The notes: generated by a model from the letters alone, not told the origin. Positions 1-64,000 are shown, numbered from the stretch's first letter. The stretch is DNA of 64,000 nucleotides from Candidatus Poribacteria bacterium (GCA_965198235.1 OZ240248.1:416001-480000), one strand, 5' to 3'. Program-made: numbers and translations.

Positions 1-78
1 AGGCGCGCTTTGTAAACGCTCCGGTGCTGTATCGATCAACACTTTACCCTTTTTTGCTGGTGAGATTTCATGAAGTTA

Positions 79-1203
79 ACGCCTTGTGCTAATTAGTTTT
101 GTTTTCATAGAGTTTCGCTTATGCGAGAACGAGCTCCTTGAGTTTCATCAAGGGGTGTCCCAAACATAGGTTAAGGAAAGCCCCGAGAAGACACGCCCCG
201 AACTTGTTGCTCATCCGGGTCTGCATCCCCCAATGCGCTCGCGCACGAATCCGAGATATACAGAACTGTTCTGTGAGTTGAGCAATCGTGGTTTCAATAC
301 GGCGGCGCAACCGCACTTGGAGTTTCCGAAACGATTGGGTATATTGCGCTTTCTGGTTGCTGCGCAACGTCGGTAATAAGACCGTGTCTTGTGTTTCTAA
401 AAGTTCATCCTGCAGGGGCATAGAGATATACCCTTTGTCTCCAAGCAGAATCGGATACCTGCTACGTTCACAGAGCAATGGCAGCACGTCTCGGTCATCT
501 ATATCCCCAGAGGCAATCGCAAAGTCAACCGGAAGACCAGCAGCCGTGGTGACCAGACTCCCGCGAAAACCGAAAAACGTGCCGAGACCTTTCGTCGCAC
601 AGTGTCCATAAGTCGCCAGGGTCCCCGTGGCATCCGCCCACTTCAAGTCAGACTTTGAAGACTTCGCACGTTTGAAATCGCAGAGAGGTATTGGAAAAGA
701 ATCGACGATAAAAACATGCTGCTTCGGGAAATACTGCGTCAATGCGCGACGCAGGACTTCGCTCGCACCCGAGAGATTTCTTCGCCGGCGATTGAAACGC
801 GACCGCTCCGGTGAAGACGGAAAAACCGTTTTCAGTTCCGCTTGGATACGGGCATACCCTGAGTTTTCACTGTCCGCACCGATGTATTCAAGCAACCAAC
901 TTATTGTGAGAATGTCACTATCTCGACACGCAGGGATGGGACCCGGACGATGTGCCTCAGCATTCGGGAAGTTGGCATCATAAAGCGTTTTCATGATCTT
1001 TTGAAACACACGCGCAACTCTACGGAGCGTGCGAGGTTGATTTTGCAGTTGCAAAACAGTGCGTTGTAAAGTAGACTGTAAGTCCATCCTTATGCCTCCT
1101 TTTGTTTGCTGACTTATAGGATAGCATAGGGATGGCTTTATGAATACACAAACTCAATATGTGTGAAATGCAGAAAAACAATAAGTTAACTAACACAAGG
1201 CGT
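79..1203 (-). mobile_element. IS982-family insertion sequence, apparently complete
   Basis: Imperfect terminal IRs ACGCCTTGTGCTAATTA (from 79) and TAACTAACACAAGGCGT (to 1203); 7-bp direct repeat GAAGTTA at 72-78 and 1204-1210; single DDE transposase inside. Confidence 0.9.
119..1087 (-). CDS. IS982-family DDE transposase
   Basis: ERSRFNRRRR, IVDSFPIPLC, LLGDKGY and RRRIETT motifs typical of IS982 transposases. Confidence 0.9.
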   Translation of the reverse strand: MDLQSTLQRTVLQLQNQPRTLRRVARVFQKIMKTLYDANFPNAEAHRPGPIPACRDSDILTISWLLEYIGADSENSGYARIQAELKTVFPSSPERSRFNRRRRNLSGASEVLRRALTQYFPKQHVFIVDSFPIPLCDFKRAKSSKSDLKWADATGTLATYGHCATKGLGTFFGFRGSLVTTAAGLPVDFAIASGDIDDRDVLPLLCERSRYPILLGDKGYISMPLQDELLETQDTVLLPTLRSNQKAQYTQSFRKLQVRLRRRIETTIAQLTEQFCISRIRARAHWGMQTRMSNKFGACLLGAFLNLCLGHPLMKLKELVLA

Positions 1204-1216
1204 GAAGTTACCTAAA

Positions 1217-1342
1217 TAGGACTTCCGCAAAATCCATTTTTATAGAAGCAGGACTTCCGCAAACGCCTTTGCTGGCGAGGTTTGCAACCTCGCCAGCGGC
1301 GCGTTATACGTGGGATCTCATGGAAAAATTGCGTAAGTCCTA
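1217..1342. mobile_element. Non-autonomous MITE with TAGGACTT(A/C)CGCA...TGCGTAAGTCCTA ends and an internal GCTGGCGAGGTT/AACCTCGCCAGC palindrome
   Basis: Terminal inverted repeats; homologous inverted copy at 39023-39184. Confidence 0.7.
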
Positions 1343-1495
1343 TAGGTGTAACGCGTAATGTCTTTCATATTCAGTCCTTAGTATCCTCAATAGCCCTACT
1401 AAATTGCCTCTTTCACCGGATGGTTCACCGAGGTCCTGTGTTGGGAGAAATTCGTCGTTATGAGTTTACGCTGGTTGTAGGTGACAACTTGGACG

Positions 1496-1584
1496 TTATT
1501 CAAGACGATCTTCAAGTTCATCCATTGTGGTGGCAAAGGCATCACCAAGATTGATCTGTAGCTTATCCGCTAAGATAAGGAATT
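1496..1584 (-). pseudogene. 3' remnant of a probable MazG-like nucleotide pyrophosphohydrolase gene cut by IS3
   Basis: FLILADKLQINLGDAFATTMDELEDRLE* resembles the MazG-like C-terminal helix; the frame ends at the IS3 left end. Confidence 0.45.
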
Positions 1585-2567
1585 TGTACTGCCATCGGAA
1601 ATTCAGACCACCCTCTAAACCAAGATTGTGATACAATACAATCTCACAGAAAGGAGAATTCCGATGGCGAAACGAAAACGAAGAACCTTCACCCCCGAGT
1701 TTAAAACGGAGGTCGTTCTTGAGACCCTCCGCGGTGAAAGTTCGCAAGCAGAACTGTGTAGGCGACATAACCTCAGCGAAGAGCAGGTCTCAAAATGGAA
1801 GCAGCAGTTCCTTGAAAATGCGGTGTCTGTGTTTGCCTCGACGGATCAGCAGTCCAGCGAGGCGGCGGAGCGTATTGCTCACCTTGAACACCTCGTGGGG
1901 CGGTTGACCGTGGCGTTAGACATCCAAAAAAAAGCATTGACCTTCTTGAGTTGATCCCGTCTGAAGAATGCCAAATCGTAGAGGCATTACGGACGGAGTA
2001 CTCGGTGCGAGAGATTTGCGAGACGCTCGGTTTCACCCGGAGCAACTTCTATTATCAACCGAAAAAGGACCCGTCTGAAGAAGTCCTGCGAGCAGAAATA
2101 GAGCAGTTAGCCGCGGCGTATCCGACATACGGATATAGGCGTATCACGCACTTGCTGGTGAAGGCGGGATATCCCGTTGGGTATCGGCGTGTTGCCCGAT
2201 TGATGAAATCCGAGAACCTCTGCGTTGCTGCTAAATGTGCGTGTCAAACGACTCACTCCAGGGACAGGGGGCATCCGTGGGGGAATCGACTTGAGAATCT
2301 TGATATCTGTCGGCACGATCAAGTCTGGGTTGGCGATATTACCTACGTCCGCCTCAAGGGACATTTCGTCTATGTCGCTCTGCTCATGGATGTCTTCACT
2401 CGCATGATAAGAGGGTGGCAGATCAGCCACCACTTAAACACATCTCTGACGCTGAAACCGCTACAAGAGGCATTGTGCCAAAGTGTGCCGGAGATCCACC
2501 ACAGCGATCAAGGTGTGCAATATCTTTCAAATGCTTACATCTCAACGCTGAGGTGTCATAACATTGA
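1585..2567 (+). mobile_element. IS3-family element, 3'-truncated
   Basis: Left IR TGTACTGCCATCGGAAATTCAGACCA at 1585; orfA/orfB with an A8G slippery site near 1926-1934; no right IR seen. Confidence 0.85.
1664..1954 (+). CDS. IS3 transposase OrfA (HTH)
   Basis: RRTFTPEFKTEVV...ELCRRHNL...KWKQQF; SD AAGGAG before ATG 1664. Confidence 0.85.
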   Translation: MAKRKRRTFTPEFKTEVVLETLRGESSQAELCRRHNLSEEQVSKWKQQFLENAVSVFASTDQQSSEAAERIAHLEHLVGRLTVALDIQKKALTFLS

Positions 2568-2634
2568 TTACTTCTTATTGCTGAAGATGGAGAAAATCTT
2601 GTTTCGAGGATACTACCGATTGCTTATTCAGTAG
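1951..2634 (+). pseudogene. IS3 transposase OrfB (rve), truncated before the catalytic Glu
   Basis: YGYRRIT, WVGDITY and HHSDQGVQY present; after about 2565 the frame runs into out-of-frame hsdS sequence. Confidence 0.8.
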
Positions 2635-2978
2635 AGGGTAAATCGTGGGTTAATAATCACGCTCATGTTTTAAAAGTCAATGAGATTAACCAATTTTTCT
2701 TGGAATACTATTTTAATTCAATTGATTTATCCCCGTATTTGAGTGGGGCAACGAGACCAAAATTGAATAAAGCATCGTTATTAAATATTCCGGTACCAAG
2801 ACCCAGCAAAGAAGAAACAGACGAGATTGCTTTAGTGTTGGTCAGTTGTGATACCAAAGTCGCTGCTCTCGAACGAGAAGTTGAACTTATGGGTGAACTC
2901 TTCCACGCTATGCTTGACGAATTAATGACCGGGCAGCGGTCTGCTGTCCCGCTGATTGATACCGAATTGGTGAACTAA
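2568..2978 (+). pseudogene. hsdS: Type I RM specificity subunit, C-terminal remnant
   Basis: Frame open from 2568: LLLIAEDGENL...WVNNHAHVLK...GATRPKLN...IPVPRP...LDELMTG (partial TRD plus conserved helix); no 5' half. Confidence 0.85.
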
Positions 2979-3117
2979 CAGATTTCCTCGACGATAAGCG
3001 TTATTTATGTTAAAATAATTATCACATAACGATTGATAGTTTGCTTTCACTTCACGCCGCGCCGTGAAACCCAAAGACGTGAGTTCAACATAAACGTTTG
3101 TTTTCCGCTTTCGCAGA

Positions 3118-3258
3118 GTACTCTGAAATTTTCAGAGTACGTTCTGAAAACCTATACCGAAAAAATGTCGATAAATCCAGTCATAATCAGGGTTCACAAC
3201 ACTTTTGAAGAGACAATCATTTTTGCACTTTACTCTGAATACTCTGAAATTTTCAGAG
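3118..3258. repeat. Two copies of the palindrome TACTCTGAAATTTTCAGAG
   Basis: 11-bp perfect arms at 3118-3140; second copy at 3240-3258. Confidence 0.7.
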
Positions 3259-3469
3259 ATGGCATTGTATTGCACTTGAATCCTGATTCTGATAATAGAA
3301 CCGTAGAACACGAATAGGTCAACCCCAGAAGGGTAGCATCTCTGTATTCTCAAAATCCGCGAAATCTGCGCAATCCGCGTAATCCGCGATTCAGACGAAT
3401 AATAGCCATCTTAACTGACAACTGATAACTGATAACTGAATACCTCTGAAACATTTACACACACGCATA

Positions 3470-3498
3470 TTGCGATTTTGCTTGTGAAATGCTATAAT
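3470..3498 (+). promoter_or_regulatory. Sigma-70 promoter for uma2-hsdR-M48
   Basis: TTGCGA-17 bp-TATAAT with extended TG. Confidence 0.65.
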
Positions 3499-3514
3499 CT
3501 GATAAATTCTATTC

Positions 3515-4102
3515 ATGGAATCAAACATGTCATCTATTGCAGCTGATACCTACATTACCCCCGAGGCATACCTCGCGTCGGAACGCAGGGCAAAGTTCAA
3601 AAGCGAATACATCCACGGCGAGGTACTCGCCATGTCTAGGGCAAGCAATGCACATAATCTTATCACGGTGGATATAACCACTGAACTGAACATCCAATTG
3701 CGCGGACGCGGTTGTGATGTCTACGCCAGCGATATGCGCGTTCGGACAAGTCCGACAGGTTCTTACTTCTACCCGGATGTCGCCGTTGTTTGCGATAAAC
3801 CCCGTTTTGAGGATAACGTTTTTGACACGCTTCTCAATCCCATTCTTGTCGTAGAGGTACTTTCACCATCAACCGAAACGTATGACAGAGGCGAGAAGTT
3901 TGCGCACTACCAAGAACTTACATCCTTGCGAGAATATATGCTTGTTTCACAAGACAGGATTCGCGTTGAGCATTTTCGTCTTGTTGAGACACAGTGGGTA
4001 GGAAAAACGTTTCACGCGCCTGAGGATGTCTTACTGCTCGATTCGATGGAATGCAAGTTGCCTGTGCGGGATATCTATACACGCGTCGCATTTCCTGATT
4101 AA
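3515..4102 (+). CDS. Uma2 (DUF820) family endonuclease
   Basis: EYIHGEVLAM, YPDVAVVC, VVEVLSPSTETYDRGEKF. Confidence 0.9.
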   Translation: MESNMSSIAADTYITPEAYLASERRAKFKSEYIHGEVLAMSRASNAHNLITVDITTELNIQLRGRGCDVYASDMRVRTSPTGSYFYPDVAVVCDKPRFEDNVFDTLLNPILVVEVLSPSTETYDRGEKFAHYQELTSLREYMLVSQDRIRVEHFRLVETQWVGKTFHAPEDVLLLDSMECKLPVRDIYTRVAFPD

Positions 4103-4141
4103 GGTGTGGGTGGGCTTTGTAAGCTCGATTTCGGTAGCATT

Positions 4142-7063
4142 ATGTCTGAACGTTCCGCAGTCCAAGAGCCAATGCTCAAATACGTTGACGAAATTGGCTG
4201 GCAGATTGTTTCTTCGCCAGAAGCCATCCGGATGCGCGGTGGGAACACCAACACGCTCTATTTTACCGAAGTACTGAAAACGCAGCTGCTGAAACTCAAT
4301 AAGGGTATCGTAGATGACTCCAATTGCGTTGATATTATGCGGCGACTCGGTTTGCTCAATGCGACACTTGAGGGAAATCAGGAAGCACTTTTCTGGATGC
4401 GCGGTGAAAGGTCAACTTTTGTCGCCAGTGAGAACCGCGAGCGCAATGTCACCCTGATCGACTTTGAAACCCCCGATAATAACCTATTTCACGTCACCGA
4501 TGAATGGGAACAGCAAAACGCAGTGCATCGCAATCGCGCCGATGTGGTATTCCTGATTAACGGGATTCCCGTGGCAATAGTGGAGGCAAAAAATGCCGGG
4601 AAACCGGACGGGTTAGCACTCGGTGTGGATCAAATCCGTCGCTACCACAATGAAACGCCGGAGATGTTTACCACCGCACAACTCTTCGGTGTCACGCAAC
4701 TGCTGGACTTTTTCTACGGTGTGACATGGAACGTTACTCGCAAAAACCTATTCAACTGGAAAACCGACGAAGCCTCCTGTCCCCCTGATAAGGGGGATTT
4801 AGGGGGTTGGGGGGTTGGGGGGTTAAACTACCAGCAGAAGGTCAAAACCTTCTTCGATCGCGATCGCTTCCTGAAGGTCCTGCAGCAGTCGATTATCTTC
4901 CAGAGCAAAGACGACCAACTCACCAAAATCGTGTTGCGTCAACACCAGACGCGTGCAGTGGAGAAGGTCATTGAACGGGTTCACGATCCAAACAAACGGC
5001 GCGGGCTTGTCTGGCATACGCAGGGTAGCGGCAAGACTCTCACCATGATAACGATTGCGGCGCGACTCTTGCGCGGTGAACAGCAGACAGAGAAACCTAC
5101 TGTGTTGATGGTCGTTGATCGCAATGAACTGGAGAGCCAACTCTTTAGAAATATCACCGGTTACGGCATCACCACGCTTGAAGTCGCACAGAGCAAGAAT
5201 GATTTGGAACAAATTCTATCCTCCGATTATCGCGGCTTAATCGTGTCAATGATTCATAAGTTTGACAAGAGACCCGCGAACCTCAATACCCGTGAGAGCG
5301 TAGTCGTGTTGATTGACGAGGCACACCGCACAACCGGCGGCGATTTTGGAAATTACCTGATGGCAGCTCTGCCCAACGCAACCTATATCGGTTTTACCGG
5401 CACTCCGATCGACAGGCTTTCCAAAGGTGAAGGAACGTTTAAGGTGTTTGGTATAGATGACGAACAGGGGTATCTCGACAAATACGCAATCGTTGAATCC
5501 ATTGAAGATGGCACCACTGTGCTGTTGAATTACGCGCTTGCTTCCTCCGGTTTACAAGTTGACCGTGAGACGTTGGAACGGGAATTTTTCAACCTCGCGC
5601 TAACGGAAGGCATAAGCGACTTTGAGGAACTCAATGCGGTCCTTGACAGTGCTGTTCAGTTAAAGGCGATGATGAAAGCACCTGACAGGATAGAGGGCAT
5701 TGCGGAATACGTTGCGGAACACTTCCGTGAAACTGTAGAGCCGATGGGCTTCAAGGCGTTTCTGGTGGCTGTAGACCGTGAGGCGTGTGCATTGTATAAG
5801 CAGGCACTGGATAAATATCTGCCGCTGGAGTATTCAGAAGTCGTCTATTCCAAGGACAATCGAGACGCTGCGTTTATGAAAGCCTATCACCGCACCTCAG
5901 ACGAGGAAAAAGAGATCCGCAAAAAATTCATCGACAAAAATGAGCAGCCGAAGATTCTGATTGTGACCCAGAAGCTATTGACAGGCTTTGACGCACCGAT
6001 TCTTTACTGCATGTATCTCGATAAACCGATGCGCGACCACGTGCTGTTACAGGCGATCGCCCGTGTCAACCGACCATACGAGGACGAAGATGGGCTGGTG
6101 AAACCTGCTGGTTTCGTCTTAGATTTTGTCGGTATTTTTGACAATCTCGAAAAGGCACTCGCCTTTGATTCTGACGAAGTGGAGAGTGTGATTCGCAATA
6201 TTGAAGTGCTCAAAGAAGATTTCGCCAAGCGAATCCGTGAAGATGCAGCGGCGTATCTGCCCCTTGCTCAGGGGTGGGACGATAAGGCAAAGGAGCGGGC
6301 GATTGAACATTTTGAAGACAAAGACAACCGAGAGGCTTTCTTCAAATTCTTCAGAGTGGTGCAAAATCTCTATGACATACTTTCACCGGATGCCTTCTTA
6401 CATCCGTTTATAGTGGATTATCAGGCGTTGGCAACCCTCTATGGACTGATTCGTAACACCTATTCCGATCGTCCCTATGTTGATAAGGAGTTGACTGCCA
6501 AAACACGCAAGCTGTTGCAGGCGCATACCGAAAGCGTTCTATTTGAGTTGCCGGATGCCGTTTATGAATTGCGAGCAGATACTTTGCAGAAGATAGATCA
6601 GAGCGATTCATCCGATACGGTCAAGGTACAGAATTTAAGGAAGGCACTACATCGCACAGTAACCAGCGAAGGCAGCTCCAAACCCTTCGTGATTTCCATT
6701 GGCGAACGCGCGGAAGCAGTCACAGCGGCTTATGAAAATCGTCAGATGGCGACGCAAGATGTGTTGGCTGAGTTTAGACGGTTAGCAGAGGAGTATGCGC
6801 ACGCTGCAAGAGAAAGTGAGCGACTCGGCATGGATGAGAACACCTTTGCAGTCTATACAGTTCTCAGGAATGCTATAGAAGATGTTAATCCCGAGCAGGC
6901 GCGAGCCGTTGATCAAGTGTTTGCGGAATTTCCTGATTATCGGTGGGATGACCATCAACAAAGTCAGTTACGGATGATGCTCTACCGCACATTGAGACCT
7001 ACGGTGGGTATGGAAAATCTGATTGAGACGACAAATCAATTGTTGAGGTTGGAACGCGTATGA
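4142..7063 (+). CDS. hsdR: Type I restriction endonuclease subunit R
   Basis: D...EAK nuclease motif, HTQGSGKT Walker A, DEAH, FTGTP, LLTGFDAP, QAIARVNR; start moved to MSERSAVQ. Confidence 0.95.
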   Translation: MSERSAVQEPMLKYVDEIGWQIVSSPEAIRMRGGNTNTLYFTEVLKTQLLKLNKGIVDDSNCVDIMRRLGLLNATLEGNQEALFWMRGERSTFVASENRERNVTLIDFETPDNNLFHVTDEWEQQNAVHRNRADVVFLINGIPVAIVEAKNAGKPDGLALGVDQIRRYHNETPEMFTTAQLFGVTQLLDFFYGVTWNVTRKNLFNWKTDEASCPPDKGDLGGWGVGGLNYQQKVKTFFDRDRFLKVLQQSIIFQSKDDQLTKIVLRQHQTRAVEKVIERVHDPNKRRGLVWHTQGSGKTLTMITIAARLLRGEQQTEKPTVLMVVDRNELESQLFRNITGYGITTLEVAQSKNDLEQILSSDYRGLIVSMIHKFDKRPANLNTRESVVVLIDEAHRTTGGDFGNYLMAALPNATYIGFTGTPIDRLSKGEGTFKVFGIDDEQGYLDKYAIVESIEDGTTVLLNYALASSGLQVDRETLEREFFNLALTEGISDFEELNAVLDSAVQLKAMMKAPDRIEGIAEYVAEHFRETVEPMGFKAFLVAVDREACALYKQALDKYLPLEYSEVVYSKDNRDAAFMKAYHRTSDEEKEIRKKFIDKNEQPKILIVTQKLLTGFDAPILYCMYLDKPMRDHVLLQAIARVNRPYEDEDGLVKPAGFVLDFVGIFDNLEKALAFDSDEVESVIRNIEVLKEDFAKRIREDAAAYLPLAQGWDDKAKERAIEHFEDKDNREAFFKFFRVVQNLYDILSPDAFLHPFIVDYQALATLYGLIRNTYSDRPYVDKELTAKTRKLLQAHTESVLFELPDAVYELRADTLQKIDQSDSSDTVKVQNLRKALHRTVTSEGSSKPFVISIGERAEAVTAAYENRQMATQDVLAEFRRLAEEYAHAARESERLGMDENTFAVYTVLRNAIEDVNPEQARAVDQVFAEFPDYRWDDHQQSQLRMMLYRTLRPTVGMENLIETTNQLLRLERV

Positions 7064-7395
7064 ACGCCAATAAAGTAGCAGGCACACGCCGTAGGCTTCC
7101 GTTACACCCAGCGGATTTAAAGGACGCTGTGTGGTACTGGGCAGACCGTATCGGTGTGAAGGTGCGAGAGATTCATCTCCGCCAGATGCAGCGGAAATGG
7201 GCATCTATATCAATGAAGGGGCGATTGACGCTCAACACGGATCTGCTCAATTTGCCGGAGGCGTTGACGGAATACGTGATTGTCCATGAATTGGTGCATC
7301 TGCTTGTTCCGAATCACGGTAAGTTGTTTAAGAGTTTCATGTCCGCGTATCTTCCAGATTGGGAGGAGAGACAGAACCACCTGAAATCGCTTTAA
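7060..7395 (+). CDS. Short M48/YgjP (DUF45)-family metallopeptidase
   Basis: YVIVHELVHL HEXXH, NHGKLF; overlaps hsdR stop (ATGA), a common hsdR neighbour. Confidence 0.85.
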   Translation: MNANKVAGTRRRLPLHPADLKDAVWYWADRIGVKVREIHLRQMQRKWASISMKGRLTLNTDLLNLPEALTEYVIVHELVHLLVPNHGKLFKSFMSAYLPDWEERQNHLKSL

Positions 7396-7457
7396 GGAGA
7401 ATGCAACATAACAGTCGAGTCTCTCTTGCGTGCCTAACAGTCATGGCAGTAAAAACA

Positions 7458-7486
7458 TTGACTTCCAAGGAAGAATATAGTATAAT
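7458..7486 (+). promoter_or_regulatory. Sigma-70 promoter of the three-gene TA-like operon
   Basis: TTGACT-17 bp-TATAAT. Confidence 0.75.
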
Positions 7487-7634
7487 TACACTACGTCGTA
7501 ATCGGCATAGATAAACCTATCGTTTAATAAGTATGTCTATACTGGCTTATAGATATTCGGCTTTAGCACCGGATAGGTGCTATGCAGAGCGTTTGTGCAA
7601 ACGATCCAAGCCAAATTCTTGAAAGGTATTACTC

Positions 7635-8282
7635 ATGAAATTGGACAAACCCTCTAATGTGCTGGTTATTGTAGGTGGTTGGAATAGGCATATATTTACT
7701 CAAGATTGGATTAAGAGATACCTTTTCCCTGGGGAACAGGAAGAATGCACAATAGATATGTTGGTTGCCCAAGGCTTCAACGCACAATTTGTTTCTCCAC
7801 GAATATTGTCGAAAGAAGTTGAAATTCTATTCCAAGAGAATAGGCTAAACTTCAATCCAGTAGAAAACAAAAACGAAAATTTTGACCGAATACAAGAGCT
7901 TGCTCTACAACTTGCCGATTATCTCCCTCATACTCCAGTTACAGCATACGGTGTCAACTTCCTTTTTACTGAAAACAAGGTCAGTGGAGATCTCATAAAT
8001 CTGGTACGCCCAAGAGATTTAGAAAAAATTGAACAGTTTGGTGGATCATTAACCAGTGAGCAATATACTCGTCGTTTGGTACTGAATGGGCGAATCCTCA
8101 ACATTACCATTAAGATTGAGGGCGAGAAAGCTATTTTTGACCTTAATTTCCATTTTAATATTCGCAATTTAGTCGAGTTTAAGGCAGGAATCTCAGAAAC
8201 TTCAATACTTGAATTGAAACAAGAAGCAATACAATTTATCACTGAAATCTATAGTTTGGAGTTGGAAGGAGAGAACGAATGA
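7635..8282 (+). CDS. Hypothetical protein, first gene of the TA-like operon
   Basis: 215-aa ORF with upstream AAAGG; IVGGWN...IF...W and LPHTPVTAYGVNF motifs; coupled to the next gene (ATGA). Confidence 0.75.
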   Translation: MKLDKPSNVLVIVGGWNRHIFTQDWIKRYLFPGEQEECTIDMLVAQGFNAQFVSPRILSKEVEILFQENRLNFNPVENKNENFDRIQELALQLADYLPHTPVTAYGVNFLFTENKVSGDLINLVRPRDLEKIEQFGGSLTSEQYTRRLVLNGRILNITIKIEGEKAIFDLNFHFNIRNLVEFKAGISETSILELKQEAIQFITEIYSLELEGENE

Positions 8283-8956
8283 GTAAATGGGACGACACAA
8301 ACACAACGCTTAGAGATGTGAGTACTTTTTCCGAAGAAGTGATTACCTCTGAAGAAGATATGGTTGTTTCCACAAATATGGATGCCGATGAGAGGGGTGT
8401 AAACACTTCTAATTTAGAGTTTAATGAAGACACCAATTTTGAACCGTTGGAAAACGGAGCTTGGAAAGAGCCGCAGAATCCAGACCCTGAACCACCGAGA
8501 ATCCAGGTCTTTGATGTCGCTGCCTATATTTTGGAACGTATGGGAACGATGACGACTATGAAGCTTCAGAAATTGGTTTATTACAGTCAAGCGTGGTCGT
8601 TGGTGTGGGACGAGAAGCGGCTATTTGAGGAAGATGTTGAAGCTTGGGCAAATGGTCCCGTGGTCAGAAATCTGTTTGATTACCATCGCGGCATGTACGA
8701 AATATCATCAATGCCAATTGGCAACCCTCGTTTATTAAATCGGATACAGCAGGAAACAGTGGATGCCGTACTTGAATATTATGGGGATAAGTCTGCCCAA
8801 TGGCTCATTGAACTTACACACATGGAAGATCCTTGGGTTCAGGCAAGGAAAGGGTTACCTAGATTGGAGCGCGGTAATCGAGTTATATCTTTAGACGCGA
8901 TGGCAGATTACTATAGTTCCTTGCCGGTTGAGGACAATTGCGAAGATGAGGGATAG
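8279..8956 (+). CDS. Panacea/SocA-like (DUF4065) antitoxin with acidic N-terminal extension
   Basis: MKLQKLVYYSQAW, EAWANGPV, LIELTHMEDPW. Confidence 0.85.
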   Translation: MSKWDDTNTTLRDVSTFSEEVITSEEDMVVSTNMDADERGVNTSNLEFNEDTNFEPLENGAWKEPQNPDPEPPRIQVFDVAAYILERMGTMTTMKLQKLVYYSQAWSLVWDEKRLFEEDVEAWANGPVVRNLFDYHRGMYEISSMPIGNPRLLNRIQQETVDAVLEYYGDKSAQWLIELTHMEDPWVQARKGLPRLERGNRVISLDAMADYYSSLPVEDNCEDEG

Positions 8957-9495
8957 AAGAGCACGCCAAAATCGCAATCCGAGGTCAAGGAAGAGAGCTG
9001 CATCTTCTCCTATAACGCCGACCCAAAACAGGAAACTTGTGTGGAAAGTTACAGGAATTGATGACAACGGACCATGGGGCTGGAATCGAATAACTTGTCC
9101 TGACTTCTTGAGGAATATATGGGAAAAGATGCGTAACTTTGAAACTATGACCTGGGTTGATATATTAGGGCGAGATCACCATGAGATACCTGTTGGTAAT
9201 ATCATAAGGCAGGCACAAAAGCGGCTAGTGCTTTGTCACTGGCTGTTTGACGCATAGAAATCGCGAGCACAGCTCGCTCCTACAGGGAAAATAGACGAGG
9301 GAAATACTTTTTATCCATCGTTTTAGGCTTGACACAACACTAGAGGAGTTAGGGCATGATGACGAGGAGACATTGGTTTCATTCCATATAACTGGCAGAC
9401 AACGAATTTGGGCAATTCGATCCGGAGAAGAGGCTTTCCTACTTTGGTGGGATCCCGAGCATGAAATTTATCCATCATCCCTGAAGCACACGTAA
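8946..9495 (+). pseudogene. Putative (RelE-like) toxin interrupted by a MITE
   Basis: Removing 9229-9343 restores a 144-aa ORF ...AQKRL|EELGHDDEETLVSFHITGRQRIWAIRSGEEAFLLWWDPEHEIYPSSLKHT*. Confidence 0.8.
9229..9343. mobile_element. 115-bp MITE insertion
   Basis: CTAG at 9225-9228 and 9340-9343; IR CTAGTGCTTTGTCA / TGACACAACACTAG; internal REP-like GCGAGCACAGCTCGCTCCTAC. Confidence 0.85.
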
Positions 9496-9539
9496 ACGAG
9501 CGTTTAACAATAGGAGACGAGGACATTTAATTTTCGGTA

Positions 9540-10165
9540 TTCTATACTATACACATGCCGCCCCGCTGGGCTTTATCCGTTTGTTGAACTGCATGCCTAT
9601 ACACCTTTCGTCCCTCTGAGACTAAGACCTCGCAACTAAAAACCATCGCAAATCCGCGCAATCCGTGTAATCCGCGTAATCCGCGATTCAGACAACAATA
9701 TAAATGCCGCCCTTACAGGGCTTGGGTTCTCTTTTCACACACGCCGCCATAAACATATCGCCCTTACAGGGCTGGATAGCGATAATTGATGACCATTACG
9801 TAAAGATTGCCGTCTGTCAACCCTATAGAACCCATAATCCTGTAAATCCTGATTCTGACAATCATAGCAAAATTTCATAGCAACCTTCACAGCAACCTCT
9901 ATCAAAACCACCGAAAACCCAGTTGTGGCGTAGATTTAAAGCCTTCTCTAAAATTCAGCACTTTCCAGTTTTGCTATGAAAACTGTGAAATTTATATCGT
10001 CTCCTTTACATACCACCCACCGAGGATATCAAAAACCTCGTAACACAAAAATCCGCGTAATCCGCGTAATCCGCGACAATCCGTGATTCAGATGGAAATA
10101 TAAACATGTCGCCTCTAAGAGCTGACTACTGACGGTTTCCGACCGCTGATTGCTGACCGCTATTC
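9540..10165. repeat. Cluster of short dispersed repeats (AATCCGCGT 9-mers; TATAAACAT..CGCCCT..AGGGCT REP-like units; GCTGAC heptamers)
   Basis: Multiple degenerate copies; related units at 3350-3440 and 38720-38850. Confidence 0.7.
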
Positions 10166-10251
10166 CATATTTCTCTTGCGTTCCTGTCCTGTTTCTGGTA
10201 AAATTGCCAGCAAAGTCCACCGATAGGTGAAAACATAAAGGACGGAAACGT

Positions 10252-11505
10252 ATGGCACTTCCAAAAATGACACGGATTCAGCAGCGGTTTGAGGCACCCG
10301 TTCTCACTGACCTCCCCGCAGCGATTCACGCAGAACTGGAGCGAATTAACGCCTCTGTTATTATCAAACCCGGCGAGACTGTCGCTGTTACCGCTGGCAG
10401 TCGCGGGGTTGCGAATGTCGCGACTGCGGTCAAGGCGACTGTTGATTATCTTAAAACACTCGGTGCACATCCCTTTGTCGTTCCAGCAATGGGCAGCCAC
10501 GGTGGTGCAACCTCCGAAGGACAACGGAGTGTGCTGGAACATTACGGTATCACCGAAGAGACCGTCGGTGCACCCGTGAAAGCGACAATGGACGTAGTCG
10601 AACTCGGAAAGACAGCGGATGGCTTGCCCGTTTTTCTGGATCGGTATGCCGCTGAAGCGGACCACGTCGTGCCCCTCAATCGCATTAAGGCACACACAGA
10701 TTTCAACGGATCCATTGAGAGTGGCTTGATGAAGATGATGGTTATCGGGCTTGGCAAACAGCAGGGGGCGAACTTTTACCACCGCGCATTCTTCCAGTAC
10801 GGTTTTGAGCACGTTATCAGGGCTGTTGGTGGTTTCATCCTCGATAGCGGAAAAATCGCTTTCGGCATCGGGTTGATTGAGAACGCACACGAAGATACTG
10901 CGAAAGCGGTCGCTATGCCCGCTGCACAACTCCTTCAAACCGAACGTGAACTGCTCGTTGAGGCGAAATCGCTGATGGGGCGGCTCCCCTTTGATGAACT
11001 TGATCTGCTCATCGTGGATTGGACAGGCAAGAACATGAGCGGCACCGGCATGGATACGAACGTCATTGGTAGGATGATGCAGAACTTTGAGCCGGAACCC
11101 GCAAAACCTGCGATTCTCCGTATATTTGTCCGAGATCTCACCGAAGAGAGCGATGGCAATGCTACCGGTATCGGACTCGCCGATTTCACAACGACTCGCC
11201 TCGTGGATAAGATTGACCGGCACTCTACCTATATGAACGGCATCACCGCGCTTGGACCGCAGAAATCGAAAATTCCGTTCTACTACGACACTGATCGGGA
11301 GGCAATTGAAGTGGCACTTGACACCATCGGTCTCACCGAACCGGAGGATGCACGGGTTATCCGTATTGAGAGTACGCTGAGATTAACGGAACTCGACATC
11401 TCTGAGGTGCTGCTTGAAGATGCGAAACTGCATTCGAGGTTGGAGGTTATCGGCGAAACGAAACCGTTAGCGTTTGACGCAGCAGGCAACCTGTTACCGT
11501 TTTAA
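10252..11505 (+). CDS. LarA-superfamily (lactate racemase domain) protein
   Basis: TAGSRG, PAMGSHGGAT, NRIKAHT, KNMSGTGMDTNVIGR, GNATGIGLAD. Confidence 0.8.
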   Translation: MALPKMTRIQQRFEAPVLTDLPAAIHAELERINASVIIKPGETVAVTAGSRGVANVATAVKATVDYLKTLGAHPFVVPAMGSHGGATSEGQRSVLEHYGITEETVGAPVKATMDVVELGKTADGLPVFLDRYAAEADHVVPLNRIKAHTDFNGSIESGLMKMMVIGLGKQQGANFYHRAFFQYGFEHVIRAVGGFILDSGKIAFGIGLIENAHEDTAKAVAMPAAQLLQTERELLVEAKSLMGRLPFDELDLLIVDWTGKNMSGTGMDTNVIGRMMQNFEPEPAKPAILRIFVRDLTEESDGNATGIGLADFTTTRLVDKIDRHSTYMNGITALGPQKSKIPFYYDTDREAIEVALDTIGLTEPEDARVIRIESTLRLTELDISEVLLEDAKLHSRLEVIGETKPLAFDAAGNLLPF

Positions 11506-11746
11506 GTTTTTTAATTATGGAGCCTCTGGGCACCGCTCCATTACATTACGCGGTGGTTTCCGATTAAGTATAGACGTTCCGAGAGTTTGTACGTTCCCGC
11601 GATAAAACGCGCGCCTTTTGCCCCTACGTGGCATTCATTATCCTGTAAATCCTGATTCAAACATCACCGAAAACCTACTTCCGGCAACGGTTCCCTATAA
11701 TTCTGGCAGGAAAAATGAAAAAACCGACAGCAATTCCCCCGAAATT

Positions 11747-11832
11747 GTAGCCCGTAATGGAATGGAGGGCGACTCTTGAGCAAAAAGCATCAAAGTACAA
11801 ACCACGTCGTTTAACCGCAAGGTATAATTAAA
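11747..11832 (+). repeat. GTAGCCCGTAA...ACCGCAAGG dispersed element, copy 1, abutting a start codon
   Basis: Homologous to 12920-13052, 33393-33482 (-) and 60571-60659. Confidence 0.75.
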
Positions 11833-12684
11833 ATGCGGAAACTCAAGATTATCTTGGAGATGATTAAATTTGAACACACGATCTTCGCGCTTCCATTTGC
11901 GGTCGTGAGTACCTTTATTGCTGCAGATGGACTTCCTTCGCTGGCAAAGTTTGGCTGGATTCTCGTGGCGATGATAGGGGCACGCAGTTGCGCGATGGCG
12001 TTCAACCGGCTCGCTGATGCCGAATTTGATGCGAAGAACCCACGTACCGCCATGCGTGCAATCCCGGCGGGCTTGATTACGAAAGGTGCCGTGTGGGGTT
12101 TCACGATTGTTTCGGCGGGACTGCTGGTTTTTGCGGCGTGGCGACTGAATCCGCTTGCCTTCGTGCTGTCGCCGGTTGCACTTGTTGTCGTTATGGGATA
12201 TTCCTATACGAAACGTTTCACTGCGCTCTCGCATTTCTGGCTCGGACTTTCCCTCTCCATTTCACCTGTCGGCGCGTGGATTGCAATTCAGGGCAGTTTT
12301 GCGTTGCCACCGATAATTCTCTGCCTCGTGGTGCTGCTCTGGACAGCAGGATTTGACATTATCTATGCGTGTCAAGATGTTAATTTTGACAGGAAGCATG
12401 GACTGCGCTCAATTCCGGCAAAAATCGGGATCCGGTGGTCGTTATGGCTGTCGTCTGCCCTGCACATTATTGCCGTATTGCTGCTTCTTGGCATTCCGTT
12501 TCTTGTCGAGTTAGGACTTTTCTATTACATCGGTGTCGGGATTGTCGTGCTAATCTTTATCTATGAGCACGCCATCGTTAAACCGACGGATCTGTCCCGT
12601 GTCAACCTCGCTTTTTTCACACTGAACGGTATGATTAGCCTGGTCCTGATGGCACTTTCAATTGCCGATATTTTGTTCTTTTAA
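11833..12684 (+). CDS. UbiA-family polyprenyltransferase (MqnP/4-HB polyprenyltransferase-like)
   Basis: IKFEHTIFALPF, NRLADAEFDAKNPRT, GFDIIYACQD; multiple TM helices. Confidence 0.9.
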   Translation: MRKLKIILEMIKFEHTIFALPFAVVSTFIAADGLPSLAKFGWILVAMIGARSCAMAFNRLADAEFDAKNPRTAMRAIPAGLITKGAVWGFTIVSAGLLVFAAWRLNPLAFVLSPVALVVVMGYSYTKRFTALSHFWLGLSLSISPVGAWIAIQGSFALPPIILCLVVLLWTAGFDIIYACQDVNFDRKHGLRSIPAKIGIRWSLWLSSALHIIAVLLLLGIPFLVELGLFYYIGVGIVVLIFIYEHAIVKPTDLSRVNLAFFTLNGMISLVLMALSIADILFF

Positions 12685-12701
12685 CGATTAAATCTGGGCG
12701 A

Positions 12702-12726
12702 GAGAAAGCCACGCGTGGGCTTTCTA
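12702..12726 (+). terminator. Hairpin after the UbiA gene
   Basis: AGAAAGCC...GGCTTTCT stem; U-tract weak. Confidence 0.45.
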
Positions 12727-12919
12727 AAGACCGTCCGTTGTCCGCAACAATCTAAAATTGGTTAAAGCACCTATTTGAGGTTATGAATGGCTTTTTAACG
12801 ATTCAGTATCTCCAAGGACATAGCGGTTCAGAAGCAGCAGTTAAAAATTGTTAAAAAACGCTATAATACCGATCCAGTGTCCATTTACCGAAAACCTTGT
12901 TAAGGTATAATCAAAAAAC

Positions 12920-13052
12920 GTAGCCCGTAACGAAGTGGAGGGGTGTTTTTGCTTGGGTATTTCTGCGTATTGCTTGGGTGTTTCTTCAGATATACGGAAA
13001 GGCACTTCAATTTCCAAACCCCACTTACCGAACCGCAAGGTAAAATTAAAAT
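12920..13052 (+). repeat. GTAGCCCGTAA element, copy 2, with nested GT-rich tract
   Basis: Ends CCGAACCGCAAGGTAAAATTAAAAT directly before ATG 13053. Confidence 0.75.
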
Positions 13053-13874
13053 ATGAAAATTTCACTTTCCGTACGCGTCGCAGAAACAGCATCGAAAAGA
13101 GACGCTACGCATAGCTTCAAACAACTGACTGAACTGGCGGCAGGACTCGGCTACGAGGCGGTCTGTATGCGTGCCTCCCAAGTCGGTATCCACTCGCCTT
13201 TGGAGCAAATCACCGCCGCGCGCAAACAGGCGGGGTCGCTCAACCTGAAGGTCTCGATGATCACCGGTGATTTTCCGGTTCCCCTCAACAACGAGCAGGG
13301 ACCCGATGGACTCCGCAATATAACCCCTTATCTGGATCTAACGGAAATCCTTGGCGCGGATCTCATCCGCATTGCGATGAAGGTTGAGGCAGACATTCCG
13401 TGGGCACAACGTGCCTCCGATGAAGCCGCCGAACGTGGTATCCGTCTCGCGCATCAATCGCATACGCAGAGTTTGTTTGAAACGGTAGAGGGATCGGTTG
13501 ATGTGTTGAAGCGGGTTGGTAGAAAAAATTTCGGAATTATCTATGAACCTGCCAACCTCGACTTGTGTGCTCAAGATTACGGTGTTGAGACGCTTAAACG
13601 GTTTTCGCCGTATCTCCTCAACGTCTATCTTCAGAATCACATTCGCCGACCAGAGGGAAAGACGCGGCTCCTGACGTGGATTCAGGGTGAAGTTCCGCAC
13701 GATCCGATCCGTTTGCAAGACGAAGGTGGCATTGATTTTCCGCTGGTGTTTCGCGGGTTGGAGGCGATCGATTACAATGGGTATGTGACGGTGCATCAGG
13801 CGTTCCGAGAAATCATGGAGCCTGAAGACGCAGCCGAGCAGAGTTACACTTATCTAAAACCGTTTTGTAGATAG
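13053..13874 (+). CDS. Sugar phosphate isomerase/epimerase (xylose isomerase-like TIM barrel)
   Basis: A.LGYEAV, N.GIIYEPANL, GGIDFPLVFRGL...YNGYVTV. Confidence 0.8.
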   Translation: MKISLSVRVAETASKRDATHSFKQLTELAAGLGYEAVCMRASQVGIHSPLEQITAARKQAGSLNLKVSMITGDFPVPLNNEQGPDGLRNITPYLDLTEILGADLIRIAMKVEADIPWAQRASDEAAERGIRLAHQSHTQSLFETVEGSVDVLKRVGRKNFGIIYEPANLDLCAQDYGVETLKRFSPYLLNVYLQNHIRRPEGKTRLLTWIQGEVPHDPIRLQDEGGIDFPLVFRGLEAIDYNGYVTVHQAFREIMEPEDAAEQSYTYLKPFCR

Positions 13875-13897
13875 GGAGAGGTAGCGTCTTTAGCACT

Positions 13898-15412
13898 ATG
13901 AACGCACAGCAACCGAATATCCTGATTATTACGACCGATCAGCAGCGGACAGATAGTTTGAGCTGCTATGGATCAACGTTTACAGGGACACCACATCTGG
14001 ACAAGTTCGCATCTGAGGGTGTCTGTTTTGAACGGACATACTGTGCGAATCCAGTCTGTACGCCTGCCCGTGCCTCGATTTTTTCGGGGCGATATGTGAG
14101 TCGTCACGGCGCGTGGAATGTTGGCATGAACGTCCCTGAAGACGAACCGATGCTGTCACACCGGCTTGCCGAGGTCGGCTATCGCACTCACTATATCGGC
14201 AAGGCACACTTCCAACCTTTCGGCGCATCCGCAGCACAATCAATCGAAACTTTCAGTGATACGACACGCTACCCGGATTTCCGGGGTCCCTACTACGGAT
14301 TTGAGACGGTGGAACTGGCACTCGGTCATGCGACTTATGGTGTCGCGGGACATTACGGTGAGTGGGTGCGTTCGTGTGTTTCTGAGGAAACGTTCGCGAG
14401 TTACAGCAAAGCGACACGCCTGAGTGAAGGGGGTTTCGGTGGCGAGGCGTACGATTGGGATATACCCCTGAAATACCATAATAGCGTCTGGACAGCGGAT
14501 CGGACAATAGATTTCCTATCAAACCGAGATGCGTCTCAGCCGTTCCTATTGGCGGTCGGTTTCCAAGATCCGCATCATCCGCACTGTGTACCAACTGAAT
14601 TTGAGGCACGCGTTGATCCCGCGCAAGTCCCGCTGCCAGACTTTGTCGAAGGCGAATTGGACGATAAACCCCCGCACTTTTTAGAGGCGCGATGCGGGCA
14701 ACTTGAAAGGTCGGAGATCCGTGGAACGTTTGCTATCGCGGGACAGGGCGGCGGTGCGGATTATCGCAAAGTTTCCGAAGCCGATGCCCGACTCGGTAGA
14801 GCGTACTACTACAATATGGTGAAGATTATAGATCAACAGATGGGTCGCATTCTGGAGTGTTTGGACACATACGGATTGGCAGAGAACACGTTAGTGCTTT
14901 TCACAACCGATCACGGTGAACTTCTTGGCGATCATGGTCTCTGGATGAAGGGACCGTTCCATTACGAGCAGCTCGTCCGCGTGCCAACGTTGCTGCGATT
15001 TCCCGCAATGATTCCTGCTGGGCAGCGTACACAGGCACTGTTTAGCCATGTCGATATTGTTCCTACGGTTCTTTCCGCAATCGGTTTGCCGATCCCATCG
15101 GATACTGATGGTGTAGACGCTACACCGATGCTCACAGGTGAGACAGCATCCATCCGCGATTCGGTGTTAGTTGAGTGTGTGGACGATCCGAGCGGTTTGC
15201 GACTCAAGACAATCGTAACCGATACACGGAAGTTGACATGGTATTGTGGGCATGCTTATGGTGAACTCTACGATTTGGAGAAGGATCCGGGTGAGCGGGT
15301 CAATCAGTGGGAGAATGCCACCTACGCTGCAGATAGGATGTATCTTATGAGCCGTATTCTTGAGACGATGGAGCCTTTGGAGAGAAGGGTTGATCGGTTA
15401 TCGTATGCGTAG
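13898..15412 (+). CDS. Sulfatase
   Basis: PNILIITTDQQR, CTPAR formylglycine motif, GKAH, TDHGE, ELYDL. Confidence 0.92.
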   Translation: MNAQQPNILIITTDQQRTDSLSCYGSTFTGTPHLDKFASEGVCFERTYCANPVCTPARASIFSGRYVSRHGAWNVGMNVPEDEPMLSHRLAEVGYRTHYIGKAHFQPFGASAAQSIETFSDTTRYPDFRGPYYGFETVELALGHATYGVAGHYGEWVRSCVSEETFASYSKATRLSEGGFGGEAYDWDIPLKYHNSVWTADRTIDFLSNRDASQPFLLAVGFQDPHHPHCVPTEFEARVDPAQVPLPDFVEGELDDKPPHFLEARCGQLERSEIRGTFAIAGQGGGADYRKVSEADARLGRAYYYNMVKIIDQQMGRILECLDTYGLAENTLVLFTTDHGELLGDHGLWMKGPFHYEQLVRVPTLLRFPAMIPAGQRTQALFSHVDIVPTVLSAIGLPIPSDTDGVDATPMLTGETASIRDSVLVECVDDPSGLRLKTIVTDTRKLTWYCGHAYGELYDLEKDPGERVNQWENATYAADRMYLMSRILETMEPLERRVDRLSYA

Positions 15413-15752
15413 AGCGAGGCTGCTAAGTTGTCAGAGAATAAGAGTCGGGAATCGGAGTGTTTTTGCTTGGGGTGTTTTTGCTTGGGTATTTCTGCGTATT
15501 GCTTGGGGGTTTCTGCGGATTTCCCCCCTCCTACCGGTAGCGATTCGGAGGTCAATCCTACAGCGGAGAGCCTGTCAGCGGGAGATCGAAATTAAGGGAG
15601 AACTGAATGGATCTGATGTATCTGTTTTTAGACTTGCATTTAAAAAAAGGATTGGGTATTATTTAGGCAGAAGAAATTGATTGTGTCCAGCCTCGTTTCG
15701 ATTACATTATCTCCTACGCGAAAGAAGTGGGAAAAACATTGGGGGCATCCAG

Positions 15753-16565
15753 ATGGAGCCTACGCTATCCATTGTGATTCCGATTTACAATGAGGTTGCA
15801 AGCCTAAAGGAGCTTCTGCAACAGGTCGCCAGCGTTGAAATCGGTATGAAAAAAGAGTTGATTCTCGTTGATGATTTTTCAACAGATGGCACACGCGATA
15901 TTTTAAAGGAAATTGAAGCCATTCAAGAAAATTCAGGCGAGATGCGCAAGTACATCTCAACACCCCAGATGCCTCCAAATGAAAACGTTGCTTCTGATAG
16001 CGGTGTTCCGAAATCCGGAAGTTCCGCAGAATATACCTCTGAGATCTCCGCAAAAGTCTTTTATCACGATGTGAATAAGGGAAAAGGGGCAACACTTCGT
16101 ACTGGATTCCAGCACATCACTGGTGAAATTACCCTCATTCAAGATGCTGACTTGGAGTATGATCCAAAAGATTATCCTAAATTGCTTCAGCCTATCCTAA
16201 CTGGGGAAGCCGATGTTGTATACGGCTCTCGGTTTATGGAGGGGAGACAAATGGGGTTGTTGCGGAGTTACCTCGCAAATCAATTTCTGACGACCCTCGC
16301 AAACATCGTCAATGGCACAAGACTTACCGATATGGAGACCTGCTATAAGGTGGTCCGGACATCGATTCTAAAGGAGATTTCGCTTTACTCCGATAGGTTC
16401 GGTTTTGAGCCTGAAATTACGGCAAAACTTGCCAGGCGAAAGTGCAAAATCGTTGAGGTGCCTATCTCCTATCGCGGCAGAGACTATCATGAAGGGAAAA
16501 CGGTTAGTTGGAAGGATGGTGTCGCCGCAATTTTTCACATTCTCCGCTTCCGATTCTTTTCTTAA
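15753..16565 (+). CDS. Glycosyltransferase family 2 (DPM1-like)
   Basis: LSIVIPIYNE, VDDFSTDGT, QDADLEY, DMETCYK. Confidence 0.9.
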   Translation: MEPTLSIVIPIYNEVASLKELLQQVASVEIGMKKELILVDDFSTDGTRDILKEIEAIQENSGEMRKYISTPQMPPNENVASDSGVPKSGSSAEYTSEISAKVFYHDVNKGKGATLRTGFQHITGEITLIQDADLEYDPKDYPKLLQPILTGEADVVYGSRFMEGRQMGLLRSYLANQFLTTLANIVNGTRLTDMETCYKVVRTSILKEISLYSDRFGFEPEITAKLARRKCKIVEVPISYRGRDYHEGKTVSWKDGVAAIFHILRFRFFS

Positions 16566-16590
16566 AGGACGAAACGCACGGCGTAAAAAT

Positions 16591-18423
16591 ATGCCTAATT
16601 TGCAAGACTTGCTTAAAGAGGTAGATGCCATCCTCGATTCGGCTGATGTGTCAGAGCCGACACATGATTGCGAAACGCCGACGGATCCCCTTCTGGAGGC
16701 ACTTGATACTTCCTTCGGTTACACTTCCTTCCGTAAAGGGCAACGCGAGATTGTCAAGGCGATCTTAGATGGTGAAAACGTATTTGCTGTGTTCCCAACG
16801 GGACACGGAAAGTCGTTGTGTTATCAACTTCCCGCACTAATGCTCGACGGCGTAACGATCGTGATCTCGCCCCTCATTTCATTGATGAAGGACCAGGTTG
16901 ATACCTTGCGAGAACAAGGGATTAATTCGGTTGCGCTCATAAACAGCACACAGACATGGGAAGAATACCAGAATGAATTGGCACGCCTGAGACGCAACGA
17001 AATAAAACTGCTCTATATCTCACCAGAACGCCTTCGGAGCCGACGGTTTTTGGACATCTTGAATGCGTTTCCTATCTCGCTATTCGTCATTGATGAGGCA
17101 CACTGTATCTCGCAATGGGGACGCGATTTCCGTCCTGCCTATCTGTCGCTCAAAGACACGGTTGATGTACTCCAACCGCGCGTTATCGCACTTTTCACCG
17201 CAACAGCACCCCCAGAGATTCAAGAAGATATCCTCAATGTGCTGAACATACCAACACCTCGTATTCTCACGCAAGGGATCGAGCGCCCTAATTTGAAATT
17301 AGTCGTCCAACAGAATGAAGATGACGATGAAAAGTATCAACAACTTGAAAAGTTTCTCACCGATCAGGATCCAAATCTTTTACCAGTTCGTCTGGGAAAT
17401 CTGAAGACTTCACCGAAAAACGGGATCATCTATGCGGGACGGCGGCGAGAGACCGAAGATATCGCGGACTTTCTTCAAAGACGCGGGTTCCGAGCAGATT
17501 TCTATCACGCTGGGCTTGAACCTCATGAACGCACGCGCGTGCAAGAAGCCTTTTTCGACAACAGTGAAAACGGATTAGATATTGTTGTTGCCACGAATGC
17601 CTTCGGTATGGGTATTGACAAACCGGATATCCGATATATCGTGCATTGGACGCTTACTGGCACCCTCGAAGAGTACTGTCAAGAAGTCGGTAGGGCGGGT
17701 AGAGATGATGAGGATGCGCTATGTATCCTGCTGTTTTGTAACGATGACCGCGGGTTACACGAGTGGTTTATCAAAGAAAATGCCCCGGATAAGCAGTCTT
17801 TGCTTAAACTCTTAAAGGTCGTTGAAAATTTCAAAGGGAGCGACAGGTACCGCACAATTTCTAACGATGAGTTGGAATGGATGAGCGGTGCTAAAGGAAC
17901 AAAAGTCCACGTCTGCCTCAGTTATCTCGAAAAACTCGGATTTTTGAAGCGGTGGTATAACGTGCCGTCGCAGCTTTCTGTGAGATTTCGCGGATCTTGG
18001 GTTGAAAAAGTAGAACCAGCGGAGGCAACCCAGCGTGAATTACTTCGCCAATTGCGGGGTGGAAGATTAAAAACGATTTTAGAACTCTGTGAAGCCGTTG
18101 AACAAAACCCAAAGGTGATAATGGAAGACCTCGCCGAGTTGCAAAGCGATGGTTATATTCAGTATTGGGGACAGGAAGACTTGCTCCTCATTGAACTGCT
18201 TGAGGACAGTCAAATGCTCAGCACACTGACGGATGAGCAAATTGAGGTAGGCGACTATGTCCGCCGAAAACAGAGCCAGATTGATCAGATGGTTGTTTAT
18301 GCGTTAGAGACTACTTGCCGAATGCGCGTGATTCGAGACTATTTTGGTGAACTTGTTGATGAAAGTTACCGGTGCGGGACCTGCGATTTGTGTCAAACAC
18401 AAGCCATCAGAGTCGTCAGTTAA
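16591..18423 (+). CDS. recQ: RecQ-family ATP-dependent DNA helicase
   Basis: PTGHGKSLCYQ, DEAHC, ATNAFGMGIDKPD, QEVGRAGRD, C-terminal Zn site CR...CGTCDLC. Confidence 0.9.
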   Translation: MPNLQDLLKEVDAILDSADVSEPTHDCETPTDPLLEALDTSFGYTSFRKGQREIVKAILDGENVFAVFPTGHGKSLCYQLPALMLDGVTIVISPLISLMKDQVDTLREQGINSVALINSTQTWEEYQNELARLRRNEIKLLYISPERLRSRRFLDILNAFPISLFVIDEAHCISQWGRDFRPAYLSLKDTVDVLQPRVIALFTATAPPEIQEDILNVLNIPTPRILTQGIERPNLKLVVQQNEDDDEKYQQLEKFLTDQDPNLLPVRLGNLKTSPKNGIIYAGRRRETEDIADFLQRRGFRADFYHAGLEPHERTRVQEAFFDNSENGLDIVVATNAFGMGIDKPDIRYIVHWTLTGTLEEYCQEVGRAGRDDEDALCILLFCNDDRGLHEWFIKENAPDKQSLLKLLKVVENFKGSDRYRTISNDELEWMSGAKGTKVHVCLSYLEKLGFLKRWYNVPSQLSVRFRGSWVEKVEPAEATQRELLRQLRGGRLKTILELCEAVEQNPKVIMEDLAELQSDGYIQYWGQEDLLLIELLEDSQMLSTLTDEQIEVGDYVRRKQSQIDQMVVYALETTCRMRVIRDYFGELVDESYRCGTCDLCQTQAIRVVS

Positions 18424-18515
18424 CAGTTGTCAGTGGTCAGTTAAAGAGGTTGCTTGTGGCGGATATGGGAAACGTAACTGCCACAAGAGGTTAACTGTTA
18501 ACTGACCACTACTAA
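18415..18515. terminator. Long inverted repeat between convergent recQ and ABC permease genes
   Basis: AGTGGTCAGTTAA/TTAACTGACCACT and CTTGTGGC/GCCACAAG arms. Confidence 0.55.
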
Positions 18516-18520
18516 GTCAT

Positions 18521-19786
18521 TTAATTTTCGGTGCGGATCGCTTCAATAGGGGAAAGCTGAGCGGCGAGCATCGCGGGATAGACCCCAAAAGTGATGCCCA
18601 TGAAAATTGAGAAGATAACGGAAGTCAATATCCACGGTAAAGAGAGGACAACGGGCCATTCTGGCACAACCTGCGCAATGCGGACGGCAAGCTGCGCCAT
18701 ACCGTGTGCTGTTCCCCAGCCTCCTGCAATGCCGAGCACCGCACCACACAGACAGAGACAGATCGATTCCGTTAAGAATTGCCAGAAAATGTGAATCCGT
18801 TTCGCCCCAACTGATTTCCGTAAACCGATCTCCCGTGTTTTCTCACCGACGGAGACGAGACATATATTCATGATGCCGATGCCGCTGACAAAGAGTGAGA
18901 ATCCGGCAATACTCCCCAAAGTAATTTTTATGACTTTTTCAATGTGGTCAAGGCGTCTTGCTGTCCGTTTTGCTATCCAAAGTCCGATAAAGTCATCTTT
19001 CCCGCGGTGTCTTTTACGTAGAATGTGCTTGACCGAATCAACGATGCTGTCAATATCCTCACCTTTTTTAAAAAAGACGACCATATCTTCAAGATAACGG
19101 GTGCCTGTAATCCGTTGCTGGTATGTTGTTAAGGGCACACAAATGGCATCATCTAAAGAATACCAGATGCTGAGGCTGCGGCCCTTTGTTTTCATTACAC
19201 CCACGACCCGTAGCCTTACCGTCGCTCCGCGCCAATGATACCGAATTTTTACCTCTTGTCCAATTGGGGATTCTTCTCCAAACAGTTCAGTAGTGGTCGT
19301 GGCACCCAAGACACACACCTGCTTTGCGTTTTCGATATCGCCCTCTGAGAGGAATCTGCCGGCCTGTAGCTCCCATCTCATGCCATGTGCGTAGTCGGCG
19401 GTAACACCTTCTAAAAGCGGTCTGGCTTGGTTCCCGTTTCGGCTGGTAACGAAGGTTGTGTAGCCTTCATGTTTAGGCAGGACATATAGAACATTGGGGC
19501 ATTCTGCCTCAATCGCAAGAGCGTCCTCAAGGGTATATCGCTCGGTGGTGCGCCGAACAAGCCGTCGGCGTTTCCAAATAGAGGTCCGTGTCCAGAATTG
19601 GACTTGGTTTGCGCCGCCGAGTGTCTCGATGTCTTGGACGATAAGAAGTTTTGCACCATCGCCGATTGCGATCATGCACAGAACACTGGCAATCCCGATG
19701 AAGATACCGAGAATGGACAAACCGGCGCGGAGTTTATTTTGGGCGAGGTGTGTAATACCTGTGGTGATAGCGTCACGAAATTTCAT
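18521..19786 (-). CDS. MacB/FtsX-like ABC transporter permease
   Basis: LSILGIFIGIASV, GIGIMNI..VSV.EKTREIGLRKSVGA, GVYPA..AA.LSPIEAIR. Confidence 0.92.
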   Translation of the reverse strand: MKFRDAITTGITHLAQNKLRAGLSILGIFIGIASVLCMIAIGDGAKLLIVQDIETLGGANQVQFWTRTSIWKRRRLVRRTTERYTLEDALAIEAECPNVLYVLPKHEGYTTFVTSRNGNQARPLLEGVTADYAHGMRWELQAGRFLSEGDIENAKQVCVLGATTTTELFGEESPIGQEVKIRYHWRGATVRLRVVGVMKTKGRSLSIWYSLDDAICVPLTTYQQRITGTRYLEDMVVFFKKGEDIDSIVDSVKHILRKRHRGKDDFIGLWIAKRTARRLDHIEKVIKITLGSIAGFSLFVSGIGIMNICLVSVGEKTREIGLRKSVGAKRIHIFWQFLTESICLCLCGAVLGIAGGWGTAHGMAQLAVRIAQVVPEWPVVLSLPWILTSVIFSIFMGITFGVYPAMLAAQLSPIEAIRTEN

Positions 19787-20338
19787 TTTTTTCTAAACAG
19801 GGCGTGCGTCATGTCCTACCCGGTTTCTTGAAAAGGTTGGACAACCACACGCACTGGGAACCTCTGTATGGTAGAATCGCTATTTTTTAAGTAAATTTTG
19901 GCTTACAAGTTCTGCGAAGGAACGCCGTGAAAGACAAGGTTGTGTTAATTAGGAGAGCGGATCTCTATAAAAACTTCTACTTATACGGACATTTGGATGT
20001 ACTTTCAACGGGTTCAACGAGCTTCACTCAAGTGCTGATTTAAAGAATCGCAAGTGTTTAAACCTCGTTTTTACTTGAAAATTCATCAAAGTTTTTTTAA
20101 CTATTGGGTTTTGCGCCGATAGGTCTTACAGCCCAATCGGGTTTCCTGTATGTTTTTAGCAGTATCGGGTGTGGTTATAGGATACCTCAACCAGCAGTGT
20201 CTGTTCGGCAAATGTCTAATATATTTTTAGGCGTTGCTATCGTTATAAAGAGGCGGATTTTCGGCAAAAAGGCTTAAAAAAGATAAAAATTAGCTTTCTG
20301 GAGTATATGAAACGGGAGGAAATGGATGAAAGGCGAGT

Positions 20339-21682
20339 TCAGATTTCAGATCGATCTACGGGGTCAATAGGATCCAGGTTGTTGAGTGCCTCTGCATAGA
20401 CCTGTCGGAGTGGGACGTTGTTTCGTTCCGCAAGCCGTTTGCAGTCCTCATATTCCGGGACGGTCTTGATAAGGGTGCCGTTGAGATACCCACGTTTCGC
20501 TTGGATTGTTCCCCACTGCGTCTCGACTTGGGTGAAGTCTCGACGTAGTTTGACCCGATTGGCGGAAGAGAGCCTGACACCAAAGGTCGTGGTTTCGGTG
20601 AGCAAGAGTTCGATGAGTTTATCGCGGCGCGCAGTAGGACAGAGGACAGTTATCTGTGTGGCGGGTCTGTTCTTTTTCATGAAAACCGGTGTAAGAAAGA
20701 CATCAAGCGCGCCGTGTTCAAAGAGTTGAGAGGCGACATACCCCGTAATCTCTGGTGACATATCGTCTACATTGGTCTCAATAATGTCCACACTGTCAGT
20801 TTCGGCATGATGTTGGGGCGTTTGTGAACTGCTACTTGAGATTTTTTCACCGAGGCAGAGTCGGAGGAGGTTTGGTCGTTGTTCGAGGTCGCGGGTGCCA
20901 GCACCGTATCCGACGCGATCCAATCGCATTTGGGGCATAACACCGAATTCCTGTGATAACGTCGTAATGAGTGCCGCTCCAGTCGGCGTTACCAGTTCCT
21001 TTGGTATGTCGGTTTGATGAATCGGAACACCTTTTAGGAGTTCCATTGTGCCGGGGACAGGAACGGGCATGAGTCCATGGGCACATCGGACAAAGCCTCT
21101 ACCGAGAGAGAGCGGTGATGCGTAAACCGCGTCAACGTCCAGATACGCCAAACCGATGACAGACCCTACGATGTCCACAATTGAATCGATCCCACTCACC
21201 TCGTGGAGATGAACGTTGGCTTTGCTCATATTGTGAACCTTCGCCTCTGCTTCAGCGAGCCGGTCGAAGACGCGTTTCGCGGTATCCCGAATTTCTGGGT
21301 CTAAATCGCTGTCATCAAGCAATTTGAAAATATCAGAGAGGTGGCGAGTCGGTCCGTGATCGTGGTGATGCCCGTGATCGTGAGTAGGGTGATGTGTATG
21401 TTCGTGATCGTGGTGATGTTCGTGGTCATGGTGACGTGCATGCCCATGCTCGTGATGTGAATCGGCGTGTGAGGTGTGTGCAGGGTGCACCTCTACAATC
21501 GCTCTGGTACCGGTAATGCCGTGTTTCGTGGCTTTTTCAAAGTGTAGACTGAACTCGGCATCAAGTTTGAGCGTAGACAATCCCTCTGCAAGCATTTCCG
21601 GTGGTACACCGGCATCGACGAGGGCACCAAGCGTCATGTCGCCGCTAATGCCTGAGAAGCAGTCGAAATACGCGATCTTCAT
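20339..21682 (-). CDS. larC: Nickel pincer cofactor biosynthesis protein LarC
   Basis: YFDCFSGISGDM, His-rich tract, HLHEV, ETNVDD, MKKNRP, PEYEDC. Confidence 0.93.
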   Translation of the reverse strand: MKIAYFDCFSGISGDMTLGALVDAGVPPEMLAEGLSTLKLDAEFSLHFEKATKHGITGTRAIVEVHPAHTSHADSHHEHGHARHHDHEHHHDHEHTHHPTHDHGHHHDHGPTRHLSDIFKLLDDSDLDPEIRDTAKRVFDRLAEAEAKVHNMSKANVHLHEVSGIDSIVDIVGSVIGLAYLDVDAVYASPLSLGRGFVRCAHGLMPVPVPGTMELLKGVPIHQTDIPKELVTPTGAALITTLSQEFGVMPQMRLDRVGYGAGTRDLEQRPNLLRLCLGEKISSSSSQTPQHHAETDSVDIIETNVDDMSPEITGYVASQLFEHGALDVFLTPVFMKKNRPATQITVLCPTARRDKLIELLLTETTTFGVRLSSANRVKLRRDFTQVETQWGTIQAKRGYLNGTLIKTVPEYEDCKRLAERNNVPLRQVYAEALNNLDPIDPVDRSEI

Positions 21683-21885
21683 TGCATTTACACTCCTTTA
21701 GATTTTCGGTGGAGATTCAGTTACGCCCGAAACGTACAGACTGGATTGTGCGCGGATCGTGAGCAAAGATCGCTCCTACAGCAGAGTAACTATCAGCCAT
21801 CAGCAGTCAGGAAAAAAATCCCTTTGCTGACGGTTTCCGATAGCCATTCCTCTGAAAACCGAAAGCCGACGGCTGATAGCCAATA

Positions 21886-23520
21886 CTAAAAGTCTTGAAG
21901 TAAGTCCTGGAGCAGTGTTTTGGAGTCGTGGCGTTTGAGCTTAACAATAGCTTCAGCCTCTATCTGTCGGACACGTTCACGACTAATCCGAAGTTTGTCC
22001 CCGATGTCCGCTAAAGTATACTCGGTGCCGTCCATTAAGCCGTATCGCAGAATGATCACCTGTGTTTCACGAGGATTGAGGGTTCGGTTGAGGACCTCTG
22101 TGATAACTTCGACTTTGGCATAATCGAGCAGGTAGTTTTCAGGCGTAATTTGGGATTGATCCGGAATAAGTTCGGAAAACGAGCCGTCCGGAGAGTCTTC
22201 ATTGATTGGTGCATCGAGCGGAACAGGATCTTTTGTGGCGTTGAAAATTTCGGAAACCTTTTTTTCTGTAAGTTCGACTTCTTTCGCGATTTCAGTCGTA
22301 GTCGGTTCGCGTCCGAGTTGGGTTGTCAGATCTGATTGTGCCTGCTTAATGGCGCGACGGGCTTCGCCGATATAGCATGGAACACGGATCATCTGCCCTT
22401 GCTGATCGAGGGCACGCTTGATAGATTGCATAATCCACCAAGTGGCGTAAGTGCTGAATCGGAATCGGAGGGTGTGGTCAAACTTATCTACGGCTCGCAT
22501 CAATCCGAGGCTGCCTTCCTGCATCAAATCAAGGAAGGTTAAGGATGTTTTACTAAAGTGATGTTGTTTGGCGATGCTGGCAACGAGGCGAAGATTCGCT
22601 TCAACAATTTTTAGTTTCGTTCCATGTGTGACTTGGTCTGCTGCTTCCAATTGTTCCGCCAACCACTTGACATGTGCAAATTCCCTTCGGACATCTTCAA
22701 GTACAAACCGAAGTGTATGTGGCTTGCAGGTAGTTGCCCGTTCCACTAACATATCGGTAGGTAGTTTCTCCAAGAGCATTTCAATTTCGTGGCGGATAAC
22801 GTCAAATTCCTGAAAAGCCGAGGATTCCTGTTCTTTGTCAAAACATGCTGCTGTGATATGAGAGAGTTCGAGGATCTGATGTGCTTCTGCCAAAGGGAAT
22901 TCAGCTTGTCGTTGCTGCGCTTTCGTCGTTTTTTTGTTGAAGGTATTGATGTTGCTGCGAATCGCTTTGCGGGCGTATGCCCGAAATTCGGTGCCACGTT
23001 TTGTATCGCTATCGTCAATGGCTTTCAAGAGTCCGAGGCTGCCCATCTGCATCAATTCGGGCGATGCGGTGGTGTCAACATACTTTTTTAGGAGATGTAA
23101 GTTCCCTTCAAAGATTTTCCAGCGTGTCTGTTCTAACAAATTCGCCTTCGCTTCTAATTTTTCCAATAGGACGCCAAGTGCTTGGATTTCGGCGCGGACC
23201 CGGTCTATAATTAATCCGTGTTCTGATTGTGGGTGTTCTAATTTTTGGCTTCTGTTTGCAGTACGGTTCTCAGTGATGTTAAGCGAGACTATCATCCAAT
23301 CTGGGAATTGATTTAGCAGGGTGGTAAACGCTTGGAAACCTTCTCGGTATTTTTCAAAGAGTGCAGTTTCCTGCTCAGGTTCCAACAACGGGGTCTTCGC
23401 AATCTTCTGTAGGTACGCAAAGGTCTCATCTCTTGGTGATTCTGTAGGGTTCTCTTCCCTCTCCTCATCCTCTGCAAAAAGTTCAGATTCTACCGGGTAT
23501 GCTGGGTAATAGTCTCTCAT
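21886..23520 (-). CDS. Sigma-70 family RNA polymerase sigma factor with a duplicated 1.2/2 region
   Basis: EANLRLV, DLMQEGSLGL, FSTYATWW, SRERVRQIE; additional degenerate region 2 upstream. Confidence 0.9.
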   Translation of the reverse strand: MRDYYPAYPVESELFAEDEEREENPTESPRDETFAYLQKIAKTPLLEPEQETALFEKYREGFQAFTTLLNQFPDWMIVSLNITENRTANRSQKLEHPQSEHGLIIDRVRAEIQALGVLLEKLEAKANLLEQTRWKIFEGNLHLLKKYVDTTASPELMQMGSLGLLKAIDDSDTKRGTEFRAYARKAIRSNINTFNKKTTKAQQRQAEFPLAEAHQILELSHITAACFDKEQESSAFQEFDVIRHEIEMLLEKLPTDMLVERATTCKPHTLRFVLEDVRREFAHVKWLAEQLEAADQVTHGTKLKIVEANLRLVASIAKQHHFSKTSLTFLDLMQEGSLGLMRAVDKFDHTLRFRFSTYATWWIMQSIKRALDQQGQMIRVPCYIGEARRAIKQAQSDLTTQLGREPTTTEIAKEVELTEKKVSEIFNATKDPVPLDAPINEDSPDGSFSELIPDQSQITPENYLLDYAKVEVITEVLNRTLNPRETQVIILRYGLMDGTEYTLADIGDKLRISRERVRQIEAEAIVKLKRHDSKTLLQDLLQDF

Positions 23521-23727
23521 GTCTTCACCTCACTGTAGCCTCGATCTCCCGAACGAGATGTTTTTTATGGTTGCCTAACATAGCAAAAATTATCAAAAAA
23601 GGTTTAACTTTTAATTGTGTATGTGGTATGCTATTAAACACAACCTACTCGTATATCTGCTGGATAATATGATTGGCTTGCAAGCAGCCCCCTAAAACGC
23701 CGTATAACGATTGGAGGCAGTTAATTA

Positions 23728-24303
23728 ATGGCTCAACTCACACAAAATGAAATAATTAAAAAGTGTCAAGCCCGTGAATCTTTTTCTGGTGAAAATCTTG
23801 CAAACTTAGATTTAACGAATCAACCGCTCGTAGGTGTTGATTTATCGGAAGCGGATTTGAGCGGTACTGATCTGCGGAACGCGGATTTAACGGATGCGAA
23901 TCTGAACGATGCGAATCTCACCGGTGCGAACCTTTCCGGTGCAACCTTACATCGGACGTATCTCGTCGGTGCTAATTTAACAGATACCACTCTCGAGGAA
24001 GCGAACCTATGTGGGGCATTCCTCAGCGGAAGTTTGCTGTGTGGCACTAATTTCCGCCGTGCTGATCTGCGTCGTGCTACCCTCGGTTGTCCAAGATGCG
24101 AGGTGCCGGGACCTTTCGGTTCACTCACCAGTTTTGAGAACGCGAACCTCGAAGAGGCGATTTTCGGTGAAATCAAACTGATAGGTGTTGTCTTACTCGG
24201 TGCCAATTTCAAAGATGCGTATCTATATGAGGTTGACCTCTCTGAAGCCGTTTATCGCGAAGCTGATCTTGAAGGTGCTATCACCAAAAAAGGACGAAAT
24301 TAA
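23728..24303 (+). CDS. Pentapeptide repeat protein
   Basis: A(D/N)LxG repeats; SD GGAGG. Confidence 0.9.
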   Translation: MAQLTQNEIIKKCQARESFSGENLANLDLTNQPLVGVDLSEADLSGTDLRNADLTDANLNDANLTGANLSGATLHRTYLVGANLTDTTLEEANLCGAFLSGSLLCGTNFRRADLRRATLGCPRCEVPGPFGSLTSFENANLEEAIFGEIKLIGVVLLGANFKDAYLYEVDLSEAVYREADLEGAITKKGRN

Positions 24304-24589
24304 GCAGCAAATCTTTTTGTTTTTCCCCAGCGTCTATTACCAATTTTGTCCATGTAGTTTCGATCTACAGGTTCCATCTATCACTCGGGAATTGGGGCTG
24401 CAAAAATTGTATAACACTTACCACGTTCTTCTAATATGTGTGACGTTAACAAGGGGTAAGAGGTTTACCTAAATTGCATTTTTTTTATAGTTTCGACAAT
24501 TTACTTGTGATTTTTTATAGGCGAGTAACTTTACACAGAAGCAGCGTTGTGGTTACAAGCCTCACCTATAACCCTAACACTCTTTAGGG

Positions 24590-26509
24590 TTAACTTAACT
24601 GCATTTCGCAGAGTTTTTGATATAATCCTCCCCTTGCTAACAGTGTTTCGTGTGTTCCAGTTTCCAGAATTTCCCCATCCTTGATAACGAGAATCTTGTC
24701 AGCCCGGACAACGGTTGAAAGTCGGTGAGCAATAATAAAGCAGGTTCTCCCTTCCATCAGGTTTACCAGCGATTCTTGGATGAGGGCTTCAGACTGTGTA
24801 TCCAATGAGGACGTGGCTTCATCTAAGATGAGAATCGGTGCATCTTTTAAGAGCGCACGGGCGATAGACAAGCGCTGCTGTTCACCTCCTGAGAGCTTCA
24901 TGCCCGCTTCACCTACGGGGGTCGTGTAACCTTGCGGGGTTTTTGTAATAAATTCGTGAGCATTTGCCTTTTTCGCTGCTGCGATAATCGCCTCATCAGT
25001 GGCACCCGGGCATCCGTAGCCGATGTTTTCCAAAATCGTGCCATCAAATAGGAACGTGTCCTGTGGAACAAGTGCAATGTTTTGTCGCAATGACTCCAAA
25101 TTTCCTTCGGAAATAGAGACATCGTCGATCAAAATCTTCCCAGAACTCACCTCATAGAAACGCAACAGTAGGTTGAGAAGGGTTGTCTTTCCACTGCCAC
25201 TCGGTCCGACAAGTGCTACAACTTCCCCCGGCTTTGCCTCAAAGGTTACATTGTCAATGACAGGTTTCGACCTTGTGTGCCGATTATCCGAATTTGTTGT
25301 TAAAGGCTGCGAGTAAGAAAAAGAGACGTTCTGAAATGTGACGGTGCCATGGATATTTTGCAGTTGAATCCCGCCTGTTGCGTCCTCAGACTTCGTATGG
25401 AGATTATACTGACGTTCGTCGTTCTCCTCATGCATCTCTGGTCCGAAGTCAAGGAGATAAAAGATCCGTTCCGCAGAGACGAGGCACTGTTGTAAAGCAC
25501 TGTTGACGCTGCCAATCGTTTTAATCGGCTTGAACATCCAGCTTACCATCGTAACGTAGCCGATAAACCATCCTGTGGAGAGTTGTCCTATAATGACTTG
25601 CCAGCAGCCTAATCCGAAAACAGTTGCAACACCGAGGGCTCCCAACCATTCGATCGTTGGTGGGAGAAGTGCTGCGAAACGGGCGCGTCGGACCGCTGAG
25701 CAGTACTGGTTCCAGTTGATGGCTTGGAAACGTTTGATTTCAGCATGTTCAGAGGTAAAACTTTTGATGATTTTGATACCGCTAAGCGTCTCTTTGAGTT
25801 GTGAATAGATATTCGCACTCTGTTGCTGAATTTCTATGCTGGCACCGCGAATTCGCGCGCCGATAGATGTGATGAAGTAAGCAAGAAATGGGAAAATAAG
25901 CAGGACGAACAGCGTGAGTTTGAAGCTTGTGATCAGCATTACAGAGCCAAAGACACCCACGAGAACAACAGCGCGGACAATGTTCGCCATCGCGGCGACG
26001 AGAGTTTGCCACACCCGGACATCGTCTGTGATGCGTGCCATGAGATCACCGGTGCGTTCTTCGCGTAAGATGCCTAAGGGTGCGGATACGATTCGCTCGT
26101 AAAGGGCACTCCGCAGCCGAAAAGCCAGTTTGTGCCCAACGCGCGCCATCACGTAATCGTTGCCGTAAACGAAGAAACCTTTGATGAATACGAGGATAAG
26201 CAATCCGCCTAACAGCCATAGGAAGGCTTTGAATGCATCACCGGCATCCGTCAATGAAATTTCGAGCCCTTCAAAAGCGAACATACCTTCGCGCTGGAAG
26301 TACCGGATGGATACAGTTTCGTTGAATGCGTTTCCACCGACAATTTCAAGCGTGTTAATCGTATCGGCTAAAATTTGAATAGCCCCTAAGTCGCACACGG
26401 CAACTACCAAGGCAAAAGCCATCGCTAAGAGAAGAGAGCCGGTGTAGGGTGCGTGATACCCGACAAATCGGGTAAAGGTTGGGTTTTTTGTGAAAGGTTT
26501 TTTGTCCAT
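24590..26509 (-). CDS. MsbA-like ABC exporter (TMD+NBD)
   Basis: GPSGSGKT, LSGGEQQR, LDEATS, IAHRLST. Confidence 0.92.
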   Translation of the reverse strand: MDKKPFTKNPTFTRFVGYHAPYTGSLLLAMAFALVVAVCDLGAIQILADTINTLEIVGGNAFNETVSIRYFQREGMFAFEGLEISLTDAGDAFKAFLWLLGGLLILVFIKGFFVYGNDYVMARVGHKLAFRLRSALYERIVSAPLGILREERTGDLMARITDDVRVWQTLVAAMANIVRAVVLVGVFGSVMLITSFKLTLFVLLIFPFLAYFITSIGARIRGASIEIQQQSANIYSQLKETLSGIKIIKSFTSEHAEIKRFQAINWNQYCSAVRRARFAALLPPTIEWLGALGVATVFGLGCWQVIIGQLSTGWFIGYVTMVSWMFKPIKTIGSVNSALQQCLVSAERIFYLLDFGPEMHEENDERQYNLHTKSEDATGGIQLQNIHGTVTFQNVSFSYSQPLTTNSDNRHTRSKPVIDNVTFEAKPGEVVALVGPSGSGKTTLLNLLLRFYEVSSGKILIDDVSISEGNLESLRQNIALVPQDTFLFDGTILENIGYGCPGATDEAIIAAAKKANAHEFITKTPQGYTTPVGEAGMKLSGGEQQRLSIARALLKDAPILILDEATSSLDTQSEALIQESLVNLMEGRTCFIIAHRLSTVVRADKILVIKDGEILETGTHETLLARGGLYQKLCEMQLS

Positions 26510-26582
26510 GCCGAGTCTGTCTGTTGGGTTTCACCTTCGGTTCAACCTGGGGGAAACACCCAAGCGAAAACCCCTACTTGCT

Positions 26583-27734
26583 TTATTTCAGTTGGTAATT
26601 ACCAAATTGGATGGCACATGCCTGCTTCGCGGCATCAGTTTTACACCGGATACTGAATTCTCGCTTTTGGAAATCGACAGTTTCAATGATCCCGATGGCG
26701 TAGGTATTACCGGTAGTGTCGATTAATCCAATCAAACGGTGTTGAAAATAAGCGCGGACTTCTGCTGTGACGTGCGTCAAACTTAAATAGTTTTTGATAT
26801 GTGTGGTAGCCGCTTTGGAAAGTGGTTTTGACGCAATGAGGCACAAGGTGCGATGTCCCCATTCGGCGTGGTAAACTTGCGTCTCCACGAGTCGGGAGAG
26901 GATTTCTAATTCCTTCTCATTTGCGACGCGCCCGATAAAGAAAGGGGTGCGCCCACCGCGAATCTGTTCAAATGGTAGGTATTGGATGCTATTTTCGGAC
27001 TTTTGTGGAACAAGTTCTGTATCGCAAGTTTCGCCACTTTCAACGGCAGGCTTTGGAAACCCGCAAGCTACGCCACTTTCAACAGCAAGCTTTGGCTTGC
27101 AAGCTACGCCAAAGTAGGCATCAAATCGGGCTTTTCGGTATCGGCTGCGCGCCTTGCTACTTTTAGATCGAATGTTTCGGTGTGGAAGCAGGTAGTGAAT
27201 GTTGAGCCAGTCCTGTTGGCTGTAGCATGCGGTTATCTGTTCCAATTCGCCGGAACGACCGATGCATACCACGTGGTTCGGTTTGATGAGCTCAATTTTG
27301 TGCTGTTTGAGAGTAACAGCGGGTGCGTCGTGAACGTAACCGCTCGTATCAACGACAATGAAATCAGCCTCGGTTTCACGTGCGCGATCTACCATTAACC
27401 GCGTCCCTGTTAGCACTTCAAGATAGTGCCCTCGTGGCGACAAATCCCCGACAAAATATAACTGATCAGCGATGCCATTGAACTGGACGGGGGAACTTTT
27501 TGGATCAAGGGATTTCATACCGATTGTCGTGGGAGGACCGATTTGAGATTGCCCGACATCTGTATCTACAAAAGCAGTTTTCAAACCCCGATCAATGGCA
27601 GAATCCGCCAAAAAACGGCAGAAGGTCGATTTTCCAACATCGGTTGACCCTATCACAAGTACAACCTGTTGAGATTTGACAATTCGACTCGCAAGTTTTT
27701 CCCAGTGTTGGTTAATTTGATACGTGTCATCCAT
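26583..27734 (-). CDS. Clp1/Grc3-family polynucleotide 5'-kinase
   Basis: GSTDVGKST, DTDVGQSQIGPP, DTSG, RxxYR lid. Confidence 0.85.
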   Translation of the reverse strand: MDDTYQINQHWEKLASRIVKSQQVVLVIGSTDVGKSTFCRFLADSAIDRGLKTAFVDTDVGQSQIGPPTTIGMKSLDPKSSPVQFNGIADQLYFVGDLSPRGHYLEVLTGTRLMVDRARETEADFIVVDTSGYVHDAPAVTLKQHKIELIKPNHVVCIGRSGELEQITACYSQQDWLNIHYLLPHRNIRSKSSKARSRYRKARFDAYFGVACKPKLAVESGVACGFPKPAVESGETCDTELVPQKSENSIQYLPFEQIRGGRTPFFIGRVANEKELEILSRLVETQVYHAEWGHRTLCLIASKPLSKAATTHIKNYLSLTHVTAEVRAYFQHRLIGLIDTTGNTYAIGIIETVDFQKREFSIRCKTDAAKQACAIQFGNYQLK

Positions 27735-27884
27735 TTTTTATGGCTTTCGGCTTGCTTCGCAGTGAGAACCATCAGCGGTCAGCAAGATGGCTTTCAGCTG
27801 TCAGCCTTCGGAAACCGTCAGTAAGAGAACCTCTTTGCTGACAAAAACTGAAAGCCGACGGCTGACGGTTATTGCTGCTGACGG

Positions 27885-28751
27885 CTATTTGCCAAGGCTC
27901 ATTTCATAACGAAAGGTGACACCGGGGAGGCTTAACATTTCATCCAAAGGGGGCATCTGTTTAATTCCGACGAGTTGTTCGAGCAGTGATGTCTTTTTTT
28001 CCTTACGTACGATCTTGGGTTTGCCTTCAATACCTGCTAACTCTCCGGCAGTTTCGATCGCATCATGGAGATTGCCGAGTTGGTCCAGTAGTTTTGAATC
28101 CAATGCCTGCTTCCCAGAGAAAATTCGTCCATCTGCGAGTTCAACGATTTCGGCGCGCGTTAAGAGACTCCCTCGTGCCTCGAAGATTGTATCCACAAAT
28201 TGATTGTAAACATCGTCTACGGTGGATTGGAGCACTGCCCGTTCCCGTTCGGTCAACTCACGGAAGGGTGAACCCGTATCTTTAAAGTCGCCGCTCTTAA
28301 TGACCTGATGCCCTAAGCCGACTTTGTCGTATAAACCCTTTAGCTGCGTGAATTGCATGATAACGCCGATGCTACCTGTCAAGGTGCCGGGGTTTGCGAA
28401 GATTGTGTCGGCGGCACACGCGACGTAGTAGCCGCCAGATGCCGCACTGCCTCCCATTGAAGCGACTATCGGTTTTTCTATCTTCTCCAGTTCGCTGTAA
28501 ATCTCTTGGACCGGGGCGACACTGCCGCCGGGGGAGTCGATTCTAATTACAATTGCTTTGATACTCGGATCATCGCGGTAGGTGTGGATCAGTTTAATCG
28601 TGGCATCTGAGCCGGAGATAGTACCTGTAATGTCTACCACTGCGACCTTCTCTCCGATTGACACGTTGCTGCCTATTGAACGTAAAATCAGTAGCAAGAA
28701 GAATAGCACGATGATACTTCCTAAGATAATGTAAATACGTCTCTTTTTCAT
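27885..28751 (-). CDS. sppA: Signal peptide peptidase SppA (short form)
   Basis: RIDSPGG, AASGGYY, TGSIGV, DGRIFSG. Confidence 0.92.
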   Translation of the reverse strand: MKKRRIYIILGSIIVLFFLLLILRSIGSNVSIGEKVAVVDITGTISGSDATIKLIHTYRDDPSIKAIVIRIDSPGGSVAPVQEIYSELEKIEKPIVASMGGSAASGGYYVACAADTIFANPGTLTGSIGVIMQFTQLKGLYDKVGLGHQVIKSGDFKDTGSPFRELTERERAVLQSTVDDVYNQFVDTIFEARGSLLTRAEIVELADGRIFSGKQALDSKLLDQLGNLHDAIETAGELAGIEGKPKIVRKEKKTSLLEQLVGIKQMPPLDEMLSLPGVTFRYEMSLGK

Positions 28752-28915
28752 TTTTTTAACTATTAAGTTTTTTCTCCGATTGGTCTTACGGTTTCCCAAC
28801 CGGGTTTTCGATGCGTTTTTAGCGGCATCGGGGGTGATTAAAGGATTTATCGGTTATCAGTTGTCAGAAAGGCTTGCAATTCAGGGATCGTTTTACTTGG
28901 TAGCGAGACAGAGAG

Positions 28916-29683
28916 TTATTTGGAGCGGCGCGGTGCGAAGATGACCACCCAAAAGGTTTTTAGCAACCATCCTATATCAGCAGCGATGTTCTGTGTCGCA
29001 ACGTAGTGGAGATCCAATGCGAGCTTTTTTGGCATTAATTCCGTTATGTAGTAATGCTCTGTATCGAGTTGCCCTTTCAGTTTTTCCTCTTCATCGCGAT
29101 TAGCAAGTTGTGATGGACCGGTCATCCCTGGCTTTACTTGTAGCACCTGTTTCTGCGTCTGTGTGTAGTGCTTGACGTAATCGGGTGCTTCCGGACGCGG
29201 TCCAATGAGACTCATTTCACCTTTAATAACATTGATTAAGTTTGGGAGTTCGTCGAACTTCGTCCATCTCAAAAACCTGCCGATGGGTGTGATCCGTTCA
29301 TCTCTATAGGTTGTCAAGCTACCACCGAGCGTATCCGCATTTACTACCATAGTCCTGAATTTGTACATTTGAAAGATGATTTCGCCTCTGCCGACCCGTT
29401 TTGCTTTGTAAAATATGGGTCCTCTCGATTGCAATTTTGCGAGTAGACAACCAAAGAAAAAAAGGGGGGATAAAAGCACGAGTCCAATTGTCGCGAATAG
29501 GACATCGAACGTTCGTTTTGCCCAGTCACGTTTGGGTTCTATACCAACTTGGCTGTCGGCTTGCTTCGCAGTGAGAACTGTTCGGCTGTCGGCTATTTTG
29601 CTGACTGTCGACGGCTGATTGCTATTTTGCTGACGGCTGATGGCTGATGGCTGACTGCTATAAAAACACTTGGTATCGGGCAT
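28916..29683 (-). CDS. Bacterial sugar transferase (WcaJ/PglC-like phosphoglycosyltransferase)
   Basis: KRTFD, YKFRTM, KFDELP, GEMSLIGPRPE, KPGMTG; true start uncertain. Confidence 0.88.
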   Translation of the reverse strand: MPDTKCFYSSQPSAISRQQNSNQPSTVSKIADSRTVLTAKQADSQVGIEPKRDWAKRTFDVLFATIGLVLLSPLFFFGCLLAKLQSRGPIFYKAKRVGRGEIIFQMYKFRTMVVNADTLGGSLTTYRDERITPIGRFLRWTKFDELPNLINVIKGEMSLIGPRPEAPDYVKHYTQTQKQVLQVKPGMTGPSQLANRDEEEKLKGQLDTEHYYITELMPKKLALDLHYVATQNIAADIGWLLKTFWVVIFAPRRSK

Positions 29684-29705
29684 GTTATTACCCTACTTTG
29701 CAGGA

Positions 29706-31733
29706 CTAACGGCGGTTCGGGATAAGACTTTCCGTTTCCGTTGGGAACTGGATAATCTCAGACGCGCTTTCTTCATCGCTTTCCGTCAGGAACGCCCGGT
29801 TCGGCTGATATGTTGGCACCAGTTCTTGGAATTTAGAAACGATACCTTCCAAATCCAGCACGTCGGCGAGTTGTGAGAGTTCCTCAATCTGGGAAAGGAG
29901 CTGACGTTCCTCTATCTGCTCCAACTGTGCGACGAAAATACGCTGGTGTTTCGTTGCTGTAACGCCTTCTTGAGGGGTCAAGAGTTCCTCGTACAACTTT
30001 TCGCCCGGCTCTAAACCTGTAAATTCGATTTTGATGTCCGTGTCGACTTCAAGCCCGGAAAGGCGGATGAGGTCTTGGGCGAGGTCAAGAATTTTAATGG
30101 GTTCACCCATGTCTAACATCAGAATTTCGCCGCCGTTTCCCATAGCCCCTGCTTGTATGAGGAGTTGCACAGCTTCTGGAATTGTCATGAAGTAGCGTGT
30201 CGCTTCGCGATGTGTGACGGTGACGGGACCGCCTTTGGCGATCTGCCGTTTGAAATTGGGGATTACACTTGCACGACTTCCGATAACGTTTCCGAAGCGG
30301 ACTGCGATAAATCGGGTGCCGTTCTGCTTTGCTTTGCACTGAACTAATTTCTCCGTCACACGTTTGGAGGCACCGTAAACGCTCGTTGGGTTTACGGCTT
30401 TATCCGATGAGACGAGTATGAAAGCCTCTACTTCATGTTTGATTGCGGCATTGATGAGGTTTTGAGTGCCAAGTATGTTGTTTTTGACGGCTTCATCGGG
30501 ATGGTTTTCCATGAATTTAACATGCTTATGTGCAGCAGCGTGGAAAATAATATCGGGGCGATATTTGCGTGTAACTTGCGAAACTTTCGCATTATCTCGA
30601 ATGTCGCCGATAACTAAAGCGCGATTGAGTTGCGGTTCGGACTCCCGGAGTTCTATATCTGTATGGTAGAGGCTGTTTTCACCGCGCCCGAAGAGAATAA
30701 GGAGTTCCGGGTTCAGTTTCGCTACTTGGCGACAGAGTTCAGAACCGATTGAGCCGCCTGCTCCGGTTACCATCACGCGTTTTCCTGAGAGATGTTTAGA
30801 GACCTCAGCGAGGTCCATTTGCGAGGTAGACCGATTCAGAAGGTCCTCAAATCGGACTTCCCGGATCTGACTGACGCTGGCTCGCCCTTCAAGGATGGCA
30901 TGAATGTTGGGGACGATTTTAAACTGACATCCGCGGTATTCGCACTGTCGGATAATATCACGAATTTTGCCGCCTGGTGCTGAAGGGATAGCGATAACGA
31001 CCTCATCAATCTCGCGCTTGCGTGTGATATAGGTTAAGTCGCGGGTGGTCCCCAATACTTCAAGTCCTGCGACGCTTCTGTCCACTTTGTGTGGTGCATC
31101 GTCAATAAAGCCGATTGGCACGTAGCCTTTTTCAGGATGGTTTCTAAGCGCGCGGAGCACACCGATACCTGTTTCACCTGCCCCAACAATAAGGACTTTT
31201 GTTGGCAGTTTTTGTCTGGGCGGTTGCGATTCGGAGTTTAGTCCTATTGGACCTTTATTCTTCTGGGATCTCCTGTGTACCGACTGTTTATCTTGCTGGA
31301 GGATTTGCACGGAGAATTTGGTAAACCCGATGAGTGCGAAGTTATAAAATCCGTCAATTAAGAAGAGGACCCAGGCGATTTTCAATAGCATGGAAAGCCC
31401 AATGAGCCCTACAGTCGCGACTATAATCGCGGTTGCCAACGCGCGGAATTCTTTAGCAGCGGCATATTGCCATATCGGTTTGTATAGATTGAAAGCTAAC
31501 AAGAAACCGATACGGACTATCGTAACGACAGCGGCGGCACCGAGCCCGATAACATGCTGTGGCTGGAGAGGGGATAAGTCTGCACTCTGGAGTATAGCGA
31601 AGAGTGGTGCGGGTTGTTCTAAAAAATCAAAACCGAATTGCCTGCTGGTCAGGTAAGCGAACAGAAACGCGAGATTGACGAGAAGTACATCAACAACAAT
31701 TGTAAAACTCCACTTTATTTTGGATTTATCCAT
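29706..31733 (-). CDS. Nucleoside-diphosphate sugar 4,6-dehydratase (CapD/PglF type)
   Basis: TM N-terminus, GAGGSIGSELC, HAAAHKHV, SSDKAVNP, RFGNV, TRYFM. Confidence 0.93.
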   Translation of the reverse strand: MDKSKIKWSFTIVVDVLLVNLAFLFAYLTSRQFGFDFLEQPAPLFAILQSADLSPLQPQHVIGLGAAAVVTIVRIGFLLAFNLYKPIWQYAAAKEFRALATAIIVATVGLIGLSMLLKIAWVLFLIDGFYNFALIGFTKFSVQILQQDKQSVHRRSQKNKGPIGLNSESQPPRQKLPTKVLIVGAGETGIGVLRALRNHPEKGYVPIGFIDDAPHKVDRSVAGLEVLGTTRDLTYITRKREIDEVVIAIPSAPGGKIRDIIRQCEYRGCQFKIVPNIHAILEGRASVSQIREVRFEDLLNRSTSQMDLAEVSKHLSGKRVMVTGAGGSIGSELCRQVAKLNPELLILFGRGENSLYHTDIELRESEPQLNRALVIGDIRDNAKVSQVTRKYRPDIIFHAAAHKHVKFMENHPDEAVKNNILGTQNLINAAIKHEVEAFILVSSDKAVNPTSVYGASKRVTEKLVQCKAKQNGTRFIAVRFGNVIGSRASVIPNFKRQIAKGGPVTVTHREATRYFMTIPEAVQLLIQAGAMGNGGEILMLDMGEPIKILDLAQDLIRLSGLEVDTDIKIEFTGLEPGEKLYEELLTPQEGVTATKHQRIFVAQLEQIEERQLLSQIEELSQLADVLDLEGIVSKFQELVPTYQPNRAFLTESDEESASEIIQFPTETESLIPNRR

Positions 31734-31816
31734 ATTCCCTCCTCAAGGGTTTTTAACGATTGGGTTTTCGCTCGATTTTCTCCGTTGAAAACCGGTTTCC
31801 ACCTGGATTAGTAGCT

Positions 31817-33067
31817 TCACGGGGCAGATTGCGGTTCGGTTTTGAAGTTCGGTGTATGAACTGCCTGTGCATATACATGCTTTAAACGTTCCCCGATCGC
31901 CTCCCAACTATAATTGGTTTCGACGCGAGTTCTGGCGGTTTGTGCGAGGGTCTGTCGCAAATGCTCATTATTGAGTAAATGAATGACATGTTTTGCAAAG
32001 CCAGCGGGTGTATCGGCGACAAGTAATTCTTCACCGATATCTGCCTCTAACCCCATTGCGCCGACGGAGGTTGTGACGACTGGTACCCCCATTGCCATTG
32101 CCTCTAAGTTTTTTGTTTGTATGCCTGACCCGGCACGTAAAGGGGCAACAAAAACAGATGCCTTTTCAAAATAGGGACGGACATCCGGGACATAACCCGT
32201 GACGACTACACCGTCCTGTGTTTCAAGCCGCTTTACCTGATCCGATGGATGGTTGCCTACTATATAAAACTGCGCGTTCGGATGATTTTCTCGGATACGT
32301 GGAAAAATCTCATTACAAAAATAGATCGCAGCATCCGAGTTCGGAAAATAGTTCATCGTTCCGGTAAAGAGCATCAGCGGTGAGGACTGCGCTATCGGCT
32401 TGGGTTGAAAATACCCGAGATCGACCCCCATTGGAACTATCAACAGATTTAGAGTGTCGTCCTGCTTCAGGAGATAGTCTCGATCGAAGCGTGCGACAAC
32501 AGTGCCACAGTCAAAAGCCTTCATAATGTTGACTTCGTAACGCCGTACCCGCTTTTCTTCTAATTTTACCAAAAAACGCTTTGGAGTGCAATCTAATTTA
32601 ATTTTCGCAAGCCAAGGATTGCTTTCAAGTTCGGCGCGGCGGCTGAGATTCAGTGCCAATGAATCACACAAATCTAAGACTTTGGTGGGACCTTGGACTT
32701 CTGTCACGTATTGTCCCATTCGAAATAGTTGTGCGTGAATCAGTTCAAAGTCCTCTTGTTCGAGGAGTTGGTTAATTTTCCGTTGCATCTGGGGTGCGTA
32801 CCAGTAATGCAGCTGAAGGGGACGACGCGATAAGCAGTGGATCCCTGTATTCATGAAGGCAAAAGAACGATGGAAACGGACCCACTCTACGCGTTCACAA
32901 AAAGGTTCTAAATGCTTCGCGGATTCAATATCGCTTTCAGACTCAGCAAAGTAAACGAGGGTTACGGCATGTTGTTTCGAAAGCTGCTTGATAAAATTGT
33001 AAGACCGGATCCGATCGCCTCGATGCGGTGGATACGGACACCGGAGGCTTAAAAATAGAATTTTCAT
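31817..33067 (-). CDS. Glycosyltransferase family 4
   Basis: PYPPHRGDRIR, GSGIQTKNLEAMAMGVPVV. Confidence 0.88.
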   Translation of the reverse strand: MKILFLSLRCPYPPHRGDRIRSYNFIKQLSKQHAVTLVYFAESESDIESAKHLEPFCERVEWVRFHRSFAFMNTGIHCLSRRPLQLHYWYAPQMQRKINQLLEQEDFELIHAQLFRMGQYVTEVQGPTKVLDLCDSLALNLSRRAELESNPWLAKIKLDCTPKRFLVKLEEKRVRRYEVNIMKAFDCGTVVARFDRDYLLKQDDTLNLLIVPMGVDLGYFQPKPIAQSSPLMLFTGTMNYFPNSDAAIYFCNEIFPRIRENHPNAQFYIVGNHPSDQVKRLETQDGVVVTGYVPDVRPYFEKASVFVAPLRAGSGIQTKNLEAMAMGVPVVTTSVGAMGLEADIGEELLVADTPAGFAKHVIHLLNNEHLRQTLAQTARTRVETNYSWEAIGERLKHVYAQAVHTPNFKTEPQSAP

Positions 33068-33194
33068 TCTTTTTTTTTATTATTGGCCTTCGCGCTGCCC
33101 TCCATTACATTTCGGGCAGGTTTCTGATTATCCCAACTACCTTAACCTGAAACCCTCGTAAAACGTAATGGAACAAGGAGCGAAGGTCAATTGT

Positions 33195-33392
33195 TTAAAG
33201 TCCGTCGGGCAATTCCGCTTCATCGATCAGCATTACTGGGATGCCTTCACGGATCGGATAGCGACGCTGACACTCGCCGACACACACCAGTTTCTGTGCT
33301 GCTTCATCGTGTTCTATCTCACCTTTACATGCTGGACATGCGAGAATGTCAAGTAGCGTTTTTGAGAGTGTATATGCGTTTTCCGAGTTCAA
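33195..33392 (-). CDS. Trm112-family (YcaR) protein
   Basis: LLDILACPACKG...YPIREGIPVML; TTG start inferred. Confidence 0.85.
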   Translation of the reverse strand: MNSENAYTLSKTLLDILACPACKGEIEHDEAAQKLVCVGECQRRYPIREGIPVMLIDEAELPDGL

Positions 33393-33410
33393 ACTTTTAA
33401 TTATTCCTTG

Positions 33411-33645
33411 CGGTTCGGTGAGGTAGGTTGAATGACCAACGATCCTCTCCGTAGATCCGCCCTCCATTTCATTACGGGCTACAACTTTGAACCTTAATCG
33501 ATTGACACAACTCTACGGTTCGGTGAGGTAGGTTGAATGACCAACGATCCTCTCCGTAGATCTGAAGAAACACCCAAGCAAAAACCCCTCCATTTCATTA
33601 CAGGCTACAACTTTGAACCTTAATCGATTGACACAACTCTACGGT
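33411..33645. repeat. Tandem duplication (105-bp unit) of the GTAGCCCGTAA element; second copy 21 bp longer
   Basis: Units start at 33411 and 33516. Confidence 0.85.
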
Positions 33646-36466
33646 GTGAAGTCTTAGCCACCGTGGCATCTCTTATATTTCTTGCCGCTCTCTTATATTT
33701 CTTGCCGCTTCCACAAGGACAGGGTGCGTTTCTACCGACCTTAGGCGTGTTCCCCATTGCCTGTTGTGAAGCAAATTCGGCATCATCGCTGGTTGCGGCT
33801 GCGGTGCTGCCTTGAGGGTGCCTCGGCTGTGGTCTACGCTGTCTACCCGTTCGCCGACTGGGGACTCTGCGCGGTGCCTCGGTATTGACGCGAGATTTGA
33901 AGATGAACTCACTGACCTGCTCTTCAATCTGTTGATACATACTTTCAAAGACAGAGAGTGCTTCGTTTTTGAAAACGACGATCGGGTCTTTGCCGCCGTA
34001 TCCTGCGCCGAACCGAATACCTTCCTCAATATAGTCGATGTTATGGAGGTGTTCTTTCCAGTGGTCATCAATTCTATCCAAAAGGAGTAAGCGTTCGAGG
34101 ACGCGCATCATCTCTGGACCCATTTCGGCTTCGCGTTCTTCATAAGCGGCACGCAACGTCTCTAACGTCTGTTCTTGAACTTCCTCTGGACTTGCCTGTG
34201 CCAAGGGCGTTTTCCAAAGTGGCTCGATTGGGAATGTGGTCGTCAACCACTGCTGAAACCTGTCGGGGGTTTCAAGGGGACTTCCTGCTTTTTCTCCCAT
34301 ATTGTCCTCAATTGCATCTCTGACGACCCTCTCAATCATCCCCCAAATTGTCGTTTTCAGGGAGGCAGGAGTTTTAGTGTCCTTTTCAGCGAGTGCGGCG
34401 AGTCCACCATCTTCTGCTGTACCCTCGTGTTCTGGTAATTCGACGACATCTGTGGCGGAAGCGAGGACGGTGTCACGCAAGGTGTAGATGGTGTCGCGCT
34501 GTGTATCCATAACATCATCAAACTTGAGGAGATTTTTGCGGATTTCAAAGTACATCTGTTCAACACGCGTCTGTGCTTTCTCAATGGATTTGGTGACCCA
34601 CGGGTGTTCTAATGGGACATCATCATCCATTCCGACGCGTGTCATTAACCCTTGTAAACGTTCAGAACCGAATTTTCGCATCAATTCGTCTTCAAGGGAG
34701 AGGTAGAATCGAGATGAGCCTGGATCTCCTTGTCTACCGGAGCGTCCACGGAGTTGGTTATCAATACGTCGGGACTCGTGGCGTTCAGTGCCGATAATAT
34801 GGAGACCGCCGGCGGTTAATACCTTCTCTTTGTTTTTGTCGCAAATGGCTTGCGCTTCTGCAAGAGCTGCCTGAAATTCTTCGGACTCCGGGGACAGTGC
34901 CTCTGTCTTCGCTTTCTGTTTCCGCAGCGTTTCGATTGCCATACCTTCGGGGTTACCGCCAAGGAGAATGTCTACACCTCTACCTGCCATATTCGTTGCG
35001 ATTGTTACCGCACCGGGGACACCTGCTTGCGCGATGATATCGGCTTCGCGCGTGTGTTCCTTAGCGTTCAAAACCTGATGTCGGATTTTTCGGTGTTTGG
35101 TTCTGAGCATTTTGCTCAATTTCTCGGAATTTTCAATCGAAATAGTGCCGACAAGGACTGGACATCCCATTTCGGTCTGTTCGACGATATCTTGTAAGAC
35201 GGCGTTGTATTTTGCGTCCTCGGTACTGTAAATTTGGTCGGGATGGTCCATCCGGATCATAGGTTCGTTGGTAGGGATGACAGAGACCTCTAATCCGTAG
35301 ATGTGTGCGAATTCGTTCGCTTCAGTCGCGGCGGTACCCGTCATACCTGCAAGTTTGTCGTACATGCGGAAGTAATTTTGGTAGGTAATCTTAGCACCGG
35401 TTTCACTTTCCTCGACGACTTTAACACGTTCCTTTGCCTCGATTGCTTGATGGAGTCCTTCGCTGAGCCGTCTTCCGATCTGCTTTCGTCCTGTGAATTC
35501 GTCAACGAGAAGGACTTCGCCGTTTTCGACGAGATAATCGACATCGCTTTTATAGAGATGGTGCGCAGTGAGTGCTTGATTGACGTGATGCACCATAGCG
35601 ATGTTGGTATGTTCATAGAGGTTCCCCACGCCGAGACGACGTTCGACTTCCTCAACGCCTTCATCGGTAAGGGTTACACTGCCTCGCGATTTCCCCTCTT
35701 GGTCGATTTGGAAGTGTTCGCTTTCTCGGAGCTGTGCGACGACGCTGTTAATTTGCCTGTAGAGATCAGGGGGTTTACCGGAGGGTTCTGAGATGATGAG
35801 CGGCGTTCGGGATTCATCAATGAGGATGCTGTCAACTTCGTCAAGGATGGCGTAGACATGCCCGCGCTGTACTTTATCTTCAATTGAGAGTGATTTGTTG
35901 TCCCAGAGGTAATCGAATCCAAATTCGCTGTGAACGCCGTAAATGATGTCTGCCTTGTATCCGAGCCTTTTCTGTTCCTTCGGCATTAAGCTGAGCGTCA
36001 ATCCAACAGAGAGTCCGAGGAAGTTGTAAATCTTGCCCATCCATTCGGCATCACGGCGTGCGAGATAGTCATTGACGGTAGCGAGATGCACCCCTTTTCC
36101 AGTCAATGCGTTTAGATAGATGGCGAGGGTTGAGGTGAGCGTTTTGCCTTCACCTGTTCGCATCTCTGCGATGGTACCTTGGTGGAGCGCGATGCCTCCC
36201 ATAATTTGGACATCGTAGTGTCGCTGTTTTAAGGTTCGCACGGCGGCTTCACGGACGACAGCGAAAGCATCAGGTAAGAGATCATCAAGCGATGCACCGG
36301 CATCCAGCTGTCGACGAAATTCGGGGGTTTTGGATTGCAGTTGTGCGTCGGTGAGTTTTTTGTTTTCAGGTTCGCGCTGGTTGACAGCTTCGACGATGTC
36401 ACGAAACTTTTTGACATCGCGGTCCTCTTTACTACCGAAGACTTTAGTTATCATTTTTTGGAACAT
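33620..36466 (-). CDS. secA: Preprotein translocase subunit SecA (C-terminus frameshifted)
   Basis: MRTGEGKT, DEVD, TNMAGRG, RIDNQLRGRSGRQGDPG, GRNAPCPCGSGKKYK. Confidence 0.97.
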   Translation of the reverse strand: MFQKMITKVFGSKEDRDVKKFRDIVEAVNQREPENKKLTDAQLQSKTPEFRRQLDAGASLDDLLPDAFAVVREAAVRTLKQRHYDVQIMGGIALHQGTIAEMRTGEGKTLTSTLAIYLNALTGKGVHLATVNDYLARRDAEWMGKIYNFLGLSVGLTLSLMPKEQKRLGYKADIIYGVHSEFGFDYLWDNKSLSIEDKVQRGHVYAILDEVDSILIDESRTPLIISEPSGKPPDLYRQINSVVAQLRESEHFQIDQEGKSRGSVTLTDEGVEEVERRLGVGNLYEHTNIAMVHHVNQALTAHHLYKSDVDYLVENGEVLLVDEFTGRKQIGRRLSEGLHQAIEAKERVKVVEESETGAKITYQNYFRMYDKLAGMTGTAATEANEFAHIYGLEVSVIPTNEPMIRMDHPDQIYSTEDAKYNAVLQDIVEQTEMGCPVLVGTISIENSEKLSKMLRTKHRKIRHQVLNAKEHTREADIIAQAGVPGAVTIATNMAGRGVDILLGGNPEGMAIETLRKQKAKTEALSPESEEFQAALAEAQAICDKNKEKVLTAGGLHIIGTERHESRRIDNQLRGRSGRQGDPGSSRFYLSLEDELMRKFGSERLQGLMTRVGMDDDVPLEHPWVTKSIEKAQTRVEQMYFEIRKNLLKFDDVMDTQRDTIYTLRDTVLASATDVVELPEHEGTAEDGGLAALAEKDTKTPASLKTTIWGMIERVVRDAIEDNMGEKAGSPLETPDRFQQWLTTTFPIEPLWKTPLAQASPEEVQEQTLETLRAAYEEREAEMGPEMMRVLERLLLLDRIDDHWKEHLHNIDYIEEGIRFGAGYGGKDPIVVFKNEALSVFESMYQQIEEQVSEFIFKSRVNTEAPRRVPSRRTGRQRRPQPRHPQGSTAAATSDDAEFASQQAMGNTPKVGRNAPCPCGSGKKYKRAARNIRDATVAKTSHRRVVSID

Positions 36467-36543
36467 TTTTTTACCTATTTGCTCCTTGCCACCTTTCACG
36501 TTGTGAAAGGTGGTATATCTCTAAGTCATGATGGACTTGGTAT

Positions 36544-37671
36544 TTATGCCTCGTTCGTTCCCGTCAATTGCGAGCCGAGTGGCTCTAACAAATTTTGTCC
36601 GTCGAGTTTCTTTCGCACTATCGTATAAATTACCGTGTTTCCGGCGGAGGCGATTGAAAACAGGTATGCAATTACCAACCCTGCACCCATGAGGAGTGTG
36701 ATCGTCAGAAAGATAGCGGTCACTGGAGTCGTAACCGTCGCTATCCCTGTCAGTGTCGGCATTTGATCACTTGTACCGGTGTTGAAGACCCCAAGATTAT
36801 TAATATAGGGCAATGTCGCTATCTTTTCGACAGCTCCGCCGAGCCATAAGTTCGCGTAGCCCATGAATTGCTGCATCGCTTCGGTGTGGAAGAGGCGCGT
36901 CGGGAGCATCACGATTGAAAAACCTGCGAGGCAAAAGAATGCCCAAATGGGCACGAAAATCAATTTGATAAGGAGCAACATCGCCTCATAACACACTAAC
37001 AGCCAAGGTTTGTTCCAAATGATTGCGAATTGCTGATAAATTATTTCAAATGCATCGGCACCTGTCGTTGCGGCAACGGCTGGCACAAAGAGCAAACTGG
37101 CACTGAAAACGATCGCCATGAACGCCATCAGAAGACCGAGGAAAAATCCTATCGGCATGAGCAGTGAGGTGAGCATGAGGAACGGTTTTCCCACTGCTGG
37201 TAACTTCGCGATCCCCGCGATGCCGATAGGGACTATCGCGAGAAATATCTGGATGAGAAGTAAGCCGATGAATGCACCCAAAACGGATTTCCAATGTCCC
37301 TTGAGGAAGGTTAAGGCATCCCCGACCGAAAAGAAGAAATCCCCACGGAGCTGCTCGATGGTGATTTTGGAAGCCACGGTGCTTGCCAAGAAGAAGATGC
37401 ACGCGAAACTGACCATTCCTATCCACATTGCGATTTCAGTTGTCTGCGTAAGTCCTGCATCACCGAAGGGAGGTAGCGGTAGGAGTGCATACTTGTTCCA
37501 AAAGTCCTGCACGCCGGTGCCTCCTACAATGACGAGGCTGAGATATACCAAAGTTTCGTAAATTAAATATGCGAGAACGAGTCCGATGAAATGAACTGCG
37601 ATCTTTCGTCCACTGAATCCGTAGCGGATAACTTGGAAAATATCTCTGAAATCGAAGTAGCGTTTTTTCAT
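36544..37671 (-). CDS. Multi-pass membrane protein of unknown function
   Basis: 375-aa ORF with several hydrophobic helices. Confidence 0.75.
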   Translation of the reverse strand: MKKRYFDFRDIFQVIRYGFSGRKIAVHFIGLVLAYLIYETLVYLSLVIVGGTGVQDFWNKYALLPLPPFGDAGLTQTTEIAMWIGMVSFACIFFLASTVASKITIEQLRGDFFFSVGDALTFLKGHWKSVLGAFIGLLLIQIFLAIVPIGIAGIAKLPAVGKPFLMLTSLLMPIGFFLGLLMAFMAIVFSASLLFVPAVAATTGADAFEIIYQQFAIIWNKPWLLVCYEAMLLLIKLIFVPIWAFFCLAGFSIVMLPTRLFHTEAMQQFMGYANLWLGGAVEKIATLPYINNLGVFNTGTSDQMPTLTGIATVTTPVTAIFLTITLLMGAGLVIAYLFSIASAGNTVIYTIVRKKLDGQNLLEPLGSQLTGTNEA

Positions 37672-37862
37672 GAAGGGGTTCTTCTGCTTTTTTGCGTGTT
37701 CTTGTATTTAATGATACGACAATTTGGGGTATTTTGTCAAGTGTTTCTCTGGTTGTTAGTTATCAGAAGAATAGCAGTCAGCCATCAGCAGTCAGCAGAA
37801 TGGCAGTCAGCCATCAGGGTCAGTAAGAGTCGGGATTCGGATATCCCTCCTACCGTTAGCAA

Positions 37863-38573
37863 TCAGTGGGAGACGACTTTGGCGGTAACGGGGAGGGTCA
37901 GTGTTCGCTCGTTAGGAAAAGCCACAGTGAGCAGCGAGGAAAAGAGTCCTCTGTCTTTCAGGGGACCGAGTTGGACTGTAATGAGAGAGGTAGCTGTTCC
38001 CAGATCGGGGGTTATCTCCCATGTGAGTGCTTCATGTCCCGATGGTAGAAGACGGATGTCCGATGTGCGGAGTGGGGCATTCACAGTGAGTTTGATGGTC
38101 TTTTGATGCATCGTTTCGGGTCGGATGTTCCCAAACTCGCAAACGTTCGGAGTGAGTGTCGCAAATCGTTTCGCTGTGGCGACAATTGTAAGATAAACAA
38201 TCGGGGTCTTAGGGCTGTCTGTGAAGATGGTGGCGGTTGCCGAGGTCTCGTCATCGGGCAGGATTTCTGGGTTGAGGACTATTTGGAACGTGCCTTCTGT
38301 ATCCGGTGGGATTACCTCTGGTCCTGTGATTTCGGCGTAACTGCACCCTGTGTGAACTCTTTGGATGTGGAGTGGATGTTTGCCTATGTTTCGTGCTGTT
38401 AGGGATCGTGTTACAGGTCCTTCCCATTCCGGGAGCGTTCCGAAGTGAACCTGTTGCTGCGTCAGGACGAGTTCGGCTGGAGAGGCTTGCCGGTTGTTGA
38501 TGAGGAAAACAATAAGTCCAGAGACCAGCAGTATGGGAACGATGATGGTTGTGAGGATTGTGCGCTTGGACAT
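37863..38573 (-). CDS. DUF1573-domain (Ig-like) exported protein
   Basis: N-terminal TM; HFG...NIGKHPLHI..V.TGCS...IPP. Confidence 0.75.
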   Translation of the reverse strand: MSKRTILTTIIVPILLVSGLIVFLINNRQASPAELVLTQQQVHFGTLPEWEGPVTRSLTARNIGKHPLHIQRVHTGCSYAEITGPEVIPPDTEGTFQIVLNPEILPDDETSATATIFTDSPKTPIVYLTIVATAKRFATLTPNVCEFGNIRPETMHQKTIKLTVNAPLRTSDIRLLPSGHEALTWEITPDLGTATSLITVQLGPLKDRGLFSSLLTVAFPNERTLTLPVTAKVVSH

Positions 38574-39022
38574 AATTTGGCCTCGTCCTTTTGATGTATG
38601 ATAATATATTTAATCTGAAGATGCAAATTTATTTTTTATTTCGGAAACCTCGTCAGCGGCAGGACGCAGGGAAGAGGCGAGGTTGGGGAACCTCGCCAGC
38701 GGGGAGGTAGCGTGTTTTTTGTCTGAATCACGGACTGACGCGGATTACGCAGATTTCGCGGATTTTTTATTAGGCATCAGCGGCCGGTGATGGAATGTGC
38801 GGTGGTTGTCTGAACCAAGATTTACAGGATTTTCGGATTTGCAGGATTATAGAACTTTCTTGATTGAAAATTGTCCTTTATAGGATTACCTAAATATTTT
38901 ATTAAACTTCATCTGGAGTGCGACTAATCGTTCGTTGGGCGATTCAGGGATGGGAGCGGAGTGTCTGTGAGTTTTGGGTTTTGCTTGACTTTGGGTGCGT
39001 TATGTTCTATACTAATGTATAG

Positions 39023-39184
39023 TAGGACTTACGCAATTTTTCTATGAGCACCTCCGTATGACGCGCCGCTGGCGAGGTGTTTTTGCTGGGGGTTTTTGCT
39101 TGGGGTTTTTGCTTGGGTGTTTCTGTGGATTTCTGCGGATTTCCCCTAGAAACCTCGCCAGCAATGGATGTTGCGTAAGCCCTG
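39023..39184. mobile_element. MITE (TAGGACTTACGCA ends) with nested GT-rich tract
   Basis: Inverted homologue of 1217-1342. Confidence 0.7.
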
Positions 39185-39229
39185 TCAAGCATAAATGTAA
39201 CTCAAATTGACGGTTTGAAGTGGAGGAGG

Positions 39230-39931
39230 TTATCTCTGCTTGAGTTGTCCCCATATTAGGGTTAATCTTATCTCTGAAGAGACGTTCAGTCCGGAGATGG
39301 TGAAGGAATCCGCCCATGCCGCGCCGACCCATTCGTTTGCGATGTTAATACCTTCCATGACGAAACCGAGAATTTCAATCTTATCGAAGTTTGCATCTTG
39401 GAATGCTGTACGGAGTTCGCCGTCTGCGAACAGCACGAAATGCCCTGAATTAAATTGGAGTTCCACCTTTGTGAGGACATCCGTTTCCCAGCGGGTGCGC
39501 GGTTCTCTGGAGAGCCGAGTTCGGAAGGGGTGACTGCTCCCTTTACCGTCGAAACGCCTCGCTCTGATTTCATCTGGGAAAAACACGTAGAAGAACGGAT
39601 CCTCTTCCGGGGTGTCCGGAAAACGGCGTCCCACACAAAAACCGAAACGTGTTTTGTCGCCACCAAAGTCGTTTATCGTGATTGTGAAGTTTCTGTAGGG
39701 TGGTGGGAGCGCGGTGAATTGGTAGAGTTCGTATTGCACATCCCATTCCCGCTTGACTTCTGCGTGTAAGAACCCGTCGCTGATTTTCCAGATGGAATCG
39801 TTTCCGACGACTCGCCACGCTTCGGGTTTTTTCGCATCGAAATCGTCGTGCCAGATCTCGGCGGAGGTGGAAAGGGTGCAGCTAATGAGCGTATAAAGAA
39901 GTATGAGGAGTGTTGTGTTTATGTTTGGCAT
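39230..39931 (-). CDS. Secreted beta-rich (possibly ConA-like) protein, paralog B1
   Basis: Signal peptide; W.D.F...W..VGNDS.W...DGFL; tail VSSEIRLTLIWGQLK. Confidence 0.8.
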   Translation of the reverse strand: MPNINTTLLILLYTLISCTLSTSAEIWHDDFDAKKPEAWRVVGNDSIWKISDGFLHAEVKREWDVQYELYQFTALPPPYRNFTITINDFGGDKTRFGFCVGRRFPDTPEEDPFFYVFFPDEIRARRFDGKGSSHPFRTRLSREPRTRWETDVLTKVELQFNSGHFVLFADGELRTAFQDANFDKIEILGFVMEGINIANEWVGAAWADSFTISGLNVSSEIRLTLIWGQLKQR

Positions 39932-40006
39932 GGGATAGTTTTCAGCAATCAGCCGTCAGCAATCAGTAAGAGTCGGGATTCGGAGATCCCTCCTACAAGT
40001 TGACGT

Positions 40007-40750
40007 TTAGTTGATTTTTATGCAGTCGTACCACTGTTGTGTTTTCTTTCCTTTTCGACTCAAAATCCCAGGTTTGCGTTCGACTGGGGGACCGAAGTCC
40101 CTATCTTTCTGCTTCAAAACATTCCAGTCGGGTGGAAACCATGTTCTGAGGGTTTTGCAGTTGACCTCAACGGTTTCGCCCTCCCATCCGCCGATTTTGT
40201 AGTACATCGGGCAGACCCATCGTTCTGCGCCGCGGGCATACCGCCGCCAGCCGATGACGAAGGCTTGTGCTCGGATAATATTTCCGTCCCTCCAGTGTCG
40301 TTCGACTCCGCTCCACGGATAGCCCGTTGTTCCGCCTCCTATACTAATTTCATCCCATCCTAAATCGTCGCGGAGCGTAATATAGGAGAAGTTTGTGCCC
40401 CACGGCGTATCGTCTGTGCTGAAATACCACCGCTGCCCACGATACCAATGGAGCGCGCCTCGGATCCGTGAACGGGAAACCGCTGCGCTTTCGATGGTCT
40501 CTACGATGTCGAATCGACCCCTATTGTTATAGGGGTTATGAACACCGGCACAGAGCGTGAGCGAGTTGATTTCAGGTCCGAACCACGTGCCGTTTGAACC
40601 GGGAGTTCTATAATAAAACCCCGAATTCGCGGGTTGGGCGCGTTCCGCAGGGTTCAGCCTTGCTCTGGCGTAGGTGGTCCAAAACGCGATGACGAGAACC
40701 ACTACGAGTAGAAATATATCAAAAATCAGATCCAAGTTTTTTCGTAACAT
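40007..40750 (-). CDS. Exported Trp-rich hypothetical protein, paralog A1
   Basis: N-terminal hydrophobic helix; YYRTPG, WFGPEI, DTPWGT shared with A2. Confidence 0.8.
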   Translation of the reverse strand: MLRKNLDLIFDIFLLVVVLVIAFWTTYARARLNPAERAQPANSGFYYRTPGSNGTWFGPEINSLTLCAGVHNPYNNRGRFDIVETIESAAVSRSRIRGALHWYRGQRWYFSTDDTPWGTNFSYITLRDDLGWDEISIGGGTTGYPWSGVERHWRDGNIIRAQAFVIGWRRYARGAERWVCPMYYKIGGWEGETVEVNCKTLRTWFPPDWNVLKQKDRDFGPPVERKPGILSRKGKKTQQWYDCIKIN

Positions 40751-40845
40751 TTATTTTAATAGTTGTCAGTTATCCGTCATCAGTTATCGGTTAAGAGGGT
40801 TATTGTTTAAGAAAAGTTATCTTTTTATTTAATGGTTATCAGTAG

Positions 40846-41541
40846 TCAGGGCTGTTTTTGTTTCAAATTTGCCCATGTGGTTGTTAATTTCCCTTTTGGT
40901 GAGACTGCGAGTCCGTCAATCGTAAACGTGTCTACCCACGCGCTCCCTGTGTTAACGTCCTCTGTGACGAATCCGGCGAGTACAAAGGCGATGATATCAA
41001 TGTGGTCGAAGTTTGCATCCTTGAAATCGAGGCGTGATTCGCCATCCGCATTCAATTGAAATCTGCCGTCCTTGAAGTGGAGTTCCATCTGTTGGAGTTC
41101 GTCGGTGTTCCAGCGTTGTTCGGGTCCGACAAACGCGCCGCCGTCCCTTGAGGCTTGCATATCATTTGTAAAAAAGAGGTAGTAGCCGAATTCCTCTATT
41201 TCGGTCACGGGATTTCGGAAGTGTTTTGCGAGTGCGATGCCGAATCGCGCGCGCGCTGCACCGACGGTTTCAAGGGTGATTATAAAGTCATTATAGGGAC
41301 CGGGATAGGCGATGAGTTGGTAGCGTTCAAATATGACACTCCATTGGTTTTGTGCCTGAATTTCTGCTTTTAAAAATCCATCCTCGACCATCCAGACGGA
41401 ATCGTTTCCCACGTGCTGCCAGTCATCTACTGCCTCTCGTTCAAAGTGGTCTTCCCAAAAAGCGGCGTTCGTGTCCCCTTGCAAAAGGAGGAGGGTATAA
41501 ATGATGATGAAGGCTTTTAGCGTGTGTACGATGTTTTTCAT
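40846..41541 (-). CDS. Secreted protein, paralog B2
   Basis: Paralog of 39230-39931; tail AVSPKGKLTTTWANLK. Confidence 0.8.
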   Translation of the reverse strand: MKNIVHTLKAFIIIYTLLLLQGDTNAAFWEDHFEREAVDDWQHVGNDSVWMVEDGFLKAEIQAQNQWSVIFERYQLIAYPGPYNDFIITLETVGAARARFGIALAKHFRNPVTEIEEFGYYLFFTNDMQASRDGGAFVGPEQRWNTDELQQMELHFKDGRFQLNADGESRLDFKDANFDHIDIIAFVLAGFVTEDVNTGSAWVDTFTIDGLAVSPKGKLTTTWANLKQKQP

Positions 41542-41613
41542 AGGTTCGACGGGGCGAGGTGTTTTTGCTTGGGTGTTTCCCTTAAGAAACCTCGCCAGTG
41601 AATTATAATCGGG

Positions 41614-42375
41614 TTATTTCAACGGTAGACAGTCGTACCAATTATTTGTGCGTTTTTCGCGACGGCTGAGTTGGTTGGATTTGGAACGAAATACCGGGTC
41701 TGTAAAATGCCCTTCGGTGTGACTCAGTACCTTCATGTTAAGCCGTCCACGCCCAGTCGCACAGATGTACTCCAAAGTTCCACTTTTGTAATACTTCGGA
41801 GCGAGGTATTTCTTGCCAGCGTGCTCGTATGGATAGTAGCCTATTATTTTCGATTTGGATTTTACTATGTCTCCTTCACGCCAGTGTTCCTCGAACCCGC
41901 TCCAAGGGAATCCGGTAGTGCTGTTCCCGGAGTCGATATCTGTCCAACCGATTTCGGATGCGAGGGTGACGCGGACGGTGTCTGTGCCCCAGGGTGTGTC
42001 GGTAGTTGCAAAACGCCACTCCTGTTTCCGATACCACCAGATTCTCCCCGGTCTTGAGGAGGGCCAGACTTTGGCTTCTTCTCTGGTATAGATGATGTCA
42101 AAGAATCCTGCGTCGTTAAATGGGTGCGCAATCCTGTGACAAAGCACTCGACTGTCGATTTCCGGTCCGAACCAGCGATTTTCGTCCTCGGAGGCTATTA
42201 ATTTGCCCGGGGTTCGGTAGTACTCACCCGCGGCTTTAGGAATGGCAATCTCCTGAAGGATAGTTCTCTCACCGTCTTTGTATATGCCGTGCAAGCCAGC
42301 ATTTGCGGGGAGAAGGAGAAATAGGATGGCGATGATTGCCGTTAGTATGAGTGTAAGGATGTGTTTATGTGTCAT
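41614..42375 (-). CDS. Exported Trp-rich hypothetical protein, paralog A2
   Basis: Start moved to MTHKHILTL (signal peptide ...ANA); paralog of 40007-40750. Confidence 0.8.
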   Translation of the reverse strand: MTHKHILTLILTAIIAILFLLLPANAGLHGIYKDGERTILQEIAIPKAAGEYYRTPGKLIASEDENRWFGPEIDSRVLCHRIAHPFNDAGFFDIIYTREEAKVWPSSRPGRIWWYRKQEWRFATTDTPWGTDTVRVTLASEIGWTDIDSGNSTTGFPWSGFEEHWREGDIVKSKSKIIGYYPYEHAGKKYLAPKYYKSGTLEYICATGRGRLNMKVLSHTEGHFTDPVFRSKSNQLSRREKRTNNWYDCLPLK

Positions 42376-42461
42376 ACGTGGGTGCCATATATAGTTTGAT
42401 GGCACGCGGTGTATACTTACTGCTTTAGAAATATAGTTTGACGGCACGCGGAGCGTGCCTA

Positions 42462-44009
42462 CTACTTTGCAAAGGGTGTGCCGTCTCGCCTGCCTATGTA
42501 GATGCGATATGCGGTGCTGGAGGCAGGAATTTCAACCTGTTTGTGAATAAGTGTTCGTTGATAACGTTCTGTCGCTGTTTCAAACACAGCGTGAACAGCA
42601 CGGATGTGAAGTTGATAATGAGCTTCTGTTAGGTTGTGGAATTTAAATTCGCCGTGTGCATCCGTTTCCACCTCAAACCGATCCAGCGTCATTGACATGT
42701 CATAGGGCTGTAATTCCCAGGGATACCACGAACGTGAAACGACAGCGTTGTGGACAGGCTTACCTGTATCTGCCCAGAAAACCTGCCCTTGTAGTGTTGT
42801 CGTAGGTTGATCCGCTACAACACGTACCTGTTCGGTATTCATTGATGCGTCCACATCAATTCGGGTCGCCGAGATACCGCTTCCAACGATGTAGAAAATA
42901 TATTTTTCCGCAAAAAGCCCGTCAACGACAAAAGCAGATTCTGCCACAGGAAAGTGTCTTGACAAAATCGGTTTGTGCAACACCAATGGGTTCAGACTTG
43001 GCTCCATCTGTGCATCTATGGGAAACACCTTCACAGTATACTGCCCGTCAGAGAGTATATTCTGCGGGAGGATCACACGTCCTTTAATGCTCGCCCCTTT
43101 CTTTAGTGGTAGAATTGGCGGCATTTTACCGATGTCTACGTTCTCGTATATTCTCGAAAAGTAACCCTTTTTGCTGACTTCAAGTGAAAGTAGTCGTGGT
43201 TCAGCCTCTAAGACCTCCATCTGAAAGTTGCCTGCCTCGTTTGTTTGTGCTGATGAGAGGAGTGCCCCATGTCCGTGAGATGTTTCCGCGTGCCGAGTTG
43301 CGTGGATCTGTGCCCCTGCTATTGGTCGTTCTCGTGCATCGACAACCGTGCCGCGTAACGTCTTCAATTTCGGCAGATGGACAGAAATCTGTGCCTGTTT
43401 TTGTGGATTAATGGACTCTACAAACGCTATGATAAGACCGTTCCGCGAAATTGTCAAGGTGTATTCGATTGGGTAGAGTTCGGTAAAATGGAAATTGCCT
43501 GTGGGACCAGTCTTCACTGCGTGTTCAATTGGTGCGGCGGTGCGAAAAAAGTCCGCCGACTTGTCGTGCATCTTCAGGTTCACAACAAGCCCAGCGACAT
43601 TTTTCTCGCCAGAAACGTTACCTTGTAGGGGTAGTGTCCGCCTCAACGCAATCATTCCCAAATTATATTTGCTTTTACTGGTGGACATTTCCTGCCGTAA
43701 GAGTTTCGCCTGATATTGTGGATGGAGTGCCATGAGTGAGAAGACGTGGTAGATTTGGCTTTCGTTGGGAATGGTCAGCGAAAAAGTGCCTTTCGTATCT
43801 GTTGCTGTTGCGTGTGCGAATTCTCGATCAGGATAGACACGCTCAATTTTTTCAGCAGCAAGGCGCACGAGGACCTCGGCGATAGGATGTCCATCTTCAG
43901 CAGCAACGAACGTGCCGTGGAAGGTGGTGTTATCTGGTGCTTGGCAGATGCCGGAGACGGTGCAGAGAAAGTGCAGCAAGATCAAGTGGATGATAAGTGT
44001 GTTATTCAT
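42462..44009 (-). CDS. Secreted carboxypeptidase-regulatory-like (beta-sandwich repeat) protein
   Basis: Repeated G.V.D...PI.GA.. and TD..G.F units; signal peptide. Confidence 0.75.
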   Translation of the reverse strand: MNNTLIIHLILLHFLCTVSGICQAPDNTTFHGTFVAAEDGHPIAEVLVRLAAEKIERVYPDREFAHATATDTKGTFSLTIPNESQIYHVFSLMALHPQYQAKLLRQEMSTSKSKYNLGMIALRRTLPLQGNVSGEKNVAGLVVNLKMHDKSADFFRTAAPIEHAVKTGPTGNFHFTELYPIEYTLTISRNGLIIAFVESINPQKQAQISVHLPKLKTLRGTVVDARERPIAGAQIHATRHAETSHGHGALLSSAQTNEAGNFQMEVLEAEPRLLSLEVSKKGYFSRIYENVDIGKMPPILPLKKGASIKGRVILPQNILSDGQYTVKVFPIDAQMEPSLNPLVLHKPILSRHFPVAESAFVVDGLFAEKYIFYIVGSGISATRIDVDASMNTEQVRVVADQPTTTLQGQVFWADTGKPVHNAVVSRSWYPWELQPYDMSMTLDRFEVETDAHGEFKFHNLTEAHYQLHIRAVHAVFETATERYQRTLIHKQVEIPASSTAYRIYIGRRDGTPFAK

Positions 44010-44155
44010 GTAATAGTTTCCCTGAACTTTTTAACAAGATTGTAGCATAGGACACAAAAGAATTCAGTCTGAGTTTGGTAACAAAAAAACAAGCCCCCTG
44101 GCAACAGAGGCTTGTCTTTCTAAAGGAACTATTTTTGCGTTTGCTTTGAGTGAGA

Positions 44156-44230
44156 TACCCCCGACGAGATTTGAACTCGTGTCGCCGCCGTGAAAGGGCG
44201 GTGTCCTTGGCCAGGCTAGACGACGGGGGC
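44156..44230 (-). tRNA. tRNA-Glu(TTC)
   Basis: Cloverleaf; anticodon arm CCGCC-CTTTCAC-GGCGG; T-loop GTTCAAAT; CCA not encoded. Confidence 0.95.
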
Positions 44231-44239
44231 AGAAAAATG

Positions 44240-44312
44240 TGAGCCGTACAGGGATCGAACCTGTGACCACCTGATTAAAAGTCAGATGCTCTACCAGCTG
44301 AGCTAACGGCTC
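44240..44312 (-). tRNA. tRNA-Lys(TTT)
   Basis: GAGCCGT acceptor, TAGCTCAGCTGGTAGAGC D arm, CTTTTAA loop, GGTTCGATCCC. Confidence 0.95.
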
Positions 44313-44328
44313 AAGTTAACAACATTTA

Positions 44329-44357
44329 ATGATACTATACTTTAAGGCGGATGTCAA
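44329..44357 (-). promoter_or_regulatory. Promoter of the tRNA-Lys/tRNA-Glu operon
   Basis: TTGACA-17 bp-TATCAT. Confidence 0.7.
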
Positions 44358-44420
44358 ATTAAAATTCAGAAATTTTAGAAAGTTTATGGAATATAATAAA
44401 CGACAGATGAGTTGTTTTTG

Positions 44421-44583
44421 TGGTATAATATTACTACATCGTGACGGTGGACTTCACCTCTCGCTTGAGAGTGCCACCGCACCGTTTTCGTAGACTTCAT
44501 CCGAAGTCGGAACCCCACGATCCACACAGAAAAGCGATGGATTCTCTCAGAATCCCACTGCTTTAGCTGTGGGAGTATGTCAA
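44421..44583 (+). mobile_element. IS200/IS605 right-end-containing non-coding element (omegaRNA-like)
   Basis: Ends AGAATCCCACTGCTTTAGCTGTGGGAGTATGTCAA; several hairpins; TGnTATAAT at its 5' end; no tnpA/tnpB in the window. Confidence 0.65.
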
Positions 44584-45864
44584 TTACCAAAGGGGACGTC
44601 CGAGCTGCACGATCTGATTTCTGTCGGGTCCGACGGAGATAATCGGAATTGGTACGTCGAGATAATCTGCGACATACGCGACGTAGTCTTTGGTCGGTTG
44701 TGGAATGTCAGCCGCGGTGCGTGCTTCGGTTAAGGATTGCTGCCATCCGGGTAGTGTTTCGTAGACGGGTTCGCATTCCTCTAAGACCTGCAGGCTACTG
44801 GGGAAAGTCGTTGTCTGTTTCCCTTTGTGGCAGTAGGCGACACAGACCTGGAGATCGTTGAGGGTATCAAACACATCCAGTTTCGTCAACGCGATGGCAG
44901 TTAGCCCATTGATTTGTGCGGCATATCGGAGTGCGACCAAATCAAGCCAACCACAACGTCTCGGGCGGCGTGTTGTGGCACCATATTCTTTGCCGATTTC
45001 CCGAATTTCCTCATCCAAGTCAGGTGGCATCTCTGTCGGAAATGGACCACCACCGACGCGTGTGACGTAGGCTTTGGAAACGCCGAGTATCTCTTGAATT
45101 GCTTTGGGTCCTATACCGAGTCCGGTACAGACGGCACCCGCAGTGCAGTTGGAAGAGGTAACGTAGGGATAGGTCCCGAAATCTATATCGAGCATAGTCC
45201 CCTGCGCGCCTTCAAAGAGGATCCGTTTCTCGGAAGCGAGAGCGTCGTGCATGAAAGCGACAGTATCCGTCACATAGGGTGCGATCCGCTGTGCGTAACT
45301 GTGATAAGTTTCGAGAAGGATGTGTCGTTCCGGTCCGCCTATTTGGAGTGCATCTGCCTTGGTTTCGAGGTTGTAATCCAACTTCTTTTGGAACTGGTCA
45401 AACTCAAGGAGGTCCCCCACGCGAATGCCAGCGTGTCGGTTCATCTTGTCAGAGTAGGTGGGACCGATACCGCGGGAGGTGGTGCCGATTTTGGTAGCAC
45501 TCCCCATCTGTTCCCACTGTTCGACAGTCTTGTGGTATGGCATAATGAGATGTGCGCGATCACTGATTTTCAGGTTATCGCTGCTGACTTCAATGTCCTG
45601 CGCCTGTAGCCGATCAATCTCACCGAAAAGTGTCTCCAAATTAATGACGACCCCGTTGCCAATAACGTTGACGGTATCGGGTCGTAGGATGCCAGATGGA
45701 ATCAAATGGAGAATAAACGTCTTTTCTCCGAGAACGATGGTATGCCCTGCGTTATCGCCGCCTTGATACCGTGCGACAATATTCGCATCTGCGGCGAAGA
45801 CATCAGTCAGTTTCCCTTTACTTTCATCGCCCCATTGTGCGCCTAAGATGACAATGTTTGACAT
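44584..45864 (-). CDS. purA: Adenylosuccinate synthetase
   Basis: GAQWGDESKGK, GGDNAGHT, EGAQG, YGATTRRPRRCGW, TKLDV. Confidence 0.97.
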   Translation of the reverse strand: MSNIVILGAQWGDESKGKLTDVFAADANIVARYQGGDNAGHTIVLGEKTFILHLIPSGILRPDTVNVIGNGVVINLETLFGEIDRLQAQDIEVSSDNLKISDRAHLIMPYHKTVEQWEQMGSATKIGTTSRGIGPTYSDKMNRHAGIRVGDLLEFDQFQKKLDYNLETKADALQIGGPERHILLETYHSYAQRIAPYVTDTVAFMHDALASEKRILFEGAQGTMLDIDFGTYPYVTSSNCTAGAVCTGLGIGPKAIQEILGVSKAYVTRVGGGPFPTEMPPDLDEEIREIGKEYGATTRRPRRCGWLDLVALRYAAQINGLTAIALTKLDVFDTLNDLQVCVAYCHKGKQTTTFPSSLQVLEECEPVYETLPGWQQSLTEARTAADIPQPTKDYVAYVADYLDVPIPIISVGPDRNQIVQLGRPLW

Positions 45865-46104
45865 ACAAAACCTCTTGCTACTCACAAATGCTTGTAAGCG
45901 CGGTGCCTGCTCGCGCTTGTTTTACAGCCCACGCGTCCTTTTAACATTATAGTAAAACTGATGATTTAACGGTACGCTGTTGCTGGCGGAGAAGGAATGC
46001 GCGTGTGGCATTCCAGAAGGGGTTTCCAAAGAGGGTTGAAACCCTGCCAGCGAGAGATGGAGATTTGCGTTAAATTTTGTAAACGTCCGAAGAACTCGAC
46101 AACT

Positions 46105-46500
46105 CTAACGCTTGGAGAATTGGAAGCGTGCCCGTGCGCCTTTTTGTCCGTACTTCTTCCGCTCGACCATTCTCGAATCGCGTGTTAAAAATCCTGCCTT
46201 TTTCAATGGAGGCTTCAAGGATTCATCCGCTTTGACGAGTGCGCGTGCGAGTCCGTGTGAGATCGCTCCAGCCTGTCCAGTCTTTCCGCCACCTTTTACG
46301 TTGACGTGGACGGCATATTCGCCGACCTTCTCAACATGCTCAATGGGGCGTTGTGCTGCCTGCCAGTGGTCTGCGCGTTCAAAGTACTCTTGAATCGGTT
46401 TTTTGTTAACGGTAACCCCGGCTTCACCCCCCGAAATGATTCGGACACGCGCGACTGAGGTTTTGCGTCTGCCGGTTCCCCAGAATTGTTCAATAGCCAT
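46105..46500 (-). CDS. rpsI: 30S ribosomal protein S9
   Basis: GTGRRKTSVARV, GGGKTGQAGAI, QFSKR. Confidence 0.97.
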   Translation of the reverse strand: MAIEQFWGTGRRKTSVARVRIISGGEAGVTVNKKPIQEYFERADHWQAAQRPIEHVEKVGEYAVHVNVKGGGKTGQAGAISHGLARALVKADESLKPPLKKAGFLTRDSRMVERKKYGQKGARARFQFSKR

Positions 46501-46559
46501 ACTGTTCGTACTCTCCGTAGTTGTAGGAGCACCCACTGCTGACGGCTCCTCAACTTAAC

Positions 46560-46997
46560 TTAAAATGTTAAGACTTCCGGTTCCTGTGCTTGATGCGGGT
46601 GTGTCGGTCCGGTGTAAACCCTGAGTCCCTTCATCAGTTGCCGACCGAGGTGATTCTTTGGGAGCATTCCCTTAACGGCGTTCGTGATAATCACCTCTGG
46701 TTTGCGATTCATTTGTTCATCAAAAGTTCGGTATTTATCACCGCCGGGATAGCCGCTATGCCTAAAGTAGGTTTTCTGTTCCCCTTTATTGCCTGTGACG
46801 ACTACTTTCTCCGCATTCACAACAGCAACGCGAAAACCTAAATCGGCGTGGGGTGTAAACCGCGGGTCATTTTTTCCGCGCAGTACGTGTGCGATACGGG
46901 ATGCTAAGCGCCCGAGCACCTGCCCTTCGGCATCTACCACATACCATTTAATGTCTTTTTCCGTTTTCGGGAAATAGGTTTTCGTTCTCAGTACCAT
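46560..46997 (-). CDS. rplM: 50S ribosomal protein L13
   Basis: WYVVDAEGQVLGRLAS, HSGYPGG, GMLPKN. Confidence 0.97.
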   Translation of the reverse strand: MVLRTKTYFPKTEKDIKWYVVDAEGQVLGRLASRIAHVLRGKNDPRFTPHADLGFRVAVVNAEKVVVTGNKGEQKTYFRHSGYPGGDKYRTFDEQMNRKPEVIITNAVKGMLPKNHLGRQLMKGLRVYTGPTHPHQAQEPEVLTF

Positions 46998-47135
46998 GAT
47001 TTCCTGTCCCTTCAACCGCATTTAGCCCGTGCAAGGGCAAATTTGGCTTTGCGTTACGCTGCTTATTGTAGTTTGTTGTTCGAGTGTGTCTTTCTCAAAA
47101 AGATATTTTCACAATTGCGAACACAACCGAATAGT

Positions 47136-47164
47136 ATTATACTACAAAAGAGAGCGTTTGTCAA
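47136..47164 (-). promoter_or_regulatory. Consensus sigma-70 promoter of rplM-rpsI
   Basis: TTGACA-17 bp-TATAAT on the minus strand. Confidence 0.8.
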
Positions 47165-47480
47165 ATTTTTTACATCTCTCTATCGGAACGTATGGTTGTC
47201 AGTTGCGAATTAGAAGTTTAAAAATTTTCTCGATTGTGTGTTTGAAGGAAGCGTCAAGGAACAAGAATTGTCTATTATGAAGCCAATTTAAGATGCGAAT
47301 TAAGCAAAAATTGATGGCTGAACCGCGAATAGTCATATAAACGCATTATTATTAGAAGTGTAACCTGATTTACTTGGAAAAACGCGTTATTCTGCTTTGC
47401 ATATTTTGCTTTTATTATGTTATACTATGCGCTATAAGAAATCTGGACGAACTGAAAATAAGATACAGGAATTTGAAATA

Positions 47481-48674
47481 ATGCGAATTATTCTTTACAC
47501 AGGTAAAGGGGGTGTCGGCAAAACAACGATTGCCGCTGCTACAGGTATCAAACTCGCAGAACTTGGTTACAAAACTATCGTGATTTCGCTTGACGTGGCG
47601 CATTCGCTCCGAGATGCATTTGATAACCACGAAAAACTCGTTCGCCAGAGTGAAGAGAAACAGATCCAAATCAGAGACAATCTCTGGATACAGGAAATTA
47701 ACGTTCAGGAAGCAATTGTTGAATACTGGAACGATGTGTACGGCTACATCCGTTCGTTGCTTAACCGTTCTGGACTTGACAGCCTCGTTGCTGAGGAGAT
47801 AGCGGTGTTTCCGGGGATGGAGGAGATTTGCGCGCTTCTGTATATCAACCAATATGTCCGGGAAAAAAGTTATGATGTGATTATTCTTGATTGTGCACCG
47901 ACTGGTGAGTCGCTCCGGTTTGTTAGTATACCTACGACGCTGGAGTGGTATATGAGCCATATTTTCAAATTGGAACGCAATCTTGCGAGAGTTGCGGGTC
48001 CGGTCATCGAACGGGTGAGTTCCGTCCCGATTCCACGAGATAATTACTTTCAGAATATTCAAGATTTATTCGATAAATTGGAAGGGATTGATGGTGTTCT
48101 GACGGATCCGAAAATCACGACGGTCCGCTTAGTGACGAATCCGGAAAAAATTGTTATTAAAGAGACGCAGCGGGCATTTATGTATTTTTGCCTTTACGGG
48201 TTGTGTATTGACGCTGTAATTATCAATCGTATCTTCCCCGATGGCGTTGATGCGGCATACTTTGAGACTTGGAAACGGTCCCAACAGCACTATATTGAGG
48301 AGGCAATGGACTATTTTTCGGACGTACCGATTTGGAAGGTGAACCTCTTCACGGAAGAAATTGTGGGAGAACGGGGCCTGCGTCAGTTGTCGGACACGCT
48401 CTATTCAGAGATTAACCCGGCAGATCAGTTCTCTAAAGAACGCCCGTATCAATTCCAAAAAATGGGAGATACCTATCAGTTGTCTATGCGTCTCCCGTTT
48501 CTGAGCAAAGAGGAAATTGGATTGACAAAACATGGCGATGAGTTAATTATCACAGTGGGTGGTTTCAAGCAACATGTCGCGTTGCCGCGGACGCTCTCGA
48601 ACAAAAAAACGACCGGCGCGAAACTCACCGGTGACCAACTCGTGATTAAGTTTGAAGGAGAGAGCCGGACCTGA
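47481..48674 (+). CDS. ArsA/Get3-family ATPase with C-terminal HSP20-like domain
   Basis: GKGGVGKTT, D.AHSL, DCAPTG; C-terminal beta domain ELIITVG. Confidence 0.9.
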   Translation: MRIILYTGKGGVGKTTIAAATGIKLAELGYKTIVISLDVAHSLRDAFDNHEKLVRQSEEKQIQIRDNLWIQEINVQEAIVEYWNDVYGYIRSLLNRSGLDSLVAEEIAVFPGMEEICALLYINQYVREKSYDVIILDCAPTGESLRFVSIPTTLEWYMSHIFKLERNLARVAGPVIERVSSVPIPRDNYFQNIQDLFDKLEGIDGVLTDPKITTVRLVTNPEKIVIKETQRAFMYFCLYGLCIDAVIINRIFPDGVDAAYFETWKRSQQHYIEEAMDYFSDVPIWKVNLFTEEIVGERGLRQLSDTLYSEINPADQFSKERPYQFQKMGDTYQLSMRLPFLSKEEIGLTKHGDELIITVGGFKQHVALPRTLSNKKTTGAKLTGDQLVIKFEGESRT

Positions 48675-48679
48675 AGTGT

Positions 48680-49411
48680 ATGGGCATCAAAACGGACAAG
48701 GCGGTTTTTGCTGTAACAGGGACGACGCTTTTAACGTTCTTAATAGCAAGTCGCATCGGGACTATCTGGATACTTTATCCGAACGTATTAATCGCGGCTA
48801 CTTTGTGTGCTTATTATATCTGGCGGACTGACGAAGAAACTTCACTGCTTTCAAGTAGTTCCGTTTTTGGATTTGCAACGACGCTGACATACGTGCCGCT
48901 GGACTGGTTACTCTCGCGAAAAGCGCGTCTAATTTTCTACCTTCGTCCGGATTTTCTGGCGAATCTAACGACCCCGATTGGAATAATCCTGAACTGGATA
49001 GTGTTCGCGACGCTGGCAGCATACTGCTATCTGCGGCTTACAATGATTTTCCGAACCCGTTTCGCGTCTGAGGTTGGCAATCCGAGAATTGGCTTCACGG
49101 GAACTGCGATGTTGGCGGCGGGTGTCACCGGCATCGGTGCGGCGTTGGGAAGTAACATAATTTACGCGCTTGGGGAATCGCATTTGTGGCTGTGGAATGC
49201 AACACAGGTGGATCGGATACCAGAGATTGCATCCGTACCGGTTTTTGTGCCGATTTCTTTCCTTGTTACTTTTCTGCTGTGCCCTTACTTTTTCGGGATA
49301 GCCGGTGGTTTCCTGAGAGAACAACACGCTGGTGTCGCTGGAATACGGTGTGGCATCTTTATGGGATCACTGCAGTTTTTCAGTTTTCTTCTGTTTTATG
49401 TCTGGAAATAG
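48680..49411 (+). CDS. Integral membrane protein
   Basis: Multiple hydrophobic helices; 5 bp after the ATPase stop. Confidence 0.7.
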   Translation: MGIKTDKAVFAVTGTTLLTFLIASRIGTIWILYPNVLIAATLCAYYIWRTDEETSLLSSSSVFGFATTLTYVPLDWLLSRKARLIFYLRPDFLANLTTPIGIILNWIVFATLAAYCYLRLTMIFRTRFASEVGNPRIGFTGTAMLAAGVTGIGAALGSNIIYALGESHLWLWNATQVDRIPEIASVPVFVPISFLVTFLLCPYFFGIAGGFLREQHAGVAGIRCGIFMGSLQFFSFLLFYVWK

Positions 49412-49482
49412 GGGCGGATTGATAAGGGGTCGGTTCATTTTGCGACAAAAGCCTTCAATTGTTAGGAAAGGAAATCATAGAC

Positions 49483-50019
49483 ATGCGTATTCGTTCAACA
49501 ACGATCTTAGCCGTTCGCCGCGACGGTGAGGTAGCTATCGGTGGTGATGGTCAAGTCACTTTAGGAGATACGGCGATTAAACACGGTGCCCGCAAAGTAC
49601 GCAAAATTCATAACGACCAGGTATTGATCGGTTTCGCGGGTTCCGCGTCGGATGCGATCACCCTCTATGAAAATTTGGAGAAGAAGCTGGAGCAGTATCG
49701 TGGAAATCTTCAGAAATCTGCGGTGGAACTTGCGCGGGAATGGCGCAGCGATAGGGTGCTAAGACAGGTAGACGCGCTATTAATCGCCGCGGATGTCAGC
49801 GACAGTTACCTCATTTCCGGGAGCGGCGACGTAATTTCCCCGGACGACGATGTTCTGGCAATCGGTTCCGGTGGGTCTATTGCCTTGGCGGCAGCAAAGG
49901 CACTGCTTAAATACTCAGACTTGACTGCAAAAGAGATTATTTCAGAATCACTCCAACTCACGAGTGAAATCTGTATTTACACGAATGCTAAAATTGAAGT
50001 TGACACGATAGAGAGTTAA
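49483..50019 (+). CDS. hslV: ATP-dependent protease subunit HslV
   Basis: TTILAV, GDGQVT, GFAGS, IGSGG, ICIYTN. Confidence 0.96.
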   Translation: MRIRSTTILAVRRDGEVAIGGDGQVTLGDTAIKHGARKVRKIHNDQVLIGFAGSASDAITLYENLEKKLEQYRGNLQKSAVELAREWRSDRVLRQVDALLIAADVSDSYLISGSGDVISPDDDVLAIGSGGSIALAAAKALLKYSDLTAKEIISESLQLTSEICIYTNAKIEVDTIES

Positions 50020-50169
50020 CACGCTTAATGCGGTGCTATCCGAATAACATCGCATTAATTATGGATGACCATCTCATAATAGACAGTTGTAGGAAGAATA
50101 CCGGGCTTCATCCAGGCAAAAAGGTTATGAGATGGCTGGTAGGATTGCTAATTTTACGGAGGTTTACCT

Positions 50170-51660
50170 TTGGAAAAACCGAAAGCAATGCGCGAGGGGA
50201 ACACTCTGGCAGCTGCGCTCACACCGAGGCAGATCGTTGAGGAATTAGATAAGTATATTGTTGGGCAATTTGAGGCGAAACGTTGTGTCGCGATTGCCCT
50301 TCGCAACCGTGCACGGCGGCAGATGCTGGCAGAAGACATGCAGGACGAAGTGTCGCCGAAAAACATAATTATGATAGGTTCAACAGGTGTGGGAAAAACT
50401 GAAATCGCACGTAGGCTCGCGCGCCTCGTTGAAGCACCTTTCATCAAAGTAGAGGCGTCAAAGTATACCGAAATCGGTTACGTGGGTCGAGATGTTGAAT
50501 CCATGATCCGCGATCTCACTGAAACGGCTATTAGCCGCGTTAAAGCCGAGCAAACGGAGGCGGTTGAAGAAAAAGCACGGGAATCGACTGAAGAACGGCT
50601 GCTTGATTGCATTTTTCCGGTTCCACGCTCGCTCCAGAGACAGCCTCGTTTACAAGATGACGATGCGCTTGACGAGCCGGAGGAAGAGGATGATGACGGT
50701 GTCCTGCAACTCCCGTTTGACCTGGGTCCTGACATGGGAGCTGAAGCCGAAGAAGCCAGAGAGAAGGAGCGCGAACGCTATCTCAAGACCCGAGAGAAAT
50801 TCAGAGAGTGGCTAAAAGAAGGTAGACTTGAGGATAAACCGGTTGAAATCAATGTCAAGCATCAGAGCATGCCGTTTGTAGAAATCTTCTCGCCCGGTGG
50901 TATAGAGGAGATGGACATCAATTTCAAGGATATGTTCAGTAACATCCTACCGAATCAGACCAAGAAACGGAGAGTTCCAGTCTCAGAAGCGCGGACTATC
51001 TTGATGCAGGAGGAATCTGAAAAACTCATTGATATGGATGCCGTCATCAGCGAAGCGATTCTACGAGTTGAAAACTCCGGCATCGTTTTTTTGGATGAGA
51101 TTGACAAGATTGCAGGCAGGGAATCCCGGCATGGACCTGACATCTCGCGTGAAGGTGTGCAACGGGATATCCTTCCTATTATCGAAGGTAGCACGGTGAC
51201 CTCGAAATACGGAGCGGTACGTACGCATCACATCCTGTTCATCGCCGCTGGCGCGTTCCACGTCTCAAGCCCGTCTGACCTCATTCCGGAACTACAGGGT
51301 AGGTTTCCGATACGAGTAGAACTGAAAAGTCTGAATAAAGATGACTTTAAATCTATTCTGACGGAACCGAAGAACGCGTTGGTCAAACAATATGCTGCGC
51401 TGCTGAGTACTGAAGGTATTGAGGCGACTATTACCGATGATGCAATTGACGAGATCGCTGTGCTTGCCTTCCAAGTCAATGAGTCGGTTGAGGACATCGG
51501 TGCACGCCGCCTGCACACCATCATGGAAAAACTCTTTGAGAATCTCTTTTTTGACGCGCCTGACTCCGAAAAAAAGCACATCACTATTGATGCGGCGTAC
51601 GTCAGGACGGAATTGTCGAAAATTGTCAAAGACCAGGATCTGAGCAGATATATTCTCTAA
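50170..51660 (+). CDS. hslU: ATP-dependent protease ATPase subunit HslU
   Basis: [37 protein letters not shown]; start may be ATG 50188. Confidence 0.96.
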
Positions 51661-51771
51661 TCAGCGCGTAGGAGGTGATGTTCCCTACTGCTCAGGAGAT
51701 GCCAGTGGCGAGAAAAGCGGAGCTTTATAAGCGATCCGCTTGTCCAGTGGACAATCGGAAGGGAACTCACC

Positions 51772-52983
51772 GTGAAACACTACCGAATTTTTATCTCTCT
51801 ATTCGTTTGTGCCCTATTTCTACCGAGCAGCGTCGCCCAAGATATAACGCAATGGCGCGTGCTTGAAGGCGACGAGGCACCTCTCGGTCCAACCGTAATA
51901 AACGCTATAGTCTTCTCCCCTGATGGCACACAACTCGCCGTTGCAGGCGTAAAGGGTATCACCGTATATGATACCTATACCGGCGAAGCACTTGCACTGC
52001 TACCTTCATTAATGGGGTACGTGACGGCGTTGGCATTCTCACCCGACAACCGCATCGTCGCAAGCGCGAATGAAGATTCTACCATCCACCTCTGGAACGC
52101 ACACACCGGCGAAAACATAACAGACTTTACAAGCCACACCGATCCGGTCGTAGCGTTAGCATTCTCCCCCGATGGTAACATGCTCGCCAGTGGAAGTTTC
52201 AAGGAGATTCGTTTGTGGGATTTAACCTCAGGGCAGATTACGCATGCTACAGTTCTTCGTGGACATCGGGATATGGTTACCACGTTAGCATTCTCACCAG
52301 ATAGCAAGACCCTTGCGAGTGCGAGCTTTTACGGCACAATTTTGTTATGGGATATAGAAACTTCTCAACTCCGACATAGCTTCTCCGCACATATCGATTC
52401 AATTCAGGCACTCGCATTCTCGCCGGATAATCAAATCTTAGCAAGCGGTGGATATTGGGATTCGGACGCTGAGAGCACAATTCATGTGTGGCATATACAC
52501 ACCGGTCAACTCATGGCGACTTTTGAGAACCACACTGTCCCGGTTTTTGTCTTAGCGTTTGCGCCGGATGTCTATGGCGTTGATGGGAGAACGCTTGCAA
52601 GTGCGGGTTGGGATAACACAATTCGTGTGTGGGATCTACATACCGGGCAATTACAGGCAATTTTTGGAGATAATACCGCACCTATCCTCGCCTTAGCGTT
52701 CCTACCGGCTGCCCATGGTTCTGATGAAAAAGCACTCGCAAGCGCAAGTCTTGATGGTACAATCCACCTGAGACCTCTGACGGCTTCTCTCGCGCGGGTT
52801 CCAAACCAACAGCGGAATGCGCGTGTGGCATTCCGTGGGGATGTCAATAACGATGGTGTCGTGAATATCTTGGATTTGACCTTTATTGCCTCGCGTTTTG
52901 GGCAGAATTCACCCGATCTTAACGGCGACGGTGTTGTCAACGTTTTAGATTTGGTACTCGTTGCACAACATATCGGGCAATAG
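51772..52983 (+). CDS. Secreted WD40-repeat protein with C-terminal dockerin
   Basis: Signal peptide; LAFSPD...LASGS..IRLWD repeats; DVNNDGVVNILDL x2. Confidence 0.9.
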   Translation: MKHYRIFISLFVCALFLPSSVAQDITQWRVLEGDEAPLGPTVINAIVFSPDGTQLAVAGVKGITVYDTYTGEALALLPSLMGYVTALAFSPDNRIVASANEDSTIHLWNAHTGENITDFTSHTDPVVALAFSPDGNMLASGSFKEIRLWDLTSGQITHATVLRGHRDMVTTLAFSPDSKTLASASFYGTILLWDIETSQLRHSFSAHIDSIQALAFSPDNQILASGGYWDSDAESTIHVWHIHTGQLMATFENHTVPVFVLAFAPDVYGVDGRTLASAGWDNTIRVWDLHTGQLQAIFGDNTAPILALAFLPAAHGSDEKALASASLDGTIHLRPLTASLARVPNQQRNARVAFRGDVNNDGVVNILDLTFIASRFGQNSPDLNGDGVVNVLDLVLVAQHIGQ

Positions 52984-52993
52984 GAGTTGAATT

Positions 52994-55267
52994 ATGAAGA
53001 CTACACAATTCCGCTTCCATGTGGGTACGCTTTCCGTGCGTGTACATCTGCGCAGCACTATTCAGACCTATTTTCTCAGTTCGGTTCTCTTGTTAACTGC
53101 CATCCTCTTTCCGCCCAACGTTCATGCGCAAGATTACACCCAATTACAATTACCTGAAGGTGCGAAAGCTCGTATTGGGAAAGGGACTATAAACGATATA
53201 AGGTTTTCACCTGATGAAAGCCTTGTTGCCGTTGCTGGCTCTATCGGTGTTTGGCTCTATAATGCGCACACCGGTGCCGAGGTTGACCTGCTCACGGGGC
53301 ATACGCAGTCGGTTTTGAGCGTGGCGTTCTCGCCGGATAGCAAAACCCTCGCCAGTGGCAGTTGGGACACCACGATCCGTTTGTGGGATGTCCAAACTGG
53401 GCAACATAAAGTTTCCCTTACGCAGCATACGTATGGTATTTGGGCAGTGGCGTTCTCATCGGATGGAAAAACTCTTGCCAGTAGCAGCTATGGATCCGTT
53501 CGTCTGTGGGATATAGAAACCGGGCAGCACAAAGCACTCCTGAAGACACAGACGGGTAGAGCGAAAGCTCTCGCGTTCTCGCCCGATAGCAGAATCCTCG
53601 CGAATGGGGGGCAAGCTGTACCGCTTACAAGTAACAATTATCTGATTCAGTTGTGGGATCCCGATACTGCCCAACACCTTGCGACGCTTGAGGGACACAC
53701 GTCTGAGATTGAGGCGGTAGCGTTTTCATCGGATGGAAAAACACTCGTGAGTGCAAGCTGGGACCGCACAATTCGTTTGTGGGATGTAAGCACTAAAAGC
53801 CAGCTATCAACTTTCATAGGGAGTTCGGATTGGCTCACAGCGGTTGCATTTTCTCCCGATGGCGAAACGCTTGTCAGTGGCAGTCGACGCGGTGAAGTCC
53901 GTTTATGGGGCGCGAGCACTGGGCAACATATCAGAACACTGCGTGCACATACGCAAGAAGTTGCTGATATTGTGTTTTCTCTGGATGGCACAACCTTTAC
54001 CAGTGCAAGTCGTGACGGGACAATTCAGTTGTGGAATGCAAGTGGCGGTCCCCTCCAAGAAGCTACACTAAAAGGGCATACGGATGGGATTACTGCGATG
54101 GCACTCTCTCCGAACGGTCAGACTCTTGCAAGTGGAACTTACGGTCGCAGACTTGCCAATGGAAGTTGGGAAGCCCCGATTCGGTTGTGGAATACAGAGG
54201 CACAACGACCGGAAACAGTGTTAAAAGGGCATACAAAGCAGATTAATGCGTTAGCATTCTCCCCAAATGGAAAAATTTTTGCCAGCGCGAGTAACGACAA
54301 AACAATTCGGTTGTGGGACGTAAATACTGAGCAATCACCATTCGTTATTGATTTCCAACCACAGGCGATTCTTACAGAGCATACTGACGGAGTCCTCGCG
54401 TTGGCATTTTCTCCAGATGGCGGAACCCTCGCCAGCGGCGGTGGAACAGATCCGATTCGGTTATGGGATGCCCACACTGGTCAACAACAAGCAATCCTTG
54501 AAGGTGCCTCAGAAGCCATCTATTCTATGGCGTTTTCACCAGATGGCAGCACCCTTGCCAGTGGTAGTTGGGACGGCGTGATTCGGTTATGGAACGCAGA
54601 GACTGGGGAACTGAAGACCATGCTTAGAGAGATTTCTCGTTCAGGACATCGGGTTAGAACTGTCACTTTCTCACCAAATGGGGAAATCCTCGCCAGTTGT
54701 TCGGACTATTATGGGATTCAATTGTGGGATGCAAATACGGGTATCCGTCTTTTCACGTTCAGTGGTGGGCATACGGATGATGTCTATTCCCTCGCGTTCT
54801 CACCCGACGGTAAAACGCTTGCGAGTGGTGGTAATGACAGGACAATTATTTTCTGGGATGTCGCTACGGGTGGCTACCTGAGTGCCCTTGAAGGACATAC
54901 ACACGGCATCGCTGCCTTAGCGTTTACACCAGATGGTGGGACGCTTGCCAGCGGAAGTTGGGATGGCACGGTTCTTCTATGGGATATCCTATCTGCCGAA
55001 CGTGATCCGTCGTTAATGCCGGTTTCACAAACGCCGTGGGATGTCAACGGCGATGGAGTTGTCAGCGTCCAGGACTTGGCACTCGTTGCCTCTGGTTTCG
55101 GGCAGAATGCTCCCGATGTCAACGGCGATGGAGTCGTGAATATCTTGGATTTGACGCTGGTTGCCTCTCATTTGGATCCAAAGCCTGCTGATGTCAATAG
55201 TGATGGAGTCGTGAATATCTTGGATTTGACGAGCGTGGCGAGCTACCTCGACGAAGAGCAGGAGTAG
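52994..55267 (+). CDS. Secreted WD40-repeat protein with dockerin repeats
   Basis: About 14 WD40 repeats; three DVNxDGVV repeats. Confidence 0.9.
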   Translation: MKTTQFRFHVGTLSVRVHLRSTIQTYFLSSVLLLTAILFPPNVHAQDYTQLQLPEGAKARIGKGTINDIRFSPDESLVAVAGSIGVWLYNAHTGAEVDLLTGHTQSVLSVAFSPDSKTLASGSWDTTIRLWDVQTGQHKVSLTQHTYGIWAVAFSSDGKTLASSSYGSVRLWDIETGQHKALLKTQTGRAKALAFSPDSRILANGGQAVPLTSNNYLIQLWDPDTAQHLATLEGHTSEIEAVAFSSDGKTLVSASWDRTIRLWDVSTKSQLSTFIGSSDWLTAVAFSPDGETLVSGSRRGEVRLWGASTGQHIRTLRAHTQEVADIVFSLDGTTFTSASRDGTIQLWNASGGPLQEATLKGHTDGITAMALSPNGQTLASGTYGRRLANGSWEAPIRLWNTEAQRPETVLKGHTKQINALAFSPNGKIFASASNDKTIRLWDVNTEQSPFVIDFQPQAILTEHTDGVLALAFSPDGGTLASGGGTDPIRLWDAHTGQQQAILEGASEAIYSMAFSPDGSTLASGSWDGVIRLWNAETGELKTMLREISRSGHRVRTVTFSPNGEILASCSDYYGIQLWDANTGIRLFTFSGGHTDDVYSLAFSPDGKTLASGGNDRTIIFWDVATGGYLSALEGHTHGIAALAFTPDGGTLASGSWDGTVLLWDILSAERDPSLMPVSQTPWDVNGDGVVSVQDLALVASGFGQNAPDVNGDGVVNILDLTLVASHLDPKPADVNSDGVVNILDLTSVASYLDEEQE

Positions 55268-55270
55268 AAA

Positions 55271-57436
55271 ATGCCAAAACCGCAATTTCTCTTTTTTCTT
55301 CTCTTTCCGTTGTTTGCTTTTGTTCTGTTTCTACACGAAGGTTTCACCGAAGATTCGGCGCGGTGGCGTTTACCCGAAGGTGCGAGTGCGCGGCTTAGTA
55401 AAGGCAGCCCTGCTGATGTCCAGTTCTCACCGGATGGGACCCAAATCGCAGTGGCGAGTTCCATAGGTATCTGGCTTTATGATGCACAGACATACCAAGA
55501 GATTGATCTGCTCACGGATCGAACGCGTGGCACTCGGTCATGTGCGTATTCGCCCGATGGGACGGTCCTTGCCGGTGGTGGGACAGATGGGACGCTTCTC
55601 CTGTGGGATGTCCCTACCAGGCAGCTACGGACGACACTCAAAGGACATGAGCGACCGATCGTAACGCTCGCGTTTTCTCCTGATGGTAGCATGCTTGCGA
55701 GTGGCGCGGATTATGAAGATATCGTTCAGTTGTGGGATGCCACGACTGCCCAACATCATGCGACTTTTACGGGACACACGGAAGGCCTCAGAGCTGTGAA
55801 GTTTTCACCGGATGGTAGAACGCTTGCGAGTGGCAGTCGGGATGGCACGGTTCGGTTATGGGATGTCAATACTGGCGAACACGATATTATTTTTAGGAGA
55901 GCTCGAGTATGGGCTTTGGCATTCTCACCAGATGGTGCAACCCTCGTCAGTGGGGACAGTGCCAATACAATTCGCTTGTGGGATATGGACACGAACCAAC
56001 ATCGCGAGCGTCTGACTGGGCATACACGTCTTGTTTCTGCCGTTGCGTTCTCACCCGACGGCACACTCCTTGCCAGTGGGGGTGGAAACGGCACAATGCG
56101 CTTATGGGATGCAGACACCGGAGAACAACAGGGAACGCTCACAGCACATAGATGGCACATTTATTCCCTTGCGTTCTCGCCGGATGGTAGAACACTTGCC
56201 AGTGTAGGTGATGATATGGTTCGCTTGTGGAATATTGATGCCCAGGGGATCCCAACTGCTATTGATTCAGAACCGAAGGCTACCTTCCATGTCCACCCGA
56301 AGTTTGTTTCTGCCCTTGCGTTCTCACCAGATGGCAACACGCTTGTCAGCGGAAGCGGGGACGGCGTTCTTCGCCTATGGAATGTAGAAACAGCGCAACA
56401 GCAGGAATCCTTCCTCACAGGAGGTAGGGATTGGATTAGGGCAGCGGCGTTCTTATTGGATGGCATAATTTTTATCAGTAGAGGTGATGACGACACGGTT
56501 CGTCTCTGGCATGCAACTGGTGGAGCACAGGTGCTCCTCACTTTGCAAGATTCCTTCAGCACAGCCATGATGTTCTCTCCAGATGGTAGAACCCTTGCAC
56601 GCACGAATAGAAACGATGCTATTCTCTTATGGGATTTAGCAACTGGAGAACGTCGCGCCACCCTTGAAGGACATATACACTGGATTTTTGAATTGGCGTT
56701 TTCACCGGATGGCAAGACATTAGCAAGTGGCGGTGGAGACAGGGCGATTCTCTTGTGGGATGTAGATTCAGGGCAACACCGCGCGACGCTTGACAAACAG
56801 GAATCGGCTGGCGGACGTAGGGATGACGTCTTTGGGTTGGCATTCTCGCCGGATAGTAAAATCTTGGCAAGCAGTGGGGCTTACGGACCGATTCAGTTAT
56901 GGGATGTGAATACCCTACAGCGACTTTCGACGCTCAGAGGGCATACAGGCGAGGTGGGTGCCTTGGCATTTTCGCCGGATGGTGGGACACTTGCGAGTGG
57001 GAGTTGGGATGGCACAATTCTTTTATGGAATGCAGCCACTTTCCGGACGCACGATCCTCAAGAATCACCGACTGCTATTCTGAAAGGGCATACAACAGAG
57101 GTCACACAGTTAACGTTCTCACCCGATAGCGAGACGCTTGCGAGCGGGAGTTGGGACGGCACAATTCTCCTGTGGGAGCTTGCATCGCCACCATCACAGG
57201 TTCCGTGGGATGCCAACGGCGATGGTGTCGTCAATGCCTTAGATTTAACGTTCATCGCTGAGCACTTTGAGGAGAATAAGCGAGTGTCTGCTGATGTAAA
57301 CGCCGACGGTGTCGTAAATATCTTGGATCTGACCTTTATTGCCTCACGTTTTGGACAGAATTCACCAGATCTCAACGGTGACGGGGTCGTCAACATTTTG
57401 GATTTGACGATCGTTGCACAGCGTATTGGAGAGTAA
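55271..57436 (+). CDS. Secreted WD40-repeat protein with dockerin repeats
   Basis: LPEGA.ARL.KG N-terminal motif, WD40 repeats, three DxNxDGVVN repeats. Confidence 0.9.
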   Translation: MPKPQFLFFLLFPLFAFVLFLHEGFTEDSARWRLPEGASARLSKGSPADVQFSPDGTQIAVASSIGIWLYDAQTYQEIDLLTDRTRGTRSCAYSPDGTVLAGGGTDGTLLLWDVPTRQLRTTLKGHERPIVTLAFSPDGSMLASGADYEDIVQLWDATTAQHHATFTGHTEGLRAVKFSPDGRTLASGSRDGTVRLWDVNTGEHDIIFRRARVWALAFSPDGATLVSGDSANTIRLWDMDTNQHRERLTGHTRLVSAVAFSPDGTLLASGGGNGTMRLWDADTGEQQGTLTAHRWHIYSLAFSPDGRTLASVGDDMVRLWNIDAQGIPTAIDSEPKATFHVHPKFVSALAFSPDGNTLVSGSGDGVLRLWNVETAQQQESFLTGGRDWIRAAAFLLDGIIFISRGDDDTVRLWHATGGAQVLLTLQDSFSTAMMFSPDGRTLARTNRNDAILLWDLATGERRATLEGHIHWIFELAFSPDGKTLASGGGDRAILLWDVDSGQHRATLDKQESAGGRRDDVFGLAFSPDSKILASSGAYGPIQLWDVNTLQRLSTLRGHTGEVGALAFSPDGGTLASGSWDGTILLWNAATFRTHDPQESPTAILKGHTTEVTQLTFSPDSETLASGSWDGTILLWELASPPSQVPWDANGDGVVNALDLTFIAEHFEENKRVSADVNADGVVNILDLTFIASRFGQNSPDLNGDGVVNILDLTIVAQRIGE

Positions 57437-57576
57437 GAGGTCTATGGTTACTGATACGTTGTCGCCCGGTGTGCAGTAGCGAGGTTAGGAAACCTCGCCA
57501 GCGAGTGCTGTGTCGGTCCGGTGAACACCCACCCACATATTATAAAGTCCTTACGTATGAAGGTGTGTATCGAAGT

Positions 57577-57605
57577 TTGACACGATCCCTGCTTTGTGGT
57601 AAAAT
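57577..57605 (+). promoter_or_regulatory. Sigma-70 promoter of the long sppA
   Basis: TTGACA-17 bp-TAAAAT with extended TG. Confidence 0.7.
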
Positions 57606-57644
57606 AGCAATGTTAGTTTGGACACCAAAAAGAAGGAGAAATTG

Positions 57645-59465
57645 ATGAGATTCTTACAAAAATGCGTGTTTCTATTGGCGTTGCTTATCTTCGTTTCCTC
57701 AGTATTTGCTGAGGAACACGCGACGGAAGAAACCGTTCCACCCATTAAAAAATACGTTGAGTTTACATTGGACGGTACCTACACCGATACCAAAACGGTC
57801 AGCACCTTTGGGACCTCCTCAACAAAGACGCTACGAGGGCTCTTTAAAAAATTAGATACACTCAAAACAGATGATGAAATTGCCGGGATTATCTTCAAAA
57901 TAGATAGCGTCAGCGTGGGGTGGGCGACGCTCCAAGAAATTCGCAATAAACTTCATGAATTCCGAGAAACCGAAAAAGAGACAATCGGGTATTTGGAAAG
58001 CGGTGGTAATGCCGAATATCTCCTCGCCGCTGCGATGGAGCGCATTGTCCTGATGCCTACTGGAAGCCTCAATTTAACGGGGTTACGCGCCGAAGTCATC
58101 TTCTATAAAGGGTTGCTGGACAAGTTGGACATCCAAGCCGATATGTTGGCAATGGGAAAATACAAGTCCGGTGTTGAACCCTACATGCGGGACGGTATGT
58201 CGGAGGCATTTCGTGAGTCGATGACTGCGATACTGGACGATTTATACGCCCAATTGTTGGAGGATATCGCTGAGAGCCGAGACGGTATCACCACAGAACG
58301 CGTGTCGGATTTGGTAGATCGCGGACCGTTCACAGCGGAAGAGGCGCAGCAGGAGCAGTTGGTTGATGCGCTGCAATACTACGACGAACTCCTTGATGCC
58401 CTAAAAACAGCGTCTCCAGACGAAGAGGTTCAAGTCGTCAAGCCGGATTACGAGCGCAAGCGAAAAGTGCCGGATATGAATAGTTTCGCCGGGCTTATGC
58501 AGCTGCTGAGTATGTTAAATCCACCGCAGCGCTCTCGGACTGCCACGGCAGAGAATCAGATTGCACTTATCTATGCGAATGGACCCATTTTACCGGATAT
58601 TGATTCGTTATTCCCTTCAACGTCAGTGATTATGCCGAGCGAGTTGAAGAAGGCATTTGAGAAAGCACGCACCGACGATACCATTCAGGCAGTTGTGTTA
58701 CGTGTAAATAGTCCGGGTGGTTCTGCGCTCGCTTCTGACCTAATGTGGCGGGAAGTGATGCTCACGCAACGCGAAAAGCCGGTTGTTGTTTCTATGGGAG
58801 ATGTCGCTGCGTCGGGTGGCTACTATATTGCAATGGCGGCAGGGACAATCGTCGCACACCCAAGTACGCTGACAGGTTCAATCGGTGTGTTCGGTGGTAA
58901 GCTGAACCTGAAGGGGCTTTATAACAAAATCGGTTTGACGAAGGAGATTATTGCACACGGGCAGAACGCGACTCTCTATTCGGACTACGGCGGTTTTACA
59001 CCGACCGAGCGGGAACGCGTCGAAAAGATAATGAAGACGGTCTATAAGGATTTTGTCAGTAAGGCGGCAGCAGGCAGAAGCAAATCATTTGACGAAATTG
59101 ATGAGATCGCGCAAGGGCGTGTCTGGACAGGCACGCAGGCGAAAGCACTCGGACTCGTTGATGAGCTCGGAGGGCTTGATACTGCGCTGTCTATCGCTAA
59201 AGAGCAGGCAGGTTTTGCCGATGATGACAAAGTTAACCTTATTGTGTTACCAGAGCAGAAACCTTTTTTTGAGCAACTCATGGAACGGATGATCGAAGAC
59301 ATGGAGGGTTCGATTCGGATACCGCTCGAATTGACGGCGAGTCACTCTGTGCTATCTATGTTCGGCAATCGGTGGCAGCATATCGTTACATGGTTGAGCC
59401 TGTTTGGTTTTAAAGATGGGACACAAGTGGTAACAATTTTACCTTATGATGTTTTAATCTATTAA
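57645..59465 (+). CDS. sppA: Signal peptide peptidase SppA (67K two-domain form)
   Basis: GKYKSGVEP, RVNSPGGSALASD, AASGGYY, QGRVWTG; SD AAGGAG. Confidence 0.92.
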   Translation: MRFLQKCVFLLALLIFVSSVFAEEHATEETVPPIKKYVEFTLDGTYTDTKTVSTFGTSSTKTLRGLFKKLDTLKTDDEIAGIIFKIDSVSVGWATLQEIRNKLHEFRETEKETIGYLESGGNAEYLLAAAMERIVLMPTGSLNLTGLRAEVIFYKGLLDKLDIQADMLAMGKYKSGVEPYMRDGMSEAFRESMTAILDDLYAQLLEDIAESRDGITTERVSDLVDRGPFTAEEAQQEQLVDALQYYDELLDALKTASPDEEVQVVKPDYERKRKVPDMNSFAGLMQLLSMLNPPQRSRTATAENQIALIYANGPILPDIDSLFPSTSVIMPSELKKAFEKARTDDTIQAVVLRVNSPGGSALASDLMWREVMLTQREKPVVVSMGDVAASGGYYIAMAAGTIVAHPSTLTGSIGVFGGKLNLKGLYNKIGLTKEIIAHGQNATLYSDYGGFTPTERERVEKIMKTVYKDFVSKAAAGRSKSFDEIDEIAQGRVWTGTQAKALGLVDELGGLDTALSIAKEQAGFADDDKVNLIVLPEQKPFFEQLMERMIEDMEGSIRIPLELTASHSVLSMFGNRWQHIVTWLSLFGFKDGTQVVTILPYDVLIY

Positions 59466-59627
59466 GGTTGCACCGTTTCGTTTTTCCTTTCTCGTAATGG
59501 ATGCGGTCCCTGTCTAAAATCGAACGCTTGTTATGCAGCAGTCCGTTTTTAATTCAAGGAACTTTCAATTAATAGACCTTCCATTTTTTGACAACGGAAA
59601 AAATGAGTGAGGATAATCGTTAAAAAA

Positions 59628-60449
59628 ATGAAATCCAACAATGAACTTTCGGCGCAGCTTGCAAGCCGAAACTTGCTTGACAAAAGTCACGTTGATTTAA
59701 CTGACGAACAGATCGCCTTTTTTCAAGCAAACGGATATTTAAGTATTCCACGCATCACGACAGATGAAGAGGTAGAATGGCTTAAAGGCATTTACGATGA
59801 ACTCTTTACGGGACGGACTGGGGAAGCGGAGGGACGCTACTTCGATCTTGCGGGTCCACGCGCGCATAAGGGACGAGAGACGTTGCCGCAGGTGTTAGGT
59901 CCAGAGGCGCAATTCCCGGAACTCCGTGAGACTGTCTATTTCCGAAATGCACAGCGGCTCGCCGCGAAATTGCTCCGTGTAGCAACCGACAAGGTGAGCG
60001 GTGGTGGACACATGATTTTGAAGCCTGCGCACTACGGCAATGAAACACCTTGGCATCAAGATGAGGCGTACTGGAATCCAGAGGTTCTACCTCACAGTTT
60101 GAGTGTTTGGCTTCCGCTTGATAAGGCGACAATTGAGAGTGGCTGCCTTCAATTTATCCCGAAATCACACAAAGGAGAAGTGCGTTGGCATCGCCACATT
60201 GATAACGATCCGCTCGTACACGGGTTGGTAACAGATGATGTTGACGTATCAGAGGCGGTTGCATGCCCAATACCAGCAGGTGGTGCGACTTTCCATCACT
60301 GTCGGACACTGCACTATTCTGCGCCGAACAGTACACCGGAAGCACGCAGAGCGTATATTCTCGTTTTTGGCGGTCCGCCCAAGAAACTGGATAAACCGGC
60401 ACATCGTCCGTGGCAAACAGAGGAACAGGAAGCACTCGCGAATTTTTAA
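59628..60449 (+). CDS. Phytanoyl-CoA dioxygenase (PhyH) family protein
   Basis: FFQANGYL, TPWHQD, GCLQFIP.SH, H..TLHYS.PN...RR. Confidence 0.9.
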   Translation: MKSNNELSAQLASRNLLDKSHVDLTDEQIAFFQANGYLSIPRITTDEEVEWLKGIYDELFTGRTGEAEGRYFDLAGPRAHKGRETLPQVLGPEAQFPELRETVYFRNAQRLAAKLLRVATDKVSGGGHMILKPAHYGNETPWHQDEAYWNPEVLPHSLSVWLPLDKATIESGCLQFIPKSHKGEVRWHRHIDNDPLVHGLVTDDVDVSEAVACPIPAGGATFHHCRTLHYSAPNSTPEARRAYILVFGGPPKKLDKPAHRPWQTEEQEALANF

Positions 60450-60570
60450 TTTATGGGCCTTGGACTGCGCTCCACTCCGTTACGCGCAGGTTTTTGGTTA
60501 GGTCGCGACTGGATTTGAGAATGCGTACGATAGTAAGAGGATCCTCGTTGTTAAGATAGCCTCAAAGCCC

Positions 60571-60659
60571 GTAGCCCGTAATGAAATGGAGGGCGGATCT
60601 ACGGAGAGGCACGTGAATGTACAAACCTACCTCACCGAACCGCAAGGTAAACTTAAAAA
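60571..60659 (+). repeat. GTAGCCCGTAA element, copy 4, abutting ATG 60660
   Basis: Ends CCGAACCGCAAGGTAAACTTAAAAA. Confidence 0.75.
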
Positions 60660-61682
60660 ATGAAAATCATTTGTACTGGCATCAGTTGTTCGGGTCGCAA
60701 AGAACTGATGGCGAATTTTAAAATACTTTGCATGAAAAGAAAGCTGAACATCGGCTTTTTCAACGTCGGCGATGTTATGCACCGCGCCGCCGCGGAGGCT
60801 CGTGTTCATTTTACAGACAAGGTGCTTGATTCGGATCCAGCGGTTTTATCATTGGCGCGACGCACGGCTTTTTATGAAATCGCTCGGCGCGCCGAAGATT
60901 ATGAACATGCTATCATTGGGTTACACGCCTGTTTTCGGTGGCGTGGGAGCCTCATTGAGGGATTTTCCTTCAAAGATATTGACATTCTCCTACCGGATCT
61001 GCTGATTAACGTTGTTGACAACATCACCGATATATCGGAACGGATGGAAAAAACGCCACAATGGGAAGGGATGGGAAAAGCGGCACTCAATGTCTGGCTG
61101 GATGAAGAAGAGTTCCTGACGAAGCAACTCGCATATTTCACAGAGAAGCCGCATTACACGGTTGCCAGACAACACAATCTTGAGAATTTTTATGAACTCC
61201 TCTTTTCACCAAAGCCGAAATTTTACCTCAGCTATCCAATTACGCTCCTAAGAGATACGCCGAAGGAAATTGAGAAGATCCGCAAGATCGGGGAAAAACT
61301 GAGCCGTTCATTTATTGTCTTCGATCCGCTCACTATCAAGGACATGGAACTCGTTACTCCCACGAAAGATGAGGGTGATAACGCACCACGTGTGAGTGAA
61401 ATGGGTCAGGAAGTGATTGAACAGATTCAAACGCGAACAATCTCACGCGATTATCAGTTTGTTCACCAGAGTGATTTCGTGGTTGTCATTTATCCTACAG
61501 ATAAATTATCACCCGGCGTTCTCAGCGAGATGAATTACGCTTCCCGCCATAACAAGCCTGTATATGCGGTTTACCCTGGGACGCGGAGCATCTTCTTTGA
61601 GAACTTGTGTGAACGAATCTTTGATACTTTTGAGGAGTTGGCGGATTTTCTGATTGCGACCTATAAAAGGGATAAGGGTTGA
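60660..61682 (+). CDS. P-loop NMP-kinase-like domain fused to a nucleoside deoxyribosyltransferase-like domain
   Basis: TGISCSGRK N-terminus; FYLSYPIT...RDYQFV.QSD...SPGVLSEM.YA....KPVY. Confidence 0.65.
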   Translation: MKIICTGISCSGRKELMANFKILCMKRKLNIGFFNVGDVMHRAAAEARVHFTDKVLDSDPAVLSLARRTAFYEIARRAEDYEHAIIGLHACFRWRGSLIEGFSFKDIDILLPDLLINVVDNITDISERMEKTPQWEGMGKAALNVWLDEEEFLTKQLAYFTEKPHYTVARQHNLENFYELLFSPKPKFYLSYPITLLRDTPKEIEKIRKIGEKLSRSFIVFDPLTIKDMELVTPTKDEGDNAPRVSEMGQEVIEQIQTRTISRDYQFVHQSDFVVVIYPTDKLSPGVLSEMNYASRHNKPVYAVYPGTRSIFFENLCERIFDTFEELADFLIATYKRDKG

Positions 61683-61889
61683 TACCGAACTGGGCAGCGC
61701 GTTTTCTATAGACATAGCATTTTCTTCGGCTTGCGGGAATCTACTTATCATCAAATCTGTGAGAGATATGCCATATCGTGTTGCATTTGTCTAAATCCTT
61801 AAGTCGAACTGACGTAATTTGTCTAAATTCTGACCGAGTGATGCGTCGGCGCATCACCCCTACTATAGTTATAGAAAGGCTTTTATCCT

Positions 61890-62423
61890 ATGGTGGATGC
61901 GTATTACACAACTGACGAATCTCATTATAATGAGTGTCTTGAGAAGGGCACTATTGTTCCGACGAAAGATTGGTATGGTAAAAGGTTTTGCATCGAGGAT
62001 TTTTTAGCAGGTGATCACAAGTATATTTTTATGTTTGTCAATGATCTCTATAGTATTTTTGACGACAACGGAAAGGATAAAACTTTCGGTTTTGTCTTGG
62101 ATGCTGAATCATTGGTTACAGAGAGCAATGCCCTTGTAGGACCCGACTTGCTAAACGAGTACCGTTCTCTGATCAACGAGTGCGCAACGTTTTCTGTCCA
62201 ACAGAACCCTGGACTAAAAAATGTCCAATTGATTGTTCGAGGCGTGCTCGCTGGTGCTGTCAGCGAACCGGGGGTTACTGAGACGATGCTGCTTTTCAGA
62301 ACACGTGTATCTGAACTTCAAAACGAGCGTCGGTGTCATGGAGAGGCGGCACTGAAACTTTTGCGAGAATCAACGGAACCGTTGGAGCTGCTCATAGGTG
62401 GGTCTTCACCGTCATCCAGATAG
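61890..62423 (+). CDS. Hypothetical protein
   Basis: 177-aa ORF with AAAGG upstream. Confidence 0.55.
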   Translation: MVDAYYTTDESHYNECLEKGTIVPTKDWYGKRFCIEDFLAGDHKYIFMFVNDLYSIFDDNGKDKTFGFVLDAESLVTESNALVGPDLLNEYRSLINECATFSVQQNPGLKNVQLIVRGVLAGAVSEPGVTETMLLFRTRVSELQNERRCHGEAALKLLRESTEPLELLIGGSSPSSR

Positions 62424-62571
62424 CACGATGCCTCCTATTCAAGCAAAGGCAGAAGAACTCGCAGAAGAAAAACTTAAAACCTGGATTAACCCCGAATGAA
62501 AAGATTAGATCTTTTAGCCTTTATTTCCGCGTCCGTTTCATCGGCAGAGAATTTGATTCCGCCACAGTACT

Positions 62572-63471
62572 ATGAAAATCGGTATCCTCTCACGGGGACC
62601 TCAAAACCACTCTACGCGTAGACTTAGCGAAACAGCCCTCACTGCAGGACACGCCGCAGAAATTTTAGATCCCTTCGGTTTCTATCTCCATATTGGTGGC
62701 ACCGGTGACCGCATTACCTATCATGGGAAACCGGCAGAAGACTTTGATGTCATCATGCCACGGCTCAGCCGGACGACAGTGCAGTACGGCGAAGAGGTCT
62801 TGGCACATTTTGAATGGGTCGGCACTCCTGTGGTTAATCGCGCAAAGGCGATTGCGGCGGCACGACACAAATTCCACTCCCTGCGCATCCTTGCGCAGCA
62901 CGGCTTACCTATCCCACCGAGTCTCACCGTCGGTTCCGCCGCGTTTTTAGAGGACGCTGTGGCGGAAGTAGGGAATTATCCGTTTATTTTAAAACCGTTT
63001 CACGGCACACACGGCACGGGCATCATGTTGTTAGATACGCCTACATCGCTTACTTCGGCTGTAGATGCACTGTGTGATCTTCATCAGGACTATGTAATCC
63101 AGTCCTTTATTGCGGAAGCAGGTGGGGTTGACATCCGTGTTCTTGTCGTAGGGGGTGAAGCTGTTGCGGCGATGAAAAGGAGCGCGCCTCCCGGCGAATT
63201 CCGAGCGAATATTCACAAAGGCGCGTCTGGGGAAACGACCACACTGCCAGACGAACACATCCGCTTGGCTGTAGAAGCAGCAACAGCACTTGAATTGGAG
63301 ATAGCGGGGGTCGATCTGCTCCAGACAAACGAGGGACCCGTTGTTTTGGAGGTCAACCCATCGCCGGGATTTGAGGAGTTAGAGTCGGTCACAGGGATCG
63401 ATATCGCTGGTGTGATTATCGAATTTGTGTCGGAATTCGGGCTTACAAAGCCCTCCCACGGACCCCGCTGA
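62572..63471 (+). CDS. rimK: RimK-family ATP-grasp alpha-L-glutamate ligase
   Basis: MKIGILSR, DIRVLVVGG, EFRANIHKG, LEVNPSPG. Confidence 0.9.
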   Translation: MKIGILSRGPQNHSTRRLSETALTAGHAAEILDPFGFYLHIGGTGDRITYHGKPAEDFDVIMPRLSRTTVQYGEEVLAHFEWVGTPVVNRAKAIAAARHKFHSLRILAQHGLPIPPSLTVGSAAFLEDAVAEVGNYPFILKPFHGTHGTGIMLLDTPTSLTSAVDALCDLHQDYVIQSFIAEAGGVDIRVLVVGGEAVAAMKRSAPPGEFRANIHKGASGETTTLPDEHIRLAVEAATALELEIAGVDLLQTNEGPVVLEVNPSPGFEELESVTGIDIAGVIIEFVSEFGLTKPSHGPR

Positions 63472-63513
63472 TATGGAGGAATTCGGGCTTACAAAGCCCT
63501 CCCACGGACCCCG
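63432..63513. repeat. Direct duplication of a 36-bp REP-like unit spanning the rimK stop
   Basis: GGAATTCGGGCTTACAAAGCCCTCCCACGGACCCCG at 63432 and again about 45 bp downstream. Confidence 0.85.
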
Positions 63514-63522
63514 GTTGTATGT

Positions 63523-64000
63523 ATGGACGATACTCCGAAAAAAATTTTGATGTTCAATCACGAATTTCCACCAATTGGTGGGGGTGGTGGTTGGGTCAGC
63601 TATTTCTTAGGTAAACACTTCGCGGCGGCGGGACATGAAGTGCATCTGATTACCTCTCAGTTTCGTGATTGTCCAATAGATGAGAAAGTGGAGGGTTTTC
63701 ACGTGCATCGCGTGCGTGCGCTTCGGAAGAACCGTGATGTGTGTACAGTCCACGAAATGTTGACTTACGCGGTGAGCTCAAGTCTGTATGGTTTGCGGTT
63801 CGCGAAGCAGTTTCAACCGGACATCGTTCAGGTCTTTTTTGGTATCCCTGCTGGCGGTGGTGCGTATCTCCTGCAGAAACTCCGCAACGTGCCGTATGTC
63901 GTGTTTTTGGGTGGGCGTGACGTGCCGAGCCGTAATCCCGATCCGCCCTATTATCGGTGGTTATACCTGCTCCTGAAGCCGATCATCCGATCGATTTGGG
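63523..64000 (+). CDS. Glycosyltransferase family 4, runs off the window end (not in the ORF track)
   Basis: MDDTPKKILMFNHEFPPIGGGGG...GHEVHLIT...PDIVQ. Confidence 0.85.
   Translation, partial: MDDTPKKILMFNHEFPPIGGGGGWVSYFLGKHFAAAGHEVHLITSQFRDCPIDEKVEGFHVHRVRALRKNRDVCTVHEMLTYAVSSSLYGLRFAKQFQPDIVQVFFGIPAGGGAYLLQKLRNVPYVVFLGGRDVPSRNPDPPYYRWLYLLLKPIIRSIW

Follow-up and report, generated by a model that had tools for sequence, protein, structure and literature searches.

The window, by which we mean the whole 64,000-nt stretch of a Candidatus Poribacteria genome that was analysed (GCA_965198235.1, OZ240248.1:416001-480000), carries six copies of a GT-rich tract, each nested in another repeat, together with five empty copies of such repeats (Table 1). 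All six tracts were found where a preliminary description of the sequence had placed them, and with the sequences it gave. The four empty hosts it listed are real as well; a fifth, which adjoins a filled copy, had been missed. Five of the tracts had been assigned to three different hosts and are indeed nested there; the sixth, at 26553, is nested too, in a fourth host family, the GTAG-tagged hairpin repeat GTAGG..GGTTGAACCGAAGGTGAAACCCAAC. The 12-mer TTTTTGCTTGGG (with at most one mismatch) has nine occurrences in the window where 0.65 would be expected, and none of 100 shuffles reached nine.

The leader A repeat at 12920-13052 runs up to the start codon of a gene for a xylose-isomerase-like TIM-barrel protein. 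A 38-nt core of its tract recurs identically in a second leader context (C1:1631239), and in a relative (L100) leader A is empty at the orthologous place. The tract at 15457-15523 and its host, ~190 nt together, are missing from the intergenic space of four alignable relatives, and an RNA-library contig spans the tract at 41559-41579. The empty GCTGGCGAGGTTTGCAACCTCGCCAGC hairpin belongs to a family of which 116 members were found by flank pattern, 84 of them with a 6-8-nt loop.

Table 1. Tracts and empty host repeats in the window, with positions counted from its first nucleotide
Feature	Position	Strand
Empty GCTGGCGAGGTTTGCAACCTCGCCAGC hairpin	1271..1297	.
42-nt tract (head, tail, head, tail) in leader A repeat	12943..12984	+
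67-nt tract (3 heads, 3 tails) in host repeat GAGTCGGGAATCGGA..CCCCCTCCTAC	15457..15523	+
Simple tract, minus-strand sequence GGGGTTTTCGCTTGGGTGTTTC, in the 5' foot of a hairpin repeat with a GTAG tag	26553..26573	-
Empty tandem twin (leader A) beside the filled 33563 copy; CG at 33458-33459 marks the tract position	33412..33475	-
23-nt tract, GTTTTTGCTTGGGTGTTTCTTCA on the minus strand, in place of CG; host, the second copy of a leader A tandem pair	33563..33585	-
Empty GAGTCGGGATTCGGATATCCCTCCTAC host	37827..37853	+
67-nt tract (3 heads, 3 tails) in hairpin GCTGGCGAGGT..AAACCTCGCCAGC	39077..39143	+
Empty GAGTCGGGATTCGGAGATCCCTCCTAC host	39970..39996	+
Canonical 21-mer GTGTTTTTGCTTGGGTGTTTC, hairpin family as at 39077	41559..41579	+
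Empty leader A repeat (..GGAGGGCGGATCTACGG..CCGAACCGCAAGGTAAACTTAAAAA), ending at ATG	60571..60659	+

Sequence and distribution of the tract

Genome-wide, 247 tracts were counted, 129 of which are the plain 21-mer with the consensus G[T/G]GTTTTTGCTTGGGTGTTTC. This basic unit, G[T/G]GTTTTTGCTTGGG[T/C]GTTTC, is without inverted ends. Its 11-mer core is present in 274 exact occurrences (~2.6 expected) and supplies the four most frequent 10-mers of the genome. Across the 247 tracts (129 simple), columns -4 to +16 are conserved at 88-100% except for two variant positions (-3, T/G, 60%; +11, T/C, 78%), and the flank columns from -30 to -8 and from +21 onward at only 26-46%. Within groups of simple tracts core identity reaches 0.93-0.97 versus 0.25-0.68 for the flanks. 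The search by near-exact seeds inflates the conservation seen among the tracts; degenerate tracts were rare when hosts were retrieved by their own flanks.

The columns of the genomic copies revealed no terminal inverted repeats (TIR). The tract is not palindromic and has no GTAG (or CGTC) tag of its own, whereas its host repeats do have GTAG tags. An own hairpin is absent, the sole recurrent pairing being a mini-stem between GGG and flanking CCC when the 3' flank is CCC, and pairing of the flanks across the tract was not above controls (51 vs 61 of 129). The tracts display no replichore bias. Nor do they follow an orientation rule relative to genes: with crude gene calls (longest open reading frames of at least 120 aa), 85 sense and 61 antisense copies lay in co-directional gaps, and near 5' ends the two orientations were about equally common.

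The tract occurs in one genus only. It was present in 24 of 24 genomes of a single Candidatus Poribacteria genus of sponge symbionts and in none of 16 genomes from three other families; the 24 genomes of the sister genus contained 0-1 matches each, which is chance level. Copy number among congeners ranges from 0 to 195, the highest value being that of the single-contig genome G024, and the closed genome of congener G052 has no tract.

Targets, junctions and empty sites

The targets are mostly repeats, namely GTAG-tagged hairpins of REP type, two leader repeats reaching to start codons, and tract copies in either orientation; several loci have a reverse tract within a forward one. At least one flank falls in a repeat in 215 of the 247 tracts, compared with 953 of 2000 random intergenic positions. 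In the remaining 32 neither flank contains a repeated 14-mer (threshold, 3 copies of a 14-mer), and most of these, judged by eye, still sit in degenerate host motifs. Visual inspection distinguishes 12 or more host families, and the number of junction classes obtained by clustering ranges from 29 to 137 with the linkage used. Host repeats turn over quickly between species, and the GCTGGCGAGGTT hairpin, with 42 copies in tract-free G052, exists independently of the tract.

The genomic copies have a sharp 5' and a ragged 3' junction, at which 1-8 host bases are replaced and 2-6 variable bases follow TTTC. Insertions have a fixed orientation relative to the target and lie immediately 3' to a purine-rich end (..GG[G/T], ..GAG, often GTAG or GTAGGAGCGA), with GTAG 0-3 nt upstream in 24 of the 247 tracts versus 1.4% of controls. 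The same sharp left ends (GTAG 19, GCGA 18, GTGG 10) were found in 80 metagenome copies, whose right ends varied. Filled copies within a host family mostly share one junction; differing 3' junctions nevertheless occur within a single host family, here and in other populations.

The two tandem leader A copies in the window differ solely in having CG or the 23-nt tract, their flanks being identical (33517-33562 and 33412-33457; 33586-33601 and 33460-33475). For 39 of the 247 tracts there is a paralogue that lacks the tract and has closely matching flanks (left, at least 88% identity over at least 22 nt; right, at most 4 mismatches in 24 nt), and for the simple copies among these the two states differ by a net 20-23 nt, in most cases 21. 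Orthologous sites tell the same: that of the 26553 tract is filled in three and empty in two of five genomes (filled also in G018, there with two heads, and G024; empty in G004 and G014), the place of the 41559 tract in G014 is an empty hairpin, CGAGGT-TAG-AAACCTCG, and both states occur at C1:1555754 and C1:1548813. In the empty/filled pairs 1-8 nt are replaced, not duplicated, and the earlier statement that inverted repeats and clear target-site duplications (TSD) are lacking holds for nearly all copies; the one exception is a self-insertion at C1:1461942 with a 5-bp GCAAA duplication. A clean cut-and-paste picture was never seen at the 3' junction. The tract has been added as a discrete unit, separately inserted. 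Recent mobility is supported by the filled and empty orthologous sites; a recent insertion within a population was not seen in the assembled public-run contigs, which break at repeats.

Twelve tracts lie deep in open reading frames (read-through sites), in both orientations. Ten of these frames have Pfam families and an eleventh encodes a sulfotransferase. Three of the sites were compared with orthologues. The sulfotransferase gene has an exact 21-nt in-frame insertion in three of six genomes, and a histidine-kinase gene is filled in 4 of 41 genomes, the other 37 being 18-24 nt shorter across the site; in the two genomes that were aligned the gap is a clean 21 nt. Such insertions are tolerated in protein-coding genes because the 21-mer amounts to 7 codons and contains no stop in any of the six frames. 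The preliminary description had the tract occurring only nested in palindromic repeats, which is true of the window and, because of these exact in-frame insertions and the copies without a repeated flank, wrong genome-wide. Its picture of a repeat-targeting hyperparasite is largely apt in that the tract is a separate, mostly repeat-flanked unit, but unique coding DNA is hit as well.

Growth in place and copying of grown forms

The stuttered modules noted earlier are real and consist of a head of 13 or 15 nt, G(TG)TTTTTG[C/A]T[T/A]GGG, and a tail of 10 or 12 nt, (CC)TGCGGATTTC. Unit spacings are likewise 13/15 and 10/12 nt; the number of heads correlates with that of tails (r = 0.64). Among 238 arrays the commonest lengths are 21 nt (n = 128), 44 nt (n = 12), 67 nt (n = 7) and 42 nt (n = 7), and arrays reach 197 nt. 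At the kinase site G004 has 24 nt beyond the 21-mer (45 nt in total), both new units sharing a private GA variant, and a site in a TPR gene holds 60 nt in this genome versus 21 nt in G018. Long tracts grow locally by duplication of the 13-nt head and the 10-nt tail, and this slippage-type process covers much of the length variation. As in a minisatellite, head-to-tail units vary in number at one locus; slippage of this type accounts for growth, not for dispersal.

Grown forms are also copied as whole units to new places: identical 56-, 52-, 40-, 38- and 29-nt forms each occur in two to three unrelated contexts, the 56-nt form in three that are unrelated and low-copy. Descent of all copies from one ancestral composite repeat by slippage, raised earlier as a refuting scenario, consequently survives in its slippage part and fails as the whole story, given the many contexts, the empty orthologous sites and the recurrent 56-nt form.

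Relation to known elements and possible modes of copying

By description, the closest known kind appears to be the small dispersed repeats (SDR) of cyanobacteria. SDR1-8 of Nostoc punctiforme and relatives are reportedly 21-27 nt long and are said to occur in hundreds of copies within other repeats and mini-transposons, to be self-nested and to be restricted to one coherent clade; we know of no enzyme for them. SDR4-6 reportedly share a predicted hairpin backed by compensatory changes. The tract is alike in size class (21 nt), hundreds of copies, lack of a known enzyme, embedding in other repeats, self-nesting and clade restriction. It differs in belonging to Poribacteria rather than cyanobacteria, in having no conserved hairpin, in the modular arrays of heads and tails, and in its in-frame gene insertions documented with orthologous empty sites.

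Other likenesses are partial. Rickettsia palindromic elements (RPE), which are palindromic and ~100-150 nt long, also lie in frame within protein-coding genes, and like them the tract is a short repeat read through as extra peptide; however, it is of 7 codons only, non-palindromic and mostly intergenic. The BOX element of Streptococcus pneumoniae (boxA-boxB(n)-boxC) can be likened to it by description as a modular dispersed repeat with a variable number of short internal units, but its modules are 45-60 nt long and nesting in repeats or genes is not its hallmark. PATE-type derivatives of IS200/IS605 have subterminal hairpins at both ends and insert without a TSD 3' of a fixed tetra- or pentanucleotide; the tract, too, has no TSD and inserts strand-specifically after a G-rich end, hairpins are absent and its target is loose (RGG[G/T] or GTAG). 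REP, BIME and REPIN sequences go with RAYT (TnpA-REP) genes (PMC3116915, PMC3479197, PMC3733652). The hosts resemble REPs as GTAG-tagged hairpins that flank three RAYT-like genes, and BIMEs in their mosaic arrangements with extra motifs between palindromic units. The tract itself was rejected as a REP or REPIN, being a guest in REPs with neither palindrome nor tag and no co-occurring RAYT gene, and as a MITE, having no TIR and, apart from the single 5-bp duplication, replaced rather than duplicated target bases.

The preliminary description had proposed to search for a master template next to an RT or RAYT/TnpA(REP) gene. No RT was found in this genome, and none of the RAYT, Y1 and RVT_1 searches revealed an enzyme that correlates with the tract. 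RAYT-like genes occur in 18 of the 24 genomes of the genus and also in 9 of the 16 tract-less genomes of other families, and a RAYT match (E<=1e-10) is absent from G024, the most tract-rich genome. Y1_Tnp genes were present in all five genomes tested, including tract-free G052. This genome (96% complete) has no RVT_1 (reverse transcriptase) match; neither have the single-contig, tract-rich genomes G018, G024, G006 and G014, G002 alone of five having one.

The tract is 21-nt, hairpin-less selfish DNA, among the smallest mobile DNA elements seen. It is probably a non-coding, non-autonomous micro-element of the small-dispersed-repeat kind and would spread by polar templated copying. A free or nicked 3' end finishing in G would pair with the G run before the head in a donor copy, would be extended through to a TTTC of the donor tract in a DNA-templated, polar manner, and would then be rejoined imprecisely to the target. 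The executor may be host replication or repair (copy choice), or an HUH nuclease of RAYT/IS200 type acting in trans. That a Y1 HUH enzyme (RAYT or IS200/IS605 TnpA) mobilizes the tract in trans in the form of single-stranded DNA, as proposed for REPs and REPINs, is conceivable though rather doubtful. IS200/IS605 joints are precise, unlike the ragged 3' junction here, there is no hairpin beyond the GGG/CCC mini-stem, and RAYT/Y1 presence does not track the tract. Such movement would agree with strand-specific insertion without TSD or TIR, with the GTAG upstream (abutting the 21-mer in the 19 metagenome copies), and with the three RAYT-like genes and three IS200/IS605 copies of this genome. All tail unit boundaries are moreover C|T, the dinucleotide at which E. 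coli TnpA(REP) cleaves (PMC3479197).

It is unlikely that the tract is itself immobile, having entered a few hosts by rare illegitimate events and then risen with host amplification and gene conversion, with slippage setting its length. Since most filled copies of a host family share one junction, much of the copy number could nonetheless reflect spread of filled hosts or gene conversion, not fresh insertion; in the ..GCACGAGT^..TTCGATGG family one junction is common to every one of the 12 filled copies, six of which have an identical 40-nt tract, and the fast host turnover, the local duplication at the kinase site and the lack of a correlating transposase fit as well. However, this account does not sit with the exact 21-nt gaps in orthologues of unique coding DNA, the 56-nt form in three contexts, the differing 3' junctions of one host family, or a tract far more uniform than its hosts. 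Distinctly improbable is selection of the 21-mer as a functional motif, either an RNA signal or a binding site (for instance a terminator tail or a U-rich site for a protein), with the repeats being regulatory cassettes. Its sequence is kept over 24 species, many copies lie in leader repeats just 5' of start codons, the tract gives a T run directly after the GC hairpin in REP type CCCCAGCGGGG, and RNA-library contigs span two tracts; yet copies show neither an orientation rule nor replichore bias, lie in coding sequence in both orientations and vary widely in number down to a closed genome with none, and Rfam matches in the window are two tRNAs only. The earlier suggestion that an RT or a telomerase-like enzyme adds units iteratively from an RNA template at nicked hairpins of REPs is highly improbable. 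Many targets are REP hairpins, the units are stuttered, and a sharp 5' junction after a G-rich end with a ragged 3' end would suit it, but RVT_1 is missing here and in four of five single-contig relatives, the modal product is one discrete 21-mer and not a run of open length, and long forms recur identically.

Within the favoured reading of polar templated copying, we tentatively consider that the enzyme-less 21-nt element may still be copied by polar, 3'-end-primed copy choice from G-rich ends, such as nicked feet of GTAG-tagged REPs. If true, bacterial replication or repair alone would propagate a specific sequence, a 'transposon without a transposase', and the tract would give rise to modular arrays and, in proteins, to new linkers rich in Lys, Pro and Gln.

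Census, anatomy and distribution of the tract

The preliminary description placed six GT-rich tracts in the window, and all six were found at their positions. With at most one mismatch, the 12-mer TTTTTGCTTGGG occurs nine times in the window, where 0.65 occurrences are expected, a count reached in 0 of 100 shuffles. The window spans C1:416001-480000 of the source genome (G000, 5.17 Mb in two contigs, G+C 48%). Across this genome the 11-mer TTTTGCTTGGG is present in 274 exact copies, compared with ~2.6 expected from base composition, and it gives rise to all four of the commonest 10-mers. A seed-and-merge scan (at least two seeds), in which detection rests on near-exact seeds, yielded 247 tracts, or 238 arrays once neighbours were merged. 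Three tracts are on the small contig C2 (43,879 nt; positions 13501, 16492 and 16565), each of them in a leader-type host. Sulfatase and DUF1573 genes are present within the window; Photo_RC had no match in the source genome.

Plain-unit tracts (n = 129) share the consensus G[T/G]GTTTTTGCTTGGG[T/C]GTTTC. Conservation is 88-100% at columns -4 to +16, except for the variant positions -3 (T/G, 60%) and +11 (T/C, 78%). The four bases 3' of the unit are weakly conserved (YYCA), and the farther flanks (columns -30 to -8 and +21 onward) reach 26-46%. Most frequent is the 21-nt array (128 arrays), followed by 44 nt (12), 67 nt (7) and 42 nt (7), with a maximum of 197 nt. Longer arrays are built from a head module, G(TG)TTTTTG[C/A]T[T/A]GGG, spaced by 13 nt in 91 cases and 15 nt in 46, and a tail module, (CC)TG[C/T]G[G/T]ATTTC, spaced by 10 nt in 131 cases, 12 nt in 24 and 13 nt in 7; heads come first, then tails. 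Head and tail numbers are correlated across 105 complex arrays after merging (r = 0.64) without being strictly equal. Strictly balanced counts, the signature of pure nesting, were rejected, being found in only 34 of 116 complex tracts. The complex sequences are mostly distinct (102/118). One array in G024, another genome (C1:1646220-1646480, locus L139), has a different 9-nt unit, CCTCAATTT, as its tail, repeated three times; this unit also occurs in G000 at C1:1321536 and 3688932.

A 19-mer search (at most one mismatch) detected the tract in 24/24 genus genomes (9-195 copies each) and in 0/16 genomes from three other families of the order. A degenerate pattern was positive in 6/7 genus genomes and gave zero in the congener G052. 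Elsewhere, including 24 genomes of the sister genus, the pattern returned 0-1 matches per strand, the level of the reversed-pattern control. Viral contigs gave one 19-mer match, located terminally on a 78.7-kb contig, and metagenome contigs gave 93 tract matches. The tract-plus-host junction was recovered in 89 stretches of other genomes, those listed being Candidatus Poribacteria, mostly MAGs.

Insertion into host repeats and genes

The tract is a separate insert. Sorting the flanks by eye distinguished at least 12 host contexts, and a search for hosts through their own flanking sequence showed filled as well as empty members within families, to which hosts were assigned partly by eye (see table). 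The four empty hosts named in the preliminary description all proved real. At least one flank contains a 14-mer with three or more genomic copies in 215 of 247 tracts, compared with 953 of 2000 intergenic positions and 537 of 2000 positions from anywhere, both sets drawn at random. With k = 9 in a k-mer graph, or with 11-mers in a flank test, background swamped the signal. Clustering of junctions gave 137 classes when both flanks had to match and 29 when either was enough.

Features, host contexts and host families of the tract
Feature	Signature	Position	Composition or remarks
RAYT-like Y1 transposase genes		G000 C1:3853757-3854101, 606918-607262, 1898775-1899119	REPs GCACCCCTACGGGGTGC..ATGTCTATAGA on both sides
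tnpB copies with 21-mer	OrfB_IS605	G000 C1:1207397-1208284, 2575564-2576481	
Leader A		window 12920-13052, 60571-60659, 33395-33640	also genome-wide
Host context	hairpin GCTGGCGAGGT..AACCTCGCCAGC		
Host context	GAGTCGGGA[A/T]TCGGAG..CCTCCTAC		
Host context	CTGTAGGAGCGAG-loop-CTCGCGA		
Host context	CGTAGGTTGGGTTGAAC..		
Host context	GGTGCGG..CCGCACC		
Host context	REP type CCCCAGCGGGG..ATGTCTATAGA		also beside three RAYT-like genes
Host context	..AAAGCACGAGT^TGATGGTTAAC		
Host contexts	two 'leader' repeats		extend to start codons
Host family	GCTGGCGAGG hairpin		116 members: empty 84, forward tract 14, long 18 (those shown mostly reverse tracts)
Host family	TCGGGA[A/T]TCGGA..		57 members: short, empty 48; tract 7; long 2
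Host family	..AAAGCACGAGT^..		23 members: empty 11, tract 12, other 0
Host family	CTGTAGGAGCGAG..		52 members: empty 43, tract 9, other 0

Comparison of paralogues defines the insert. A tandem pair of leader A repeats in the window is identical over flanks of 46 and 16 bases, the sole difference being CG (33458-33459) in one copy and 23 nt (33563-33585) in the other. For 39 of 247 tracts there is an empty paralogue whose flanks match closely (on the left, identity of 88% or more across 22 nt or more; on the right, no more than 4 mismatches over 24 nt). Simple copies with such a paralogue exceed it by a net 20-23 nt, usually 21. In these pairs 1-8 host bases are replaced, not duplicated. Orthologous positions, of which a handful were aligned, gave the same picture of filled and empty alleles in other genomes. 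G000, G018 (with two heads) and G024 carry a tract at site 26553; G004 and G014 have the empty form there. At 41559 the G014 orthologue is the empty hairpin CGAGGT-TAG-AAACCTCG, at C1:1555754 the G004 orthologue is the empty REP GTAGGGG^CAGGTCTTG, and at C1:1548813 the same leader is filled in G024 and empty in G006. For 12942 and 15457 the corresponding places in relatives hold different leader repeats, an empty leader or no repeat at all. G052, a congener assembled in one contig, contains 42 GCTGGCGAGGTT hairpins and zero tracts.

Insertions were also found within genes. A sulfotransferase gene carries an exact 21-nt in-frame insert in G000, G006 and G024, decayed by several substitutions in the latter two, and lacks it in G014, G018 and G004. 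A histidine-kinase gene is filled in 4 of 41 genus genomes, the remaining 37 being 18-24 nt shorter across the site; alignment with two empty genomes gave GAGAG|TTG[T/C]G|TTCGCG versus GAGAG|TGTTTTTGCTTGGGTGTTTCTCCGCG|TTCGCG in the filled form. A metagenome scan for both alleles of this site gave no match. In two IS605 tnpB frames the 21-mer substitutes for 8 nt near the 3' end; the insert therefore either predates an IS transposition or struck the same site twice. Twelve tracts lie within ORFs at a depth of at least 150 nt and are read through, 10 of them antisense to the gene, giving peptides like ETPKQKH-, KHPSKN- and NTQAKT-. Pfam families were assigned to 10 of these 12 ORFs, and an eleventh is the sulfotransferase. 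The 21-nt unit is stop-free in all six frames.

Tracts are mostly intergenic. With genes called as longest ORFs, no orientation rule relative to them was observed (85 sense versus 61 antisense; 37 in divergent and 16 in convergent gaps), nor any replichore or strand bias in G000, where GC skew is weak. In G018 (a single contig), unlike in G000, one strand is favoured by the tract (131 forward, 50 reverse), by leader A (77:36) and by the GCTGGCGAGGTT hairpin (46:12), a skew for which gene-strand bias or unequal replichores are conceivable causes. A fixed position of the tract in a hairpin loop was rejected: in DNA folding the flanks pair across the tract in 51 of 129 simple copies, versus 61 displaced controls, and in one host family the tract is located in a stem arm.

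Leader A is a ~100-130-nt repeat, GTAGCCCGTAA.GAA.TGGAGGG..TACGG..CCGAACCGCAAGGAAAATTAAAAA, that extends precisely up to the start codon in many genes; 10-mers from its 3' end have 160-210 genomic occurrences. Sister-species orthologues of these genes have other leader repeats or none. G018 and G024 contain 113 copies each, G016 is nearly devoid of it (4) and G052 has none. Leader A, for which Rfam gave no match, resembles a mobile 5'-UTR/ribosome-binding cassette. The space separating the DUF1573 gene from the gene that follows (window 38600-39230) measures ~650 nt in G000, compared with 4-8 kb extra in five relatives as judged from HSP gaps.

Junctions, growth and candidate enzymes

The 5' junction is sharp and lies 3' of a purine-rich end: simple copies have G at -4 in 95% and at -5 in 71%. 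Among independent metagenome copies that match the 21-mer exactly (n = 80), the preceding tetranucleotide is GTAG in 19, GCGA of GTAGGAGCGA in 18 and GTGG in 10. GTAG stands 0-3 nt upstream of 24 of 247 tracts in G000, compared with 1.4% of control positions. The 3' bases vary even within a single host family, where CCCATG, CGCATG, TTGTCG and TTCGCG each precede CTCGCGA in metagenome copies. From this asymmetry we infer that the tract may be laid down by a polar, primed copying reaction.

The kinase site of G004 is 24 nt longer than the simple filled form, and one private GA variant is present in both the added head and the added tail, an indication of local duplication. A site in a TPR-repeat gene holds a 60-nt form in G000 and a 21-nt form in G018, G004 lacking the 60 nt. 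Long forms of identical sequence are shared between unrelated contexts (the 56-nt form by three; the 52-, 40-, 38- and 29-nt forms by two each); grown copies are thus themselves copied. At several loci reverse tracts lie within forward tracts (..GAAACACC|GTTTTTGC..TTTCTT|AAGCAAAAAC..), one with a 5-bp GCAAA duplication.

RVT_1 had no match in G000, G018, G024, G006 or G014 and one in G002. The six Y1_Tnp genes of G000 comprise three of IS200/IS605 type and three RAYT-like genes with REPs alongside. Y1_Tnp was present in all five genomes tested, tract-free G052 included. The RAYT-like protein occurs in 18/24 genus genomes and 9/16 tract-less genomes and was not found in G024, the genome richest in tracts. 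A link of the tract to RAYT or Y1 genes was rejected, as there is no correlation. E. coli TnpA(REP) requires a 5' GTAG and cleaves at C|T (PMC3479197). Every tail boundary of the tract reads TTTC|T, and the resemblance to this cleavage site may serve as a lead only. At the 606-kb RAYT-like locus, a ~100-nt unit with two REP hairpins forms ~four tandem repeats.

Relation to known repeats and significance

We found no literature on dispersed DNA repeats in Poribacteria, and to our knowledge small repeats of the SDR (small dispersed repeat) type are in print for Nostocaceae only. These repeats (Elhai et al. 2008) are the closest described kind. The tract resembles them in size, in nesting within other repeats and within itself, in clade restriction and in having no known enzyme, but differs in lacking a hairpin, in its modular arrays and in documented gene insertions. 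The likeness to REP/BIME belongs to the hosts, not to the tract.

In practice, the tract breaks short-read assemblies at its sites: Logan contigs of public runs end at the repeats and contain chimeric joints between tract copies. It also produces leader length differences just 5' of start codons and protein inserts of 7-20 residues, which annotation pipelines will take as real sequence. Elements of such small size probe how little a DNA sequence needs in order to spread through a genome. The features found here are a non-palindromic unit, growth into arrays and dated in-frame insertions in ordinary genes; together with dozens of closed genomes of one genus holding 0 to ~200 copies, they make a natural comparative system for the mechanism.
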